A DNA stretch of 64,000 bases. Origin: Truepera sp. (GTDB lineage Bacteria > Deinococcota > Deinococci > Deinococcales > Trueperaceae). Positions 1 through 64,000 of this stretch are shown in pieces. Below the pieces are notes generated by a model. It saw only the letters and a list, made by a program, of their open reading frames with translations. It ran no database searches and had not been told where the DNA came from. The DNA lies in the NCBI GenBank assembly GCA_965218435.1, contig CBDCKW010000009.1:2176001-2240000 (forward strand). Direction: 5' to 3'. Position 1 is the first letter of the stretch. The number at the start of each line of letters is the position of its first letter. A program made the translations under genes and the position numbers.

Positions 1-1232
1 CCGCAGCCGACGGGAACATCATCTCGTTTGAACGTATCCGCGAAGAGCTGCGCGCCGGTAAGGGCCTCGGTCTGGCGATGAAAGCAGGCTTCAGCCACTC
101 GATTCCGGCCATTATTGACACGCACATGGCGATTTTGCTCTCAGCGGCGGCGCTGTATCAGTACACTACCGGCCCGGTCCGCGGCTTCGCTATCACACTC
201 GCCATCGGCGCGATCGCCTCGGTTTTTATGAACTCGGTAATGGTGCCGTTTGCCCTCAACACAGTGTTTTCGCGTTCGCGCCGTCCGCTTTTGCCCAAAG
301 GGATTCACGTCCAAGGCCTTAAGTTCGTCAACAAAGCGCCCGTTATTATGACGTTATCTCTCGTGTTGGCGGTCGCCGCGCTCGGCTTTGTCTTTGTCCG
401 CGGCCTCAACTTGTCCACCGACTTTACCGGCGGGAGCGACATCCTCCTCAGCGTTCCCGAGACGGTCAACGTCAGCGATGTGCGCAGCGGGATTGATCAG
501 CTCGGCGTGGCTGGCATCAACGGCTCAGGCGCAACCGTGCAAGAGGTGCAAGACACGACGATTGCCGGTAAAGAGATTTCGGTACGGGTCGGGCAAACGC
601 AAAATGAGGCTGACAGCGGCACCTTAGCGACCAAACTCGCGGCAGTCGTCGGCGGTCAGGTGTTGCAAAACAACTTCGTCGGGCCTTCGGTGGGTGAAGA
701 CCTGCGGCAGAGTGCGATTTTGGCGGCGCTCGTCGCGGTTGTGCTGATTCTCATTTACGTCGCGTGGCGCTTCTGGCCGAACTGGATTGTCGCGGTGGCG
801 TCTATTATCGCAACCGTTCACGACGTCGGGATTGTACTGGGAATTTTGGCGCTAGTCGGGGCACAGTTCAGCATTCCGGTTTTGGCCGCCATTTTGTTCG
901 TCATCGGCTACTCGCTCAACGATTCGATCATTATTTCCGACCGTATCCGCGAGAACTTACGCGTTCACAAAGGGATGGACTACCGCGAGCTCGTAGACAT
1001 GTCGGTCAACCAAACCCTATCCCGAACGCTGATGACCTCGCTGACGACGCTGTTACCGGTGCTGGCACTGTTTTTCTTCGGCGGCAGCGTGCTTCACGAC
1101 TTTAGCCTGGTACTCCTGATCGGCATCGGTTTCGGGACGTACTCGAGCATCTTCATTCTCGCCCCGATGGTCGTCTGGTTTCAAAACCGTCAGGGTAGAA
1201 GGCCAGCGAGAGCGCAGCGGCGCACCGCTTAA
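1..1232 (+). CDS. secDF: Protein translocase subunit SecDF (fused), 5' end outside the window
   Basis: The frame is open from base 3 and reads ADGNIISFERIREE (SecD motif) and GPVRGFAITLAIG. It then has the SecF motifs DFTGG, VGPSVG, GYSLNDSIIISDRIRE and QTLSRT. Confidence 0.95.
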   Translation, partial: AADGNIISFERIREELRAGKGLGLAMKAGFSHSIPAIIDTHMAILLSAAALYQYTTGPVRGFAITLAIGAIASVFMNSVMVPFALNTVFSRSRRPLLPKGIHVQGLKFVNKAPVIMTLSLVLAVAALGFVFVRGLNLSTDFTGGSDILLSVPETVNVSDVRSGIDQLGVAGINGSGATVQEVQDTTIAGKEISVRVGQTQNEADSGTLATKLAAVVGGQVLQNNFVGPSVGEDLRQSAILAALVAVVLILIYVAWRFWPNWIVAVASIIATVHDVGIVLGILALVGAQFSIPVLAAILFVIGYSLNDSIIISDRIRENLRVHKGMDYRELVDMSVNQTLSRTLMTSLTTLLPVLALFFFGGSVLHDFSLVLLIGIGFGTYSSIFILAPMVVWFQNRQGRRPARAQRRTA

Positions 1233-1258
1233 GTGGTCTAGCCGACTTCAAACCTTTT

Positions 1259-1291
1259 AGCAGGGTAGCTTTAACAGCTGCCCTGTTTCTT
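1259..1291 (+). terminator. Intrinsic terminator after secDF
   Basis: Stem CAGGGTAGCT / AGCTGCCCTG followed by TTTCTT. Confidence 0.65.
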
Positions 1292-1463
1292 GCTCTGCGA
1301 AAGCCAATACTATGAGTTTATAATGAGGTCATAGGAGGAACGGAGGCGAGGCGGCAAAATTATAAGAGCGGCGCAGCGAGGTGGTTTGAGGCTTAGCTGA
1401 CAGCCACTTTGTAGTTGGAAGTGCTGGGGGGCAATTTTGTAGGAGAACGCAAGGAGGTTCAAA

Positions 1464-2915
1464 ATGAGGTTTTCAGTTAAGTACTATGGTGCATTATTAT
1501 TTATGTCTCTGCTGCTGTCCGGGAAGGTACTTGCCCAAGAACAGTGGCAGCTTGATCAAGCAGCGGGGAAATACTGGCATGTAGAAAAAGACGAAGTTCG
1601 CTCATTCGACCTAAAAGAGGAAAATCCGGGACTAATCCGGGTAGCACCAGAGAAAGATGGCAAGATAAATATCACAATACTTGCACAACTTGAGCTTGAC
1701 ATGTCAGGTGACCCAAAAGTTCGTTACTCGTTTAACCAAGACATTCAAACGGCAGGCTCATCTTCTGAACAATGGCTAAATTTTAGTTTATTTGGCGCTA
1801 CACAAATGGTTGCTTCGCAAAAGTTTGTAAAGCAGTTCATGCACTGGGCTGAAGCAGATGGGTTCGTTGATGTTGAAATAACAGACAAGAACGGCGATGT
1901 AGCACTCTGCCGGTTTGTTCTCACAGGGTTTGCAAATATCTACAATGAGCTGGCTAGCGAGCTCAACATCGCACAGATTGGCCCGAACGCATCCGAAGGT
2001 TGGCAGATCGAAAAAGGCAGAATAACAAGAGTCACAAATGTTGATGGGCAGAAGATTAAAGTAGTTGTCATTGGTAGAGACGAAGAGCCCGAAATACGCT
2101 TTTACCCAGATGCCGAGTTTACACGTAACGGAGAAACTAGAGTTCGAGCTGATAATGACAGAGGAAATCTTGATCGCTTTGAGTTTTCGATCTGGTCAAC
2201 CGTTCTTGAAGAAGGCCGGCGTGGGTATTTAGTTGCACCCACATCAAAGTTCGACACACTCCAGGACTCATCTTCGATCCAGTACACAATTGAGTTAATA
2301 GATAGAAACGATAAGCATGTAGTAAGGACATTTGAGGTTGCAGATTTATTACCTGCTTTTGACACTATGCGTAGCCGATACCCTGAACTTGCGATCGGAT
2401 CGAAGAATTCTCAATACTATGTGCGTTTCAATGTAGAACCGGCTGGCGCAAAGGTTGCTATAGACGAGATGTTCATCTTTAGATGGGTTGAAAAGGGCTT
2501 TATAAGTGGCCCGTCTTCTACTGTTGAGCTTTCAGAAGGACTCTACAGATATAGAAGTTCGCTTCCGGACTACTTTGATTTCGACGGTGAATTTATAGTC
2601 CCAGAGGACACGATAATCAATATTGAAATGAAACCACCTTCTGGTGCACTAGCTGAGTCTATTGAAAATGGTTACGTCACAGCTGAGCTTATCGGTGAGG
2701 AGACTTGGCCATTTGAGGCTGATGAAGGCAATCTCTCATGTGAAGAAGACAGTATGGCCATAGTAGAGATAGATGACGAACGGTACGCGCTTAACCGCGC
2801 AGCTGAAGACCTTTACCCAACTGTTGAGCCTATGCTTGACTACGGCGAAGGTTTAGAAGATGTTTCGCCGTTTGTCGAAAGAGCCTTGAGTCTGTGTGGC
2901 TCTGTCGAGAACTGA
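1464..2915 (+). CDS. Secreted hypothetical protein with a PEGA-like segment and a C-terminal YebY/DUF2511-like domain
   Basis: SD AAGGAGG and a signal peptide ending VLA-Q. The segment VRFNVEPAGAKVAID...LSEGLYRY is PEGA-like. The C-terminus WPF..EG.L.C...YALN..A...SPFVERALSLC resembles YebY. The gene is visibly AT-richer than its flanks. Confidence 0.7.
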   Translation: MRFSVKYYGALLFMSLLLSGKVLAQEQWQLDQAAGKYWHVEKDEVRSFDLKEENPGLIRVAPEKDGKINITILAQLELDMSGDPKVRYSFNQDIQTAGSSSEQWLNFSLFGATQMVASQKFVKQFMHWAEADGFVDVEITDKNGDVALCRFVLTGFANIYNELASELNIAQIGPNASEGWQIEKGRITRVTNVDGQKIKVVVIGRDEEPEIRFYPDAEFTRNGETRVRADNDRGNLDRFEFSIWSTVLEEGRRGYLVAPTSKFDTLQDSSSIQYTIELIDRNDKHVVRTFEVADLLPAFDTMRSRYPELAIGSKNSQYYVRFNVEPAGAKVAIDEMFIFRWVEKGFISGPSSTVELSEGLYRYRSSLPDYFDFDGEFIVPEDTIINIEMKPPSGALAESIENGYVTAELIGEETWPFEADEGNLSCEEDSMAIVEIDDERYALNRAAEDLYPTVEPMLDYGEGLEDVSPFVERALSLCGSVEN

Positions 2916-2957
2916 ATTGATTGGGTCTCGCATTACTATGAACTGCTAAAGTAAGGA

Positions 2958-3194
2958 ATGAGCACTCGAGTCACCCTCACCAGCAAAGGGCAGATGACGA
3001 TTCCACAAGAGGTGCGGCAACGCTTAGGACTCAAACAGGGCGATCAGGTCGTGTTCGTCACCGAAAACGGGCCGACCGTGATGAAACCGGCGCGAGGCGA
3101 GGACAATCCTTTTATACAGTATGCCGGGGCGTTGGGAACCTTTGAAACCGAGGCCGAAGTCAACGCTTGGTTAAGCGACCTACGAGACGACTAG
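2958..3194 (+). CDS. AbrB/MazE/SpoVT-family antitoxin-like DNA-binding protein, no adjacent toxin
   Basis: TLTSKGQMTIPQEVRQRLGLKQGDQVVF signature. An inverted repeat TTACT...AGTAA lies just upstream (2933-2954). Confidence 0.88.
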   Translation: MSTRVTLTSKGQMTIPQEVRQRLGLKQGDQVVFVTENGPTVMKPARGEDNPFIQYAGALGTFETEAEVNAWLSDLRDD

Positions 3195-3301
3195 GTGCTT
3201 TATGCAAGCAATTTTGTAGAGTGCCCTAGCCACACCGATTCGGCGGCTACCTCGTCGTTGGCAGGATCAAACCACCGGCTAGCCAGTCGGCTTCAGGAAC
3301 C

Positions 3302-4852
3302 TTAGAAGCGTAGTTCGTGCTCACCTTTAGCGGGAAGCGTTAGAAGCGCGTTCATTACGGTGTCTAGCCCAAACTTGAGAAAGAAACTAAAGGGGCTGAT
3401 AAGCCGCTCCTGGGGCGTGCCGTCAGGCAAGAGGTGAGCGTGCAAGCGCCCGAACTGCCGCGTATAGATGTCGTCTCGGTCCGCGAGGGCGGCGGCACTT
3501 TTGGTCTCGAGCCTTTCGAAAATCTCTTTTAGCTCGGTTTCGGCGCGGCTCACCGTCCGCTCGAGCGTCGGGTCAATGGCCGACACGTCGGCGCGTAGAG
3601 AAGCGGCGAGGTTTTGAAGGGCGCGGAGGCGGTTGTCAAACGCGAGTTTGTGACCGTGCAGCCTCAGCAGCGTTTGCGCTTCAAGTCCCTGCCAATCGGC
3701 TTGCAGCGCCCCGGCGCTCAGACCAAATTTGGCTAACATACGCGCAACCGGGGGTTCCAATATCGTAACGGTTGTGCGCGGCCAGATTAAGGGCATCGCC
3801 ACGCCGTGCTGCTCATAGACGCCCCGCAGTTGCGCGATATAGCGTAGTTCGCCCGGTCCAACGACGGTCGCCGCCGTCGGGAGAGCCGCATCTTGGGTGA
3901 TCGGCCGCAGCCCCGCAGCTGGCGTGATGCAGGTGGGGTCGGCGTCCAGGCGGGTGAGCAGCTCGCCTTGGCCGTAGCAACCCACGTCCGTTTGGAAAGT
4001 CGCACCGTCAAAACGTAAAAGACGCCGCTGGCCGTCAGTCGTTAAAAAAAGGTTCGTCGCACCCTCAGCGCGTCCGAGTTGCGGCGTATAACCCAGCTCC
4101 CTGAGCGTAGCAGCAGCGGTGTTCACGCTCTCTCCCGAGCGGAGCGGGTCGCTGAGTTCGGCGCGTAAAATCGGCGCAAAGAGTCTAGCGGCGTCAGGCT
4201 CGAGCGGATTGAGTACCACCAGTCCCTGAGCGCCTAAAAGCTCATAAAGGAGCGCCCCGAACCAGTCGGCAAACGTTTCAGAACGGGCGGCAGTGCGGCG
4301 CAAGAGATTAGTGATCTCCTGCTTGTACGCTTCAGGCCCGCGAAACGCCTTCAAATCTTGCAGAACTGTCTGAGGCCACACTTCAGAGAGTGCGATACGA
4401 CCTGCTGGCACCCCTTCAGGAAGAGGGAGCGAAAGGCGGTGAAGCGTTTCGTCCATATCAAGCAGGTAGGCGTGGTCAATCTCGGCGCTGTCGGCGTCTT
4501 GGGCGGCCAACCAGAACACCGGCACCACCGGACGCGCCTCGGTGCTCAGCTGCGCCGCGAGTTTCACCGCGCTGACGGCTTTGCTCAGGGTGTAGAGCGG
4601 CCCCAGCAAGAGACCTGTCTGCTGTCCGGTAACGACCACGCGGCTGTCAGGGTGTTTGAGTTTCTCTAAAGACTCAAACACCGCTGCGGGTGCCTCTAAC
4701 CGCTCAGCTTGCCGCCCCAACACTTCAGCGAGGTGTAACCGGTCTACCGGACGAGGTTGCGCTAAAGCCGCCTCGGTTGCCCCCGGCTCGAAGGCAAAGA
4801 GGGTGCTCAAGTCGTGGTTTTGGTAGGCGGTTTCAAAAGGAGTCGGCGGCAC
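3302..4852 (-). CDS. bshC: Bacillithiol biosynthesis cysteine-adding enzyme BshC
   Basis: Motifs VVTGQQTGLLLGPLYTLSKA, VPVFWLAAQDADSAEI, LRPITQD, GPGELRY and PQER. Confidence 0.92.
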   Translation of the reverse strand: MPPTPFETAYQNHDLSTLFAFEPGATEAALAQPRPVDRLHLAEVLGRQAERLEAPAAVFESLEKLKHPDSRVVVTGQQTGLLLGPLYTLSKAVSAVKLAAQLSTEARPVVPVFWLAAQDADSAEIDHAYLLDMDETLHRLSLPLPEGVPAGRIALSEVWPQTVLQDLKAFRGPEAYKQEITNLLRRTAARSETFADWFGALLYELLGAQGLVVLNPLEPDAARLFAPILRAELSDPLRSGESVNTAAATLRELGYTPQLGRAEGATNLFLTTDGQRRLLRFDGATFQTDVGCYGQGELLTRLDADPTCITPAAGLRPITQDAALPTAATVVGPGELRYIAQLRGVYEQHGVAMPLIWPRTTVTILEPPVARMLAKFGLSAGALQADWQGLEAQTLLRLHGHKLAFDNRLRALQNLAASLRADVSAIDPTLERTVSRAETELKEIFERLETKSAAALADRDDIYTRQFGRLHAHLLPDGTPQERLISPFSFFLKFGLDTVMNALLTLPAKGEHELRF

Positions 4853-4944
4853 ACGTCAGCGTACCGTGAGGTTTTTGGCAGCGGCGTAGGATACGCTGCG
4901 AACGAGTTGGGTAGAACCTGTCCATACCTGCGCCGTTATCAGAA

Positions 4945-5250
4945 TTAGCGGGGTTCAACCTTACCAAGCAGCGGAGCCATGCCCAGACGGACAATGTAGC
5001 TCTGCTGCCCCCGTTTGGCGCGGTAACGTCCAAACAAGTCGCACAGTTCTTTTTGTAGGGCTTTCGCCTCTGCGAGTCGAGCGTGATGTCCTCGGCCCAC
5101 AGGTCTACGAGCGCCGGTGTGCGCTCGTCGAGAAAGTTCCAACTGCTCTGGGGACCGGTGGCGTTTTGTACGGTTAAACGTCCTCCCTAGAGCCCTACGC
5201 GTACACCCCAGACGCGCTCGCCTTGAGCGCCTAGTTCACTTAAAGCAGGC
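4945..5250 (-). pseudogene. Disrupted C-terminal remnant of a Deinococcales-type HTH regulator-like gene
   Basis: The minus strand reads ..ERVWGVRVGL*GGRLTVQNATGPQSSWNFLDERTPALVDLWAEDITLD. A 1-nt frameshift then leads into AEAKALQKELCDLFGRYRAKRGQQSYIVRLGMAPL. There is one in-frame TAG, one frameshift and no 5' part. Confidence 0.5.
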
Positions 5251-5479
5251 CGTAAAGCCCAAGCTGTAACCGTATGGACCTTACTTTCGGGTCGTCTCTC
5301 CTGCTGAGCCGGGTTTAGAGCAAGCCAGCTTTAACGAAGTACAGATGTTACGATAGCAGTTGTGTGTAACGCCGTGCGTCACCCTTGCAGTTTTTACGCC
5401 AAAGTCTGCGCCAAACCTTCTCTTTTAGCCCTTTCCGTATCCATTTTGAGCAACCAGGCAGGCCGCCGGGGGACAAGCT

Positions 5480-6196
5480 ATGCAGCTCCGCGTTGACCTG
5501 CGGCCCAGCGGCGACTACCCCGACGTGGTGGTCGTGATCGACGTGCTCCGGACCGGTACGCTCGCGCCGCTACTTTTTAGCCGGGGTTTGGAGACGCTCT
5601 ATTTAGGCTCCAGCATCCGCGCCGCCCGCCACCTCGCTGACGAACGCGGGCTGCTGCTCTTCGGCGAAAGGGACGGGTTGCCGCTCGAGGGCTTTAACTA
5701 CGGCGCTTCACCTGCCGAAGCCTCTCACGCCGACGTCGCGGGGCGCTCCGCCGTCCTCGTTTCGGAGAACGGTCCCCGTGTGCTGGAGCGCACCACCGGC
5801 GCACGTCACGTACTACTCGGCTCACTCTACAACGCTGAGGCGACAGCGGCGCTCGCCGCGTCCCTCGCGCAAACGGAAATCGCCCTGATCTGCACGGGCT
5901 TTCGCGGCGACGAAGACCTAGACGATACACTCTGCGCCGGATTTTTAGCCGCGCAACTTAAACGGCGGTTACCCGGCGCTCAGCTGAGCGGCGCGGCGCT
6001 TTACGCCATCGGCTTTTTAGGCGCGTTTCCCGCACCGGTGGGGGCACTGTGGGGCTCGAGAGCCGGACATCTGCTCCGCCGCTTTGACCTCACCGGCGAC
6101 CTCGCGCTGAGCAGTCTCGTCTCGCAGACGCAGTTGGTGCCGCGCCTAAGTGAAGCCGACGAAGGCGCACACTACCGTTTTACGGCCTCTGTATAA
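5480..6196 (+). CDS. comB: 2-phosphosulfolactate phosphatase family (ComB)
   Basis: Motifs VVVIDVLRTGT, LLFGERDGLPLEGFNYGASP, SENG, GSLYNA and LDDTLCAG. Confidence 0.85.
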   Translation: MQLRVDLRPSGDYPDVVVVIDVLRTGTLAPLLFSRGLETLYLGSSIRAARHLADERGLLLFGERDGLPLEGFNYGASPAEASHADVAGRSAVLVSENGPRVLERTTGARHVLLGSLYNAEATAALAASLAQTEIALICTGFRGDEDLDDTLCAGFLAAQLKRRLPGAQLSGAALYAIGFLGAFPAPVGALWGSRAGHLLRRFDLTGDLALSSLVSQTQLVPRLSEADEGAHYRFTASV

Positions 6197-6248
6197 ACAC
6201 GAATGATGGCTGCTCAGATATTAGGGATACCAAGTACAGCTCGAGACG

Positions 6249-7007
6249 ATGACGAGAACGCCTAAGACCAGACGGGTAGCGCAACCGTTTCAGACGACGA
6301 CGATACTCGGGTTTGAAGTTGCCAAGGTAACGTTGCCGGAGGCGACCACTTGGGCGTTAGAAGTAACGCAGCGCGGCGGCGCACCCCAACTCCTCGTTAC
6401 CTTAAATCCGGAAATTGTCGTCCAAGCCGCGTCACGGCAAGACCTGAAAGAGGCGCTCGAGCAAGCCGACCTGAGCGTCGCTGACGGCGTAGGTATCTTG
6501 TGGGCGGCGCGGCAGCGTGACGAGCGGTTACCGGAACGCGTTCCCGGCGTCGAGCTGATGACCGGGCTTTTAGAACGCGGCGGGAAGAACCTGCGCGTGT
6601 ACTTTTTGGGAGCCAAACCCGGTGTCGCCGAACGCGCGGCCAAAGTTGCCACCGAACGTTTCGGTACGGCGGTCGCCGGGGTCCAGCACGGCTATTTTAG
6701 ACGGCCTGATGATATTCCAGCGGTTGTGAAGCAAGTTTCTGAGAGCGGCGCACAACTCCTTTTGTGCGGCCTCGGTGAAGGGCAAGAACTCTTTTTGCAC
6801 GCGCACCGCGCTGAGCTGAACGTCCCGCTGCTGCTGGGCGTCGGCGGCGCACTCGATGTGCTGGCGGGTGAGGTCAAACGGACGCCGACGTGGACGCACA
6901 GAGCGGGGCTCGAGTGGGCCTACCGGGTCGGTTCAGACCCCAAACGCTGGCACCGTTTTCCGAGACTATTAGAGTTTGTCCGGCTGGTGTTGGCCGACCA
7001 AACATAG
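6249..7007 (+). CDS. WecB/TagA/CpsF-family glycosyltransferase
   Basis: Motifs VTLNPE, ADGVGILWAAR, ERVPGVEL, GVGGALDVLAG and GLEWAYR. Confidence 0.92.
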   Translation: MTRTPKTRRVAQPFQTTTILGFEVAKVTLPEATTWALEVTQRGGAPQLLVTLNPEIVVQAASRQDLKEALEQADLSVADGVGILWAARQRDERLPERVPGVELMTGLLERGGKNLRVYFLGAKPGVAERAAKVATERFGTAVAGVQHGYFRRPDDIPAVVKQVSESGAQLLLCGLGEGQELFLHAHRAELNVPLLLGVGGALDVLAGEVKRTPTWTHRAGLEWAYRVGSDPKRWHRFPRLLEFVRLVLADQT

Positions 7008-7124
7008 AAGAGGTAGCTTTGACGCATTTTAAGGTTGACTTACGCTTTTGGAAAGCCTTCACACTTACCAAAACACTATGGTTTAAGCGCCGCTTGACAG
7101 GAGATAGCAAAACCAAACCCAGCT

Positions 7125-7868
7125 TTACTTGGCGACGATAACCGCCCAGTGCCGCCCTGTTCGGCCCCGGTCACGCCGATGCGAAAAAAAGCGTTCGGGG
7201 TCGGCGTAGGTACAAAGCCTACTCTCCCACAGATGTTCGGGCTTGACGCCGAGCCCCAGCAGCGCCCAGCGGTTGGCAGCCGCAACATCTAGCAGAAACC
7301 GCCCGGTGCCGTCCGGCTCATAGATAGATTCTGGAAACTCAGCTCTCCGAAACTCAGCGACGACCTCCGCGCCCACCTGATAGTTGGGTTTTGAGATCGC
7401 CGGACCGAACGCGACCCGCAGGTCAGGCGGGTCACTGCCGTAAAGCTCGATAAGTTTATGTACCGTCGCCGCAGCGATACCTTTTACGGTGCCGCGCCAG
7501 CCGCAGTGCGCCGCGCCGACCGCGCCGGTTACGGGGTCGTAAAAAAGGACAGGCAAGCAGTCGGCGGTGCTGATCACAAGGGCTAACCCCGGGGTATTTG
7601 ACACGGCTGCGTCCGCTTCTTCTACAAACCAGCTCGGTGCGCCCGTTAAAACCCGTGCTCCGTGAACCTGACTAAACGCACACGTGCTGTGCTCATCCGC
7701 GCCAAACAGCTCGAGCACGCGGCAGCGGTTCTCAGCGACGGGGGCTTCAGCGTCTCCGCTCGAGAGTCCCAGGTTAAGGCTCGAGTACGGCCCCTCACTG
7801 ACGCCGCCTACCCGGGTCGTAAACCCGTGTAAGACCGGAATATGAGGTGCTCGGAGCAAGTCCATCAT
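7125..7868 (-). CDS. pgeF: Peptidoglycan editing factor PgeF (YfiH family)
   Basis: Motifs FTTRVGGVS, SLNLG, QVHG, TADCLPV, AHCGWRG and FFSHRR. Confidence 0.93.
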   Translation of the reverse strand: MMDLLRAPHIPVLHGFTTRVGGVSEGPYSSLNLGLSSGDAEAPVAENRCRVLELFGADEHSTCAFSQVHGARVLTGAPSWFVEEADAAVSNTPGLALVISTADCLPVLFYDPVTGAVGAAHCGWRGTVKGIAAATVHKLIELYGSDPPDLRVAFGPAISKPNYQVGAEVVAEFRRAEFPESIYEPDGTGRFLLDVAAANRWALLGLGVKPEHLWESRLCTYADPERFFSHRRDRGRTGRHWAVIVAK

Positions 7869-8257
7869 GACGCCTCAGCCAACCAGACGAAAAACGCAAT
7901 CAGCACGAATTGCAGCGCCAACCGCCAAAAGAGCAGATACGCCGACAGGCCCTGAACCCCGACGCTGGCCAGGGCGAAGAGCATCTGCAGATGCACAAGC
8001 AAAAACGCGACCATCAGGAGCGCCAACCCATACGCTGCGGGCCGCCGGTAGCGCCGTAAAAAGAGGCCGACACCGCCCAAGATTTCTAAAATGCCGCTCA
8101 GCAGCACCCACAAGAGCGGCGCAGCGAACCACGGCGGCATAACCTGGACATAAAAGCCCGGTCGGACAAAGTGCAGCGTACCCGCCAAAACAAAGATGAT
8201 CCCGGTTACGGTGCGAATAACAGTGCGAAGCGTAGCCTTCATTCCTGACCCTATCAT
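7865..8257 (-). CDS. DoxX-like membrane protein
   Basis: AGTLHF..P..Y...MPPW and SGILEILGG.GL motifs, with four hydrophobic segments. Confidence 0.8.
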   Translation of the reverse strand: MIGSGMKATLRTVIRTVTGIIFVLAGTLHFVRPGFYVQVMPPWFAAPLLWVLLSGILEILGGVGLFLRRYRRPAAYGLALLMVAFLLVHLQMLFALASVGVQGLSAYLLFWRLALQFVLIAFFVWLAEAS

Positions 8258-8526
8258 TGCAGGAGCAAATTGCTCTCGGCCAGTAGTAGCGCAAGTTTAC
8301 GCGCCCGCGAAAACCGTTTAATTGCCGCTTCGCGTTTAAGGGCGGCACTCTGGGTGGGGGCGTCCTCAAGGTATACCAGCACGCCGGGGCCGTTACGCCG
8401 CACATACGCCGCGCCGCGCCCGCTGTTATGGGCTTTTAGACGGCGCGTTACGTCGGTAGTCACGCCCGTATAAAGCGTACCCCCGGCGCAGCGCAAGATG
8501 TAGATTTGCCAGTTGGGGTTTTTCAC
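8254..8526 (-). CDS. GIY-YIG nuclease family protein (UPF0213/YhbQ-like)
   Basis: IYILRCAGGTLYTGVTTDVTRRLKAHNSGRGAAY and ALKREAAIK. Confidence 0.92.
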   Translation of the reverse strand: MKNPNWQIYILRCAGGTLYTGVTTDVTRRLKAHNSGRGAAYVRRNGPGVLVYLEDAPTQSAALKREAAIKRFSRARKLALLLAESNLLLQ

Positions 8527-8773
8527 CCGCGCAGGTGAAACGCTGCGTTTACAAAAAGCTCCGACCCCGGATAGTAAGAACCGGAGCCTATAGCACCGTC
8601 AAGTGGTGAAGCCAAAAATGAAGTTGGGCCGGTCGTTGGGTCGTCTTGGTCTCGCTGAAAGCGCCCTAGCGGTGTGCTCACCTCAGGAGCATACCAAGAC
8701 TTTTAGCAAATTTTTTAGAGCTGGGGCCGCACGCTCCCCTTACCTTTTAGCGCCGCCGCCTATGCGAAACTAG

Positions 8774-10204
8774 GTGGACATGAACATCTCCGCAGACGTC
8801 TTTGGCCGAGTTATCACGACTGTCTTTTGTCTCTTGATTACCTTCGGAACTGCCCAGACCGCACCTACTCAGGACAGCCTGACTCCGGCAGACGCTCATC
8901 CGGCAGACGCTCAGACGCTTACAGACAAGGTGACGCCGCAGGGCATCCGCGCACATATGGCGGCCCTACAAAGGGTCGCGGACACGCACGGGGGCAACCG
9001 CGCCGCCGGAACGCCGGGATACGCAGCGTCGGTACGCTACGCCGAACAGACGCTGCGGGCAGCGGGTTATACGGTGCAGCGGCAGCCCTTTACGGTGACG
9101 TTGACCAAGACATTGGCTGAAACCGGGCACACCACAGGTAAAGGTGTGAGTGAAGCGTCATTTGACCCTAACGTGATGGCGGGCTCACCCAATACAGCGG
9201 TGGGCGGCCTCACGGCAGCCTTGGTGCTACCCGAAGACCCCCTCGGCTGCACGGCTGAAACCGAGAGACGGGCTGGTATTCAAAACAAGTTGCGCGGCGC
9301 GGTCGTGCTTATCAAACGCGGTAGCTGCACCTTTGCCCAAAAATCACGAAATGCCGCTGCTGCAGGTGCGGTCGCCGCACTGATCTATAACGATGAGCAG
9401 GACGGTCCCCTTTTTGGGTCGCTCGGTGACGCGCCTGAACCCGACGTTGTTCCGACCGCGGGTTTAACCCAAAAGATGGGCAAACAGCTGGTAGAGAGGC
9501 TCAAACGCGAGACGGTGAGGGTGAGGCTCGAGCTCCGCGTTTCACGGATGACCCGCAGAACGGCCAACGTCATTGCCGAACTTCCCGGTACGGCTCAAAG
9601 CGTCGTCATGGTCGGGGCTCACCTCGACTCGGTACCTGGAGGCCCCGGTATCAACGACAACGGCAGCGGCGTCGGACTGGTTTTAGAGCTTGCTCGAGGA
9701 CTAGCCCAAGAACAAGGAGTACGTTTCGCTCTCTGGGGCGCTGAAGAACTCGGTTTGTTAGGTTCAGAGCATTATATCGGCAGCCTCTCCCCCGCCGAGC
9801 TAAAAACTATTCGGGCGTATCTGAACTTCGACATGCTCAGCTCACGGAACGCTGCCCCCTTCGCTTACGGCGACCCGGCGCTGACCGAGCTGTTTACGGA
9901 AACTTTTGCGGCGCAGGGCCTGACGCTGCTGCCCGACGCTGTGGGCGGTAGGTCCGACCACGCCCCTTTCGAGGCGGCGGGCGTCCCGGTGGCGGGGCTG
10001 TTTAGCGGCGCGGAAGGGCTTAAACCGGAGGGTGAGGTCAACCGTTATGGGGGTGACGCGGCTCCTTACGACGCGTGTTATCACCGGGCGTGCGACACCT
10101 TGAAGAGCTCGAGCACGCCCACCGCGACCCGTTATTTAGACCTTATGGCCGGCGCTGCCGCCGACGCGCTAGAGCACCTACTTAGCCAGCAAACGACCGA
10201 GTAG
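8774..10204 (+). CDS. Secreted M28-family aminopeptidase with PA domain
   Basis: Signal peptide, GNRAAGTPGY and the PA-domain motif RGSCTF. Zinc-site motifs GAHLDSV, GINDNGSG, GAEELGLLGS, NFDM, RSDH and YH. Confidence 0.92.
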   Translation: MDMNISADVFGRVITTVFCLLITFGTAQTAPTQDSLTPADAHPADAQTLTDKVTPQGIRAHMAALQRVADTHGGNRAAGTPGYAASVRYAEQTLRAAGYTVQRQPFTVTLTKTLAETGHTTGKGVSEASFDPNVMAGSPNTAVGGLTAALVLPEDPLGCTAETERRAGIQNKLRGAVVLIKRGSCTFAQKSRNAAAAGAVAALIYNDEQDGPLFGSLGDAPEPDVVPTAGLTQKMGKQLVERLKRETVRVRLELRVSRMTRRTANVIAELPGTAQSVVMVGAHLDSVPGGPGINDNGSGVGLVLELARGLAQEQGVRFALWGAEELGLLGSEHYIGSLSPAELKTIRAYLNFDMLSSRNAAPFAYGDPALTELFTETFAAQGLTLLPDAVGGRSDHAPFEAAGVPVAGLFSGAEGLKPEGEVNRYGGDAAPYDACYHRACDTLKSSSTPTATRYLDLMAGAAADALEHLLSQQTTE

Positions 10205-10419
10205 CTTCAGAGTAGTTAGCACCGGTTCAACTTCCAGAAGCTATTTCAAACCTCTTTTTGTGCCCTCAACGAGCTGCGCTGGGTCTTGGTCTTTTTGAGT
10301 ACATGAGAACCGCTGTTCTTTTGAGCGAGCTACCGGCTAGGTTCTTTATGCTGACTGCTTGCTGCTGAATGACACGCTGCCACTCGAGCCGAGTCTGCCG
10401 AGTCTAAGGTCAACCAAAC

Positions 10420-11766
10420 CTAGTCGGTCGCTGCAGGTCTGAGCTCGGTAGAAGAGGTCTCGAGCGCCTGTAACCGCCCCAGTACAGCACGGCTCGAGTA
10501 CGCCAGCCAGAGCACCTGGGCGGCGCTTCCGGCAACGAAGGCCACGGTGACCACATAAAGCCCTGGGAACCTCCCGAAGAGCGCCCCGCCCCCGAGCAGC
10601 AGCACGCTAAACAAGAGCGAGACCAAGACCGACTGCGTGACGCGCTGCGTCTCACCGCTGTAGACCAAAATACCCTGATAGTAGCTCTGGTAGATCGTCA
10701 GTGCAGGCCACGCGCAGGCGAGTAAAAGACCGGTGCTCGCCAAAGAGACCAGCTCCGGTTTAAGGCTCAAAATGACGCCGAAATAGCCCCGAGCGAGGGG
10801 TGTAAGCGCCACGAAGAGCAGCAGGGCGCTCATCAGACCCGCGCTGAGGAGCGCAAAGCGGCGCAGGCTCCGCAACGCCCCAGGGGTCTCGAGGCTCGCA
10901 ACCACCACCTCGTTATAGGCCATGCCCATCCCCCGAAACAGAAAGATAAACGACGCCAGCACCGGCCACGCCGCCAAGGACTCGAGGGCCAGTGGCATCC
11001 GGCTGAGCGCCGCGCTCCCAAGCGGTTGGACGAGTAGGAGAAGCAGACTCGTCAGGGCCAGCGGCGTATAAAACCGTGAAAAGACCGGCCGGGTGAGCGG
11101 CTCCGGTTCGCCCTCGGCGCTATCAGGCAACCCGTAACGAACGATGGGCCGCACCCGCACCCCGATAAAAAGCGCCTCGGCAACCACCCCGGTCACAACG
11201 CCCAGGGTGCCGATAACGATGCCCGGTGCGCGCAGCGCCAGCCCTAGTGCGCACCCCAGCAAAATCGCACCGAGCCGGATAACCGTCCCGATACTGACGG
11301 TCAGCGAACGGTTGTTACGAATCAGCACGCCTTGGTGAAAGCGGCGGTAGGCGATAGACCAGGTAAAGGGCAACATGATCATCAGCCCCCAACGAGCCGG
11401 TTCGACGACCTCAGCGGGCGGTTGTAACAGCCGGACGATCACCAGATCATAGAGCGGCGTAAAGGCCAACAGACCGTGCAGCACCGTCAGGCTTAGGCCG
11501 GAGAGCATCATAAAGCGGTAGATAAACCGGTACGAGTCTTTGGTTCTAGAGAGCGCGGTCGAAGCGGTAAGCAGCATCATAATGGGCGCTTCGATCAACC
11601 ATGAAAGCGGAAACACCACGCCGCCCAGCGCCGCGAGTTGAACCGTCGGGTCAGCCAGCCGCGCAATTAGCGCCCCGACCAGAGGCTGCTCGACGCTCAT
11701 AAAAAGCCAGCTTGCAGCCAGCGGCCACCAGGTTACAAAAATAGCGCGGAGAGGAAGCGGACGCAT
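10420..11766 (-). CDS. MATE/ANKH-like polytopic membrane transporter
   Basis: About 12 hydrophobic segments with two-fold internal similarity (WWPLAASW / YTPLALTS). Start set at ATG 11766, behind a TAGGCT -10 element. Confidence 0.7.
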   Translation of the reverse strand: MRPLPLRAIFVTWWPLAASWLFMSVEQPLVGALIARLADPTVQLAALGGVVFPLSWLIEAPIMMLLTASTALSRTKDSYRFIYRFMMLSGLSLTVLHGLLAFTPLYDLVIVRLLQPPAEVVEPARWGLMIMLPFTWSIAYRRFHQGVLIRNNRSLTVSIGTVIRLGAILLGCALGLALRAPGIVIGTLGVVTGVVAEALFIGVRVRPIVRYGLPDSAEGEPEPLTRPVFSRFYTPLALTSLLLLLVQPLGSAALSRMPLALESLAAWPVLASFIFLFRGMGMAYNEVVVASLETPGALRSLRRFALLSAGLMSALLLFVALTPLARGYFGVILSLKPELVSLASTGLLLACAWPALTIYQSYYQGILVYSGETQRVTQSVLVSLLFSVLLLGGGALFGRFPGLYVVTVAFVAGSAAQVLWLAYSSRAVLGRLQALETSSTELRPAATD

Positions 11767-12168
11767 ACGCTTAAGCCTACCCAACCGGGAGCAGCCGACC
11801 TGCAAAAGCGCGATACATAACCCGCCGCATTCTCACACCGATGACCCGCAACCAGCTGTGTTTATAATAAGCAGAGGTCTAGTACTTAGGACGCAAGGAG
11901 GTCTAGCACCTGGTACATCAAGTGCTGCTACGCCAGATGTTGCTACGCCAGGTGCAGTGCGGGCAAAAAACGAACTCAGTTGTAGCTCGTAAGGTTGACT
12001 TCGTGTGCTTGCAAGCTGGGGTGATGTTACTCAGCCACCTGTTACTCAGACGCCAAGTATCTAAGTAACAAGTAGACGGGGCAGTAAGCTGCAAAAAGCC
12101 GCGCGTTAGCGTTTAGAACCTTTTTGTAGGGCGCTTTTACCGGTAAGAAACTGTAGGAAGGTGCTGAC

Positions 12169-13110
12169 TTGCACACCAAAGTAACACTTCATGGGCTCGA
12201 GCTCTACCGGGCGGGCAGCTACGCCGAGACGGTTCGTTCACGTAGCGGCGAGGTCGGTTTACGCGTCACCGAACCGGGCCTCGAGCTGATGGAAGGCCGG
12301 TTAGAAGCGGGCGAACGCCTGACAATTTTGCCACCGAATTTCGACGGACTCACCGGCCCTGAGAGCTACACCGAAGTCTATTATGTGCTGGCAGGCCGGT
12401 TAAAAACCGGTGCGGCCAAAGCCGAGTTCTTGGGGCCGGGGGACGTGCTCGTCGCCCATGAGCTGCAAGAACCGGTGATCTTTACTGTAGAACGCGACGT
12501 TACCTTTTTGTGTGTCACGACTCAACCTACATTTCACGAAGTGTCGGAGATTTTACGAGAGCTTAAAAGCCTAGCTGACAAAGTTGAGCTCAAAGACAAA
12601 GGGTCTTCGGACCACTGCAAACGGGTCCGCGAACTCGCGCTGCAGATGGGCCGACGCTTGGGGCTGTCCGACCACCGCCTCCTGCTTCTTGACTATAGCG
12701 CGTACCTGCACGACCTCGGCAAAGTCGAGGTACCCGCAGACATCCTCTTAAAACCCGGCGCACTCAGCGCCACAGAGTGGGCGATCATCAAGCAGCATCC
12801 GGCGCACGGCAGAGAAATGGTTGAAAAGACCTTTATGCACGAGATCGGGCCGATTATCGAACAGCACCACGAACGCTTTGACGGCGGCGGTTACCCCTAT
12901 GGTTTAGCGGGTGACGACGTCTTGATTGAGAGTTATATCGTGGCTGTGGCCGACGCTTATGACGCGATGACCAACGACCGTCCCTATCACACGGCGATCT
13001 CTAAACTTCAAGCGGTAGCCGAAATTGTGAGGGGAAGTAATAGCCGCTACCCGATAGACGTGGTTCAGGCTTTTTTAGATAGTTTAGACAATTTAGGCAA
13101 TATCGTGTAA
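12169..13110 (+). CDS. HD-GYP cyclic-dinucleotide phosphodiesterase with an N-terminal cupin-like domain
   Basis: DHCKRV, YLHDLGK, HHERFDGGGYPYGL and VADAYDAMTNDRPY. The N-terminal EVYYVLAGRL...LGPGD pattern is cupin-like. Confidence 0.9.
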   Translation: MHTKVTLHGLELYRAGSYAETVRSRSGEVGLRVTEPGLELMEGRLEAGERLTILPPNFDGLTGPESYTEVYYVLAGRLKTGAAKAEFLGPGDVLVAHELQEPVIFTVERDVTFLCVTTQPTFHEVSEILRELKSLADKVELKDKGSSDHCKRVRELALQMGRRLGLSDHRLLLLDYSAYLHDLGKVEVPADILLKPGALSATEWAIIKQHPAHGREMVEKTFMHEIGPIIEQHHERFDGGGYPYGLAGDDVLIESYIVAVADAYDAMTNDRPYHTAISKLQAVAEIVRGSNSRYPIDVVQAFLDSLDNLGNIV

Positions 13111-13268
13111 ACTACATGAGCGTTGGAGTAACTGTCTGAGCAATCACCGTACTGAGAGCCAATCCTGCAGCTACCGTCTCAGGAAATAGCTAAACGCTTT
13201 ACCCTCTCAGAACTGCTTAAACCAGCTCCGAACGCTTGCGATCAGGTAGCTGCCGCGCTGGGGGAAAC

Positions 13269-13586
13269 ATGCTTAAACGCTCGGTACTAGCCCTAAGTTT
13301 CGTCCTTCTCATTCTCACGGGTTGTCAAGTGCAGCCAAAGTCATCCCTCGAGCCCATTGATTACGATCCTAGTCAAGACGTTTACGTCGTTTTTCACGGA
13401 GAGCACTTCGACGACGCCACCAAATTCTTGCCGGCTGAACTTATCAGCGAGTTAGCCTTTGATTTGCAAGAGGGCACCCACGACAACATCACTGACGTGT
13501 CGGGTGCCGAAGTTGACCACTACTACATCTGGCTCTGTTTAGCCGACGCCTGTTTACCTGTTGACCCGTTTACCTTTAGCAGTTAG
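13269..13586 (+). CDS. Small acidic lipoprotein of unknown function
   Basis: SD GGGGGA before ATG 13269 and a lipobox LTGC. The mature part is rich in D/E/H and has a CLADAC motif. Confidence 0.8.
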   Translation: MLKRSVLALSFVLLILTGCQVQPKSSLEPIDYDPSQDVYVVFHGEHFDDATKFLPAELISELAFDLQEGTHDNITDVSGAEVDHYYIWLCLADACLPVDPFTFSS

Positions 13587-13606
13587 CCTGAATTAAGGCT
13601 TAGCGA

Positions 13607-13639
13607 AGGGGGCTCGAGTTCGCTCGACCCCCTCTTTTT
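13607..13639 (+). terminator. Intrinsic terminator between convergent genes
   Basis: AGGGGG-c-TCGAG, TTCG loop, CTCGACCCCCT, then CTTTTT. Confidence 0.8.
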
Positions 13640-13652
13640 GGCATAATCTTCG

Positions 13653-15080
13653 CTATAACATCAGCTTTGCACCGGGTTCAACAACCTCAGGTAGCTCTAA
13701 CCCCTGCAAATCTTCAGCACAGAGCGCCGTTAGCGGGCTAATTTCTATCACGGCGTCTACTTCACCGTCTTTATAGGGGATGTTGACGCCGCACGCCTCC
13801 AACCAGTGCGCGGCCCGTAAAGTCTGCAGTTTTTGGCTGCTCTGGGGTGAGTCGTTGCCTTCGGCATTTTTAATCGGCGCAAACTCTTCGACCCGGTCGG
13901 TTTCTAAGATAATGCTGCGGGCCGCTAACGGCAGCGCGTCGAAGATAAAGCGCTCGAGCTTAACCGCGTTAGGCGCAGCCGGGTTGACGCGTTCGCCGGT
14001 AGTCGGGTTGATATAAGGCACAGCTTTTTCAGCGCGGTGAAAAGGGAGCCCCAAGCGGTCGCCTTTGCCTTTGGTCAGCCGCCGCGCGAACGCGACTGAG
14101 ATCATGTGAATAGCTACCGAACCCGCACCGAATTTGAGCGCCCCAGCTTCGTCTTTTAGTACGGCGAGCGCATCGGGCAAATCCGAGTATTCGATCACAC
14201 AGGGCTTGCCGTCGTCTACACAAAAAACGCCGACTTTTTCTTTAGGATTCGCCTTACGGAGCATTTTGGATGACATCTCCGCGCCGTTCTCGGCGTGTAG
14301 ACCAACAAAGAGCGGGTCAATGCAGTGTACATTTGGGTTGTCCACCTGAAAGTACGAGATTTGCGTGACGCCGCGCCGGATCATATCATCGAGCGCACCG
14401 TTTTTAGCAAGCGCACTGAGGCTGCCGCCGTGCCCGTCCGGATTCGTCGCCAGCGCGTATTTCTCGGCAAGTAGCAGGTTCCCAGCAGGGCTAAAACTCG
14501 GCATCATCCCCTGCCGAAACAGCTTGACGTTTTCGTAAGCCAAGCCGAAATAGTCGTGCGCTTCGAAAAAGTCTTGCGTCACCGCGTGGTTGGTTTCGCT
14601 GGTCATGATGTACCAAGGCACCGGCGCACCGAACAGCTCTTGGGTTTTGCGGAGCTGTTCGGCGAAGAGCTGAAAGAGCGATTTGCGGCTCAGCGGCGTC
14701 GCCGGAAAGGTGCCTTTGGGGTCGTCCCACCCTAAACGCGTACCTTGCCCGCCCGCAACCGTAAAGGCGGCGACCTGACCGGCGCGGATGAGCATCTCAC
14801 CAAAAGCGCGGGCGCGGCTGTACACGGCTGGGTTCTCAGGCGTAAACGCGTAGTAAGGGGCAGGCTCGAGCGACTCAGGGACGCTCATATCGGGTTTTTG
14901 CCGGACATGCGTCTCGACGAGTTCAGCGAGGTAGTCCCAGTTGAGCGCCGTGAGCTGGTCTAAAAGTGCGGCCTGCTGCTGCTTTGTAAGCTCAGAATAA
15001 AAGTTCAGCAGCTGTTCTTGCTTGTTCGTTGTTAGAAGTTGCCGAACCTCTCCCAGCCTACTTGTGGTCGTTTCACCCAT
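13653..15080 (-). CDS. UDPGP type 1 family nucleotidyltransferase (UAP1-like UDP-N-acetylhexosamine pyrophosphorylase)
   Basis: Motifs AGGQGTRLG..PKG, SLFQL, WYIMTS, PDGHGG, QVDNP, EYSD, KLERFIFD and EEFAPIKN. Confidence 0.9.
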   Translation of the reverse strand: MGETTTSRLGEVRQLLTTNKQEQLLNFYSELTKQQQAALLDQLTALNWDYLAELVETHVRQKPDMSVPESLEPAPYYAFTPENPAVYSRARAFGEMLIRAGQVAAFTVAGGQGTRLGWDDPKGTFPATPLSRKSLFQLFAEQLRKTQELFGAPVPWYIMTSETNHAVTQDFFEAHDYFGLAYENVKLFRQGMMPSFSPAGNLLLAEKYALATNPDGHGGSLSALAKNGALDDMIRRGVTQISYFQVDNPNVHCIDPLFVGLHAENGAEMSSKMLRKANPKEKVGVFCVDDGKPCVIEYSDLPDALAVLKDEAGALKFGAGSVAIHMISVAFARRLTKGKGDRLGLPFHRAEKAVPYINPTTGERVNPAAPNAVKLERFIFDALPLAARSIILETDRVEEFAPIKNAEGNDSPQSSQKLQTLRAAHWLEACGVNIPYKDGEVDAVIEISPLTALCAEDLQGLELPEVVEPGAKLML

Positions 15081-15387
15081 CCCGTCCCCTCGAGTCTTAC
15101 ACAGTTTTTTGTCTATCTTATACCGTCTTAAGTGCTGTTGCCTTTTATAAGGTCGCCTTGCTAAGGCTTGCTCCGGCAGTTTAACGCAGCGCCTTGGGTT
15201 AAGTGTGTACGTTTAGCCCAGAACGGCCCATGACTTTTTTCGCATATTTGCAGACGTCTCGCTTTTACCAAGGTCGTCTTTTTGTTTCAGCTCTCAGGGC
15301 CGAGCGTAACCGTAAAAGCTCGGCTCCAGTCCGCCCCAGGTCGTGCCCACGCCGAAACCACCTTCCGAGTGGCGCTACAATACCCTT

Positions 15388-16536
15388 ATGACCGTCTCAA
15401 CCCCCGCCGACTTCCGCGTCCAAGACGCCGCGCTGTTGCCTTTAGCCGACAAAGTTTTAGCGGGGCAGCGGCTCACTTTTGCCGAAGGGATGACGCTCTT
15501 TCATACACCCGACCTGCCGAGCGTCGCCCGCTTAGCCGACGCGGTGCGGAGGCGTTTGGTCGGCGACCAAGCCTACTTCGTCCACTCGCTCAGGCTCTCG
15601 CAGACGAACGTCTGCTACGTCGGCTGCACTTTTTGCGGTTTTCAGCGTAAACTCGGCGAAGCGGGCGTTTGGGACATGGAACTAGGCGACGTTTGGGCGT
15701 ATGTAGACGAGCACTATCACCCCGACCTGACTGAGATTCACATCTCGTCGGGGCACCATCCGAAGCGGAAGTTCGACTACTACCTGGATTTGGTGCGCGG
15801 CCTGACTGAGCGCGGCTATCAGGTCAAAGCGTGGACGGCGGCGGAAATCCACCACTTCAGCAAGATCACCCGGCCCCGTATGAGCTACCGTGAGGTTTTG
15901 AGCGAGCTTAAAGCTGCTGGGCTGATTGCGCTACCGGGCGGCGGCGCGGAGATTTTTGCCGAACCGGTGCGGCAGCGTATCGCGCGGGCCAAAGTGACGG
16001 CGGAAGGGTGGCTCGAGGTTCACCGCACCGCCCATGAGTTGGGCCTCCCCACCAACGCCACGATGCTTTACGGCCACGTCGAAACCTTAGAAGACCGCAT
16101 GGACCACATGCTCCGGCTGCGCACGCTACAAGACGAAACCGGCGGCTTTATGTCGTTTATCCCGCTTGCCTTTCAGCCTGATAACAATGACCTGGCCCGC
16201 GAACTCAATAAAAGCGAATTTACGACCGGTTTGGACGACCTGCGCAACCTAGCGGTCGCCCGCATCATGCTCGACAACGTGCCGCATATTAAGGGCTACT
16301 GGATTATGATCACGCCCGAACTGGCGCAGGTGACGCTCTCGGCGGGTGTCTCCGACATTGACGGCACCATCAAAGACGAACGCATTGCGCACGCGTCGGG
16401 AGCCTCGACGGACAAAGGGATGACCGAAGCGCAACTGGTGCAGCTGATTCAAGATGCAGGGCGAGTTCCGGTGCGGCGTGACGCGCTTTACAATGAACTC
16501 AAGGTTTTTGAACGTGAACCAGCTCTCGCCGGTTAG
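15388..16536 (+). CDS. mqnE: Aminofutalosine synthase MqnE (radical SAM)
   Basis: TNVCYVGCTFC, LPGGGAEIF, NATMLYGH, FIPLAFQP and HIKGYW. The gene is adjacent to mqnA. Confidence 0.92.
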   Translation: MTVSTPADFRVQDAALLPLADKVLAGQRLTFAEGMTLFHTPDLPSVARLADAVRRRLVGDQAYFVHSLRLSQTNVCYVGCTFCGFQRKLGEAGVWDMELGDVWAYVDEHYHPDLTEIHISSGHHPKRKFDYYLDLVRGLTERGYQVKAWTAAEIHHFSKITRPRMSYREVLSELKAAGLIALPGGGAEIFAEPVRQRIARAKVTAEGWLEVHRTAHELGLPTNATMLYGHVETLEDRMDHMLRLRTLQDETGGFMSFIPLAFQPDNNDLARELNKSEFTTGLDDLRNLAVARIMLDNVPHIKGYWIMITPELAQVTLSAGVSDIDGTIKDERIAHASGASTDKGMTEAQLVQLIQDAGRVPVRRDALYNELKVFEREPALAG

Positions 16537-17353
16537 CCCAAACAAGATACAGACCGAGCGCCTCGGCATCGTCTCTTATACGAACGTTGCGCCGCTGCAC
16601 TGGGGTCTTGCGCCGTGGCCCGGAGCCTCATTCGTCCGGGGTGTGCCGACTGAACTCAACCGGCAGCTTCTAAACGGTGAGATTGACCTGACACTGGTCT
16701 CCTCCATCGAATTTTTACGGCACCGCGACACGCTGCGGTCGCTACCCGATTTTTCAATTGCGACACTCGGCCCGGTCTACAGCGTGATGCTCTTTCACTG
16801 GGAGCCGTGGGAAAGCTTGACGGGTAAAAAAATCGCCCTCACGACCGATTCAGCGACGAGCGTCCAACTCTTAAAGGTTTTGCTTGCCGGAACTGGCATT
16901 GACGCCGAGTTCGTCCCAATGGCCCCTGATTTAGACACGATGTTAAAAACTTGTGACGCGGCGCTCCTGATTGGCGACTTGGCGCTGCAAGAAGCCGTCG
17001 CCAAACGCGCCGTCAACGGTCACAAGCCGCTCATCACCGATCTCGGCGAAGCGTGGTACGAGCTGACCAAACTACCTTTTACCTTTGCGGTGTGGGCGTC
17101 GCGTCAAGACAAACCGCCCTCAGAGCTTTTAGTCGCTAAGTTGCGCGCGGCGCGTGAACACGGCTTAGGCGAATTGGCCGCTGTGTCGCGCCCCGAAGCG
17201 GTTAAGCTGGGTGTGTCGGAGAGTGTGGTGCAGCGGTATCTGGGGAACTTTCGGTATTACCTCGAGCCCCCCGACCGCGACGGGCTGTTAGCGTTTGCCG
17301 AACGGAGCCTCGCAGGATTTCGGGAAGACGAGCTGAGTTTTTGGAATCTCTAA
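16514..17353 (+). CDS. mqnA: Chorismate dehydratase MqnA (futalosine pathway)
   Basis: YTNVAPL, GVPTELN, VYSV, SATS, LLIGD, DLGEAW..LTKLPFTFAVW. The start codon is uncertain. Confidence 0.9.
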   Translation: MNQLSPVSPNKIQTERLGIVSYTNVAPLHWGLAPWPGASFVRGVPTELNRQLLNGEIDLTLVSSIEFLRHRDTLRSLPDFSIATLGPVYSVMLFHWEPWESLTGKKIALTTDSATSVQLLKVLLAGTGIDAEFVPMAPDLDTMLKTCDAALLIGDLALQEAVAKRAVNGHKPLITDLGEAWYELTKLPFTFAVWASRQDKPPSELLVAKLRAAREHGLGELAAVSRPEAVKLGVSESVVQRYLGNFRYYLEPPDRDGLLAFAERSLAGFREDELSFWNL

Positions 17354-17385
17354 AAGCCGCTAGACGGTCAAGCGGAGGGCGGTAC

Positions 17386-18591
17386 ATGATACGCTTTGCA
17401 CGCCTCATTTTATGGTCGGCTGTGCTTTTGGCTCTCAGCGTTGTCGGACTGGTCATTTTTCTCTGGATTCGGCATAGTCGCGCCGTTATATTGCCTACGC
17501 CAACCGGCCCCTACGGTGTTGGCAGAATGGAATACGACTGGGTAGACACATCACGTGTAGATACCTTCGCTGCGCCTGCTCGCCAGAAACGTAAACTGCC
17601 GGTTTGGATTTGGTATCCGGCTGACCCTTCAGCGAAGGGTGAACCTGCCCCGTATCTTCCACCCGCCTGGTTGCGGGCTCGAGCAGACAGAGACTTAGGC
17701 GCATTCCTGATGCAAAACCTCGCTGCCGTCTATCCCCACGCACACCATTATGTTTCTTTATCTGCACAGCAACGCCGGTATCCGGTTCTGGTCATGCAAC
17801 CCGGCTTGGGGCCACTCTTGGCTGACTACACCGCGTTAGCTGAAGAACTCGCCAGTCGCGGCTATATCGTAGTGGGCAGCACACCACCCTACAGCGCCAG
17901 TGTGGTTGTTTTTGGGGATGGACAGGTTGTGCGCGGCACGTCAGCGGGGAACGTCCCGGATACCGCCACGCCTACAGAAGCTAAACGTGTGCTTGGTCAA
18001 CTTATTAAAGTATGGGCTGCGGACGACCGGTTTATCTTCGACCAACTGACAAGGCTTAACCTAGCTTCTCCGAACACCATATTTACCGGTCGGCTGGATT
18101 TGCGAGCTATTGGCCTTTTAGGACACTCTTTCGGTGGGGCAACAGCAGCCGAAGTGTGCCACCTGGACGCGCGTTGCAAAGCTGGCGTTGACCTCGACGG
18201 GTACCCGTATGGTGACGTGGTGCAAACGGGCTTAAAGCAGCCGTTTATGTTTGTCTGGAGCGAGCCCGAGCCAGCGGACGCAGGCTGGCAGCAAGCTATG
18301 CGTGATGTACGGGCCATTTACACACGTCTGAAGCACGGCGGCTACCAACTTACCATTAGGGGTACAAGGCACTTCAACTTTTCTGATTACGCGCTGATGT
18401 TTTCACCCGTCCTAAAAATGCAAGGTGGGATGGGCACTATTGACGGGCAGCGAGGCTTGACGATCACCGAGGATTACGTGCGGGCATTTTTTGACACATA
18501 TCTTAAACACACCTATCTCAAACATCTGAAGGCTCCCCTGCTTACCGGGTCAGTCACCCGCTACCCCGAAGTTAAGCTCGAGTCCAGGTAG
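17386..18591 (+). CDS. Membrane-anchored alpha/beta hydrolase (PAF-acetylhydrolase-like)
   Basis: N-terminal TM segment, LPTPTGPYGVG, IWYPA, nucleophile motif GHSFGG, and HFNFSD. Confidence 0.88.
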   Translation: MIRFARLILWSAVLLALSVVGLVIFLWIRHSRAVILPTPTGPYGVGRMEYDWVDTSRVDTFAAPARQKRKLPVWIWYPADPSAKGEPAPYLPPAWLRARADRDLGAFLMQNLAAVYPHAHHYVSLSAQQRRYPVLVMQPGLGPLLADYTALAEELASRGYIVVGSTPPYSASVVVFGDGQVVRGTSAGNVPDTATPTEAKRVLGQLIKVWAADDRFIFDQLTRLNLASPNTIFTGRLDLRAIGLLGHSFGGATAAEVCHLDARCKAGVDLDGYPYGDVVQTGLKQPFMFVWSEPEPADAGWQQAMRDVRAIYTRLKHGGYQLTIRGTRHFNFSDYALMFSPVLKMQGGMGTIDGQRGLTITEDYVRAFFDTYLKHTYLKHLKAPLLTGSVTRYPEVKLESR

Positions 18592-18652
18592 TAGGTCGCA
18601 GCTCACACAGAACGAACAGCTACCCGACTTGGCGTTGCGGTACAGTCAGAGT

Positions 18653-19909
18653 GTGACCCGATCTACTGCTACTCAAGCTGACGCCGCCCTCGCCCACAGG
18701 CTCACCTGGGTACTCTTTACCGCCCAAGCCTTTGGCTCCGCCGGATTCATCGCCGCCGCGACGATTGCCTCGGTTGCTGGCGCTCAGCTGAGCGGCCGTG
18801 AAGCTTGGGCCGGAGTGCCGTCAGCTGCTTTTTTGCTCGGGTCGGCTTTGGCAGCGTACGTGTGGAGCGTAGTCATGGACGCGCTCGGACGGCGTACCGG
18901 GTTAGTTTTAGGGCTTTGGACGGGCGTCTTCGGTGCGCTGATCGCAGCGTGGGCACTCGTGCAGGGGTCGTTTGGCTTGCTGCTGGTGGGCTTACCGCTG
19001 ATGGGGAGCGCACAAGCGGCGCTGCAGCTAGGCCGCTTTGCCGCCGCTGAAGTCAGTCCGGTGGCGCTACGGGGACGCGCCATCTCGAACGTCGTGCTGG
19101 GCGGCACGGTCGGGGCTATTGTCGGGCCGCTGTTGGTCGGGCCGATGGGTGCGTGGAGCCTGCAGCTGGGTTTACCTGAACTGACCGGCGCTTACGCGGC
19201 AAGTGCCGGGATGTTCGTCTTAGCACTCGTTGTCGTCTTTGCGCTGCTGCGACCCGACCCTCGTGATGTAGGCCGCCGGCTTGCTCTTAACACACCTGAC
19301 ACGGAAGATACTAGAGCAGCGAGGCCGCTAGGCGTGATTTTACGGCAACCTGCGGTGATCGCTGCCATCTCAGCGATGGTTTTCGGGCAGGTGGTGATGG
19401 TCATGCTGATGGTGATTACAGCCTTGCACATGACCCATCACGGGCACGCCTTGACGAGCATTTCAGCGGTCATCTCGTCGCATACGCTCGGCATGTACGC
19501 CTTTTCGGTCTTGTCCGGCAGGCTGACCGACCGTTGGGGACGGGCACCGGTCATCTTGACGGGGGCCGGAACGCTGCTGCTTGCGTGCCTATTAGCGCCG
19601 CTTTCGCCGCAGGTGTTACCGCTGGCTGCGTCGCTCTTTCTCCTTGGCTTAGGCTGGAACTTTTGCTTTGTCGGGGGCTCGAGCCTCCTCTCCGACAACC
19701 TCTCACCGGCTGAACGCTCCCGGACGCAAGGCGTCAACGACCTGTTGTTGGGTCTCGCCTCGGCAACCGGCAGCCTCGGGAGTGGCGTTGTTTTTGCGAG
19801 CGTCGGCTACGCGGCGATGGGCTTGGTTGGAGCCACCGTTGCACTTTTACCGCTCTTTCTAACACTGTGGTGGTGGCGCTGCAGCCGTCCCCGACTGGCT
19901 GAGGCGTGA
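18653..19909 (+). CDS. MFS transporter
   Basis: 12 TM segments with MFS motif A (MDALGRR, LTDRWGR), plus RFAAAE and GLGWNF. Confidence 0.9.
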   Translation: MTRSTATQADAALAHRLTWVLFTAQAFGSAGFIAAATIASVAGAQLSGREAWAGVPSAAFLLGSALAAYVWSVVMDALGRRTGLVLGLWTGVFGALIAAWALVQGSFGLLLVGLPLMGSAQAALQLGRFAAAEVSPVALRGRAISNVVLGGTVGAIVGPLLVGPMGAWSLQLGLPELTGAYAASAGMFVLALVVVFALLRPDPRDVGRRLALNTPDTEDTRAARPLGVILRQPAVIAAISAMVFGQVVMVMLMVITALHMTHHGHALTSISAVISSHTLGMYAFSVLSGRLTDRWGRAPVILTGAGTLLLACLLAPLSPQVLPLAASLFLLGLGWNFCFVGGSSLLSDNLSPAERSRTQGVNDLLLGLASATGSLGSGVVFASVGYAAMGLVGATVALLPLFLTLWWWRCSRPRLAEA

Positions 19910-20616
19910 CGACGTTAGACTTGGGGACCTTCCTCTCTGAGTTTTTGTTAGCCGATCAGTTTACTGACGACCAGAACGGCTTTTATCGCGCGTCTCCTGA
20001 GGCCGAACAAAGAGAGATTAAAAAGCTGGGGTTGGCACTCGAGCCCTGGCCCGGTATCACCGACTGGCTAGCGCAAAACAAACTTGACGCCCTCTTTTTA
20101 CACCGTCCCTGGAAGCTGGGCCGAACGCCTAAAGGTGTCGGTGTACTGGCGTATCACTACGCGTTTGATGAACGTTTGACGACCGGGTATAACCCGCTCT
20201 TAGCTGAAGTCTTGGAGATGTCCGAGCCCGAGGTTTTAGGCCATAAAGACGGAAGGCCACTGGGCATGATCGGGAACGTGCCAAACGCATCTTTTACGGC
20301 GTTTCAAGCTCAGGTCGAAGCTGAGTTCGGCGGGCTCGAGGGTGTTTACGGCGCGAACACAGGCGAGGTGACGCGGGCGTGCGTCGTCGGGGCGATGCGT
20401 CCGGCCCTGATTTACGAAGCGGCGGAGCGGGGCGCACAGGTTTACCTGACGGGTCAGTACCGTAAGGGCGCGGCGCAAGCGGTGAGTGAAACCGGCGTGG
20501 GAGTGCTCGAGCTCGGTCACGAACGCAGCGAAGTCTGGGGGCTTAGGGCGCTGGCGCGGGTTCTAGAAGCGGAGTTCGGGCTCGAGGTCGTCTTACCCAC
20601 GCAAGCGCGTATTTGA
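19906..20616 (+). CDS. Nif3-like dinuclear metal centre protein
   Basis: LFLHRP, AYHYAFD, YLTGQ and LGHERSE.WGL. Confidence 0.82.
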   Translation: MTTLDLGTFLSEFLLADQFTDDQNGFYRASPEAEQREIKKLGLALEPWPGITDWLAQNKLDALFLHRPWKLGRTPKGVGVLAYHYAFDERLTTGYNPLLAEVLEMSEPEVLGHKDGRPLGMIGNVPNASFTAFQAQVEAEFGGLEGVYGANTGEVTRACVVGAMRPALIYEAAERGAQVYLTGQYRKGAAQAVSETGVGVLELGHERSEVWGLRALARVLEAEFGLEVVLPTQARI

Positions 20617-20695
20617 TCTCTACTGCTTACTCCTTACTTATAGAAAAGTACACAGCGCGACGCAAAAACTCGTATTCCGGGCGTAAACTCCCTTT

Positions 20696-21247
20696 ATGAC
20701 TCAAATCTCAAACCTCGAAGTAACGACGCTGGCAGGCGGCTGTTTTTGGTGCCTGGAGGCGGTATATCAGCAGCTCCCCGGCGTCGAGAAGATCGTCTCG
20801 GGTTATATGGGCGGCTCGCAAAAGAATCCGACTTACGAAGCGGTCTGCCGTGGTACCACCGGTCACGCCGAAGTCGTGCAGCTCACCTTCGATCCGAACA
20901 AAGTCAGCTTTGAAGAGATTTTAGGCGTGTTTTTTAGCATCCACAACCCCACCACGCTCAACCGGCAAGGTGCGGACGTCGGCACCCAGTACCGCTCGGC
21001 GATCTTTTATCATAACGATGAACAGCGTAAAACTGCCGAGGCGATGATCGCTCGGCTCGAGCAGGGCGACATCTGGACGGGTGTCGTGACTGAAGTTTTG
21101 CCCGAAGAAGCCTTTTACGAGGCCGAAGCGTATCACCAAAACTACTACCGGAACAACCCGTACCAGCCCTACTGTATGGCGATTGTCGCGCCGAAGGTCT
21201 CGAAGTTTCGCAAAAATTACCTGAGCCGGTTAGAGCACGCGAGCTAG
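20696..21247 (+). CDS. msrA: Peptide-methionine (S)-S-oxide reductase MsrA
   Basis: GGCFWCLE, TGHAEVVQ, RQGADVGTQYRS and AEAYHQNY. Confidence 0.97.
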   Translation: MTQISNLEVTTLAGGCFWCLEAVYQQLPGVEKIVSGYMGGSQKNPTYEAVCRGTTGHAEVVQLTFDPNKVSFEEILGVFFSIHNPTTLNRQGADVGTQYRSAIFYHNDEQRKTAEAMIARLEQGDIWTGVVTEVLPEEAFYEAEAYHQNYYRNNPYQPYCMAIVAPKVSKFRKNYLSRLEHAS

Positions 21248-21277
21248 CGTCATCTTAGCCTCTGCGCCACTTAATCC

Positions 21278-21313
21278 TAAGTGAGATAATAAGTGAGATA
21301 ATAAGTGAGATAA
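21278..21313. repeat. Perfect 3 x 12-bp tandem repeat TAAGTGAGATAA
   Basis: Read directly from the intergenic region after msrA. Confidence 0.95.
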
Positions 21314-21390
21314 ACCGGGCCACCACCTGAGCTGCCCTAGTAAACTCGAAGTTCAGGTGGCGGTTTTTCGCCGCTTCGACACTAGGTTTT

Positions 21391-21672
21391 GTGAGAGCAA
21401 GTGGAGGCGTTATCTTAAAACCCGTCGGCACCACCGCAGAACGTGCAGCGTGGTGGTCTCTCAAAATCAGCGAGATGGTGAGGCTCGAGTCCGGTCTCCG
21501 CGCCCGGATTCCTGCTGGAGCGGCGCTCTGCATCTTGCCCAACGACGACCCCGAAGTCGCGCGTCACAACTTGTTAGCGACTGAAGCGTACCCTGGCGAG
21601 ATTGTGCTGCTGATCGTCACCGGTGGGCCGGAACAGCCTGAAGTGATCGTCTGGCAAGACGACATGCTTTAG
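21391..21672 (+). CDS. Small hypothetical protein (start uncertain)
   Basis: Protein-like composition and codon usage; no family recognised. Confidence 0.5.
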   Translation: MRASGGVILKPVGTTAERAAWWSLKISEMVRLESGLRARIPAGAALCILPNDDPEVARHNLLATEAYPGEIVLLIVTGGPEQPEVIVWQDDML

Positions 21673-21897
21673 TGCCGAGCTTGGATTCTGCTAAGCTTCT
21701 GGTTGCAGGCGTTTGTTATAGGTCGTGGGTTACAGGGAAGAAGTAAGAATATAGGAGTCAGTAGTCAGAACACAGCATTTAGAAAGCAAAGAGCAACGTA
21801 GCCTAGTTCGTCCTAAAACCGAGACAAACGACACCTTAAGACACCCCAAAACTGACGCCGGACCTCCGGGTATGATGGGACATATCTGGAGGTTTTT

Positions 21898-23541
21898 ATG
21901 ACACACGCCGGTAAACCCGCCCCCGACGAACTCCTGGCTAACGTCCCCCGCCTCGTCGCGGCGTATTACACCACGCAACCCGACCCCGAAAATCCTGCCC
22001 AACGCGTCTCGTTCGGCACGTCTGGACACCGTGGTACGTCCCTTTCGGGAAGCTTTAACGAAGCGCATATCTTAGCGGTGACACAGGCCCTCTGCGAGTA
22101 CCGGCAGAGCGCAGGCGTGACCGGGCCACTGTTTGTCGGGATGGACACGCACGCGCTTTCTGAACCTGCGCTGATGAGCGCAACCGAGGTGCTTGCAGCC
22201 AACGGCGTGACGGTCATGCTCCAAGAAGGTCGTGGCTACACCCCGACCCCGGCTGTGTCACACGCGATTTTAGGGTATAACCGGGGACGCAAAGACGGCC
22301 TTGCGGACGGCGTGGTCATCACCCCGTCGCACAACCCACCTGAAGACGGCGGCTTTAAGTACAACCCGCCCTCCGGTGGTCCCGCCGATACGGACGTCAC
22401 CAAGCAGATTGAGACGCGGGCGAATGAACTGTTGCAGCGCGGGCTCGAGGATGTCAAACGCATCCCGTTTGAGCGGGCGCTAAAGGCCGACACCACGCAC
22501 ATGTTCGACTTTGTCAAGCCTTATGTAGACGATTTAGGGACCATCATTGATATGGACGCGGTGGCGAACGCAGGTCTTGACCTCGGTGTTGACCCGTTGG
22601 GCGGCGCGAGCGTTGGGTACTGGGAGCCGATTGCGGAGCGTTACGGGCTGGGCTTAAACGTCGTCAACCCGAGCGTTGATCCCAGATTTGCGTTTATGAG
22701 TGTGGATAAAGACGGCAAAATTCGGATGGACTGCTCGTCGCCCTACGCGATGGCCGGACTGATTGGGCTCAAGGACGACTTCGACCTCGCCTTTGGCAAC
22801 GACCCCGACGCCGACCGGCACGGCATCGTCACGAAAAGCAGCGGGCTCTTAAATCCGAACCACTACTTGTCGGTCGCGGTCAATTACCTCTTTCAAAACC
22901 GTCCGGGGTGGCGGAGTGACGCGGCGGTGGGCAAGACTTTGGTCTCGAGCTCGATGATTGACCGGGTGGCGGCTAGGCTCGGGAGGAAGCTCGAGGAAGT
23001 TCCCGTCGGGTTCAAGTACTTCGTCTCGGGCCTCCTCGACGGCGCTTACGGCTTCGGCGGCGAAGAGTCGGCGGGCGCGTCGTTTCTACGGCAAGACGGC
23101 ACCGTCTGGACGACCGACAAAGACGGCCTCATCATGGACCTCCTGGCTGCTGAAATTTTAGCCAAAACGGATCGCGACCCCGGCGAGCATTACCAGGACT
23201 TGGAAAACGAATTCGGCGCACCTGTCTACGCCCGCACCGACGCCCCAGCAAACGCTGAACAAAAAAAAGTTCTCGCCGACCTCTCCCCCGATCAGGTGAC
23301 AGCCGACACCCTGGCGGGCGACGCGATTACCGCCAAACTGACCCGCGCCCCGGCCAACGACGCCCCGATTGGCGGTCTCAAGGTCGTTACCGAGTCGGGT
23401 TGGTTCGCGGCGCGGCCTTCGGGAACCGAAGAGATTTACAAAATCTACGCCGAGTCGTTTAGGGGCGAAGCGCACCTTAAAGAGATTCAGAACGAGGCGC
23501 AAGACATCGTTCGGGGTGCGTTTGAGCAAGCTGGGTTATAA
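21898..23541 (+). CDS. pgm: Phosphoglucomutase (alpha-D-glucose-1,6-bisphosphate-dependent)
   Basis: [30 protein letters not shown] and RPSGTE. Confidence 0.97.
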
Positions 23542-23626
23542 ACTTCGTTACGGCATATTAGGGTCTAACTTGTCACGATGAGACCCCAATTTGTTGGTAA
23601 GTGCTGCAAAGTGGCAGAATGGGGCT

Positions 23627-23818
23627 ATGCCAAACCGCGACGAGCTAAATACAGACGTTCCAAAAGAAAGCGTTACAAATGTAGAGATTCCCATCACCAA
23701 TACCGACGAGGACTTTCCTGATTCTTGGAACGACGAATCAGGGGACTATTCACATAATGAGCCGGAGGCCGAGCCACTCGCCGACCCGTCGCCACTGGAC
23801 CCCGGCCAACTGCTTTAA
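23627..23818 (+). CDS. Small acidic, probably disordered protein
   Basis: D/E/P-rich 63-aa ORF with a CAGAAT -10-like element 6 nt before the ATG. Confidence 0.5.
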   Translation: MPNRDELNTDVPKESVTNVEIPITNTDEDFPDSWNDESGDYSHNEPEAEPLADPSPLDPGQLL

Positions 23819-23876
23819 GGCGGGACATCTATGTTGGTCATCTTCTCTTTACGCCCGCTTGACGACCTCAACCCCG

Positions 23877-25706
23877 TTACGACCTAAGCTGCTGATCTAA
23901 AAAACTAACGATAGCGGGATAAGCCACCAGCTTATTGGCGAGCTTGACCAGGCCGTGCCCTTCGTCGCTAAAGACTAGAAACTCTGTTTCGACGCCTCTG
24001 GCCTCGAGCGCCCCCACCAGCTGCTCAGCTTCACCGAGCGGCACCCGTGGGTCGTTCGCGCCGTGGATGACCATCAGGGGTGCCTCGAGCTTACCGATGT
24101 GACTTAGCGGTGAGATGTCTTCTAAAAACGTCCGGTCTTCTGCCAGACTGCCGTACTCCGCCTCCCGGTGTGCGCGGCGGTAACCGCTGGTGTTTTCCAA
24201 AAACGTGACGAAGTTGCTGATGCCTACGATGTCAACACCTGCCGCGAACAGCTCGGGGTAGGTCGTGAGCGCCGAGAGCACCATAAAGCCGCCGTAAGAA
24301 CCGCCGTAAACAGCGATCCGGTCTTTTGCTACAGCCGGTTGCGACGCAAGCCACTGAGCCCCATAAGCAAGGTCGGCAACCGAGTCCATGCGCTTTTCCA
24401 CATCGTCGAGGTGGCTGTAGCGGTTGCCGTAACCTGTCGAGCCGCGCACGTTGGGGACGAGCACCGCGTAACCGTGTTGAACGAGGTACTGGGCGAGAAA
24501 GTTGAGGGTCGGGCGCGACTGTCCTTCAGGGCCGCCATGGACAATCATGACGGCGGGCATGGGCTCGGTTTGGGCTTTGGGTTGGTAAAACCAGGCAGGA
24601 ATGTCTCTCTCGTCGAAGGTAGGGTAGTGAACGAGTTCTGGCGCGGTAAACGTGGTGGGTAAGAGACCGCCATGTGAGGAACACGTCACTATCTGCAAGG
24701 TGTCCGGCTCGAGGTTCCAGACATAGATGTCACTCGTCCGGGTGGCACCGTAAAAAGAGAAGGTTAGACGTTTCGAGTCAGCAGAGAAACTGAGCCGCGC
24801 GTCGAGCATGGCCGCGACGCCTAGCGCGTCCGCCGGGTCGGGTGCGCTGTGAGTGGTCTCCGTCACGAGGTCGTAGCGGTAGAGCTTGCCTGCGCCGCCC
24901 TCGTTGACGACGTACGCCAGCGTGCGGCTGTCCGGGGCGAGAGTCGCGCAGTCAACGTCCCAATTCGGTTGTACGAGCGGTGTGAACTCACCGGTTTCCA
25001 GCTCGAGGCGTGCGAGGTACAAAAAGTCGGAGTCCGAATCGGTGATAACAATAAGCGACCGGCCTTCACCGGTGTAGGCGACGGCGCTGTAACGCGCCGC
25101 AGCTGAAGACAGCAGACGGGCCGTACCTGACACGGTGTCAAGCTCGAGCAACTCGCTGAAGGAAGAACTTTGCGCTCTACTCAGGGTTACACGTTTTCCG
25201 TCAGGAGCCAAGATGACATCTTGAAGGTAACCGGGTACGTCATTTTCCCAAAGCAGTTCGGCTGGCTTACCGGGTGTTTGGACGTACAGGTCAAAGAGCA
25301 CCTTGTCTCGGCGGTTGGCAGCGAAGAAGAAACAGCTACCGTCCGCCGACCAGCTGCCGAAGGCGTGCATCGCCCCCTCAAACCTTCCGGTAAGCCTCAC
25401 CTCTTCCCCGGTTGCAGGGGTCAGCAAAAAGAGCTGAGCGTTCTCACTGCCGCCTTCATCTCTAGCAAAAATCAGCTTCGGTTCGTCCGGTACAGGCGAG
25501 AGCCAGACCCCCTGGACGCGGTCAGCTCCGAAGGTGAGTTGGTCAGGCCAGAGCGGTTCACCCTTCCCGATAGGTAAGCCGACGCGCCAGACTTGCGGGA
25601 GTCCGGTTTGGGTGCCCAGAAACACGAGGGTTTGACCGTCAGGAGCTAGGTTTGGGGCGTAAGCCGCGCTGATGTTGAGAAATTGGGCGATAGAAGCGTC
25701 CATCAC
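23877..25706 (-). CDS. S9-family (prolyl oligopeptidase/acylaminoacyl) peptidase
   Basis: Beta-propeller region, HGGPE, and catalytic triad motifs GGSYGG, NDPRV and DEGHG. Confidence 0.93.
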   Translation of the reverse strand: MMDASIAQFLNISAAYAPNLAPDGQTLVFLGTQTGLPQVWRVGLPIGKGEPLWPDQLTFGADRVQGVWLSPVPDEPKLIFARDEGGSENAQLFLLTPATGEEVRLTGRFEGAMHAFGSWSADGSCFFFAANRRDKVLFDLYVQTPGKPAELLWENDVPGYLQDVILAPDGKRVTLSRAQSSSFSELLELDTVSGTARLLSSAAARYSAVAYTGEGRSLIVITDSDSDFLYLARLELETGEFTPLVQPNWDVDCATLAPDSRTLAYVVNEGGAGKLYRYDLVTETTHSAPDPADALGVAAMLDARLSFSADSKRLTFSFYGATRTSDIYVWNLEPDTLQIVTCSSHGGLLPTTFTAPELVHYPTFDERDIPAWFYQPKAQTEPMPAVMIVHGGPEGQSRPTLNFLAQYLVQHGYAVLVPNVRGSTGYGNRYSHLDDVEKRMDSVADLAYGAQWLASQPAVAKDRIAVYGGSYGGFMVLSALTTYPELFAAGVDIVGISNFVTFLENTSGYRRAHREAEYGSLAEDRTFLEDISPLSHIGKLEAPLMVIHGANDPRVPLGEAEQLVGALEARGVETEFLVFSDEGHGLVKLANKLVAYPAIVSFLDQQLRS

Positions 25707-25743
25707 CCATACTACGTCTTACCGAACAGCGAACTGAGCGACG

Positions 25744-26397
25744 CTAGCTCGAGGAGGGTTTCGTCAGCTTGGTCAGCTGCCACATTCCTGACGCGCGGGT
25801 GACGACCGGCGTGTGACCGGCGCTGGTCGCCGCCCGCAAGAGCTGTTCCGGGTCGTGCAGAAAAAAGCGGTACTCCTGACCGAAGAGCCGCATACTGAAC
25901 GCGCAGACTTTCTGGAGCAGCGGCATAAACCAGAACGGTCTTGGATAGGTAAAGGCGAGCGTCCCCCGGCTGCACTGCGCCGCTTTTGTGAGCAGCGCCG
26001 TGGCGTCGGGATAGCAGCACACCACCCGGTCGAGCACGACTACATCGGCGGGCGCGTAGCGGCGCTCCGAAACGGCGAAATCATCTTGATAAAAAGCCGA
26101 CTTTGCGTCAACCCCGGCGTGCGCCGCCACCTGCCGCGCCGCACGCAGATAAGCTGCCGAAATGTCGACAAAAGTGCCACGGCCCGCGCCCTTTCTCAGC
26201 AAAGTCGTACCCACCGCGCCGATGCCGCAGCCGATATCGAGCACCGTCGCGCCGGAAGTGAGAGGCTCGAGCTCCGCGATGATGCTCCGCTGACGCCGGT
26301 TCAGCCCTCGACGCTGGTAAGCTTGCAGTTCCTGACGTACTAGCCGCCCGGTAAACACTCGGTTGAGACCGTTAGGGTCACAACAGTCCATACCCAT
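25744..26397 (-). CDS. Class I SAM-dependent methyltransferase
   Basis: VLDIGCGIG and ADVVVLDRVVCCYPD. Confidence 0.88.
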   Translation of the reverse strand: MGMDCCDPNGLNRVFTGRLVRQELQAYQRRGLNRRQRSIIAELEPLTSGATVLDIGCGIGAVGTTLLRKGAGRGTFVDISAAYLRAARQVAAHAGVDAKSAFYQDDFAVSERRYAPADVVVLDRVVCCYPDATALLTKAAQCSRGTLAFTYPRPFWFMPLLQKVCAFSMRLFGQEYRFFLHDPEQLLRAATSAGHTPVVTRASGMWQLTKLTKPSSS

Positions 26398-26520
26398 AGT
26401 TTGTACCTGTAGTCCATACCCGTCAGCATAGGGCGCGGGACACAGCGCCGCAAGCTGTAGTTGACCAGCGTGTGGCCCGACAGCACCGAGCCGCGCGTCT
26501 AGCTCAACCCTAACTACCGG

Positions 26521-27441
26521 TCAAGGCAGCTTGTTGCCCGCCGCCAAGTAAACGCCGTACCACTCTTCGCGTGTAAGGTGAACGTCGCTCGCTCGGCAGC
26601 AGTCTTTCAGCCGCGTGAGGTTCATCGTGCCGGTAATCGGCTGCATCTTCGCCGGATGCCGTAACAGCCACGCCAGCGCCATCGTCGTATTGCTGACGCC
26701 GTAGTGCTCGGCTAGTTCGTCAATCTTCGCGTTGAGTTCCGGGAACTTGTCGCTGCCGAGAAACACCCCTTCAAAAAAGCCGTACTGAAAAGGCGACCAG
26801 GGCTGAATGGTGATTTTGTGTTTACGGCAGTAGTCGAGGATATAACCGTCGCGGTCAACGGCGGCGTCATTTTCCATGTTGACGTTAAAGCCGCTCGTAA
26901 TCATGGTGGCGTTGGTGATGCTCAGTTGGAGCTGATTGGCGACTAAAGGCTGCTCCACATAGTCTTTAAGCAAGTCGATCTGATGCGGATGCTGATTGCT
27001 GACGCCGAAATGCCGGACTTTACCGGCGCGTTCCAGTTCAGTAAAGGCCTCGGCTACTTCCTCAGGCTCTACCAGCGTGTCGGGGCGGTGTAAGAGCAGG
27101 ACGTCGAGATAGTCGGTTTTTAGGCGTTTAAGGCTGCCGTCAACCGACGCCAAGATGTGCTCTTTGGAAAAGTCGAACATCCCCGGCCGGATGCCGCACT
27201 TAGACTGGAGGATCACCTGTTCACGCACCTGAGCGTTCATGCCGAGAGCACCTGCAAAAATTTCCTCACAGGTACCGCCCCCGTAAACATCGGCGTGGTC
27301 GAAGAAGTTGGCACCTTCCTCGAGCGCCGTATGGACAAACCGTTCGGCCTCGGTTTTGTCCAGCGAATCAATCCGCATACACCCGACCGCCACGACCGGT
27401 ACGTCTAAATCACTTGTTCCCAGTTTGATCGTTCGCATCAT
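26521..27441 (-). CDS. Aldo/keto reductase (YcsN/YdhF-like)
   Basis: FFDHADVYG, SKCGI, LLHRPD, GVSN and PWSP, with SD AAGGAG. Confidence 0.92.
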   Translation of the reverse strand: MMRTIKLGTSDLDVPVVAVGCMRIDSLDKTEAERFVHTALEEGANFFDHADVYGGGTCEEIFAGALGMNAQVREQVILQSKCGIRPGMFDFSKEHILASVDGSLKRLKTDYLDVLLLHRPDTLVEPEEVAEAFTELERAGKVRHFGVSNQHPHQIDLLKDYVEQPLVANQLQLSITNATMITSGFNVNMENDAAVDRDGYILDYCRKHKITIQPWSPFQYGFFEGVFLGSDKFPELNAKIDELAEHYGVSNTTMALAWLLRHPAKMQPITGTMNLTRLKDCCRASDVHLTREEWYGVYLAAGNKLP

Positions 27442-27614
27442 CGTCTCCTTTTTTCCGTAAAAATTTGTACCGTAAAAAGCCCGGTGCCCTACCAAAGGGT
27501 TAAATCGTAGGTTGAGCTATCAGCAGCATACGGTTTCTTGCCAGAATACCGCGCCGGGTACCGCGTAAAACTCCAACAAATGCGACCCTGCAGCCTCGAG
27601 CCCCGCCCCACTAC

Positions 27615-28760
27615 CTACACCGCAACCGACCAACCAACCTCCGCGACAACTTTGGCATAATAGTCATCGTCTAATGCCAGACCAAACCCCGGACTCGGGG
27701 GCACCCGGACGTTTCCCTCTGAAATAGCATACCCGGACGCGCCTAAACCCTGAACCTGCCCTTCATCCCATTCGACAAACAAAAAGCCTTTGACCGAAGG
27801 GGCCAGGTGGCCGGAAACATAGTTACCGTAAGGGCCGCCATAATTGTGAGGGGCCGACTTGACCCCGGCCTCGTCCAGACGACGCCCCAGCTCTAACCAG
27901 CGGAGAAACCCGTAAGCCCGAATGTCGTACTGAAGCACGTCAATAAGGCCCTGTTCGGCCCAGCTAACGAGCAGCGGCGACGCCAAGCCTTCACCGTCGG
28001 CAATCATGACCTCGAGGTTTCGCTCGAGCAACCACGTTTTAAGCTCGCGGAAGAGCTCGGGGTCTTCATGAAAGGGCTCCTCGAGCCAGTAAACGTCAGC
28101 GTCTGCGGTCTCTTGCAGCACCCGTTTGGTCAGGTTGAGATTATAGCCGTTGTTGGCGTCAATCATGATGGGGGCTCGCCCTACGACGTCACGAACTCCC
28201 CGGATGACCGCAATGTCGCGCCTCGTCCCCGTCTCCAAGTCCATGTGCCTGGCCCCGCGCCCGATCTTGATCTTGAAAGCGCGGTGGCCCTGCGCCCAAC
28301 CTTCTCCGGCTTTAGACTGCAGCAGTGCGACCGCTTCGGCGTCGCTTTTTAGCTGCAGGTCGTCTATGAGGAGCGACGTGTCATAGCAAGGAACCTCGAG
28401 GGGTTTACCCAAAGTTTCAGGGGCAAACAGCGCGTAAACCGGCTTCCCGGCGACGCGCCCCCACCAGTCGAGCAAGGGAAACTCCAAACTTTCGTAGCCG
28501 CTGCGGAGCTGACCATCGGCAGCAAAGATGTCCTCAAGAGAACTTCCCACCATAGCTTTGGCGGAGTCGTAAGAACAGGTTGACCAGCCGAAGCCGGTGC
28601 TGCCTGCGGCGGTAAGCCTGACGAGACTTACCGCAAAAGTTTGACCGTGATTGCCCAGCCGCGCGTTGGAGCCCGCCACCCTGCGCCTCGTTCCCGGCAG
28701 AGGTGCCCACTCGAGCCGTTCGATACGCCCGCCTAACGGAGTTTGCGTCAACCATGTCAT
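27615..28760 (-). CDS. Mandelate racemase/muconate lactonizing enzyme family protein
   Basis: KIKIGRG, IMIDANNGY, WLEEPF, ADGE and HNY. Confidence 0.88.
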   Translation of the reverse strand: MTWLTQTPLGGRIERLEWAPLPGTRRRVAGSNARLGNHGQTFAVSLVRLTAAGSTGFGWSTCSYDSAKAMVGSSLEDIFAADGQLRSGYESLEFPLLDWWGRVAGKPVYALFAPETLGKPLEVPCYDTSLLIDDLQLKSDAEAVALLQSKAGEGWAQGHRAFKIKIGRGARHMDLETGTRRDIAVIRGVRDVVGRAPIMIDANNGYNLNLTKRVLQETADADVYWLEEPFHEDPELFRELKTWLLERNLEVMIADGEGLASPLLVSWAEQGLIDVLQYDIRAYGFLRWLELGRRLDEAGVKSAPHNYGGPYGNYVSGHLAPSVKGFLFVEWDEGQVQGLGASGYAISEGNVRVPPSPGFGLALDDDYYAKVVAEVGWSVAV

Positions 28761-29131
28761 TACCCAGCAATGTAACAGACCGACCCGGCAGGTAGCAAAG
28801 ATAAAACTGTGGAGGCCAAGCGCAGCCGATTCAACCCACCGTCCTAATAGAGCAAGACACTGGTAAACAAAAAGAGACAGGGCGAATCCGAACACCTGTC
28901 TCAACCATAGCTTGTCAACCGTCCGAATTTCTTACCGTGGCTTCTCAGCGTTGACCAGCTGCCCCCGGAGCGCCTTGGCCTATGCAGCTTACCTCAAAAT
29001 CCAGTTGCAATGAACCAACCGGGAAACACGGTAATTTTTACGTTCCTCTGCGTCTTTTGGGCGTCAACCGGTTACGCTTTGCAACAGTTTAGCTGACGCA
29101 AACTGCGAAAACCGACCGGTAAGCTCGGGCG

Positions 29132-29620
29132 CTACTTCGCCAACTGCTGCGCCATTTTCAGGTGACCTTGGATTACCGGCAGGTATTTTTTCGCAAACGC
29201 TTTGAGCTCGCTGTTCTGAGCTGTTTTGGTCGCAATCTCAAACGCGCCGACCGCAGCTTCGTGCGACACCACCTGCTGCTTGCTATACGCACTGTCGAAA
29301 GCTTGGCCGTTTAACGTCTTTAAGTAGCCGAGCTCGAGCCTTGCCGCCGCGTTCGTTTCCGTCGGCGGCGTAATTCCCATCGCTTTAGCGATAGGTTTGA
29401 GGTGCACCGTCGTTTCGCTGTGGTCGTGAATCATCTTTTGGGCGAACGCCTTGACTGCTTGGCTGTTCGTATGGTCCAGCGCAATTTTAGCCGCAGTGAT
29501 CTCATAGATGTCACTCTGCGCCGCTGCCGCAGCGAAAAGTGGGTCGGTCTGCTGGGCAAAAGCGGCCAAGCCAAACGCCGCCACTACCAAAAATGCTGCC
29601 AGTTTCTTTACACGCGCCAT
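29132..29620 (-). CDS. Secreted DUF4142 (ferritin-like) protein
   Basis: Signal peptide, then EI.AAKIA, VKAFAQKMIHDH, FDSAY..QQV.SH and LPVIQGHL.MAQQL. Confidence 0.88.
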   Translation of the reverse strand: MARVKKLAAFLVVAAFGLAAFAQQTDPLFAAAAAQSDIYEITAAKIALDHTNSQAVKAFAQKMIHDHSETTVHLKPIAKAMGITPPTETNAAARLELGYLKTLNGQAFDSAYSKQQVVSHEAAVGAFEIATKTAQNSELKAFAKKYLPVIQGHLKMAQQLAK

Positions 29621-30320
29621 AACTGCCTCCCCTTATTACTTGCTCTGATTTTGTAGTAAGCGTCTAAGCCCCTCGCGGATAGCTTGCAGGCGTTTACCCA
29701 AGACCCTCACTACGCTAAACCTGATGAGACGAGCTGTAGTTAGCGTTGGCTACAGTGGGCAGTGACTTACATTTTGACTTGACGTTGGGCTTAGAACGCT
29801 CTTTTGAGCAGATCACAGATCCATTCAGCCGTTGCTCAAAGAGAGGGTCTACAGCCCCCTACATTTCTAAAAAGTGCCTTAGTACACGACAAAAAACAAT
29901 TTTGCGAATCTGGAACGGGCTATTGAGCCCTCTGAAAAGTAGCGTTTATGTCCCCCTAGATTGCTGTCTAGGACAATGTTTAAAGGGGTTTACCCGGTCG
30001 CAGGCAAAAATCTCCTTTTCGGGCTTACACAACAATCACGTTCTGGACAAGGTTGCTAAAGAATTGTCGTGTACTCAGAAAAAGTGCTTGACTTTTTGCG
30101 TTGGCTGCCGGTTTTAGCTGTGTGAAAACCGCCGGTTTCTTTACCGAACCGGCATCTTCTGACTTCTATATTCTGAATGCTTACTTCTTTTAGATGTCCC
30201 GCTGAAACACCGCTAGCTGCTTTCAAAAAACCGAGCGAAATTGTACATCACACCCAAAACAAGCCTCTGCGCTGAGGACTATTTTACTTAACGAAGCACA
30301 ATGTTACCTAAGGGGGGAAC

Positions 30321-31241
30321 ATGTTTTATCACGACGGCAAGTTGCAGTATAAAGTTGAGGTCACAACCCCGAATCCGGTTTTTGCCAAGCTGTTGCAGCA
30401 GGCTATCGGCGGCATTGAAGGCGAGATGCGGGTGGCGCTACAGTATCTGTTTCAGTCTTGGAACTCGCGTGGGCCGAAAAAGTACCGCGATATGCTCCTA
30501 GAAACGGGCACTGAAGAACTCGCGCATATCGAGATGCTGGCGACGGCGGTGGCCTTAAACCTCGAGGGGGCCGACGCCGCGCTCCAAGAGCAAGCGGCCA
30601 ACGACAACCCGGCAGTAGCCGCGGTCCTCGGCGGGATGAATCCGCGTCACTACCTTTCGTCGGGGTTGGGGGCGATGGCCGCCGACAGTAACGGCGTCCC
30701 GTTTACCGGCGCTTTTCTCGTCGGCAGTGGCAACCTCGCCGCTGACATGTACGCCAATGTGATGGCCGAAGCAACCGGACGCGCACTGGCCGCACGGCTT
30801 TACAACTTTACCGACGATCCCGGTATGAAAGATATGCTTTCATTCTTGCTGGCGCGTGACACCATGCACCAACAACAGTGGCTGGCGGTGATTGAAGAGC
30901 TCGGTGGCTACGAAGGCGTCTTGCCGATTCCCAACTCGTTCCCGCAAGACGAGGAGCTGAGCGATTACAACTACGTCTTTTTATCAACCGCCAAAGACGG
31001 CCAGCCGCTGACCCACGGACGCTGGACGGAAGGTCCATCCCTTGACGGTAAAAGCGAATACAGCCAACGGGTCGCCGAGCCCGTCGGCGGTGAGCCGCAA
31101 CTCGCCCCGGCCATACCTGAGGCTTACGCCCAAACCGAACAGATGGATGGACAGTCCAGAACCGCTACTATGGGCGCTGCAACCGGTTCAGGTAGTAACT
31201 CAGAAGGCAGGGTTGTACTCGACACAAGTCAAGATCACTGA
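30321..31241 (+). CDS. Manganese catalase family protein
   Basis: GEMRVALQY, GTEELAHIEM, NVMAE and RDTMHQ Mn-ligand motifs. Confidence 0.94.
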   Translation: MFYHDGKLQYKVEVTTPNPVFAKLLQQAIGGIEGEMRVALQYLFQSWNSRGPKKYRDMLLETGTEELAHIEMLATAVALNLEGADAALQEQAANDNPAVAAVLGGMNPRHYLSSGLGAMAADSNGVPFTGAFLVGSGNLAADMYANVMAEATGRALAARLYNFTDDPGMKDMLSFLLARDTMHQQQWLAVIEELGGYEGVLPIPNSFPQDEELSDYNYVFLSTAKDGQPLTHGRWTEGPSLDGKSEYSQRVAEPVGGEPQLAPAIPEAYAQTEQMDGQSRTATMGAATGSGSNSEGRVVLDTSQDH

Positions 31242-31296
31242 CGCCTCTGACGCCCAAAAACCAAACCTACCGCAGCTCGAGCCTAAGGAGACAACA

Positions 31297-31467
31297 GTGA
31301 CAAACGATAACGGTGACCGCAGTGAAGATCGCTCGGATATTCCTCAACCCAACAAAGACCCCGCTACCGGGGCGACCGGCAGCACCGACGAGCGCAGTTC
31401 GGAAAACCGGCGCGAAGGGCTCGAGAAAGAACCTAACAACACGCTTGAAGAACCGGACGAGCACTAA
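31297..31467 (+). CDS. Small hydrophilic, disordered protein
   Basis: SD AAGGAG plus GTG. The 56 aa are almost all charged or polar, and a strong terminator follows. Confidence 0.6.
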   Translation: MTNDNGDRSEDRSDIPQPNKDPATGATGSTDERSSENRREGLEKEPNNTLEEPDEH

Positions 31468-31477
31468 GTAGGTACCT

Positions 31478-31514
31478 AAAGCTAGCTGAGCTATCAAGTC
31501 AGCTAGCTTTTTCT
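31478..31514 (+). terminator. Intrinsic terminator
   Basis: 12-bp stem AAAGCTAGCTGA / TCAGCTAGCTTT plus a T run. Confidence 0.85.
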
Positions 31515-31749
31515 GGTTATGAAGACGACATCAGGCTGTCTAAAGCGATCTTTATACAGCCCGGACCCCGGACACATTTATTGATACTAAGTAAGTCCGT
31601 CCCTGAGGTGACTCGAGCTTTTGCATAACTCATTTAATAGACCCATGATGATTAACCCTGTAAACAAGGCGTTGTCAGCGCGTAGCTTCTCAGCTTTTAG
31701 CACTTTGGAATGAATATATAGACTTTTGTCCGGGTTTGAGCGCATACTC

Positions 31750-31778
31750 TTGACGAATCGCGTATACGGGTGTATACT
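31750..31778 (+). promoter_or_regulatory. Near-consensus sigma70/SigA promoter with no downstream CDS
   Basis: TTGACG-N17-TATACT. Confidence 0.65.
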
Positions 31779-31935
31779 TCTACTTATCAGCGCCTGAGAA
31801 GGCGCATTTTTTATGGCTTTTTTCAGCTAAAATCCAAATATCTTTGAGATGTTTCTTTAGGACAAAGGTGCAACCGTCAACCTCGCAAGCTGACCGAGCG
31901 CAGCGAAAGAGAGTTTGACAACTGCTAAGCTGAGA

Positions 31936-31971
31936 GCAAAATGCCCCCGGTGAAAACCAAGGGCGTTTTGC
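31936..31971 (-). terminator. Hairpin terminator downstream of tRNA-Ser (possibly bidirectional)
   Basis: GCAAAATGCCC / GGGCGTTTTGC stem. Confidence 0.65.
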
Positions 31972-31976
31972 AATTG

Positions 31977-32067
<91 letters not shown>

Positions 32068-32092
32068 AAAATGCGGCAAAGGAGAGTATACC

Positions 32093-33775
32093 CTAAAAGG
32101 TAAGCTTTGTCACGCGGTTCTCTTCGCGCCGCGCCGCAAAAAAGTCTCGCAGCAGCCGCTCGGCGTCGCGGGCCAAAACGCCGGAACGGACCTGGGGCTC
32201 CCGTTTCCAGGGGTGCATTAAGAGGTCGGCAACCCCGCCTAACGCGCCGTCACGGTGATTGGCTGCGCCGTAAACAATTCGGAGCAGATGGGCGTTTAGG
32301 GCTGCGCCCAGACACATCGGGCAGGGCTCGAGCGTAACGTAAAGCGTACACTCCGCTAAGCGCCAGTCGCCCAGCGCGCCGGCTGCTCCCCGCAACGCTT
32401 TAAGCTCGGCGTGGGCGGTCGGATCGGCGTCTGAGCGGGTGGTGTTGGCGGCGGCAGCGAGACAGTGCTCACCCCTCACGACCACTGCGCCGACGGGCAC
32501 TTCACCCGCTAGAGCGGCCTGCTCAGCCTGGGCCAGCGCCTGCCGCATCCACGAGAGGTCGGGGTCAGTTGCCTGAGCTACCCGCACGTCGGTGGCGACG
32601 CCCCCCAACCACAGCACCTCGGACGGCCCTACCGGATCGGTCGCCAGCACGGTGAGTGAATCCCGCTGTTCACGCGGAACTTTACGGTCAACGAGCAGCT
32701 CGGCGACCTTTTTACTTCCACCCGGCAAGCGGATACGGTCACCGGATACACGCGTTCTAAAATGAAGGTTTGGAAACGCCGCCAGCTTGCCTAAGTCGAG
32801 TTCGGGGCGGAGGTCGGCCAAGTTTGAGTGAGTTAAGTCGGGTAAACCTACAGGTGCGGCAGCCTTTACCAGCTCGAGCCGCCCGTAAGCAACTCGAGCC
32901 TCTTGACCTTTGGGAAGTGAAATCCGCGTCGGCTTGGTAGCGTCTAAGCTGCGGCGAAGCGTTTCAATATGGTCCAGGTCGGGGGGCAATTCGGCAGCTT
33001 GCAAAAATGCAGCGAGCGCCGCCCGTTGCACCGCCGGGGGTTGACGACTCAGCTGCGCGGTCCCTAACCCCTCGTCACGAAAAAACCGCTCAGCCTGAGT
33101 TTGCAGTGCCGCGGCCTGGTCACGCTGCAACGTGGCAAACTGAGCTAATTTCGACTTAGCAGCGGGATAACGCGCAGTCAAGACAGGCAGCACCTCATGA
33201 CGAAGCCACGCCCGTGTACGCGCTGGGTCGGTATTGGTTTCGTCCTCCAAAAATGGTTGCTGCAGCGTTTCCAGGTACGTTCTGAGTTGCTGGCGAGAGA
33301 CCCCTAGTAGAGGCCGCACTACCCGGCCACGCCGCGCCGGGACGCCGCCCGCGTAGGCCGCGCCACGTAAGAGTTGCAGCAGGACCGTTTCGGCCTGGTC
33401 GTCTCGGGTGTGTGCGGTCAGCACAACGTCTACGCCGCTGCGTTTGGCGGTGCGGGTTAAAAAACTGTAGCGGAGACGGCGAGCCGCATCTTCTATATTC
33501 CAGCCTTTTTGCGCCGCAATCCGGGCCACGTCTATCCGAACCCCGTGGTAGGGCAGCGCCAGCTTTTCAGCCAGTGCTTGTACAAACCGCGCGTCGTCCG
33601 CCGAGGTTGGTCTCAGCGCGTGGTCTACGTGTGCGACCTCGAGCTGGTACGGCCCCCCCACCAAAAGCCGCAACAACGCTACCGAGTCTCCCCCGCCCGA
33701 GACCGCGACCAGCAGCGTCTTAGCTCGTGGCGCGAGCTGCCCCAAGGTAGCGAAAACAGCCGCAGGCAGGTCCAT
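32093..33775 (-). CDS. tilS: tRNA(Ile)-lysidine synthetase TilS fused to a TadA-like deaminase
   Basis: PP-loop SGGGDS, AARRLRY, AHTRDDQAET and RPLL. The C-terminus has GEVPVGAV, AHAE and TLEPCPMC. Confidence 0.95.
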   Translation of the reverse strand: MDLPAAVFATLGQLAPRAKTLLVAVSGGGDSVALLRLLVGGPYQLEVAHVDHALRPTSADDARFVQALAEKLALPYHGVRIDVARIAAQKGWNIEDAARRLRYSFLTRTAKRSGVDVVLTAHTRDDQAETVLLQLLRGAAYAGGVPARRGRVVRPLLGVSRQQLRTYLETLQQPFLEDETNTDPARTRAWLRHEVLPVLTARYPAAKSKLAQFATLQRDQAAALQTQAERFFRDEGLGTAQLSRQPPAVQRAALAAFLQAAELPPDLDHIETLRRSLDATKPTRISLPKGQEARVAYGRLELVKAAAPVGLPDLTHSNLADLRPELDLGKLAAFPNLHFRTRVSGDRIRLPGGSKKVAELLVDRKVPREQRDSLTVLATDPVGPSEVLWLGGVATDVRVAQATDPDLSWMRQALAQAEQAALAGEVPVGAVVVRGEHCLAAAANTTRSDADPTAHAELKALRGAAGALGDWRLAECTLYVTLEPCPMCLGAALNAHLLRIVYGAANHRDGALGGVADLLMHPWKREPQVRSGVLARDAERLLRDFFAARREENRVTKLTF

Positions 33776-33817
33776 ACCTTCATTATGCCCCACGCCGCCT
33801 AAAGCTATACTTTAGCC

Positions 33818-34987
33818 ATGACTGTCACCCTGATTGTGCTCGATTCCGTGGGCGTCGGCGCATTGCCCGACGCTGCCGACTTCGGTGATACCGGCGCACA
33901 TACGCTGGACCACACCTTACAAAAAACCAAGCGGGCGCTGCCGAACTTTACCGCCCTTGGACTTGGCAACATCGAAGGCGTGGGTTCGCTGCCCAAACCC
34001 GAAACGCCGCTGGCCTCGTATGGGCGGCTGGCGGAAGTGTCCCCCGGTAAAGACACCACGACGGGCCACTGGGAGTTTATGGGCGTCACGCTCGAGCACG
34101 CGTTCAAGACGTTCGCCGAGTTTCCAGATGAGGTGATGCACGCCTTTGACGCGCTGACCGGACGCGGGCACCTCGGCAACGTTCCAGCGTCGGGGACAGC
34201 TATTTTAGACGAGCTGGGCGAAACGCACCTGCAAACAGGCGAGCCCATCGTCTATACGAGCGCGGACAGTGTGTTTCAGATTGCCGCGCATGTGGATAAG
34301 GTACCGCTCGAGACCCTTTACGAATGGTGCGAAGGGGCGCGGAAGCTGCTCCAGGGAGAGAACGCCGTCGCCCGCGTGATCGCTCGGCCCTTCGCCGGGA
34401 CGCCCGGAAACTTCAGGCGTTTGGGCGAAGCAAGGCGCGACTATTCGCTGACGCCGCCCCACGAAACGGTGCTGGATGTGCTCAAAGCGGCAGGCAAAGC
34501 GGTCGTCGGTATCGGCAAAATTCCGGACATCTATAACCATCAGGGCTTTACCGAAGAGGTTCACACCGACTCGAACGAAGACGGCGTAGCTAAAACGCTC
34601 GCGGCGATATACGAACGCCCGGACGGGCTGATTTTTTGCAATCTGGTCGAGTTCGATTCGCTTTACGGTCATCGCCGCGACCCGGAAGGGTACGCAAATG
34701 CGCTGGCAGAAACCGACGTTCGGTTGCCCGAGCTTTTAGAGGCGACCCAACCCGGTGACTGGCTGCTGTTCGTGTCCGACCACGGCAACGACCCGACCTT
34801 TCGGGGTACCGACCACACCCGCGAATACGGACTTTTGCTCGCGTACAGTCCCGGCATTGCTGCAAAAGATTTAGGCACGCGTAGAAGCTTTGCCGATGTG
34901 GGCGCGACCGTCGCCGAGCTTTTAGGCGTTATGTGGGAGGGGAAGGGCTCGAGCTTTGCCCCGCAGCTTTTAGCACTGGAGCGGTAG
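33818..34987 (+). CDS. deoB: Phosphopentomutase
   Basis: [47 protein letters not shown] and DHTRE. Confidence 0.97.
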
Positions 34988-35045
34988 ATAAAACGCTACT
35001 CTCTGAAACAACCTTAAAAGGCTGCTACTGGACTACAGCGATTAT

Positions 35046-35097
35046 CGTCAAGTTGCCAAGTTTGACAGATCGTCGTATTATTAACGACAGATTGTCG
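35046..35097 (+). promoter_or_regulatory. Promoter and operators of the Xre-RES operon
   Basis: TTGCCA-N17-TATTAT. It overlaps the palindrome CGACA-N3-TGTCG (35085-35097) and degenerate copies at 35063 and 35046. Confidence 0.65.
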
Positions 35098-35105
35098 AGG
35101 TAGCT

Positions 35106-35453
35106 ATGTCGGTTGCAGCAGCTCATACCTACGAACTCATCCCTACGCTAAGCCGTGACCTCAAGTTGAGCGTCAAGCAAATTGGAGAACTGTTAGGTAT
35201 TCACCCCCGTACTCTGCAGCGCCGCCAAGAATGCGGGTCCCTCGAGGAGGCCGAACTCCTCAAAGCGCAGATGCTGGCTGAAACCTTCGAGTTAGCAACG
35301 ACGGTGTTTCACGACGCTGACCGGGCGCGAGCTTGGCTTTTTTCTGAAATTGCCACCTTAGACTTTAGTCGCCCGGTAGACCTGCTCAAAACGATCCGCG
35401 GCTACGAGCGCGTCAAGCAGCTCTTGGGGCAGATTGCTTTTGGGGTGTACTAG
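35106..35453 (+). CDS. Xre/MbcA/ParS-type antitoxin
   Basis: HTH LLGIHPRTLQRR and C-terminal ARAWL...L...RPVDLL.T..GYERV..LLGQI..GVY. Confidence 0.92.
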   Translation: MSVAAAHTYELIPTLSRDLKLSVKQIGELLGIHPRTLQRRQECGSLEEAELLKAQMLAETFELATTVFHDADRARAWLFSEIATLDFSRPVDLLKTIRGYERVKQLLGQIAFGVY

Positions 35454-35477
35454 CTAGTGCGCCGGGTGGTGTATTAA

Positions 35478-35960
35478 GTGCGCGTCTGGCGTATCTATGA
35501 TCACCAAGCTGCTTACGCCCTGCTCCCTACGTTTAGTCCTTTAGACGGACAAGGGGCAGCCCTTTATCCAGGCCGGTGGAACCAGGTCGGTGTGAGAATG
35601 GTTTACACCTCCGGGTCACCCGAACTTGCCATGCTTGAAATCCTTACTAAGCTAAATCCCGCTGCTTTCGGGGTGCGTATGGCCGTAGAGATAGACGTAC
35701 CTGACGACGCCTTGGTGCAAGATGCCGCGCCCACGATGCTGGGGCAGCTTTTGCGGGGTGAGGACAGTGACACGAGGAGCTACGGGAGTCAGTGGGCTTC
35801 GCACGGGCAGAGCTTGATCTTAAAGGTACCTGCGGCGGTGTTGCCTGTCTCGAGCAATTACCTGCTTAATCCGCTACATCCGCAAGCTCAGCGGCTCAGG
35901 GTCATCCGGCAGATAGAGGTGAGTATGGACCCACAGCTTGCTGACAGTCTTAGAACCTAA
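35478..35960 (+). CDS. RES-domain toxin (NAD+-consuming family)
   Basis: VWRI, GRWN..G..MVYTS...LAMLE, VPAAV and NYLLNPLHP. Confidence 0.92.
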   Translation: MRVWRIYDHQAAYALLPTFSPLDGQGAALYPGRWNQVGVRMVYTSGSPELAMLEILTKLNPAAFGVRMAVEIDVPDDALVQDAAPTMLGQLLRGEDSDTRSYGSQWASHGQSLILKVPAAVLPVSSNYLLNPLHPQAQRLRVIRQIEVSMDPQLADSLRT

Positions 35961-36056
35961 GGCGAATAGCGTGCGAGCACCGAGTAGGAACAACGCCGCT
36001 ACTATCTACTACCACGACCGAATCTGACCGAACTCGGCAAAACACCCGGAAAAGTC

Positions 36057-36085
36057 AAAGCCCAGGCACGACAACCTAGGCTTTT
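36057..36085. terminator. Probable terminator between convergent genes
   Basis: AAAGCCCAGG / CCTAGGCTTTT. Confidence 0.55.
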
Positions 36086-36111
36086 ACAATTTGGTAGCTA
36101 GTTGAGAACGC

Positions 36112-37110
36112 TTAGCCGTCTCTCGCGTCCGGCATCGGCGCGGGTTTGTTATCCAACACCTCTTCGATGCGGTTCATTACGTCATCTGTTAATTTATCTA
36201 CGACGTTCAGGGCTTCCATATTTTGCGTCACTTGCTCGGCTTTACTCGCGCCGGTAATCACTGTTGACACGTCCGGGTTTTTCAGGCACCAGGCCAGCGC
36301 GAGCTGCGCCGTGCTACAGCCCAAATCGTCGGCGACACCGGCGAGTTTACGAACGGTCTCGAGCTGCTTTTGCCCCTCTTCACTTTCAAAACGCTCGCGG
36401 AGCCACTCATAACCGGGCGTGTTGATCCGGCTGTCCTCGGGAATCCCGTCATTGTATTTACCCGACAAGAGACCGCTCGAGAGGGGGCTCCAGGTCGTCA
36501 GGCCCAGTTTGAAATCGCGGTAGAGCGGCTGGTACTCGGTTTCGACGCGCTCACGCACCAGCATGTTGTACTGCGGCTGCTCCATCAGAGGCGGGACGAG
36601 ATGCTCGCGGCGGGCAACCTCATAGGCTTGCCGAATCTGCTCGGCGGACCATTCGCTGGTGCCCCAATAAAAGGCCAACCCCTGGTCCAAGAGAAAGTTC
36701 ATCGCCCGGACAGTCTCTTCAACCGGCGTATGCGGGTCGGGCCGGTGGCAAAACACGAGGTCCACGTAGTCCATCTGAAAACGTTCAATCGCCGCCTTGG
36801 TGCCCTCGATGATGTGCTTGCGCGACAAGCCGAGGTCGTTGGGGCCGTCGCCGCCCCAAAAAATCTTGGTTGAAACGACTAGATCGCTGCGTTTCCAGCC
36901 CTGCTTTTTAATCACGTTGCCCATCATCGTTTCAGCTTTACCGGCGCTGTACCCTTCGGCGTTGTCAAAAAAATTGACGCCGTGGTCATAGGCAGTTTTC
37001 ATCAGGTCGGTAGCGACGTCTTCGCCGATCTGGTCGCCGAACGTGACCCAAGCGCCGAACGAGAGCGCGGAGACTTTTAAGCCGGAATTGCCGAGATAAC
37101 GGTACTGCAT
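36112..37110 (-). CDS. Aldo/keto reductase, Kv-beta subunit-like
   Basis: [40 protein letters not shown] and WSPL, with SD AAGGAGG. Confidence 0.94.
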
Positions 37111-37318
37111 GGTTCCTCCTTGAAGATGCGTTATAACAAGTAGACGCGTAACAAAAACGCCGTAAACGGATAACAATCTCATGAACTCTAACGCGTCCAG
37201 CTAAACTTGCTGAAGCGCACACTACACCCGAAACTGTAAAGCTGTGCTGCTCACCCTAACGGCACACCTTTACGGCACAAAATACGGCGTAAAAAACAGG
37301 CTTTACAGGGCTCGAGCC

Positions 37319-37714
37319 TTAGAACGCGCCAGCGCCCGCCTCAGCCACAGCTTGGTCTTGCTCACCCATACCGCCGCTAACACCCACCGCGCCGACGACG
37401 CGGCCGTCCTTTATAAGCGGAATACCCCCGGCAAAAATCATAATCCTGCCACCGTTCGAGGCATGAATCCCAAAAAATTGGTCGCCGGACTGACTGTTGG
37501 CCGCCAGGTCTTTGGTTGAGAGGTCAAAAGCCCTGGCAGTGTACGCTTTGTTGATCGCAATATCAATGCTGCCGAGCCAAGCGTTATCCATCCGCACATG
37601 CGCGACGAGGTTGCCCCCTTCATCGGCGACGGCGATATTCATCGGTTGACCGATTTCGTCAGCTTTTTTTTCGGCGGCGGCGATAACTCTGCGGGCGTCT
37701 GCGAGTGTAACCAT
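37319..37714 (-). CDS. GlcG/HbpS-family heme-binding protein
   Basis: NIAVADEGGNL..HVRMD, IAINKAYTA, GGIPL and GAVGVSGG..EQD. Confidence 0.92.
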   Translation of the reverse strand: MVTLADARRVIAAAEKKADEIGQPMNIAVADEGGNLVAHVRMDNAWLGSIDIAINKAYTARAFDLSTKDLAANSQSGDQFFGIHASNGGRIMIFAGGIPLIKDGRVVGAVGVSGGMGEQDQAVAEAGAGAF

Positions 37715-37947
37715 AATTCAGCTCCTTTAGCCGCAGCGTAACGCAGGGCCGATACGGAAACTGCGACGTACTGAGCAGACTCGAGCGTCTTGCTGACCTT
37801 TTCGGCTTGGGAAAAGTAAGAATTCAGAACACAGTATTCAGTAGTCGGTAACTTGTGAACGAAAATCGCGTTTCTTGGGCACACGAAACATAATGACAAA
37901 AGCTAGGTCAGCACGGCCCAGCCCTTTTTAGCGAAAACTAGCTGCGA

Positions 37948-39060
37948 TTAGGCCGGAAAGATAAGCCCGCGTTCACGCGCCCAGATGACCGCTTCGGCCC
38001 GCGATTTGACGCCGAGTTTGGCGTAGAGCGTCGCCACATAGTTACGCACTGTGTGACGCGAAAGGTGCAGCTCTTTAGCAATCTGCTCGTTGCCGAGGCC
38101 CCGGGCGAGCAGCTCGAGCACCCCCTGTTCGCGTCTGGTGAGTTGCTCGAGGCCCCCTTTTGTCTCGCTGCCCGCGCGTATCTCAGCGAGTTTTTCCATC
38201 ACCACGCGGGTAAACCACGACGGGTCGGCCATCGTCGCCTGAATCGCCTGCATCAGTTCGTTTTCAGAACGTTTGCGGTCGGTAATGTCCAAATAGGTGT
38301 CAATCAGGTGTGGGTCGTTGTCAAGCGAAATAATCCGACCTTCGCTTAAGATGTCGCGCTGTCCCCCCGTTTTTGTCTTTAAGCTCGCCTCGTGCTCGAC
38401 AACTTGGTCGCTCCGGCTCCGCCGCATCTGCCGCAGCGCCGCGTCGCGTTTGGCGTACTCCATAAAGAGCCCGAGGTCGGCGGCGGTTTTACCGATCACG
38501 TCGTCTCTGCTGTAGCCGGTCAGCCGTAAAAAGCTCTCGTTGACATCGTTGAAACGCAGGTCGGCGAGCCTGACGATACTGATCGCGGTGGGGTTGACCT
38601 CAAAGGTCGCCCGAAAACGCGCCTCGAGCTCGCGCTGCGCCGTCACGTCGCGTATACTCAGCACCCCGAGCGTCATCGAATCTTCGACTTGGGTGCCGCT
38701 GTACGCGCCCAACCACCGCCCCTCGTCCCTGTCGCTTCTAGGTGAGTGGCCGTTAGACCCGGCGCTCGTATAGGTCCACAGTTCGTACTCTGCAAAGGTC
38801 TCGCCGCGCAGCACCCGCGCGGCAGGGGTGGCGTCCGCTTCGACCTCACGGCCGTCCGGGTAGCGGTAGGTTGCCAGGTCTCGAGCCTTAAGGCTGCGCA
38901 TAGTTCGTCCTAAACCGTGGAGGCGACGCGCCGACGCGTTGACAGCGACGACGGTGCCGTCCAGGTCAAAGGTCACCAGACCTTCGACCAGACCCTCGAG
39001 GATTGCTCTTAGCTGATGCGGATCAGCTTCCCAAGCGGTAGTAGGGTGAGATTGAGTGAT
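37948..39060 (-). CDS. PAS-PAS-LuxR helix-turn-helix regulator (start uncertain; first canonical start at 38976)
   Basis: PAS motifs (VNESFLRLTGYSRDDVIGK) and a LuxR HTH LTRREQGVLELLARG..NEQIA..L.LS.HTVRNY. Confidence 0.88.
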   Translation of the reverse strand: MTQSHPTTAWEADPHQLRAILEGLVEGLVTFDLDGTVVAVNASARRLHGLGRTMRSLKARDLATYRYPDGREVEADATPAARVLRGETFAEYELWTYTSAGSNGHSPRSDRDEGRWLGAYSGTQVEDSMTLGVLSIRDVTAQRELEARFRATFEVNPTAISIVRLADLRFNDVNESFLRLTGYSRDDVIGKTAADLGLFMEYAKRDAALRQMRRSRSDQVVEHEASLKTKTGGQRDILSEGRIISLDNDPHLIDTYLDITDRKRSENELMQAIQATMADPSWFTRVVMEKLAEIRAGSETKGGLEQLTRREQGVLELLARGLGNEQIAKELHLSRHTVRNYVATLYAKLGVKSRAEAVIWARERGLIFPA

Positions 39061-39521
39061 AACAGCCCTTCTGCTGCAGCGCCATCAGAAAGGCGAACTG
39101 ACGGATTACAGCGCCGTAAACCTTACTTTTTCGTGCCAGTACGACCAACAAGTCCGGTAAGTTAGTAATGCAAAAACTTAAAGTTAAGTTTTTGCACGGT
39201 AGGTAAATCTACCGTAAGCTTAAAGAAAATAATAAACTAGGGACACCTGTATCATGAAAGCAGTACGCGCAAAAGCTTTAAAAGCCGAAAAGATGTGTTC
39301 AACTCTACCTTTACGATGATTTCTTAAGTGTTCCAGCCGTCTGCAAACGTACTATCAACGAACTATGGCTGACAACTTCATGAAGCTCAGCTTTACGGCG
39401 GCGCTCAGCGAGGGCACGTTGACTTAAGGGTAATTGCAGACGGAATCAGCGCAGCTATAAGTCGTCGTGTGCCTCATTCCTACTTCTTAACGCTTACCAC
39501 CTACGCTTTGGCGTAGGCATA

Positions 39522-39551
39522 TTGACAGCCCCGCACGCTGCGCCGTAAACT
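39522..39551 (+). promoter_or_regulatory. Promoter of the cobalamin operon
   Basis: TTGACA-N18-TAAACT directly upstream of the riboswitch. Confidence 0.75.
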
Positions 39552-39556
39552 CCCTC

Positions 39557-39665
39557 ACGCAGTGCGCTGGGGAAGTCCGGTGAGAGTCCGGCGCTGTCCC
39601 GCAACGGTAACGTCTGAAACGGTTTGCAGTGTAGTTAGGCGAAGCCCGAATACCGGCGTAGTGAC
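39557..39665 (+). ncRNA. Cobalamin riboswitch
   Basis: GGGGAAGTCCGGTGAGAGTCCGGCGCTGTCCCGCAACGGTAA ... AAGCCCGAATACCGGC matches the B12-element core, and it precedes btuF/cob genes. Confidence 0.93.
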
Positions 39666-39775
39666 GAAACGTACCCCTGGCGCGGACCAAGGCGGGCGGC
39701 GTGTGCTGTTTCGGCCTTGGGACCGTACAGGCGCGGCCTCTTCTTATTCCGCTTCAGGCTGCCCGAGGAGGCACC

Positions 39776-40684
39776 ATGAAGAGGTTTTTGGTCGCGGTTT
39801 TTTGGTTGGTTTGGTTTAGCTTAGCGGCAGCCACGACGTATCCGTATACCGTCACCGACGATTTAGGCGTTGAGGTCACCCTAAACGCCGAACCTATGCG
39901 CGTCGTAACGATGATTCCGAGTCATACCGAAACGCTCTGCGCCATCGCCGCGTGTGACAAACTCGTCGGGATAGACACGTACAGCAACTTTCCGGCGCGG
40001 GTAGATAAGTTGCCCAAGCTCGGCAGCGCCTTCGAGCCGAACCTCGAGGCCATCGTCGCCCTAAAGCCTGATTTAGTCTTGACCGATGAATCGTCCGACC
40101 TCGCAGGGGCGCTCCGGCAGGTCGGGATTCCTGTGTACGCCGGAACCGCGCAGACGTATGACGAAGTGTTTGAAAAGTTCAAAGTTTTAGGCGAACTGCT
40201 CAACCGGGAAACCCAGGCGGCCCTTCTAAGTGGCCGCGTGCAGGGGAGTATCCGGGCGATCAGTGAGCGGGCGAGCCGGTTAGACCCGACTTCGGTCTAT
40301 TACGAGATTGACCCGACCCCCTACAGCGTCGGGCCGAACTCGTTCATCGGCGTACTCTTAAGCCGCGCCGGGGGCAAAAATATCGTCGAGGCGGGTCTGG
40401 GCGATTTTCCTAAACTTGACCCTGAATACGTCGTTGCGGCTGACCCGGAGGTCATCATCGTCAGTGAACGAGACGCTAAAACGCTGCCGCAACGTTCCGG
40501 TTGGGCCGGGATTGCCGCCGTGCAAAACGGACGTGTCATTCCGACCACGCCGACCTTAGATGACGCTATCAGTCGCCCTGGACCGCGCATCGCCCTAGCC
40601 GTACAGTTTTTTGCGCACGCGCTCCACCCGGATGTTTTCGGCGATGTTTTTGGTGACGTTGCTGTTCCGGCTACTGCCCGCTAG
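39776..40684 (+). CDS. btuF: Cobalamin/corrinoid ABC transporter substrate-binding protein
   Basis: Signal peptide, P.RVV...PS.TE.L.AI, PNLEAIVALKPDLV and SRPGPR, located behind the riboswitch. Confidence 0.85.
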   Translation: MKRFLVAVFWLVWFSLAAATTYPYTVTDDLGVEVTLNAEPMRVVTMIPSHTETLCAIAACDKLVGIDTYSNFPARVDKLPKLGSAFEPNLEAIVALKPDLVLTDESSDLAGALRQVGIPVYAGTAQTYDEVFEKFKVLGELLNRETQAALLSGRVQGSIRAISERASRLDPTSVYYEIDPTPYSVGPNSFIGVLLSRAGGKNIVEAGLGDFPKLDPEYVVAADPEVIIVSERDAKTLPQRSGWAGIAAVQNGRVIPTTPTLDDAISRPGPRIALAVQFFAHALHPDVFGDVFGDVAVPATAR

Positions 40685-40687
40685 CCT

Positions 40688-41425
40688 GTGCTCCGCGCCC
40701 TGCACGTCGCGTTAGTCTTTCTGACCACGCTGCCCCTGCCACCGATTAAAGCGTGGCAAGAGGGCGACGCGCGGCGGAGCGTGCAGGCGTATCCGCTCGT
40801 CGGACTCGTTTTGGGCGTCATTTTGTGGGCGGCGGCGCGGGGTTTGGGCGCACTGCCGGGGGTGCCGGACGCCTTGCAGGGTGCTCTATTACTCGGAGTG
40901 TGGCTTCTCTTAACCGGGGCACTGCACTTCGACGGATTTTGCGACATGGCGGACGCCGCGTTCTCGAGTAAACCGCCCGAAGTGCGGCAGAAGATTGCCA
41001 AAGACTCACAGCTCGGGGCGTTTGCGCTCGCGGCGGGCGGGGTGCTCTTGCTCGTCAAGGCGGCGGCGCTCGGCAGCGTCACGCCCGCGCTGCTGCTCTT
41101 CGTCCCGCTGCTGAGCCGCACTGTGGTCGTGTTGCCGCTGACGTTCGGACGCACGCACAGCTCGAGCCGACTCGGACGCAGCACCCAACCGAGTCCGGCT
41201 GAAGCGCGGCTACCGTTACTTCTAGGTTTAGCGTTGGGCGTCGGTATCAGTTTATCAACCCAGACCTTGACAGCGTTTTTAGGATTGACAGCTGCGGCGC
41301 TCGTCACCACTCTGCTGCTGGCTTGGTGGCTCGCCAAACGGTTGGGCGGGCTCGGCGGCGACGCTTACGGCGCAATCATCGAAACGAGTGAAGCCCTCAT
41401 GCTGAGCTTGGCGGTGCTTTGGTGA
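40688..41425 (+). CDS. cobS: Adenosylcobinamide-GDP ribazoletransferase (cobalamin synthase)
   Basis: FLTTLP, YPLVG, TGALHFDGFCDMADA, KDS.LGAF and GGLGGDAYGA..E. Confidence 0.95.
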   Translation: MLRALHVALVFLTTLPLPPIKAWQEGDARRSVQAYPLVGLVLGVILWAAARGLGALPGVPDALQGALLLGVWLLLTGALHFDGFCDMADAAFSSKPPEVRQKIAKDSQLGAFALAAGGVLLLVKAAALGSVTPALLLFVPLLSRTVVVLPLTFGRTHSSSRLGRSTQPSPAEARLPLLLGLALGVGISLSTQTLTAFLGLTAAALVTTLLLAWWLAKRLGGLGGDAYGAIIETSEALMLSLAVLW

Positions 41426-42177
41426 CCGACGCCGTAAACAGCCCCGGTGTAGACATTAAGGCAGACACCAGGGTAACCATTCCGGGGATAACCGTTTCAG
41501 GGGTAACGCTCGAGCGGACGCTGCCGACCCCTGAACGTTGGGATCATCACCTCGTCATTACCTTACCCGAACCTTGCGAGGTGGTCTCGAGTGCTCCCTT
41601 AAACGGCGGTTTCGGCCGCTACCGCGCAGTTGTCAACCGGAGCGTCCCGCAAGATTGGCAGGGTGACAAGGGTGACGTAGACGGCGTGGGCAACGACCCC
41701 GAAACCGCTATGAAACGCTACGTCACGCGTTTGGGGCTCCTCGCCGAAACGACCGTCGGGCTGATCACTGCAATCAGTATGGCCGACCTGCGTTACGCGG
41801 TCGCCGAACGCTCGGGCTGGCGCGTTCACACGCTCCTGACAGCGGGCGTCGGGAACGCAGCAGCGGCGGGCGGGCGGTTCCCACTGGACGGTCTTCCTGC
41901 CGGAACCGTCAATGTGATCGTGCTCCTCGAGGGACATCTAAACCCTTCAGCCCTCATCGGCGCGGTGCAGAGCGCAACCGAAGCGAAGACCGCCGCACTG
42001 CGAGACTTAGGCGTGACAACTCAGTTTGGTGAACCGGCCACCGGAACGACGACCGACACCGTAACGGTCGTTAATCTCAGCACAAAACCCACCAGCCCTT
42101 ACGCCGGACTCGCCACGCCACCCGGATTTCTAGTTGCTGAAACGGTCTACACCGCCCTGTCGGCGGCGCTCAGTTAA
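41422..42177 (+). CDS. cbiZ: Adenosylcobinamide amidohydrolase
   Basis: [36 protein letters not shown] and ATGTTTD. Confidence 0.9.
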
Positions 42178-42187
42178 AGGAGAGTTT

Positions 42188-42760
42188 ATGTCAGATACTA
42201 AGGCACCCCCGACCAACCGTAAAACTGAAAAAGCGCAGGGCGAACGGCGCGGGCTGGTGATTATCAATACGGGTCACGGCAAGGGCAAAACGACGGCGGC
42301 GCTGGGGCTGCTGCTACGTGCGCACGGGCGCGGCCTCAGAACGCGGCTGTTTCAATTTATCAAGCACGAAGGGGCCAAGTTCGGCGAACACCGCAGCTTA
42401 ACTGCGCTGGGCGTTCCGTTCGCGGGCCTCGGCGACGGCTTTTCGTGGCGCTCACAAGATTTGGATAAGAGTCAGGCGCTCGCCCTAGCCGGGTGGGAGG
42501 AGGCGAAAGCCGCCATTTTGAGCGGTGACTATGATCTAGTCGTGCTCGACGAGGTGACCTATCCGGTGTCATGGGGCTGGCTTGACGTAGATGACGTAGT
42601 AGAGACGCTAAAGGCGCGTCCGGAAAAGATGCACGTCGTTTTGACAGGCCGCGACGCTCACGAAAAACTCGTGGCCGCGGCGGATACCGTTACGGAGATG
42701 AAAAAGATCAAGCACGCCTTCGATGCGGATGTTCCGGCGCAGCGCGGTATCGAGCATTAG
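42188..42760 (+). CDS. cobO: Cob(I)yrinic acid a,c-diamide adenosyltransferase
   Basis: [38 protein letters not shown] and AQRGIE. Confidence 0.95.
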
Positions 42761-42770
42761 AGTAGCTGAC

Positions 42771-43139
42771 ATGAACTTTCATCACCGTAAACTGCCCCAG
42801 TTATCTTCTACCTTCACGATTTTGTCGGGACATACGCCGCCGGACGAGGTAGGCTTTCGTTCGGAGCGGTTGCAGATTCTTTACAACCATACCGACGTCG
42901 CCTGGTCTGACGCCGGTTCGCACAAGCATACTGAGAGTGACGAGTGCTTCGTCGTGCTTAAAGGCAGCCTCGAGGTCGAGGTAGAGGGCGTCCGTCATAC
43001 GGTCAGTGAACGCGAGTTTTGCTGTTTCCCCGCCGGGGTTTATCACGCTGTGATCAAGGTACAGCCACCTGTCGAAACCCTGATGATTCGCGCACCCTCG
43101 GTGCAAGACAAGATTTACCGAGAGAGCCGCAGCCCATAA
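42771..43139 (+). CDS. Cupin-domain protein within the cobalamin operon
   Basis: HKHTESDECFVVLKGSL and FPAGVYH cupin metal-binding motifs. Confidence 0.85.
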   Translation: MNFHHRKLPQLSSTFTILSGHTPPDEVGFRSERLQILYNHTDVAWSDAGSHKHTESDECFVVLKGSLEVEVEGVRHTVSEREFCCFPAGVYHAVIKVQPPVETLMIRAPSVQDKIYRESRSP

Positions 43140-44075
43140 ATGCGCTCCGTCCGTGCTGCACTTTTCAGCTTTGGGATAGACGCCTGCTTTGGTGAGCCCC
43201 CAACGCGGTTTCATCCGGTCGTCTGGATGGGGCAGTATTTGGGGCTGTATAAAAAGGTGCAGGGCTGGGGTTCTCCTCAACAAGTCCTTACCGGCGCGGG
43301 GTTCGTCCTCGTCGGTGCGGCGGTGTGCGGCGTGACGGCTTGGGGCGTGCAAAAGGGTTTAGGCCGTCTCCCCCGGCCTGCTCGAGTTATCGGCACCGCC
43401 CTCGTCCTTAAACCGCTCTTTAGTTTTTCTGCACTCTCACGAGCAGGTAACGCCGTAAAAGAGGCGCTCGAGGCCCAAAATTTACCCGAAGCGCGGCGGC
43501 TCTTGGCGTGGCACCTCGTCAGCCGTGACACCGCAGACCTTACGGCGGGTGAGGTGGCGGGCGCAGCTATCTCGTCGCTGGCGGAAAACCTGACCGACAG
43601 CATCGTTGCGCCGCTGGTTTATTTTGCGCTCTTCGGCCTACCCGGAGCGGCGGTTTACCGCTTGGTCAACACCGCCGACGCGGTGCTTGGCTACCGCACG
43701 CCGGAGCTGGAAGACTTCGGCAAAGTTGCGGCTCGCAGCGACGACGCGCTGAACTTCGTTCCGGTGCGGCTGACGGCTGTGCTCCTGCTCGGTGCCCTCA
43801 AGGTCGCCGGGTTACCGGCCCGTAAAAGCTGGAGCGTCATGCTTCAAGACCGTAAACGCACCCCGAGTCCGACCGGCGGTTTGACGATGGCGCTCGTAGC
43901 GGCAGGTCTCGGCGTCAACCTCACGAAGCGCGGCGTTTACACCCTGAACGACACGGGCCGCACGCCGACGGCTGCAGATATAGACCGTACAGGGCGGCTT
44001 ATCAAGCTGACTACCGTTTTAGGTTTCAGTCTTTATGCTTTCGCTGAAGGTTTAAGAGTGTTGCGCCGTGCCTAA
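43140..44075 (+). CDS. cbiB: Adenosylcobinamide-phosphate synthase
   Basis: GEPP..HPVVWMG, LVSRDT, SLAENLTDSIVAPL, YRLVNTADA..GY and DD.LNF.PVRL. Confidence 0.95.
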   Translation: MRSVRAALFSFGIDACFGEPPTRFHPVVWMGQYLGLYKKVQGWGSPQQVLTGAGFVLVGAAVCGVTAWGVQKGLGRLPRPARVIGTALVLKPLFSFSALSRAGNAVKEALEAQNLPEARRLLAWHLVSRDTADLTAGEVAGAAISSLAENLTDSIVAPLVYFALFGLPGAAVYRLVNTADAVLGYRTPELEDFGKVAARSDDALNFVPVRLTAVLLLGALKVAGLPARKSWSVMLQDRKRTPSPTGGLTMALVAAGLGVNLTKRGVYTLNDTGRTPTAADIDRTGRLIKLTTVLGFSLYAFAEGLRVLRRA

Positions 44076-45096
44076 ACCGGTTTTAGCTCTACCACCCTAC
44101 GCGGCGCACGGCGGGCCGGACGGGACGCCCGTAAACATTGACTTTAGCGTCAACAGCAACCCGTTCGGATCGCCGCCAGCCCTCTTAACGCAGCTCAGCA
44201 GGGTTGAGGTCTCGAGTTACCCCGACCCAAATTACCCGGAGGCGCGAACCGTAGCGGCGCAATATCACGGCGTCCCCTTAGAGCAAGTTGTGCTGGGCGG
44301 CGCAGCCGAACTGATCTACCGGTTGTCGGCGTGCTATCTAAAACCCGGCAGACGCGTGCTCGTCGCCTCCCCGAGTTTCGGCGAGTACACGCGGGCGGCG
44401 CACCTTTACGGCGCGGCGGTTTGTCACTGTGACGTTTATGAGCGAGACGTTGACCCGGCTGTAGACACCTTGATTATGGCAATTCAAGATATGAGACCGA
44501 CGCTGGTTTGGCTCTGTCAGCCGAACAATCCGACCGGTCACGCTTGGAGCGCGGGGGCTTTGGCTAGCGTGGCAGACACCTGTCAAGAGTGCGACGCGCT
44601 GCTCGTCATAGACGCGGCGTACCTCGAGCTGAGCATCGCCACCTCAGACCTGCCGGAAACTGCCACCGTACTTCTTCCGCTGACCAAAACCTTTGGGATT
44701 GCCGGTCTCCGCGCCGGTTACGCGCTCGCACCACCGGAGGTAGCCGAAACGCTCCGCCGCGCGGCTCCGCCGTGGCCGGTGAGCACGCCCGCCTCTGCTA
44801 CCGTTTATTGGTGCCGCACTGAAGGGCAAGCGTTCATAGAGAAAACAGTACCGGAACTGCTCGAGCTCCGCAGAACCTTTCAAACCGGTTTGCACACGTT
44901 GGGATTTAAGACTTGGGCGAGTACCTCGAGCTTTTTTCTGATAGATGTCGGGAATGCTGCCGAGTTTACGGCGAGGGCAAAAATGGCCAGGTTCCGGGTG
45001 CGGGACGGCTCGAGCTTCGGTCTGCCCGGTTGTATCCGCTTGGCCGCGCAGCGTAAGGCAGAAAACGAGGCATTTTTACGGTGGCTGGCGTGCTAG
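44068..45096 (+). CDS. cobD: L-threonine-O-3-phosphate decarboxylase (class I/II PLP enzyme)
   Basis: HGG, DFSVNSNP, YPDP, CQPNNPTG, DAAY and LTKTFGIAGLRAGY, in cob context. Confidence 0.85.
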   Translation: MPKPVLALPPYAAHGGPDGTPVNIDFSVNSNPFGSPPALLTQLSRVEVSSYPDPNYPEARTVAAQYHGVPLEQVVLGGAAELIYRLSACYLKPGRRVLVASPSFGEYTRAAHLYGAAVCHCDVYERDVDPAVDTLIMAIQDMRPTLVWLCQPNNPTGHAWSAGALASVADTCQECDALLVIDAAYLELSIATSDLPETATVLLPLTKTFGIAGLRAGYALAPPEVAETLRRAAPPWPVSTPASATVYWCRTEGQAFIEKTVPELLELRRTFQTGLHTLGFKTWASTSSFFLIDVGNAAEFTARAKMARFRVRDGSSFGLPGCIRLAAQRKAENEAFLRWLAC

Positions 45097-45109
45097 GGGT
45101 GTTGTCAAA

Positions 45110-45727
45110 ATGCTAGAGCTGTGGCTCGTGCGGCACGGCGAAACGGTGTGGAATTTGGAGGGGCGCGTGCAGGGGTACGGACAAGGTTACCAACAGGGCG
45201 GCGACCCGCCACTCTCGGAAATGGGTCGAGCACAAGCGCAAACGCTCGAGCCCAGGCTTAAGGGAACGTTTACAGCGGTCTACAGCTCCGGTTTACGGCG
45301 AACCACCGAGACGGCGCAGCTCGCGCTCCCTAGCGTAGAGGCCATTCCCGACGCACGTCTGTGCGAACTCAGTTTCGGCGCGTGGGAAGGCAAAACTTGG
45401 GCAGAAGTGGCGGAGACTGACCCCGACGCGCTGGCCGCTTGGTACGCCGATCCTTACGAGCACGCGCCGACAAAGGGCGAAAGGTACGCCGACCTCGAGA
45501 CTCGCGTCCAAACATGGCTGGGAACGTTGCCGAAGGCGGGCCGCGTGCTCGCTTTTACGCATGGTGGCCCTATCCGCGCGGTGCTTTACGGATTGACCGG
45601 TGTTCCGCAGGGGCGAGTGTGGCGGTTTGAGATCGGCCCGGCGAGCCTGACCAAACTCGTCTTGGGCGACGCGGGAGCTATCGTCAAAACGGTCGGAGAC
45701 GTAGCCCATTTAGAGGCGCTGATATAA
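45110..45727 (+). CDS. cobC: Histidine phosphatase, probable alpha-ribazole phosphatase
   Basis: LVRHGET, FGAWEG and THGGPIR, in cob context. Confidence 0.8.
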   Translation: MLELWLVRHGETVWNLEGRVQGYGQGYQQGGDPPLSEMGRAQAQTLEPRLKGTFTAVYSSGLRRTTETAQLALPSVEAIPDARLCELSFGAWEGKTWAEVAETDPDALAAWYADPYEHAPTKGERYADLETRVQTWLGTLPKAGRVLAFTHGGPIRAVLYGLTGVPQGRVWRFEIGPASLTKLVLGDAGAIVKTVGDVAHLEALI

Positions 45728-47736
45728 TGGGCCGAGCTTTGATGGTGCAGGGGTGCAGCTCGAGCGCGGGCAAATCGTATCTGACGGCGGCCTTGTGCCG
45801 CATCTACGCGCGGCGCGGCGTCCGAGTGGCTCCCTTTAAGGCGCAGAACATGAGCAACAATGCGGGCGTGACTCCGGCAGGTTTAGAGATGGGCCGCGCC
45901 CAGCTGACGCAAGCTCGAGCGGCCCGCGTCACACCCGACGTGCGGATGAATCCGGTGCTCATCAAACCCGAGGGCAACACACGGTCGCAGGTCGTCGTGC
46001 TCGGTCGCCGTGACGACGCGGTGGCGCGGCTGCCCTGGACGGAACGTAAAACGGCGCTGTGGCCGGTCGTGCAGGCGTCCTTACACAGTCTCCTAGACGA
46101 GTTCGAGCTGGTCATCCTCGAGGGCGCAGGCAGCCCCGCCGAGGTCAACTTAAAAACGGGCGATATCGTCAATATGCGGGTGGCGCAGGAGGCTCAGGCC
46201 CGCGTCCTCCTCACCGCCGACATCGACCGGGGCGGCGCGTTCGCGCACCTTTTAGGCACCTGGGCGTGTTTGGAGCCGGACGAGCAAGATACTCTTTTAG
46301 GCTTTGTGCTCAACAAGTTTCGCGGTGACCCGGCGCTTTTGGGAGACGGAATGGGGTGGCTCGAGGCTCGCACCGCTGTGCCTACTCTCGGCGTGGTGCC
46401 GTATCTGCCACTCCCGTTACCGGAGGAGGACGCCCATACCCTTCAAGCCGGTGTAAACGCAAAACCCGGATTTAACGTCGCCGTCCTCAAGTTTCCTACG
46501 GTCTCCAACTTCGATGAGTTTGACGCGCTGGCGAACGAACCGGGGGTTTCGCTTCGCTGGACAGATAACCCCGCAGGGCTTTCCGGCGCAGGGCTGATTG
46601 TTTTGCCGGGGTCAAAACACGTTGCAGCGGACGCGGCGTGGCTGGAGCGTACCGGTCTGGCCGAAGCGGTGAAAACGCACGCAGGAGCAGGCACGCCGAT
46701 TTTAGGTGTTTGCGGCGGGTTGCAGCTGCTCGGTGAAACAGTTAGCGACCCGCACGGCCTCGAAGGAGGCGACGTGACAGGATTGGGACTGTTGGAGCTG
46801 GCGACAACCCTCGAGTCCGAAAAAGTGACGCGGCAGACTCGAGCCCAGCTATCAGACGGGACAAGCGTCTCCGGTTACGAGATTCATCATGGCCGCAGCC
46901 ACGCGTGGGGCGAAACGAAGCCGTACTTATCGGACGGACTCGGCTTTCGGCGGGGAACTGTTACGGGCGTTTACCTCCACGGACTTTTTGAAGATACTGC
47001 GTTCCGAACAGCGTTTCTCGGCATTTTAGGCGTTCAAAGCACCGATACTGACCGAGCCGAAGCGTTAGACAAAACGCTTGACGTACTGGCCGACCATGTA
47101 GCAGCGAATCTCGAGCTAGGCAAAATAGACGACGCCGTATTCGGATCACCGCGATCCCAACAGTCACCGCGCTCGCGCCTGATTCTGGTGACCGGCGGGG
47201 TGCGCTCGGGCAAATCGCGTTACGCCGAGGCGTTGGTCACGCACTGGTTAAGTTCAGGCGAGAACGCGCTTTACTTGGCGACGTTACATGCCGGAGACGA
47301 CGAGATGACGCGGCGTATTGCGGCGCACCGGGCGCAGCGGCCTGCTGGCTGGCGGACGCTCGAGACCCCTCTTGCTCCCGCAACTGCTATGCAAGAAAGT
47401 CCTGAAAGGGTTGTGCTCCTCGATTGCCTTTCTGGGCTCGTATCTAACGTGCTGCTCGAGCACGAAGCTAAAGGCGAAGAAACCGTTATTCAGATAGTTC
47501 TAGACGCCGTAACTGAACTCACTGAGGCTGCACGCAAGACCCAAAAAACCGTCGTCATCGTCACCAACGAAGTCGGGAGCGGCGTCGTTCCGGCGTATCC
47601 GCTGGGCCGCCTTTACCGCGACGCGTTAGGGCTCGCCAACGCGCACGTGGCAGCGGCGGCGGACGCGGTAGCCCTGTGCGTCGTCGGCTTGCCGCAAACC
47701 CTTAAAGGTTCACTGCCGGAGGTTTCACTTGACTGA
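45727..47736 (+). CDS. cobQ: Cobyric acid synthase CobQ fused to bifunctional cobinamide kinase/guanylyltransferase CobU
   Basis: CobQ motifs: GCSSSAGKS, PFKAQNMS, EGAGSPAE, GVCGG.Q and YLHG. In-frame CobU motifs: LVTGGVRSGKS, RIAAHRAQRP, LLDCL and VTNEVGSG. Confidence 0.94.
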   Translation: MGRALMVQGCSSSAGKSYLTAALCRIYARRGVRVAPFKAQNMSNNAGVTPAGLEMGRAQLTQARAARVTPDVRMNPVLIKPEGNTRSQVVVLGRRDDAVARLPWTERKTALWPVVQASLHSLLDEFELVILEGAGSPAEVNLKTGDIVNMRVAQEAQARVLLTADIDRGGAFAHLLGTWACLEPDEQDTLLGFVLNKFRGDPALLGDGMGWLEARTAVPTLGVVPYLPLPLPEEDAHTLQAGVNAKPGFNVAVLKFPTVSNFDEFDALANEPGVSLRWTDNPAGLSGAGLIVLPGSKHVAADAAWLERTGLAEAVKTHAGAGTPILGVCGGLQLLGETVSDPHGLEGGDVTGLGLLELATTLESEKVTRQTRAQLSDGTSVSGYEIHHGRSHAWGETKPYLSDGLGFRRGTVTGVYLHGLFEDTAFRTAFLGILGVQSTDTDRAEALDKTLDVLADHVAANLELGKIDDAVFGSPRSQQSPRSRLILVTGGVRSGKSRYAEALVTHWLSSGENALYLATLHAGDDEMTRRIAAHRAQRPAGWRTLETPLAPATAMQESPERVVLLDCLSGLVSNVLLEHEAKGEETVIQIVLDAVTELTEAARKTQKTVVIVTNEVGSGVVPAYPLGRLYRDALGLANAHVAAAADAVALCVVGLPQTLKGSLPEVSLD

Positions 47737-48769
47737 CTTTGACCAGACGATCTCACAGATTCAAAACGTAGACGTAGCAATCTACCAACGAGCGTTGGAA
47801 CGTCACGCTACCTTGACCAAACCACCGGGGAGTTTGGGGCGGCTCGAGCCCCTCGGCGCACGTCTCGCAGCGGTTCAGGGCACCGTCAAACCCGTCATCA
47901 GGAAAAAAGCCGTCGCGGTCTTTGCCGCCGACCACGGCGTTACGGCGTCGGGCGTGTCGGCCTATCCAAAAGAAGTGACCGCCGGGATGGTCCGCAACTT
48001 TCTCGCCGGGGGCGCAGCCATCAATGCCCTCGCCCGGAGCGCCGGGGCTGAGCTGCTCGTCATAGATGTCGGGGTAGACGCCGACTTTGAGCCACACCCA
48101 CGGCTTTGGGAGCGCAAAGTTGCACGCGGTACCCGGAATATGCTCGACAGTCCGGCGATGACCCGTGAGGAGGCCGCCGCCGCGCTTGACGTCGGACTCG
48201 TGGCCGCACAAACGCTCGTTTTACGGGGCGCTAATCTGTTAGCCGGGGGCGAAATGGGCATCGGCAATACGACCGCCGCCGCCGCTCTCACCGCGTTTTT
48301 TACCAAACGTACGGCGGTTGAGGTCACCGGGCGCGGTACAGGCGTTGACGACGCGGGTTTGGTGCATAAAGTCGGTGTGGTCGAAGCGGTCATCACGAAG
48401 CACCAAGACGCAAAACGTCCGTTAGACGCGCTCGCCTGTTTCGGCGGCTTTGAAATCGCGGCGCTGACCGGATTTTACCTGGGGGCGGCAGCGGCCCAAA
48501 CGCCGGTCGTGCTCGACGGCTTTATCTCTACGGCGGCGGCGCTCGTCGCGGTGGCGTTAGCGCCTGCCGTAAAAGATTATCTGTTCGCCTCGCATCTGTC
48601 AGAGGAGCGTGGACACCGGGTTCAACTCGAGTTTTTGGGGCTCGAGCCCCTCTTCGACCTAAACCTCAGGCTCGGTGAAGGCACAGGCGCAGTGCTGGCG
48701 TTCGGGCTGTTAGAGGGTGCGGCTGCGACCCTGACGGAGATGGCGACCTTTGCTGAAGCGTCCCTGTAG
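47729..48769 (+). CDS. cobT: Nicotinate-nucleotide--dimethylbenzimidazole phosphoribosyltransferase
   Basis: LTKPPGSLGRLE, FAADHG, GEMGIGNTT, GRGTG and LRLGEGTGA. Confidence 0.96.
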   Translation: MTDFDQTISQIQNVDVAIYQRALERHATLTKPPGSLGRLEPLGARLAAVQGTVKPVIRKKAVAVFAADHGVTASGVSAYPKEVTAGMVRNFLAGGAAINALARSAGAELLVIDVGVDADFEPHPRLWERKVARGTRNMLDSPAMTREEAAAALDVGLVAAQTLVLRGANLLAGGEMGIGNTTAAAALTAFFTKRTAVEVTGRGTGVDDAGLVHKVGVVEAVITKHQDAKRPLDALACFGGFEIAALTGFYLGAAAAQTPVVLDGFISTAAALVAVALAPAVKDYLFASHLSEERGHRVQLEFLGLEPLFDLNLRLGEGTGAVLAFGLLEGAAATLTEMATFAEASL

Positions 48770-48844
48770 CTGCTAAAAAAGAGCGCAGCGCACCCTAAGA
48801 ACTCTCAGCAAAAACTCTCAGCTGCGGGTGTTAAACTCAGGGCC

Positions 48845-49675
48845 ATGACGCCCTTAGACCCCTCAGCGCCGCTAGGCGTGTTCGATTCCGGCGTCGGCGG
48901 CTTGACGGTTCTCTCAGCACTCAGGGCACGTTTGCCCGCTGAAGACCTCCTCTACGTCGGGGACACGGCGCGGGTGCCGTACGGCTCCAAACCCTTAGGA
49001 ATGGTTCGTGCGTTTGCTTTAGAGATCAGCTGTTACCTCGTCTCGCACGGCGTCAAGGGCATCGTCATCGCGTGTAACACCGCGTCAGCGGCGAGCCTGC
49101 CCGACCTCGCGGCTGAACTGCCGGTACCGGTTTGGGGCGTGATCGAGCCGGGGGTCGAGGCGGCGCTCCGCGCGGCTCCGGGCGGGCGCGTCGGGGTGCT
49201 GGGCACGGTCGGTACGCTCCAGACGGGCGCGTATCAGGGGGGTCTAATTGCTGGCGGCTGCTCGGTGTGGGCCAAAGCCTGCCCGCTTTTTGTCCCCATC
49301 GTCGAAGAGGGCGTGTCGGACACCGCGATTGCCAGACTCGTCGCCGCGCACTATCTAGCGGACGCGCCGCCCTTAGATGCCGTGATTCTCGGGTGTACCC
49401 ACTACCCGGCGCTTAAACCCATCTTGGCTGAAACCTTGAAGGGTGCAGTGCTGATTGACTCCGCTGAGGCAACCGCCGTACGGGTCGCAGATGAGCTGAG
49501 GAGGCTCGAGCTGACTGCCATCCGGTCACGCCCCGGCACGGTGCAACATTTTGTCACCGGCGACTTGCCGAGCTACCGGCATACAGCGCAGCTTTTAGGT
49601 GGGCCGGACGGCCCGATGACCCGCACCGACCTTCGCCTAAACCCAACTGAAGTAGAGAGTTCGTTACCGTTATGA
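48845..49675 (+). CDS. murI: Glutamate racemase
   Basis: FDSGVGGLTV, ACNTAS and LGCTHYP. Confidence 0.97.
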   Translation: MTPLDPSAPLGVFDSGVGGLTVLSALRARLPAEDLLYVGDTARVPYGSKPLGMVRAFALEISCYLVSHGVKGIVIACNTASAASLPDLAAELPVPVWGVIEPGVEAALRAAPGGRVGVLGTVGTLQTGAYQGGLIAGGCSVWAKACPLFVPIVEEGVSDTAIARLVAAHYLADAPPLDAVILGCTHYPALKPILAETLKGAVLIDSAEATAVRVADELRRLELTAIRSRPGTVQHFVTGDLPSYRHTAQLLGGPDGPMTRTDLRLNPTEVESSLPL

Positions 49676-49740
49676 GACCCAACTTTGTGAAACCTGACTG
49701 TGTAAAACCTAACTTAGTGAGACCTGTGCTATGAGACGTC
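49671..49740. repeat. Imperfect ~15-bp tandem repeat (4.5 units) between murI and rph
   Basis: TATGAGACCCAACTT / TGTGAAACCTGACTG / TGTAAAACCTAACTT / AGTGAGACCTGTGC / TATGAGACG. Confidence 0.75.
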
Positions 49741-49744
49741 ACGC

Positions 49745-50452
49745 GTGAGACAAGACAGAGAACCGCACGACCTCCGCCCGATTACCGTGACCCCCGGCTT
49801 TAACCGCTTTGCCGAGGGTTCGGCGCTGGTGCAGTGGGGGGAGACGCACGTGCTGGCGACTGTCACCATCGAAAATAAATTGCCGCCGCACCTGCGTAAC
49901 AAAAAGGTGCGCGAGGGCTGGCTCACTGCCGAGTACGCGATGCTGCCGCGCAGCACACCCGAACGGGTACAGCGCGAACGCCTCTACTCGGGGGGCCGGT
50001 CGCTCGAGATTCAGCGGCTGATCGGCCGCAGCTTGCGCGGCGTCGTGGACCTGTCGCTCTTTGTCGGCAAAACGCTTCTGATTGATGTAGACGTGCTGCA
50101 GGCCGACGGTGGCACCCGGTGCGCCGGGATTTTGGCAGGCTACGCCGCGCTGCATCACGCTGCCGACAAACTCATTAAGGCCGGGACGCTCGACGAGTGG
50201 CCTTTGACGCACGAAGTCGCGGCAGTCAGTGTCGGGCTGGTGAGGGGACAAACGCTCGTAGACCTCGAGTTCAGTGAAGATTCCGAAGCCGAGTTGGACC
50301 TTAACGTCGTCGCGACGGCCACCGGCGACCTGATCGAAGTGCAGGGCGGCGCGGAGGGCAAACCCGTCCCAGCTGAAACGTACGTGCAGCTCGTCGCGCA
50401 GGGCATCGGCGCGGTGCAGAGAGTATTAGAAACGGTGCGCGGTTCTCTGTGA
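49745..50452 (+). CDS. rph: Ribonuclease PH
   Basis: GWLTAEYAMLPRST, EIQRLIGRSLR, QADGGTR and EVQGGAEG. Confidence 0.97.
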   Translation: MRQDREPHDLRPITVTPGFNRFAEGSALVQWGETHVLATVTIENKLPPHLRNKKVREGWLTAEYAMLPRSTPERVQRERLYSGGRSLEIQRLIGRSLRGVVDLSLFVGKTLLIDVDVLQADGGTRCAGILAGYAALHHAADKLIKAGTLDEWPLTHEVAAVSVGLVRGQTLVDLEFSEDSEAELDLNVVATATGDLIEVQGGAEGKPVPAETYVQLVAQGIGAVQRVLETVRGSL

Positions 50453-51090
50453 GTTTATCCGGGTTACCCCGCTTGGTTTTAGCGACACTCAACGAAGGCA
50501 AAGTGCGCGAGTTTCGCGCGGCCTTAGCCGGGACTGCCGACGTGGTTTCCGCGCGGGAGTTGGGCGTCGGCCCGTTCCCTGAAGAGACCGGCGACAACTA
50601 CGCGGCCAACGCGCTGACCAAAGCGTCGTTTGTGATGCAAAAGACCGGTTTGCCGAGCTTGGGCGACGATTCAGGGCTCGAGGTCGCCGCCTTAAACGGC
50701 GCACCCGGTCTCTACTCGGCGCGGTTCGGCGGCCTCAAGACCGACCAGGAACGAACGGCGCACCTGCTCGAGCAACTAAAAGGTGTATCAGAAGCGTCGC
50801 GCGGCGCACAGTTTGTCTGCGTGTTAGGTTTTGCTACCCCGGACGGGGACGCTGAAACCTTCGAAGGCCGCTGCGACGGCCGCATCACAGAAACCCCACA
50901 GGGCGGAGGCGGTCACGGCTACGACCCAGTTTTTTACAGCTCGGATTTAGGGCAAACCTTCGGTGAAGCCGGGAGTGAAGCTAAGGCTGAGGTCAGTCAC
51001 CGCGCCCGCGCGTTACAGAAATTCTCTAGCTGGCTCGAGAAGCGTAGCGCAGAACTAGGAGAAACAGATGACACGGCAAGCGATCTTTAA
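50449..51090 (+). CDS. rdgB: RdgB/HAM1 non-canonical purine NTP pyrophosphatase
   Basis: ATLNEGKVRE, DDSGL.V.AL.GAPGLYSAR, GYDPVF and SHR. Confidence 0.96.
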   Translation: MSLSGLPRLVLATLNEGKVREFRAALAGTADVVSARELGVGPFPEETGDNYAANALTKASFVMQKTGLPSLGDDSGLEVAALNGAPGLYSARFGGLKTDQERTAHLLEQLKGVSEASRGAQFVCVLGFATPDGDAETFEGRCDGRITETPQGGGGHGYDPVFYSSDLGQTFGEAGSEAKAEVSHRARALQKFSSWLEKRSAELGETDDTASDL

Positions 51091-51958
51091 GTGGGTCTTA
51101 ACGGGTTTGAGTATTCTTGCGCTAAGTGCGCCCGTAGCAGCGCAGATTACCTCACTGGAAAACCCTTTATCCCAAGACGCGCAGGCGGCCCTTACCGAAG
51201 CGCAAGGGGCCGCAAAAAAAGCTTTAGATACCTACAGCGATTACCGTCCTGACCAACCGCTCTTTCGTCAGGCTATCCGTTTAGGCCGCAAAGCGGTCAA
51301 CCTCGCCCCCGAAAACCCCGAAACCTTACGGTTTTTAGCTGAAGTGTACGGCGTCACCGGGTTTTACGGCCCTGCGTTCAGTATCTGGCAGAGATTTGTA
51401 GCTGCGGACGGCGTGCCGGACAGAGCGGCCCGCAGTCAAATTGCCAAAACCGGTACGCAAGACGGCTACGCGCGCTATAGCCAAGGCGATCTCACAGGGG
51501 CGCTCGCCGCCTACCGCACCGTGACCCGGCTCGTCCCCGACAACGTGCGGGCACAGCGTTGGACGGGGCGGATTTTGCTCGAGCAAAACAAACCCGGAGC
51601 CGCCCTCCCCTATTGGCAACGGGTCCAGAGCTTGAGACCGAATGACGCAGGCGCAGCGTATTTCGTCACGCTCGCCGAAGCCGGTGTCGAACACGGCTTA
51701 GACGCGGCTCGAGCTTTTTACGGTGGCGTCAGCGACTACGAAGCAGGTCGGCGTGAGGCCGCTGAACGCGAGTTTTCTCGAGCCACCGAGTTCAACCCCG
51801 GTTACGCCGCCGCATGGGGTTATCTGGGGCGCTTGGCGTTTGAAGCTAGAGACTTTAAGAAAGCCGAAATCGCGTACAGCCGAGCCAGCCAACTCGAGCC
51901 GAAAAATCAGACGTACCGCTACTTTTTGGAGCAGGCCAAAGCGCGTCAAAATCCTTGA
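51068..51958 (+). CDS. Secreted tetratricopeptide-repeat protein
   Basis: Signal peptide and repeated A...Y..A..L.P.N TPR patterns. Confidence 0.85.
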   Translation: MTRQAIFKWVLTGLSILALSAPVAAQITSLENPLSQDAQAALTEAQGAAKKALDTYSDYRPDQPLFRQAIRLGRKAVNLAPENPETLRFLAEVYGVTGFYGPAFSIWQRFVAADGVPDRAARSQIAKTGTQDGYARYSQGDLTGALAAYRTVTRLVPDNVRAQRWTGRILLEQNKPGAALPYWQRVQSLRPNDAGAAYFVTLAEAGVEHGLDAARAFYGGVSDYEAGRREAAEREFSRATEFNPGYAAAWGYLGRLAFEARDFKKAEIAYSRASQLEPKNQTYRYFLEQAKARQNP

Positions 51959-51965
51959 CCATTGA

Positions 51966-52817
51966 ATGAACAGCCAAGTTGTAGAAACTTCAAAAGGTCG
52001 GATTGAATATGTCGTTAGAGGCGCGGGTAAAACATGTTTACTTCTACACGGCGGACATTCCAACTGCTTTGAGGATTTTGGAACTGAAGAGATACTCTCT
52101 GCCCACATGTCAGCCTTGATCCCTTCAAGGCCGGGTTACGGACGGACACCCGCGAACGTCGGCATAACAGCGTCCGAAGCAGCAGACGCTATAATTACTC
52201 TGCTAGACAAGCTTTCTCTCTCTACTGTAGCTGTTATAGCAGTATCGGCGGGCGGTCCCACGGGACTCTATTTAGCAGCCAACTACCCTAAAAGAGTGAC
52301 TAAATTAGTGCTCGAGTCTGCTGTTACAAAGCGCTGGCTAAAGCCGAATGACAAGCTCTACAAAACGGCTGGACGAATGTTTCATCCGCGAGTCCAAAGC
52401 TTAACTTGGGGGCTTCTAAAGACCTTTTTACAAGTAAACTCAAACTTGATCTTTAAGCAGATGATTCCATCTTTTAGCAAGCTCCAAACGGCAGGTGTTT
52501 TAACAGCTTTATCCAAAAGCGACAAAGCTGCTTTCAAAAAGATGCTTCTCCATATGTCTGCCGGTCACGGTTTCATACTTGACATTGAACACGATATACC
52601 GACCGAGTTACTGCAAAAAATTAGCACACCTACGCTGATCGTCCATAGCAAGAATGATAATTCTGTTGACTTTGGACATCCGCATCACGCCCAAGCGAAT
52701 ATAAAAAACGCCGAGTTATTTGAAGCTGAGACGTGGGGGCATCTTATTTGGTTAGGTCAAGGTAGTGACGAAGCCATAGAAAAGGTTACGAACTTTCTGC
52801 TCGAGCCGTCTAACTAG
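51966..52817 (+). CDS. Alpha/beta hydrolase (AT-rich)
   Basis: LHGG, SRPGYGRT, AVSAGG, PTLIVHS.ND and GHL. Confidence 0.9.
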   Translation: MNSQVVETSKGRIEYVVRGAGKTCLLLHGGHSNCFEDFGTEEILSAHMSALIPSRPGYGRTPANVGITASEAADAIITLLDKLSLSTVAVIAVSAGGPTGLYLAANYPKRVTKLVLESAVTKRWLKPNDKLYKTAGRMFHPRVQSLTWGLLKTFLQVNSNLIFKQMIPSFSKLQTAGVLTALSKSDKAAFKKMLLHMSAGHGFILDIEHDIPTELLQKISTPTLIVHSKNDNSVDFGHPHHAQANIKNAELFEAETWGHLIWLGQGSDEAIEKVTNFLLEPSN

Positions 52818-52843
52818 ACCTTCTAACCATCAAGCTCGAGCCG

Positions 52844-53488
52844 TTAATCAACCGCCAGCTGCGCGTCAAGCTGGGCGCGGAGTTCTTTATAACTCGGCGC
52901 TTCGAGGCCCCGGCTACCGATGATGACTGAGGGTGTACCCGTTACGCCGACATAATCAGCCAGGGTCATATCGCGGGTGACTTCAGGCTGAGTTTGTCCC
53001 TCGGTGATACAGGTTTTTAGAGAGGTGGGCTCGAGCCCCTCAACGCTCCCGGCCACTTCAACCACCTTGTCCAGCGTCGCCCAACCGTCGGCTCCTTGTG
53101 CGGCAAAGAGGGCACGCTTGTAGGGCCAAAACGCCGCCGGATTTTGCTTGAAAGCACACTCCCCGGCGCGGCCCGCCGTCACTGCCGTGTCGTTACCCCA
53201 AGCCAGGTTGACGTAGTAGACTTCGACCTTGCCGGTATCAATGTAGTCACGTTTTAGCGGTTCAAAGACTTCAGTTTCAAAAAGCTTGCAGCGTTCGCAG
53301 AGAAAGTTTTCAAACAAGACGACTTTGACGGGTGCGCGTGTATTGCCAAGCGTCGGTTGCCCTTCATAACCGCTAGTTTGAACCTCGAGGTTCGGCGCTG
53401 GCCTGAGTTGCAAGTATAAAAACGCGCCCAACGCCGCGATAACGACGATAGCGGCAGTTATCAAGGTAAAACGCTGAGTTCGGGTCAC
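52844..53488 (-). CDS. DsbA/BdbD-family thiol-disulfide oxidoreductase
   Basis: N-terminal TM segment, G...APVKVV.FENFLCERC, and the GVTGTP cis-Pro loop. Confidence 0.9.
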   Translation of the reverse strand: MTRTQRFTLITAAIVVIAALGAFLYLQLRPAPNLEVQTSGYEGQPTLGNTRAPVKVVLFENFLCERCKLFETEVFEPLKRDYIDTGKVEVYYVNLAWGNDTAVTAGRAGECAFKQNPAAFWPYKRALFAAQGADGWATLDKVVEVAGSVEGLEPTSLKTCITEGQTQPEVTRDMTLADYVGVTGTPSVIIGSRGLEAPSYKELRAQLDAQLAVD

Positions 53489-53543
53489 TACTCACAAGTT
53501 TGACACGGGGGCTGAGGGCATATGTCCTGTTACGCCCCCCCAA

Positions 53544-54167
53544 CTATCCCTGCGCTTGATGCCGCTCCGAGAGCTTCGTTGCTACATCCTGCAAACTCAC
53601 GCCGCTCTCTTTTAATAAAACGGTCAGGTGAAAGAGCAGATCAGCCGCCTCTCCAATGAGTTCATCGGGTTTGTGCTCGAGCGCCGCCACAATGCTCTCC
53701 CCCGCTTCTTCAACGACCTTTTGCGACACGTAGCCAAGGCCCCGGCCATGAAGCTTGGCGACGTACGAGCCTTCCGGCAGGTCTTTTAAGCGGATTTCGA
53801 CCACGCGTTCTAAGGTGCCCATCATCTCACCGATACCGGGCGGGGTGGGCTCACCTAAACTGCGGTAAAAGCAGCTGTACTCACCCGTGTGACACGCCGC
53901 GCCGGTCTGCTGCACGCGGTAGAGGAGCGCGTCTTCGTCACAGTCGTAACGGATTTCGACGATTTTTTGAATGTGTCCGCTGGTTGCGCCTTTGTGCCAA
54001 AGTTTACCGCGCGAGCGGCTGTAGTAGTGCGCTTCACGAGTTTGCAGCGTTTTTTCCAGCGCCTCGAGGTTCGCGTACGCGAGCATCAAGACCTGACCGG
54101 TCGCAGCGTCTTGCGTCACAACCGGAACGAGGCCGCGTTCGTCAAAAGAGAGGGTAGAAACGTCCAT
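53544..54167 (-). CDS. hisIE: Bifunctional phosphoribosyl-AMP cyclohydrolase/phosphoribosyl-ATP diphosphatase
   Basis: [36 protein letters not shown] and EAADLLFH. Confidence 0.97.
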
Positions 54168-54209
54168 CAGGCTAGTGTAACGCGGCCCCCGTAATGTCAG
54201 CGCCAAAGA

Positions 54210-54704
54210 TCAAATCTCGTCCAAAACTACAGCACCGCCGACAGCAGCGAGCGCGTCTTCGGTCAGCGCCACCGGCAAATCGGGCAGGTTTTGCGCGTGC
54301 GTCAGGTAGCGGCGCAGATAGTAAAACGCGTAGCTACCGGCCACCGCGCCAAGTGCGCCGACGATTGCCCCGGTCCGCACGCTCTGACCGGCTGAACGCC
54401 CCAACGCTGCGCCGCAGAGTGCCCCTGACAGTGCCCGCCCGGTAAGGGCTCCCGGCTCCGTACGCGCGGGCGTTTGCGGCAACTTGTCGGCAATCAGTTC
54501 ACCGGCTGCCGCAACTTTGAGAAAGTTCGCCGTTCTAGGTGAAGCCATAAAATTGAGGGCACCTAGCGCCGTCTCTCTGCGCCCGGTGACCCCTTGCCCG
54601 CTCAGCTTGTGCGCGACGAGCGCCGGACCGAACGTTGAACGCATCCCGCACACGACGCCGATCACAAACGTTTGGATAGCTGTATTAGAAGATGTACCAG
54701 ACAT
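54210..54704 (-). CDS. DUF4126-like membrane protein
   Basis: GMRS..GPA, GELIADKLP.TPAR and VALTEDALA. Confidence 0.8.
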   Translation of the reverse strand: MSGTSSNTAIQTFVIGVVCGMRSTFGPALVAHKLSGQGVTGRRETALGALNFMASPRTANFLKVAAAGELIADKLPQTPARTEPGALTGRALSGALCGAALGRSAGQSVRTGAIVGALGAVAGSYAFYYLRRYLTHAQNLPDLPVALTEDALAAVGGAVVLDEI

Positions 54705-54766
54705 AGCCAGATAGTAGACGTAATAGGCGCGAAAAAAAGCTGTTTGGCGCTCGTTTGCGCCCAAAC

Positions 54767-54796
54767 TTGACTTATATATCTTTTTGATATACAACT
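54767..54796 (+). promoter_or_regulatory. Putative PadR operator overlapping its promoter
   Basis: TTGACT followed by the inverted repeat TATATC-N5-GATATA (54775-54791). Confidence 0.55.
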
Positions 54797-54805
54797 TATC
54801 TAGCT

Positions 54806-55372
54806 ATGAGCAAGGTCAACAAAAGCCAATTCGCCATCCTCGGTATTCTCGGACTAGGGCCGCACTCGGGGTACGACATCAAGAAGCTGACCGACCTCAG
54901 CACCCGACACTTTTGGGCCGAGAACTACGGCAGCCTCTACCCGACGCTTAAACGGCTCGAGCAGGCGGGCCTAGCCACCGTCCAGCGTGAGGCGCAAGAC
55001 GGCAAACCCGACCGCAAGGTCTACACCATCACCGAGGCGGGGCGAGAGGTGTTGCAGAGTTGGCTCGAGTCACCTGTCCAAGAAACGCCGCCGCGCAGTG
55101 AACTCTTGCTCAAGCTTTTTTTAGGCCGTCAGACAACTCTCGAGGTCAGCGTCATACATTTGGAGAGGTTCCGAACAGAACAGACCGAACTCATCGTCAC
55201 GTACCAGGGGCTCGAGCGGTGGCTCGAGCTCGAGCAAGCCGGTGACCCCAACCTCCCGTACTGGCTTTTGACCCTCTCTTACGGTCGGGTTCAGGCCGAG
55301 GCGCTTAAAGGGTGGAGCGAGGCGAGCCTCGAGACCTTACAACGCGTCGCCCAAAAGGAGCACGATGACTAA
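54806..55372 (+). CDS. PadR-family transcriptional regulator (AphA-like C-terminus)
   Basis: ILGIL..GPHSGYDIKK, GSLYPTLKRLE and RKVYTITEAG. Confidence 0.95.
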   Translation: MSKVNKSQFAILGILGLGPHSGYDIKKLTDLSTRHFWAENYGSLYPTLKRLEQAGLATVQREAQDGKPDRKVYTITEAGREVLQSWLESPVQETPPRSELLLKLFLGRQTTLEVSVIHLERFRTEQTELIVTYQGLERWLELEQAGDPNLPYWLLTLSYGRVQAEALKGWSEASLETLQRVAQKEHDD

Positions 55373-55898
55373 TCCGCTTTTACACACGGTACTTATCTAC
55401 GGTCACGCGCTTGGCGGCTTGGTCGCCTTCGGACTCGGGTGCCTGGTGTTGCGCCCACAGCAAAAAGAATCCGCCGTATTTCGCGCTTACTTTGTCTCGC
55501 TTTGGGCGATGGTAGTGCTGCTCGCCCTCGTCGTCGGGGTTGATTGGGCGGAGCTTCAGCCGGTCAGCCGGGTTACGTTTGGCGGCCTTACCCTGCTCGC
55601 GCTCTATACCGGGCTGAGAGGCCAGCAGGCGCGGCGTCTTCTCTCTAGTCAAATCTCTAGTCAAACCGCTGATTGGCAGAGCGATTATGTAGGTCACATC
55701 GGGTTTACACTTATCTCACTGTTTGACGGGTTTGTCATCGTCGGGGCGCTCGACATGAACGCGCCGGGTTGGTTTGTTGGCATAGTTGGCGTGCTCGGTG
55801 TGGTTGTGGGGATCAGCGCGATCAATCTGGTTAAAAGTCATCTCAAAAACTCCTTTCAGGCTGAGTCCCAAAAGGAGTTGGCCGAGCTAGGCGAGTAA
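55365..55898 (+). CDS. Membrane protein, overlapping and probably co-transcribed with padR
   Basis: Five or six hydrophobic segments; overlaps the padR stop codon. Confidence 0.75.
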   Translation: MTNPLLHTVLIYGHALGGLVAFGLGCLVLRPQQKESAVFRAYFVSLWAMVVLLALVVGVDWAELQPVSRVTFGGLTLLALYTGLRGQQARRLLSSQISSQTADWQSDYVGHIGFTLISLFDGFVIVGALDMNAPGWFVGIVGVLGVVVGISAINLVKSHLKNSFQAESQKELAELGE

Positions 55899-56104
55899 GC
55901 TAGGACACTCTCAGCCTAGGAAATCTTTGAGATAGGTTCTAAAAAGTGGGGCTACCGGCTTATCCTCAGCGAGCTTGGGCTGCAAACGCGCCGCGAGTCG
56001 GTCGCGACTCGCGGCGGTAATCTTTAACGGTAAGTAACCGTGACGAAGCTCTCCAAAACCCCGTTTGTAAGAAGTTTGTGACAATTCGCGCCTATGCTAA
56101 GACT

Positions 56105-58078
56105 ATGGTGTCTGCGCTGTTAGCTCGTCTCCGGCATAGCTATCTGGGCCGGTCCACTCAGGCCAAAAGTGGCGTAGTATTTCATCCGGGCTGGCGGCGC
56201 GCCCTGCTCATTACTGTTCCCTTTACAGTCCTCGCCTTTGTCCTTGGTATCGTCTTTGAGTTCGCCGGTCACACCGACCTGTTTGACCTTATTGCGTACA
56301 GTTTGAGTGTCGCTGCGCTGCTCGGCTTCGAGTTGCTGCTCCTCTTTTGTCCTCAGCAGGTCGTGTCCCTGGCGGCGATGATGATCAGCGGCGTCAGCGT
56401 TTTTTTACTTTCTAAACTCGTCTTCGTACTCTTTTTAGCGCCACCCGGTACCAACGTTTTGGGGGAGTTGACCGAATCTTTTTTTTGGGCACCGATAGGC
56501 TATATCGCCGCTTTTTTAATTCCCGGCGTCCGTTGGGGGCGTCTCGGCATCGTTTTGTTCGGTGTGCTGATGCCCGTCGTCAGTGCGGTTTACCTCATCT
56601 TCCAACCCACCGGGCCGGTTCAGCTCGAGGTTGTTTACGCGCTGGTGCAGTTTAACTTAGCCAACTTTGTAATGATCTTGCTGATACGCCTGTTTGCCCT
56701 GTTTCATTCGCGCTTCGCTCAGGTTCAAAACCATAGCGTAGTGATGGAACAACTTGCCCACACCGATACCCTGACAGGGTTGCCCAACCGCTTAACCCTC
56801 GAGGCGGCGCTCAAAACTGCACTGGACAAAAAGCGTCCATTCGCCCTTATTTTTATCGACCTCGACCGCTTCAAAAGGATCAACGACACCCAAGGACACG
56901 CGTCAGGCGACGAGCTGCTCGCCAAAGTCGCCGAACGTCTTAAAGCGATCAGCAGACCGGGCGACACTTTGGCCCGGGTCAGTGGCGACGAGTTCGTCCT
57001 GCTCGCTTACGAGGTAGGTGATGACCGGGCGGCGTGGGAAACGGCGCAAAAGCTGCAGAAAAGTTTCTCCCAACCTTTTGTGGTCGCGCAGCAACATCTG
57101 CGCGTCACTGCCAGCCTCGGGTTTTGCCTCTACCCTCAAGACGCAGGCGACGCCAACACGCTGTTGCGCCACGCCGACAGCGCGATGTACCGCGCCAAAG
57201 CCGCCGGACGTGACGGCCTCAGCCGCTTCTCCCTCAAAGACACCGACACCGAACGGTTGCGGACGCTTGAAAAAGAGTTGGAGGGGGCCGAAGCGCGGGG
57301 CGAACTTAACCTCGTGTTTCAGCCGCTTTACAGCCTGGAGAGCGGCCAACTCGTCAGGGTCGAGGCGCTTTTGCGCTGGCAACACCCGGAGTGGGGCGTA
57401 GTCTCCCCCGAGGTGTTTATCCCGCTCGCCGAAGAGTCCGGGGTCATCGTTCCTATCGGGCGCTGGGTGCTGCACAGCGCCCTGCAGACCCTCGCCGCGT
57501 GGCGGCGCGCCGGGTTTGCCAAGATTGTCATGAGCGTCAATATTTCGCCGGTCCAGCTGACCCAAGTGGGCTTTTTTGCCGAGGTGACCCAGGCGCTTCG
57601 CACAAACGGCCTCTCAGGGGGTGACCTCGAGCTTGAAATCACCGAACGCACCGTGCTGCACAATACCGAAGAGGTGATCAGCATCTTGACGCGGCTACAG
57701 GCGCTGGGCGTGCGAATTGCGATGGACGACTTTGGCACAGGGTACTCGTCTCTAGGCTATCTGAGAGACTTGCCGCTCGATACTATCAAGATAGACCGCT
57801 CGTTTGTTAGAGACCTCGCGCAGCCGCTTCTCGCGCCGCACTACGCCGTCGCGCTCGTCAGGGCTATCGCTTCGGTAGCCGAGACGCTTGACTTAGAAAT
57901 CGTCGCTGAAGGCGTTGAAACCGAAGAGACGGCCAAGACGCTTAAACAGCTCGGCTGCCACCTAGCGCAAGGCTCCTTTTTCGCACGGCCGCTACCTGAA
58001 GACGAAGTTCGGGTTCTGCTGCCCCTCAACCAGAGCAAGGTAAGTAACGCCGGACACAAACGTGCGCTGGCCAATTGA
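56105..58078 (+). CDS. Membrane-bound GGDEF-EAL diguanylate cyclase/phosphodiesterase
   Basis: About 6 TM segments, DTLTGLPNR, I-site RPGD followed by SGDEF, EALLRW, DDFGTGYSSL and AEGVE. Confidence 0.95.
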   Translation: MVSALLARLRHSYLGRSTQAKSGVVFHPGWRRALLITVPFTVLAFVLGIVFEFAGHTDLFDLIAYSLSVAALLGFELLLLFCPQQVVSLAAMMISGVSVFLLSKLVFVLFLAPPGTNVLGELTESFFWAPIGYIAAFLIPGVRWGRLGIVLFGVLMPVVSAVYLIFQPTGPVQLEVVYALVQFNLANFVMILLIRLFALFHSRFAQVQNHSVVMEQLAHTDTLTGLPNRLTLEAALKTALDKKRPFALIFIDLDRFKRINDTQGHASGDELLAKVAERLKAISRPGDTLARVSGDEFVLLAYEVGDDRAAWETAQKLQKSFSQPFVVAQQHLRVTASLGFCLYPQDAGDANTLLRHADSAMYRAKAAGRDGLSRFSLKDTDTERLRTLEKELEGAEARGELNLVFQPLYSLESGQLVRVEALLRWQHPEWGVVSPEVFIPLAEESGVIVPIGRWVLHSALQTLAAWRRAGFAKIVMSVNISPVQLTQVGFFAEVTQALRTNGLSGGDLELEITERTVLHNTEEVISILTRLQALGVRIAMDDFGTGYSSLGYLRDLPLDTIKIDRSFVRDLAQPLLAPHYAVALVRAIASVAETLDLEIVAEGVETEETAKTLKQLGCHLAQGSFFARPLPEDEVRVLLPLNQSKVSNAGHKRALAN

Positions 58079-58309
58079 GCCGCGCCCACAGCTTTCTCTG
58101 CTTTAGCCGTACCTGATTAGGCTTGGGCGTAAGAGAGCATTTCTAACCTTTGAGGCTGCCGTTTCGCCCAACCAACAGTTAAGCCCATCACGTCACCTTT
58201 ATAAACAGAGGCGTAGAACCCCACGAATGAGCTGACGACGAACCGTTGCCTTTGCAGCTGGCTCTAAGTACCGGTAGCGTCAAGGCCGTCCAGGTTACCT
58301 CAGGTCACG

Positions 58310-60211
58310 CTAAAGCTCGACTTGCGTCCCTAATTCAACGACTTGGCCGGGAGGCAGATGATAAAACGACGAGGCCGAGAGCGCGTTACGTGACATCACG
58401 GCAAAGAGGCGTTCGCGCCAGAGGGCCATTCCGGGGCGGTTGGTCGCAAACACTGTCTCCCGCCCGACAAAGTAAGTCACATCCGAAAGCGCGATTTCAG
58501 CTCCGTTGGGCCATACGCTTCTCAGGACGCGCGGGACGTTGGGCTGCTCCATAAAGCCGAAATGCATCACCACCTGATAGAACTCGTTACCGAGCGGCGT
58601 CAGCGTCACACGCTGCGAGCGTTTGACACGCGGCCGCTCTTCAGTTTTGACCGAGAGCAAAATCACCCGTTCGTGCAGCACTTTGTTCGTTTTGAGGTTT
58701 TGCGCGAGCGAATAGGGCGTATGCACCGGCGAACGGAACATAAAGATCGCCGTACCCGGCACCCGGTTGGGTGGGTGTTCGGTAATTTCACCCAAAAACT
58801 GCCCAAGCGGTTCGACGCGTTCGTCGAGGCGCTCGGATAAGATCAGGCGGCCCCGTTTCCACGTACTCAGCAGCGTAAACACGACAGCTGCCACCAAGAG
58901 CGGAAACCAGCCTCCCTGCGGCACTTTGAGGATGTTCGCCCCGAAAAAAGACAGGTCAACGACGAGTAACAGAGCTGCGAGTAGGGTTGCGCCAAAGATG
59001 TTCCAGTGCCACCGTTCGCGGGCAACGACGTAAAAGAGGATGGTCGTAATCACCATATCGGTCGAGACGCCAACGCCGTACGCCGCCGCCAAATTCGACG
59101 ACGAGCGGAAGCCCAACACCAGACCGATACACGCGATCATCAAAATCCAGTTGATCGAGGGGATATAGACCTGACCGAACTCACGTGATGAGGTGTGCCG
59201 GATGGCTAGGCGCGGGATATAGCCGAGCTGAACCGCCTGCATAGTGAGCGAAAACGCTCCCGAAATCAGGGCTTGTGAGGCGATCACCGTCGCCATCGTT
59301 GCCAGAATCACCACCGGGTAAAGGCCCCACTCGGGGACCATCCGGTAAAAGGGGTTGAGAGCAGCTTCAGGGTCGCCTAAAATTAGCGCACCTTGGCCGA
59401 AGTAGTTTAAGAGCAGCGCCGGGAGCACCAGCACGAGCCACGCGAGGCGAATCGGGCGTTTGCCGAAGTGACCCATATCGGTATAGAGCGCCTCACCGCC
59501 GGTAACGACCAAAAACACCGAACCGAGAACAAAAAATCCAACCGCACCATTTTGTATAAAAAAGCGGAGCCCATAAAAGGGGCTGATAGCGACGAGCACG
59601 TCGGGCCGCTGCACGATTTGGACAAGACCCAGCACAGCGAGCGTGGAGAACCACAAAATCATAATGGGGCCGAACACCCGGCCGACGCTGCCGGTCCCGA
59701 GGCGCTGCGTGGCAAAGAGTAAGACCAAAATTCCAATCGTAATCGGAATGATGTAGGGGTCAAAAAACGGCGTCGCCACGCCTAGCCCTTCAACGGCGCT
59801 TAAAACTGAAATCGCCGGAGTAATCATCCCGTCGCCGTAAAGGAGCGACGCGCCGAACAGCCCGAGGATCACCAGTAGCCAGCGGCCCCCGCCACGTTTG
59901 ACCTGCAGCGGCGTCACGAGTGAGGTCAGGGCCAAGATACCCCCCTCACCGTGATTGTCGGCTCTCGTGACGAAGCTGATGTACTTGATGGTAATGACAA
60001 TAATCAGCGACCAAAAGATTAAAGACAAGATACCAAGCACATTGCCGGGCGTTGGCACAAGACCGTAATGCTCACCCAAGGACTCACGAAAGGCGTAGAG
60101 CGGGCTCGTCCCGATGTCGCCGTAAACGACGCCTAGTGCGCCGAGTGCGAGCAGATAGAGATAACGGCCGTGCGGCGTTTTGGTGTGATCTGTTTCATTG
60201 TCAAACGACAT
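58310..60211 (-). CDS. kup: KUP/HAK/KT potassium transporter
   Basis: GVVYGDIGTSPLY, DNHGEGG, GDGMITPAISVLSA, GGEALYTDMGHF and GQVYIP. Confidence 0.97.
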   Translation of the reverse strand: MSFDNETDHTKTPHGRYLYLLALGALGVVYGDIGTSPLYAFRESLGEHYGLVPTPGNVLGILSLIFWSLIIVITIKYISFVTRADNHGEGGILALTSLVTPLQVKRGGGRWLLVILGLFGASLLYGDGMITPAISVLSAVEGLGVATPFFDPYIIPITIGILVLLFATQRLGTGSVGRVFGPIMILWFSTLAVLGLVQIVQRPDVLVAISPFYGLRFFIQNGAVGFFVLGSVFLVVTGGEALYTDMGHFGKRPIRLAWLVLVLPALLLNYFGQGALILGDPEAALNPFYRMVPEWGLYPVVILATMATVIASQALISGAFSLTMQAVQLGYIPRLAIRHTSSREFGQVYIPSINWILMIACIGLVLGFRSSSNLAAAYGVGVSTDMVITTILFYVVARERWHWNIFGATLLAALLLVVDLSFFGANILKVPQGGWFPLLVAAVVFTLLSTWKRGRLILSERLDERVEPLGQFLGEITEHPPNRVPGTAIFMFRSPVHTPYSLAQNLKTNKVLHERVILLSVKTEERPRVKRSQRVTLTPLGNEFYQVVMHFGFMEQPNVPRVLRSVWPNGAEIALSDVTYFVGRETVFATNRPGMALWRERLFAVMSRNALSASSFYHLPPGQVVELGTQVEL

Positions 60212-60367
60212 TCATACCCCTTACCGCTCACGACATTAACACATCGTTCCAGCTCTAAGAGGGATATTCTTACCACCATCTTGACGCCCCACTTAGTCCT
60301 TTACCCGGAGCGATAGTTAACACCTCGAGACAAGCTGTTAAGCGGCCCAAAGGCGTATCGTAAACGT

Positions 60368-60955
60368 ATGCGTTTTACTCTTTTAACGTTGATGTTGGTT
60401 CTCTCTGGACTTACCGGACTACAGACAGCGGCGGCCCACGCGACAATCGTTTTGGGGCACTTTGAGGTCTTACCTGAACGCCCCGCTGAGGGCGCGCCGC
60501 TCGAGCTCCGGCTAAAGCTCGAGGACCCCACCCAAGTTCCGATTCAAGACGCCGTCGTCTTGGCCGACCTGCGCCCTGTCAGAAGGCCGCACGCCGAACC
60601 CACTCGCGCCGAGTTTAGCGAAACTCAAACCCCCGGTACCTATGAGGCGACGGCAACCTTGGCGCAGCCCGGCCCGTACCGAATCGTGCTCCGCGACCAG
60701 ACCTACCGGCAAGAAGAGGCGACGGCGACGCTCGCTGAGCCCTTACGGATTGGAAACTCAGGCCCCGCACGAGCCAATTCTGCCCAAGACTTTAACTTTC
60801 CGCCGACTGCGACCGGTTCAGCAGGGTGGCGCACCTGGCTGTTATGGCTGCTCGGCCTACCGATTGTCGCCGCGCTGCTCGTTACCGTTTTGGTTTTGAC
60901 GCGAGGGAATAACGAAGAAACCAAGAAGGCTACGAAATCCGGCAAAGCCTCATAA
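60368..60955 (+). CDS. Secreted/membrane-anchored YtkA/FixH-like protein
   Basis: Signal peptide ending AAA-H, an Ig-like ...PGTYEA...PGPY segment and a C-terminal TM segment. Confidence 0.6.
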   Translation: MRFTLLTLMLVLSGLTGLQTAAAHATIVLGHFEVLPERPAEGAPLELRLKLEDPTQVPIQDAVVLADLRPVRRPHAEPTRAEFSETQTPGTYEATATLAQPGPYRIVLRDQTYRQEEATATLAEPLRIGNSGPARANSAQDFNFPPTATGSAGWRTWLLWLLGLPIVAALLVTVLVLTRGNNEETKKATKSGKAS

Positions 60956-61687
60956 GTGAGCCTGTTCGACCAGACCTCCGGGACGCTGCTGAACCTCGTG
61001 ACGGTGCTCGTCGGCTCAACCCTTGGGCTCTCTTTACGCGGGCGTTTGCCCGAACGGGTGGTCACCACGACGATGCAAGCCATCGGCCTCACCACGCTCT
61101 TTATCGGGATCGGTAACGCCTTTGACCTGAACAAAGTAAGCGAGCCGCCGGGGGTGATTTTGGCGTTGATGGCGCTCGCACTCGGCGGCATTTTAGGCGA
61201 GTGGTGGCGTATTGAAGAGGGTTTGGAAGGTCTCGGCGAAACGCTTAAACGCCGCTTTAAGGGGCAAGGGCGCTTTACCGAAGGGTTTGTGGCCTCGAGC
61301 CTGCTGTTCTGCGTCGGACCCCTAACCCTGATCGGCTCGGTCCAAAACGGCCTCGCCGGGGACAATTCATTTTTAGTCTTAAAGTCAACGTTGGACGGGT
61401 TTGCCGCGCTCGCGCTCTCGGCAACGTTCGGGTTCGGCGTCATCTTTTCAACCGTGGTGATCGCGCTCTATCAGGGCACATTGTCGCTCGCTGCCGGACG
61501 TTTTGCCGCGCTGATTCCCGACCCCTCGAGCGACCCACGCGTGCTGCTCGTCAACGGCGTCGGCGGGATTATGATCGTCGGGCTCGGCTTTAACCTCTTA
61601 GAGCTTAAGCGGATTCGGGTGGCGAGTTTGCTGCCGTCACTTGCGCTGGTTGTAGTGCTTTACTATCTAGGTTTACGTTTGTACTGA
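60956..61687 (+). CDS. DUF554 (YdfK-like) membrane protein
   Basis: GTLLN..TVL.GS, EGFVASSLLFCVGPLT.IGS and KSTLDGF. Confidence 0.92.
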   Translation: MSLFDQTSGTLLNLVTVLVGSTLGLSLRGRLPERVVTTTMQAIGLTTLFIGIGNAFDLNKVSEPPGVILALMALALGGILGEWWRIEEGLEGLGETLKRRFKGQGRFTEGFVASSLLFCVGPLTLIGSVQNGLAGDNSFLVLKSTLDGFAALALSATFGFGVIFSTVVIALYQGTLSLAAGRFAALIPDPSSDPRVLLVNGVGGIMIVGLGFNLLELKRIRVASLLPSLALVVVLYYLGLRLY

Positions 61688-61778
61688 CTTACTCATGATA
61701 TACTCACAGCAGACAGCAGAAAGTCACTGCCGCTCTTACTGCGCTGCTTTTTGACGTGCTGTCATCTGGAGGCAAAAG

Positions 61779-62555
61779 GTGAAGCGTTTTATAGCGTGGT
61801 TTGTCTTAGGGCTGCTCTCTCTAACTTGGGCACAACTCGACCCAGAAGCCGCACCATTTTTAGATTACGGTAGGGCGCTGCAACGTGCGGAAAAGCCAGG
61901 AACCTTAGTGGTTACCCTCTGCATAACCGGCTATCAAAACGGCAACGCGCAACCGGAACTGTGTACACATAGCGCCATAGATTACGTCAAAAGGCGCATG
62001 GCGGTCCGTATCACCGCACGTGAAGAGCCACGCTACAACAGCAATATGGTTTATCAAGACGGTCGCATCTATATGACAGACTTCGGGACAGACAAACTCG
62101 TGATGATGCCGCCAGAGCAGGCAGAGCCGATAGCGGAGACTCTGGAAAAGACTTTTGACACGGCTATGCAAAACAATTTTGTCCCGGACCAATTTGACAG
62201 CACCCATTACGACGGCCCGGTCAGCTACGGAAAGGTTATAAAGGGCGAGCAGGTCAGCGCGACGGTGACGTTACCTTTTACTGATCTAAAAGGCTCAGAC
62301 CCGAAACCGACCACCCTGCGCCTTGTTTTTAACGAGAATAAAGTGCTTTTAGGGACACTTACGCCGACGGATAAGGGGCCACTGCTGTCGGTTATCAATC
62401 ATCCGCAGACCAAAGTGACACCAGCCCAATTTTTCGATACCACGAGTTACCGGCTCGAGGATAAGAAACCCGTGCTGGTGAGTAAAAGCCGCGTCGTTCA
62501 GTTTCAATTTGACAAACCGCTCGACGAAAAGCTTTTTACCGTTCCTCAAAACTAG
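61779..62555 (+). CDS. Secreted hypothetical protein
   Basis: SD GGAGG and a signal peptide ending TWA-Q. It is beta-rich, and the C-terminus DKPLDEKLFTVP is reminiscent of LolA-like folds. Confidence 0.7.
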   Translation: MKRFIAWFVLGLLSLTWAQLDPEAAPFLDYGRALQRAEKPGTLVVTLCITGYQNGNAQPELCTHSAIDYVKRRMAVRITAREEPRYNSNMVYQDGRIYMTDFGTDKLVMMPPEQAEPIAETLEKTFDTAMQNNFVPDQFDSTHYDGPVSYGKVIKGEQVSATVTLPFTDLKGSDPKPTTLRLVFNENKVLLGTLTPTDKGPLLSVINHPQTKVTPAQFFDTTSYRLEDKKPVLVSKSRVVQFQFDKPLDEKLFTVPQN

Positions 62556-62566
62556 CGGCGGCAAAA

Positions 62567-62592
62567 TAGGTGCTCTCGGCTGAGAGCACCTA
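62567..62592. terminator. Hairpin terminator between convergent genes
   Basis: Perfect 11-bp stem TAGGTGCTCTC-GGCT-GAGAGCACCTA flanked by A runs. Confidence 0.8.
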
Positions 62593-62612
62593 AAACTTTA
62601 TGCGGGGTACGT

Positions 62613-63350
62613 TTAGAACGCCTTACGCCCTCTTAAGAGTGGCGGTAAAAGCGTCGCCACAAAGACGAGCATGAGTAGAAGCGCCACGATAATGACCAGC
62701 GGGTGCCCCCACTGCCCGATAGCAATCGCCAGAAACGTCCAGACAAAGACGCTGCCGTACACCGGATCGCGCCAGTTGACGCGTACCGTCAGGCCGATTA
62801 CCGTACCGACGAGCAGCATGATGATTGTCCAAAAGGTCGCGCCGCTCGTCCAACCGGACAAGAGGAGGGCGCTAGACGTATTCACAATCGTCGCCAGCGT
62901 CAGCCAACCCGCGTAAAGACTCACCGAATAACCGAGCCAGCGCAGCACGCCTTCGTGCTCGACACCGACGCCGAGGGCGCGGCGCATCGCAATGGCCGTA
63001 GCTAACAGGGCAAAGATAGTTAACACAGGGAGCCAGAGGTGGGCATCGGCAACGGAATAAAGCCAGATGGCGTTCAGCACAGCAGTTAGCGCCAACCAGG
63101 GGCGCAGCGCCTGGAGCCGGGGGTTTTCTTCTTGGTCGGGAAGCGCCTGATAAACCGCGAGGGCCAAGAGTCCCAGATAGATGGGTACCCAGATTAAAAA
63201 CGCGTAGGGGGCAGGTGTTAAGAGAGGCTCGAGCCCATACGTGTCGGCCGCGCCGCCGGGAGTAAAGGCTCTGACCGCAACTGAAAACGGGACGATGATA
63301 CCGGCCCAGGTCACCACAAGGACAAAGATTTGTTTCATTCTCTCGCTCAT
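62613..63350 (-). CDS. Tryptophan-rich sensory (TspO-like) membrane protein
   Basis: LTPAPYAFLIW..IY, LNAIWL and SLYAGWLTLAT..N. Confidence 0.8.
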   Translation of the reverse strand: MSERMKQIFVLVVTWAGIIVPFSVAVRAFTPGGAADTYGLEPLLTPAPYAFLIWVPIYLGLLALAVYQALPDQEENPRLQALRPWLALTAVLNAIWLYSVADAHLWLPVLTIFALLATAIAMRRALGVGVEHEGVLRWLGYSVSLYAGWLTLATIVNTSSALLLSGWTSGATFWTIIMLLVGTVIGLTVRVNWRDPVYGSVFVWTFLAIAIGQWGHPLVIIVALLLMLVFVATLLPPLLRGRKAF

Positions 63351-63461
63351 AGCGTTATCATAGTGTACAAACGCACGTTTCAATCGTAACGAACGCCCAA
63401 CTATCTGCTCAGATATAGGGCGGACGGTGATAAGGCTCAGCCGACGCGGTAAGCTGACCCT

Positions 63462-63755
63462 ATGCTTAGCGACGCTGAAATGGCCCATCTTAAAACGCTC
63501 GCCCGGTTAGAGCTCACTGCTGAAGAGACGCAGCGGCTTAAAGGTGACCTCAATTCGCTTTTGACCTATTTTGAAAGCCTGTCGGAACTCGACACCGAAG
63601 GCGTTGAAGAACTTGCCCGTCCGCTAGCTTTAAGCAACGTCTTTCGGGAGGATGTGGTGCAGCCGGGGTTAGGGCAACAAACGGACGAGCGCCTCGCGGT
63701 CGAGAGTCAAGACGGCTTTTTTAAGGTGCCGCGCACGGTCGAGAGCGGTGAATAA
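63462..63755 (+). CDS. gatC: Asp/Glu-tRNA amidotransferase subunit C
   Basis: HL.TLARLEL, L.ELDTEGVE, NVFRED and GFFKVPR. Confidence 0.95.
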   Translation: MLSDAEMAHLKTLARLELTAEETQRLKGDLNSLLTYFESLSELDTEGVEELARPLALSNVFREDVVQPGLGQQTDERLAVESQDGFFKVPRTVESGE

Positions 63756-63833
63756 ACGCTTCATGAACTTTAAGGATTTTTCACCTGGTTTGCAGCTAAA
63801 CTTAAGTGTGACACAATCTTAGGTGGAGGCACG

Positions 63834-64000
63834 ATGAAACGGTCTTTTGCTCTTTTTGTACTCTTAGTGACGCTGCTCAGCGCGTGTGTTCCGGCAACCC
63901 AGTACCCGCCCGACACCCCGATTTTCTATCCGACGAGCTACCGTAACCTGTTCTCGACGACCTTGCAAGAGTTGACCGCCGCGTATCTGCCCAGCGGTCT
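63834..64000 (+). CDS. Lipoprotein, 3' end outside the window
   Basis: SD GGAGG, then MKRSFALFVLLVTLLSAC ending in a lipobox. Confidence 0.75.
   Translation, partial: MKRSFALFVLLVTLLSACVPATQYPPDTPIFYPTSYRNLFSTTLQELTAAYLPSG

Follow-up and report, generated by a model that had tools for sequence, protein, structure and literature searches.

RESULTS

CTCGAG sites in the window and in the genome

The window, a 64,000-nt stretch of the genome of a Truepera species (G000), carries CTCGAG sites both within genes and between them. The features referred to below are as follows, in window coordinates.

1142..63233, no strand: field of 141 dispersed CTCGAG sites, 48 of them as GCTCGAGC, part of the genome-wide excess of 9,883 sites
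1142..1147, no strand: example of a nnC-TCG-AGn frame site
1464..2915, + strand: site-free ORF of 44.6% GC without Pfam match, both of whose CTN-GAR pairs are unconverted
9693..9698, no strand: example of a site in the nCT-CGA-Gnn frame
10383..10388, no strand: example of an intergenic site; others start at 13613, 15089, 27595, 31612, 37311, 37780, 52835 and 60324
54806..55372, + strand: PadR-family regulator gene with 7 CTCGAG, the most site-rich 500 bp in the chromosome
58310..60211, - strand: kup potassium transporter gene, site-free, 57% GC, with zero Leu-Glu pairs and no sign of import

No hexamer of the window ranks above CTCGAG (z 22.9), whose 141 copies (starts 1142 to 63228) compare with 24.8 expected under an order-2 Markov model, which predicts 3.9 copies of GCTCGAGC. 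An earlier note on this DNA had claimed about 135 sites and several dozen octamers, and both figures agree well with our counts; all 12 coordinates that it cited are indeed CTCGAG. The genome-wide k-mer count against a Markov expectation that it had proposed gave 9,883 CTCGAG in 4,805,864 bases (observed/expected [O/E], 5.2), i.e., one site per 486 nt or 2,056 per Mb. No other 6-bp palindrome is enriched genome-wide, as the runner-up has an O/E of 1.13 and the majority are avoided. The excess recurs in independent assemblies, and no publication describing it was found in the literature searched. The stretch itself is contained in only 2 sequencing runs, both of one sample and study and possibly its source.

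The octamer form of the (G)CTCGAG(C) palindrome listed in the note was rejected as the unit, because the genome-wide count of GCTCGAGC (2,508) matches that expected from its 7-mers (2,563), the two flanks being independent. At intergenic sites, G precedes the motif in 52% of cases, compared with 27% two bases further out. The unit is thus the hexamer CTCGAG with a G/C flank preference, and there is no separate octamer.

According to our own gene calls, the window's sites divide into 95 that are read as Leu-Glu, 10 and 21 that fall in the two alternative frames, and 15 that lie outside any called gene. We compared 3,851 of the 4,702 called genes of the genome with 10 within-gene synonymous-codon shuffles. 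The Leu-Glu, nCT-CGA-Gnn and nnC-TCG-AGn frames held 6174, 467 and 1278 sites, against 1949, 69 and 242 after shuffling, corresponding to enrichments of 3.2-, 6.7- and 5.3-fold. Between genes, gaps no longer than 400 bp contained 755 sites for 114.6 expected (6.6-fold). The off-frame and intergenic excess therefore persists, as the note had maintained in stating that the sites occur in all three frames and between genes and do not merely reflect the Leu-Glu codon pair.

Gain and loss at orthologous positions

Site turnover was assessed in 640 orthologue pairs between this genome and its congener G005, in cases where the other five bases are shared, a demand that inflates the following retention figures for CTCGAG. 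The site was present in both genomes at 583/596 Glu third positions, 645/694 Leu third positions, 132/140 Ser third positions and 83/88 first-C positions. The fitted loss at the Leu third position was 0.05 (95% interval, 0.03-0.08) versus 0.29 and 0.59 in two controls, and the fitted gain was 1.12 (0.74-1.80) versus 0.47 and 0.56. Relative to the controls, loss is thus roughly 6 to 12 times rarer and gain about twice as common. The note had suggested that some process creates or retains the sites and had called for a test of site-creating substitution bias against orthologues; both gain and retention are borne out. Together with the shuffles, this comparison supports a motif that acts at the DNA level and resembles the highly iterated palindromes (HIPs) of cyanobacteria.

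Depletion affects each of the alternative bases (A, G and T), transitions and transversions alike. Deamination or very-short-patch repair was rejected as the source of the sites, since the transversion neighbors CTG GAG and CTA GAG are drained like the transition neighbors. Coding sites are conserved at orthologous positions above controls; in the nCT-CGA-G frame the few cases (4/25) fall below the median. As drive and selection predict an identical pattern, the substitution data do not make the call between them.

Spacing, position and local composition

CTN-GAR occupancy is 0.67-0.74 at less than 90 bp from an off-frame or intergenic site and 0.79-0.83 beyond, and gaps of less than 40 bp between sites number 503, versus 553±9 in within-gene permutations. 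Sites are therefore underrepresented in each other's vicinity, up to a distance of about 90 bp, a short-range saturation. Occupancy does not differ between strands (leading, 0.795; lagging, 0.799), and the gap between dnaA and dnaN that holds the DnaA boxes contains no CTCGAG, with a single site upstream of dnaA. The site profile around gene starts and stops is flat, with no indication of a promoter or terminator role. A kilobase periodicity is not claimed, as a Fourier analysis, which differs from the method of Xu et al., gave a single marginal peak at 3.36 kb (12.3 times the mean for an expected maximum of about 8.3). The sole positional trend, a mild one, is found in convergent gaps, with 2.4 sites per kb versus 1.9.

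In genes below 50% GC, 28-31% of CTN-GAR pairs are CTCGAG, compared with 75-79% in genes of at least 54% GC. The note had reported that the ORF at 1464..2915 and kup are devoid of sites and had proposed that such absence marks recent imports. Both genes are site-free, although this is weak evidence, with Poisson probabilities of zero sites of 0.05 and 0.02. The proposal fits low-GC genes as a class, and for the ORF the absence is consistent with import but weak on its own. It does not extend to kup, which encodes no Leu-Glu pair and for that reason carries no CTCGAG.

A candidate CTCGAG methyltransferase

The note had also suggested a search of the genome for a CTCGAG-specific methyltransferase, and a candidate, P0001, was found outside the window. 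Three other enzymes of G000 are further possible writers of a CTCGAG mark.

G000:C9:3672240-3673922, - strand: P0001, orphan adenine methyltransferase (PF02384, PF07669, PF22837)
C9:679786-680859: C5 methyltransferase
C9:3898200-3899096: second such enzyme
C9:2709705-2710424: D12 methyltransferase

Homologues of P0001 occur in 5/5 congeners and 21/36 genomes of the family, amid housekeeping genes, and 26 Trueperaceae rows form one starred clade. Outside Deinococcota, a nuclease-like gene lies at 61 of 72 homologue loci. A profile of this partner nuclease aligned with two members of the XhoI family (probability 86, E 5e-6); against the Pfam XhoI family, 4 of 22 members match, below cut-off, with a best E value of 0.083. 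CTCGAG is depleted at these loci (0.62, third lowest of 64 palindromes), CAGCTG and AAGCTT being more depleted still. P0001 likely N6-adenine-methylates CTCGAG in this genome, judging from the pairing of its family elsewhere with a remotely XhoI-like nuclease and from the avoidance of CTCGAG there.

No match to the partner family (profiles A1 and A2) or to an XhoI-type nuclease was detected in the six frames of G000; PF04555 (XhoI) gave no match in this genome and matched 3 of 61 relatives. The congener G005 retains an intact partner nuclease gene, and its CTCGAG enrichment is equal. No named SMRT-characterized enzyme was among the 120 matches listed per homologue search, no solved structure matched P0001, and neither XhoI-adjacent nor TaqI-like methyltransferases were found in G000. 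A phage collection searched with the P0001 and XhoI-adjacent types yielded weak matches only.

Enrichment and methyltransferases in relatives, plasmids and phages

In family f1, an enrichment index of at least 4 was reached by 15/25 methyltransferase carriers and 1/12 non-carriers, in a comparison of related and hence non-independent genomes. An enzyme of the P0001 type is not sufficient for enrichment, since 9 of the 25 carriers have an index below 3 and most genomes that carry homologues outside Deinococcota show no enrichment. The XhoI-adjacent type is present in 6/61 genomes, all six enriched and five of them without the P0001 type.

Across the order, CTCGAG ranges from avoidance in family f2 through about 5-fold enrichment here to 10- to 17-fold in f5 samples. 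Family f5 is by far the richest, with 23,235-28,018 sites per genome, or about one per 160-220 nt. P0001 homologues were found in 0/6 and 0/19 f5 genomes, the XhoI-adjacent type gave a single weak match among 6, and the TaqI type gave none. Six Pfam profiles (PF07669, PF01555, PF00145, PF02086, PF02384 and PF22837, the last a control that matched nowhere) and three protein queries revealed no methyltransferase common to the 5-6 genomes examined. The note's proposal of a methylation-coupled process thus gains a candidate enzyme in this genome, but methylation as the cause of the excess is challenged by the richest family, in which these searches found no shared methyltransferase.

The excess extends to mobile DNA, with 7.5- and 7.9-fold enrichment in small plasmid-like units, 87 CTCGAG for 21.9 expected in Meiothermus phage MMP17, and 63 for 20.3 in 50 kb of a plasmid of Allomeiothermus silvanus, a species in which none of six listed methyltransferases is assigned to CTCGAG. 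Genus g35, which has TaqI-like methylases, retains only 9-54 CTCGAC on the forward strand, yet about 2,000 CTCGAG. comEC and mutL are present in our genome and also in G045, a CTCGAG-avoiding genome.

DISCUSSION

We regard the CTCGAG excess as a counterpart of HIP1 outside cyanobacteria. Like HIP1 (GCGATCGC) and the alternate HIPs GGCGCC, rCCGGy and GCsGC described in PMC4390886, PMC5861425 and PMC13756078, CTCGAG is a short dispersed palindrome. It is found in all frames and between genes, is conserved at orthologous positions, and is accompanied here by the orphan P0001, a candidate methyltransferase for the motif. Its density, far above that of the next palindrome, lies within the range of about 500-2,500 per Mb given for HIPs (PMC4390886). 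It differs from HIP1 in phylum and in sequence, and its unit has six bases with a graded G/C flank instead of eight. Its O/E is well below the value of >16 that Xu et al. give for "HIP1-rich" genomes (PMC5861425), the methyl marks published for other genera of this order are m6A rather than m5C, and there is no convincing kilobase periodicity. HIP1 proper is absent as a feature, with one GCGATCGC in the window and its core CGATCG avoided genome-wide (O/E, 0.15).

The same motif is known from restriction and methylation systems. In XhoI/PaeR7I systems (PF04555) it is the restriction site, and the nuclease that accompanies the P0001 family bears a remote resemblance to XhoI; unlike in those systems, the nuclease was not found in this genome, and CTCGAG is hoarded rather than avoided. 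P0001 itself is M.Eco57IB-like and shares only about 21% identity, across about 200 residues, with the XhoI-adjacent enzyme of G001. SMRT data identify active m6A CTCGAG methyltransferases without listed cognate nuclease in three members of the same order, Marinithermus hydrothermalis, Meiothermus chliarophilus and M. ruber (M.Mhy14884I, M.Mch9957IV and M.Mru1279II) (Blow et al. 2016, PMC4752239). For these orphans and for a Nocardia system, what that source sets out is methylation rather than genome-wide over-representation. The Nocardia CTCGAG motif clusters at the replication origin (PMC4752239), whereas oriC here has no site. The Dam motif is another orphan methylase motif with such an origin cluster. 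DNA uptake sequences likewise show a genome-wide motif excess and are scarce in imported DNA, but CTCGAG is a 6-bp palindrome, and any role in uptake here is hypothetical. Those of Neisseriaceae and Pasteurellaceae (DUS/USS) are 9-10 bp long and non-palindromic, and their excess is attributed to biased transformation.

Several explanations may be considered. A codon-pair or amino-acid preference for CTC GAG (Leu-Glu), or a compositional artifact, can practically be dismissed: the Leu-Glu frame does hold 6,174 of the 7,919 coding sites, but enrichment is stronger in the other two frames and between genes than in that frame, the synonymous-codon shuffles rule out a codon-pair effect in all frames, and the excess is seen again in independent assemblies. 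Non-coding CTCGAG is, moreover, somewhat better conserved at orthologous positions than permutations of the same bases (26/62 versus 484/1,611, p 0.03). The reading that we tentatively prefer, while granting it rather less than an even chance, is that CTCGAG is a HIP driven by recombination favoring site-carrying alleles, its sites being likely m6A-marked by P0001. Site-bearing alleles would be favored in homologous recombination, whether it follows transformation or joins chromosome copies. P0001 would recognize CTCGAG and methylate its adenine at N6, and a putative CTCGAG reader would act at short range to bias the uptake or integration of DNA or the repair of heteroduplexes. Such a drive, rather than a function of each single site, might sustain the density and shift proteins toward Leu-Glu. 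It is supported by the gain and loss bias, the saturation at about 90 bp, the lack of a strand, origin or promoter pattern, the low occupancy in low-GC genes, and the excess in small plasmid-like contigs and a Meiothermus phage. The methylation-dependent increase in transformation reported for HIP1 (PMC13756078) also counts in its favor, as does the presence of comEC and mutL here. For the marking step speak the distribution and nuclease pairing of the P0001 family, the enriched carriers of the XhoI-adjacent type, the f1 comparison and the m6A enzymes of the order. Against drive or marking stand family f5, where no shared methyltransferase was found, the excess on the A. silvanus plasmid despite no listed CTCGAG methylase, the poorly enriched carriers in f1, the congener G005 with its intact partner nuclease gene, the indirect nature of the case for P0001's specificity, and the presence of comEC and mutL in the avoiding genome G045.

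Two of these observations speak instead for an abundant protein that would bind CTCGAG irrespective of methylation, for chromosome organization or protection of DNA from degradation, with ordinary selection maintaining one site per few hundred bases. Several methyltransferase families would then have been retained later, because a site-rich genome faces XhoI-type nucleases. Besides f5 and the A. silvanus plasmid, this somewhat unlikely alternative would account for three unrelated methyltransferase types in different enriched genomes, for a short-range exclusion that fits a protein footprint, and for the CTCGAG kept in g35 almost without CTCGAC; Xu et al. argue for selection on the HIP1 distribution (PMC5861425). 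However, the protein is hypothetical, the sites show no ori/ter, strand or promoter pattern and one marginal periodicity peak, and phage and small plasmid-like replicons equal or exceed the chromosome in richness. We consider improbable a ratchet of the type proposed by Elhai, in which methyl-directed mismatch repair preserves site-creating mutations until density directs repair everywhere. The gain raised for all base changes, the existence of a distance saturation, the mutL and mutS-like genes of this genome and the preference for G ahead of the first C, which the G-meC model (PMC4390886) shares, agree with it. Nevertheless, sites in that model stop accumulating at about one per 1,000 nt, against the far closer spacing seen here and in f5 and the saturation at about 90 bp. 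It also requires methylcytosine, whereas m6A is the mark published for this order, and it offers no ready account of the strong reduction in loss.

A wider form of the drive reading, which we put forward with more reserve, is that a second, independently evolved HIP system operates in most Deinococcales outside the Deinococcus-like family. A restriction site would have flipped from avoided to driven, with a putative reader biasing recombination within about 100 bp and thereby rewriting codons, proteins, plasmids and phages. The methyltransferase would have been taken over from unrelated restriction systems on three or more occasions, and f5 may be able to do without it.

To our knowledge, HIP1 has gone unexplained for three decades and has been studied in a single phylum. 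A second HIP-like case, with another sequence and methyl mark and graded within one order, can indicate which components are needed, as the order spans enriched groups with and without a candidate methylase. Some of its genera can be cultured, and in these it should be possible to knock out methylases and to assay allele conversion. In this group, CTCGAG also provides a marker for imported DNA and for the assignment of plasmids and phages to their hosts.

CTCGAG is over-represented throughout the genome

The dispersed CTCGAG palindrome is a real feature of this DNA. The window (G000:C9:2176001-2240000) contains 141 copies, compared with 24.8 expected from an order-2 Markov model. The earlier note had estimated about 135, and all 12 positions that it named are indeed CTCGAG. 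In the whole assembly of the genome under study, G000 (4,805,864 bases, 9 contigs), we counted 9,883 copies, or one per 486 bases, for an observed-to-expected ratio (O/E) of 5.2, and every other 6-bp palindrome had an O/E of at most 1.13.

The octamer GCTCGAGC, of which several dozen had been noticed, was present 48 times in the window against 3.9 expected under the same model, but it is not a separate unit. Its 2,508 copies in G000 match the 2,563 predicted from its 7-mers, indicating that the unit is the hexamer. The flanks of CTCGAG show a real but graded bias, with G favored in front and C behind; G made up 52% in intergenic DNA compared with 27% two bases further out. At conserved four-fold positions, the preceding G reached 77% versus 60%.

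Sites occur in all frames and between genes, and are conserved

A simple dicodon model yielded 4,702 gene calls, of which the best-scoring 3,851 served to compare frames. These contained 6174, 467 and 1278 sites in the three frames, compared with 1949, 69 and 242 after ten rounds of synonymous shuffling within genes, and intergenic gaps of at most 400 bp contained 755 sites for 114.6 expected. The claim that the motif is not only a Leu-Glu codon pair thus holds. A codon effect was rejected as the source and has next to no probability, as the excess remains in each frame under synonymous shuffling and between genes.

Glu following CTC was encoded by GAG in 95.5% of 6,468 cases; the corresponding share was 87% following TTC and 41-59% following nine further codons. 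The base next to nCT CGA was G in 467 of 519 cases. Protein sequences were also shifted: the Leu-Glu pair was elevated (O/E 1.25 overall, 1.11 in genes below 50% GC), and Leu-Asp, Ile-Glu and Val-Glu pairs were reduced.

We compared G000 with its congener G005 over 1.2 Mb, using 640 aligned orthologues with a mean amino acid identity of 84%. Where the other five bases were identical, the site was found in both genomes in 583/596 cases for the third base of Glu, 645/694 for that of Leu, 132/140 for that of Ser and 83/88 for the first C, whereas the same base was shared in 37-71% of cases in control contexts. A two-state fit at the third Leu position gave a loss of 0.05 versus 0.29 and 0.59 in controls and a gain of 1.12 versus 0.47 and 0.56, retention and gain figures alike being inflated by the shared-context requirement. 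This agrees with the earlier proposal that sites are created or retained. The A, G and T alternatives were all depleted at that position. The pattern is that of a fixation bias, as from selection or biased gene conversion, and not of one chemical mutation route. Non-coding sites were modestly conserved (26/62 versus 484/1,611, p 0.03). Cases were few in the nCT-CGA-G frame: the first 400 kb had 25 such sites, and with 4 of them conserved this frame fell under the median for hexamers.

Placement along the chromosome and on other replicons

Site spacing was near-random (CV 0.95), with a short-range deficit. Occupancy, the fraction of CTN-GAR (Leu-Glu) pairs written CTCGAG, was 0.67-0.74 within 90 bp of an other-frame or intergenic site and 0.79-0.83 further away, and gaps shorter than 40 bp numbered 503 versus 553±9 in 200 within-gene permutations. 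Among three control dicodons, CTCGAC shows a dip at distances below 20 bp and GTCGAG a drift from 0.25 up to about 0.31; composition may therefore contribute a small share of the deficit. Occupancy was 0.795 in leading and 0.799 in lagging genes, position within the gene had no effect, and Fourier analysis yielded one marginal peak, at 3.36 kb. The dnaA-dnaN gap, with its DnaA boxes, contains no CTCGAG, which sets the motif apart from origin-clustered ones.

Absence of the site had been proposed to mark imports. As a class trend this stands: occupancy was 0.28-0.31 in genes below 50% GC versus 0.75-0.79 in genes of at least 54% GC, and 33 of 580 long genes were site-free for 15.6 expected, so that imports as a class are site-poor. 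It fails for kup in the window, which is site-free because it has no Leu-Glu pair. The following window gene is likely an import:

1464-2915: ORF of 483 aa, 44.6% GC, no Pfam match

CTCGAG was enriched 7.5-fold and 7.9-fold on two small plasmid-like units of G000 and 3.4-fold on a 685-kb contig, and Meiothermus phage MMP17 has 87 copies for 21.9 expected. Contigs C6 and C8 are small plasmid-like units assembled as partial or near-complete doubles (about 12,981 and 10,471 bases); C8 carries the same ORF in two versions, of 619 and 1031 aa.

A candidate methyltransferase and a nuclease-like partner of its family

Family searches of G000 for methyltransferases returned mainly type I, III and IIG-like systems, two C5 enzymes and one D12 enzyme. 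A type III-like match (G000:C9:3165815-3168971) runs across two consecutive ORFs and contains an internal stop. The same searches returned one gamma-class adenine methyltransferase amid housekeeping genes, P0001, a candidate for the CTCGAG-specific enzyme that the earlier note had proposed to look for:

C9:3672240-3673922, minus strand: P0001, 560 aa; PF02384, PF07669, PF22837

Homologues were found in all five congeners and in 21 of 36 family genomes. In a larger draw they occurred in 36/70 genomes of family f1 (among the 36 is the unpublished genome G256, on which nothing else here depends), 19/68 of f4, 0/70 of f2, 0/23 of f3 and 0/19 of f5. By similarity and reading of the sequences, the neighbors are dnaG, V-ATPase or M50 peptidase genes; at two loci they are the dnaA-dnaN-eno-pyk block. 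In a tree of 58 of the 100 homologues, 26 Trueperaceae rows form a starred clade.

Outside Deinococcota, a nuclease-like gene was present at 61 of 72 homologue loci, compared with 2 of 34 within the phylum, 26 of which have flanks of at most 1.5 kb. Its best-shared Pfam match was XhoI, in 4 of 22 members and below the cut-off (best E 0.083); a profile of the partner matched two XhoI-family nucleases with a probability of 86 (E 5e-6). At 70 of the 72 loci, omitting the site-rich, nuclease-free L029 and L034, CTCGAG had by z the strongest depletion among all 4,096 hexamers (850 versus 1,359 expected). By ratio it was the third-lowest palindrome at the 61 nuclease-bearing loci (0.62), behind CAGCTG and AAGCTT. 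Given the XhoI-like match and this depletion, CTCGAG is the likely, though unproven, target of P0001.

A profile search did not find the partner in G000, whose CTCGAG feature is not an active XhoI-type system. The congener retains it:

L095:866-1534 (G005), minus strand: intact nuclease-like gene, 222 aa, immediately downstream of the P0001 orthologue and missing from G000

Gene content thus indicates that the pair was split or re-formed within one genus.

Loci L014-L093 hold a widespread pair, in Acidobacteriota, Planctomycetota and others, of an M.Eco57IB-like enzyme and a remote XhoI-like protein of 220-300 aa with no Pfam match above cut-off; this is likely a CTCGAG restriction system without a family model of its own. 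L029 and L034, labelled Myxococcota and Bifidobacteriaceae, carry a P0001 homologue without a nuclease match and 45 CTCGAG versus 8.3 and 16 versus 7.4, respectively. Either these contigs belong to Deinococcota and were mis-binned, or the excess also exists in other phyla.

Enrichment across the order and possible causes

We calculated an index of CTCGAG relative to two one-base neighbor hexamers from counts in 61 genomes. It was 0.08-0.36 in f2 (one genus, which we infer to be Deinococcus), 7.9 in G000 and 23-55 in f5, whose samples of 20 kb and shorter exceeded the Markov expectation 8.6- to 17-fold. Of the 25 methyltransferase carriers in f1, 15 had an index of at least 4, compared with 1 of 12 non-carriers, these being related and not independent genomes. 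The methyltransferase type that adjoins an XhoI-family gene in G001 was present in 6 of the 61 genomes, five without the P0001 type, and all six had an index of at least 4.3. Four more genomes have a TaqI-like enzyme, and loss of CTCGAC inflates the index in three of them. In genus g35 (G039, G043, G055), with a TaqI-like methylase, CTCGAC is down to 9-54 copies on the forward strand and about 2,000 CTCGAG are retained.

Several observations count against a simple methyltransferase cause. The index is below 3 in nine of the 25 f1 carriers, and a single subclade with mostly long branches accounts for eight of these. G005 is as CTCGAG-rich as G000 despite its intact nuclease gene. Fifty kb of an A. 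silvanus plasmid showed 3.1-fold enrichment, and none of the six methyltransferases listed for this organism in PMC4752239 is for CTCGAG. Pfam family and protein-query searches of f5 genomes found no shared methyltransferase.

We tentatively explain the excess by a recombination-coupled drive. A reader factor would recognize the site, itself likely methylated, and would favor site-bearing DNA in transformation or in conversion between chromosome copies, this group being presumably polyploid. The drive would act over about 100 bp and would fit the two-way bias, the absent chromosomal pattern, saturation, the protein shift and the plasmid and phage excess. In the main rival, which is possible but somewhat less likely, selection would maintain sites that a protein binds irrespective of methylation, and methylases would have come afterwards; the observed data fit it and the drive alike. 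Elhai's replication ratchet appears improbable.

CTCGAG works like a highly iterated palindrome (HIP) and shares with that class its density, its spread over all frames and non-coding DNA and its conservation at orthologous positions, but the system of G000 is not HIP1. The literature compared was PMC4390886, PMC5861425, PMC13756078, PMC4752239, PMC8112702 and bioRxiv 10.64898/2026.06.24.734251; HIP1 is reported, second-hand in PMC13756078, to increase transformation depending on methylation. In literature searches, which did not extend to most subscription journals or REBASE, no paper was found on CTCGAG over-representation in Deinococcota.

Avoided palindromes

Other palindromes are nearly missing from G000 (O/E for GGCGCC, 0.02; GGGCCC, 0.03; TTTAAA, 0.04) or avoided (AGGCCT, 0.07; GCCGGC, 0.11; GCATGC, 0.11; RGATCY, about 0.13), more deeply than the methyltransferases found there would account for. 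The f5 genomes (G040, G044, G048, G052, G056, G060) have only 4-24 GAGCTC in 4-5 Mb, beside 23,000-28,000 CTCGAG.
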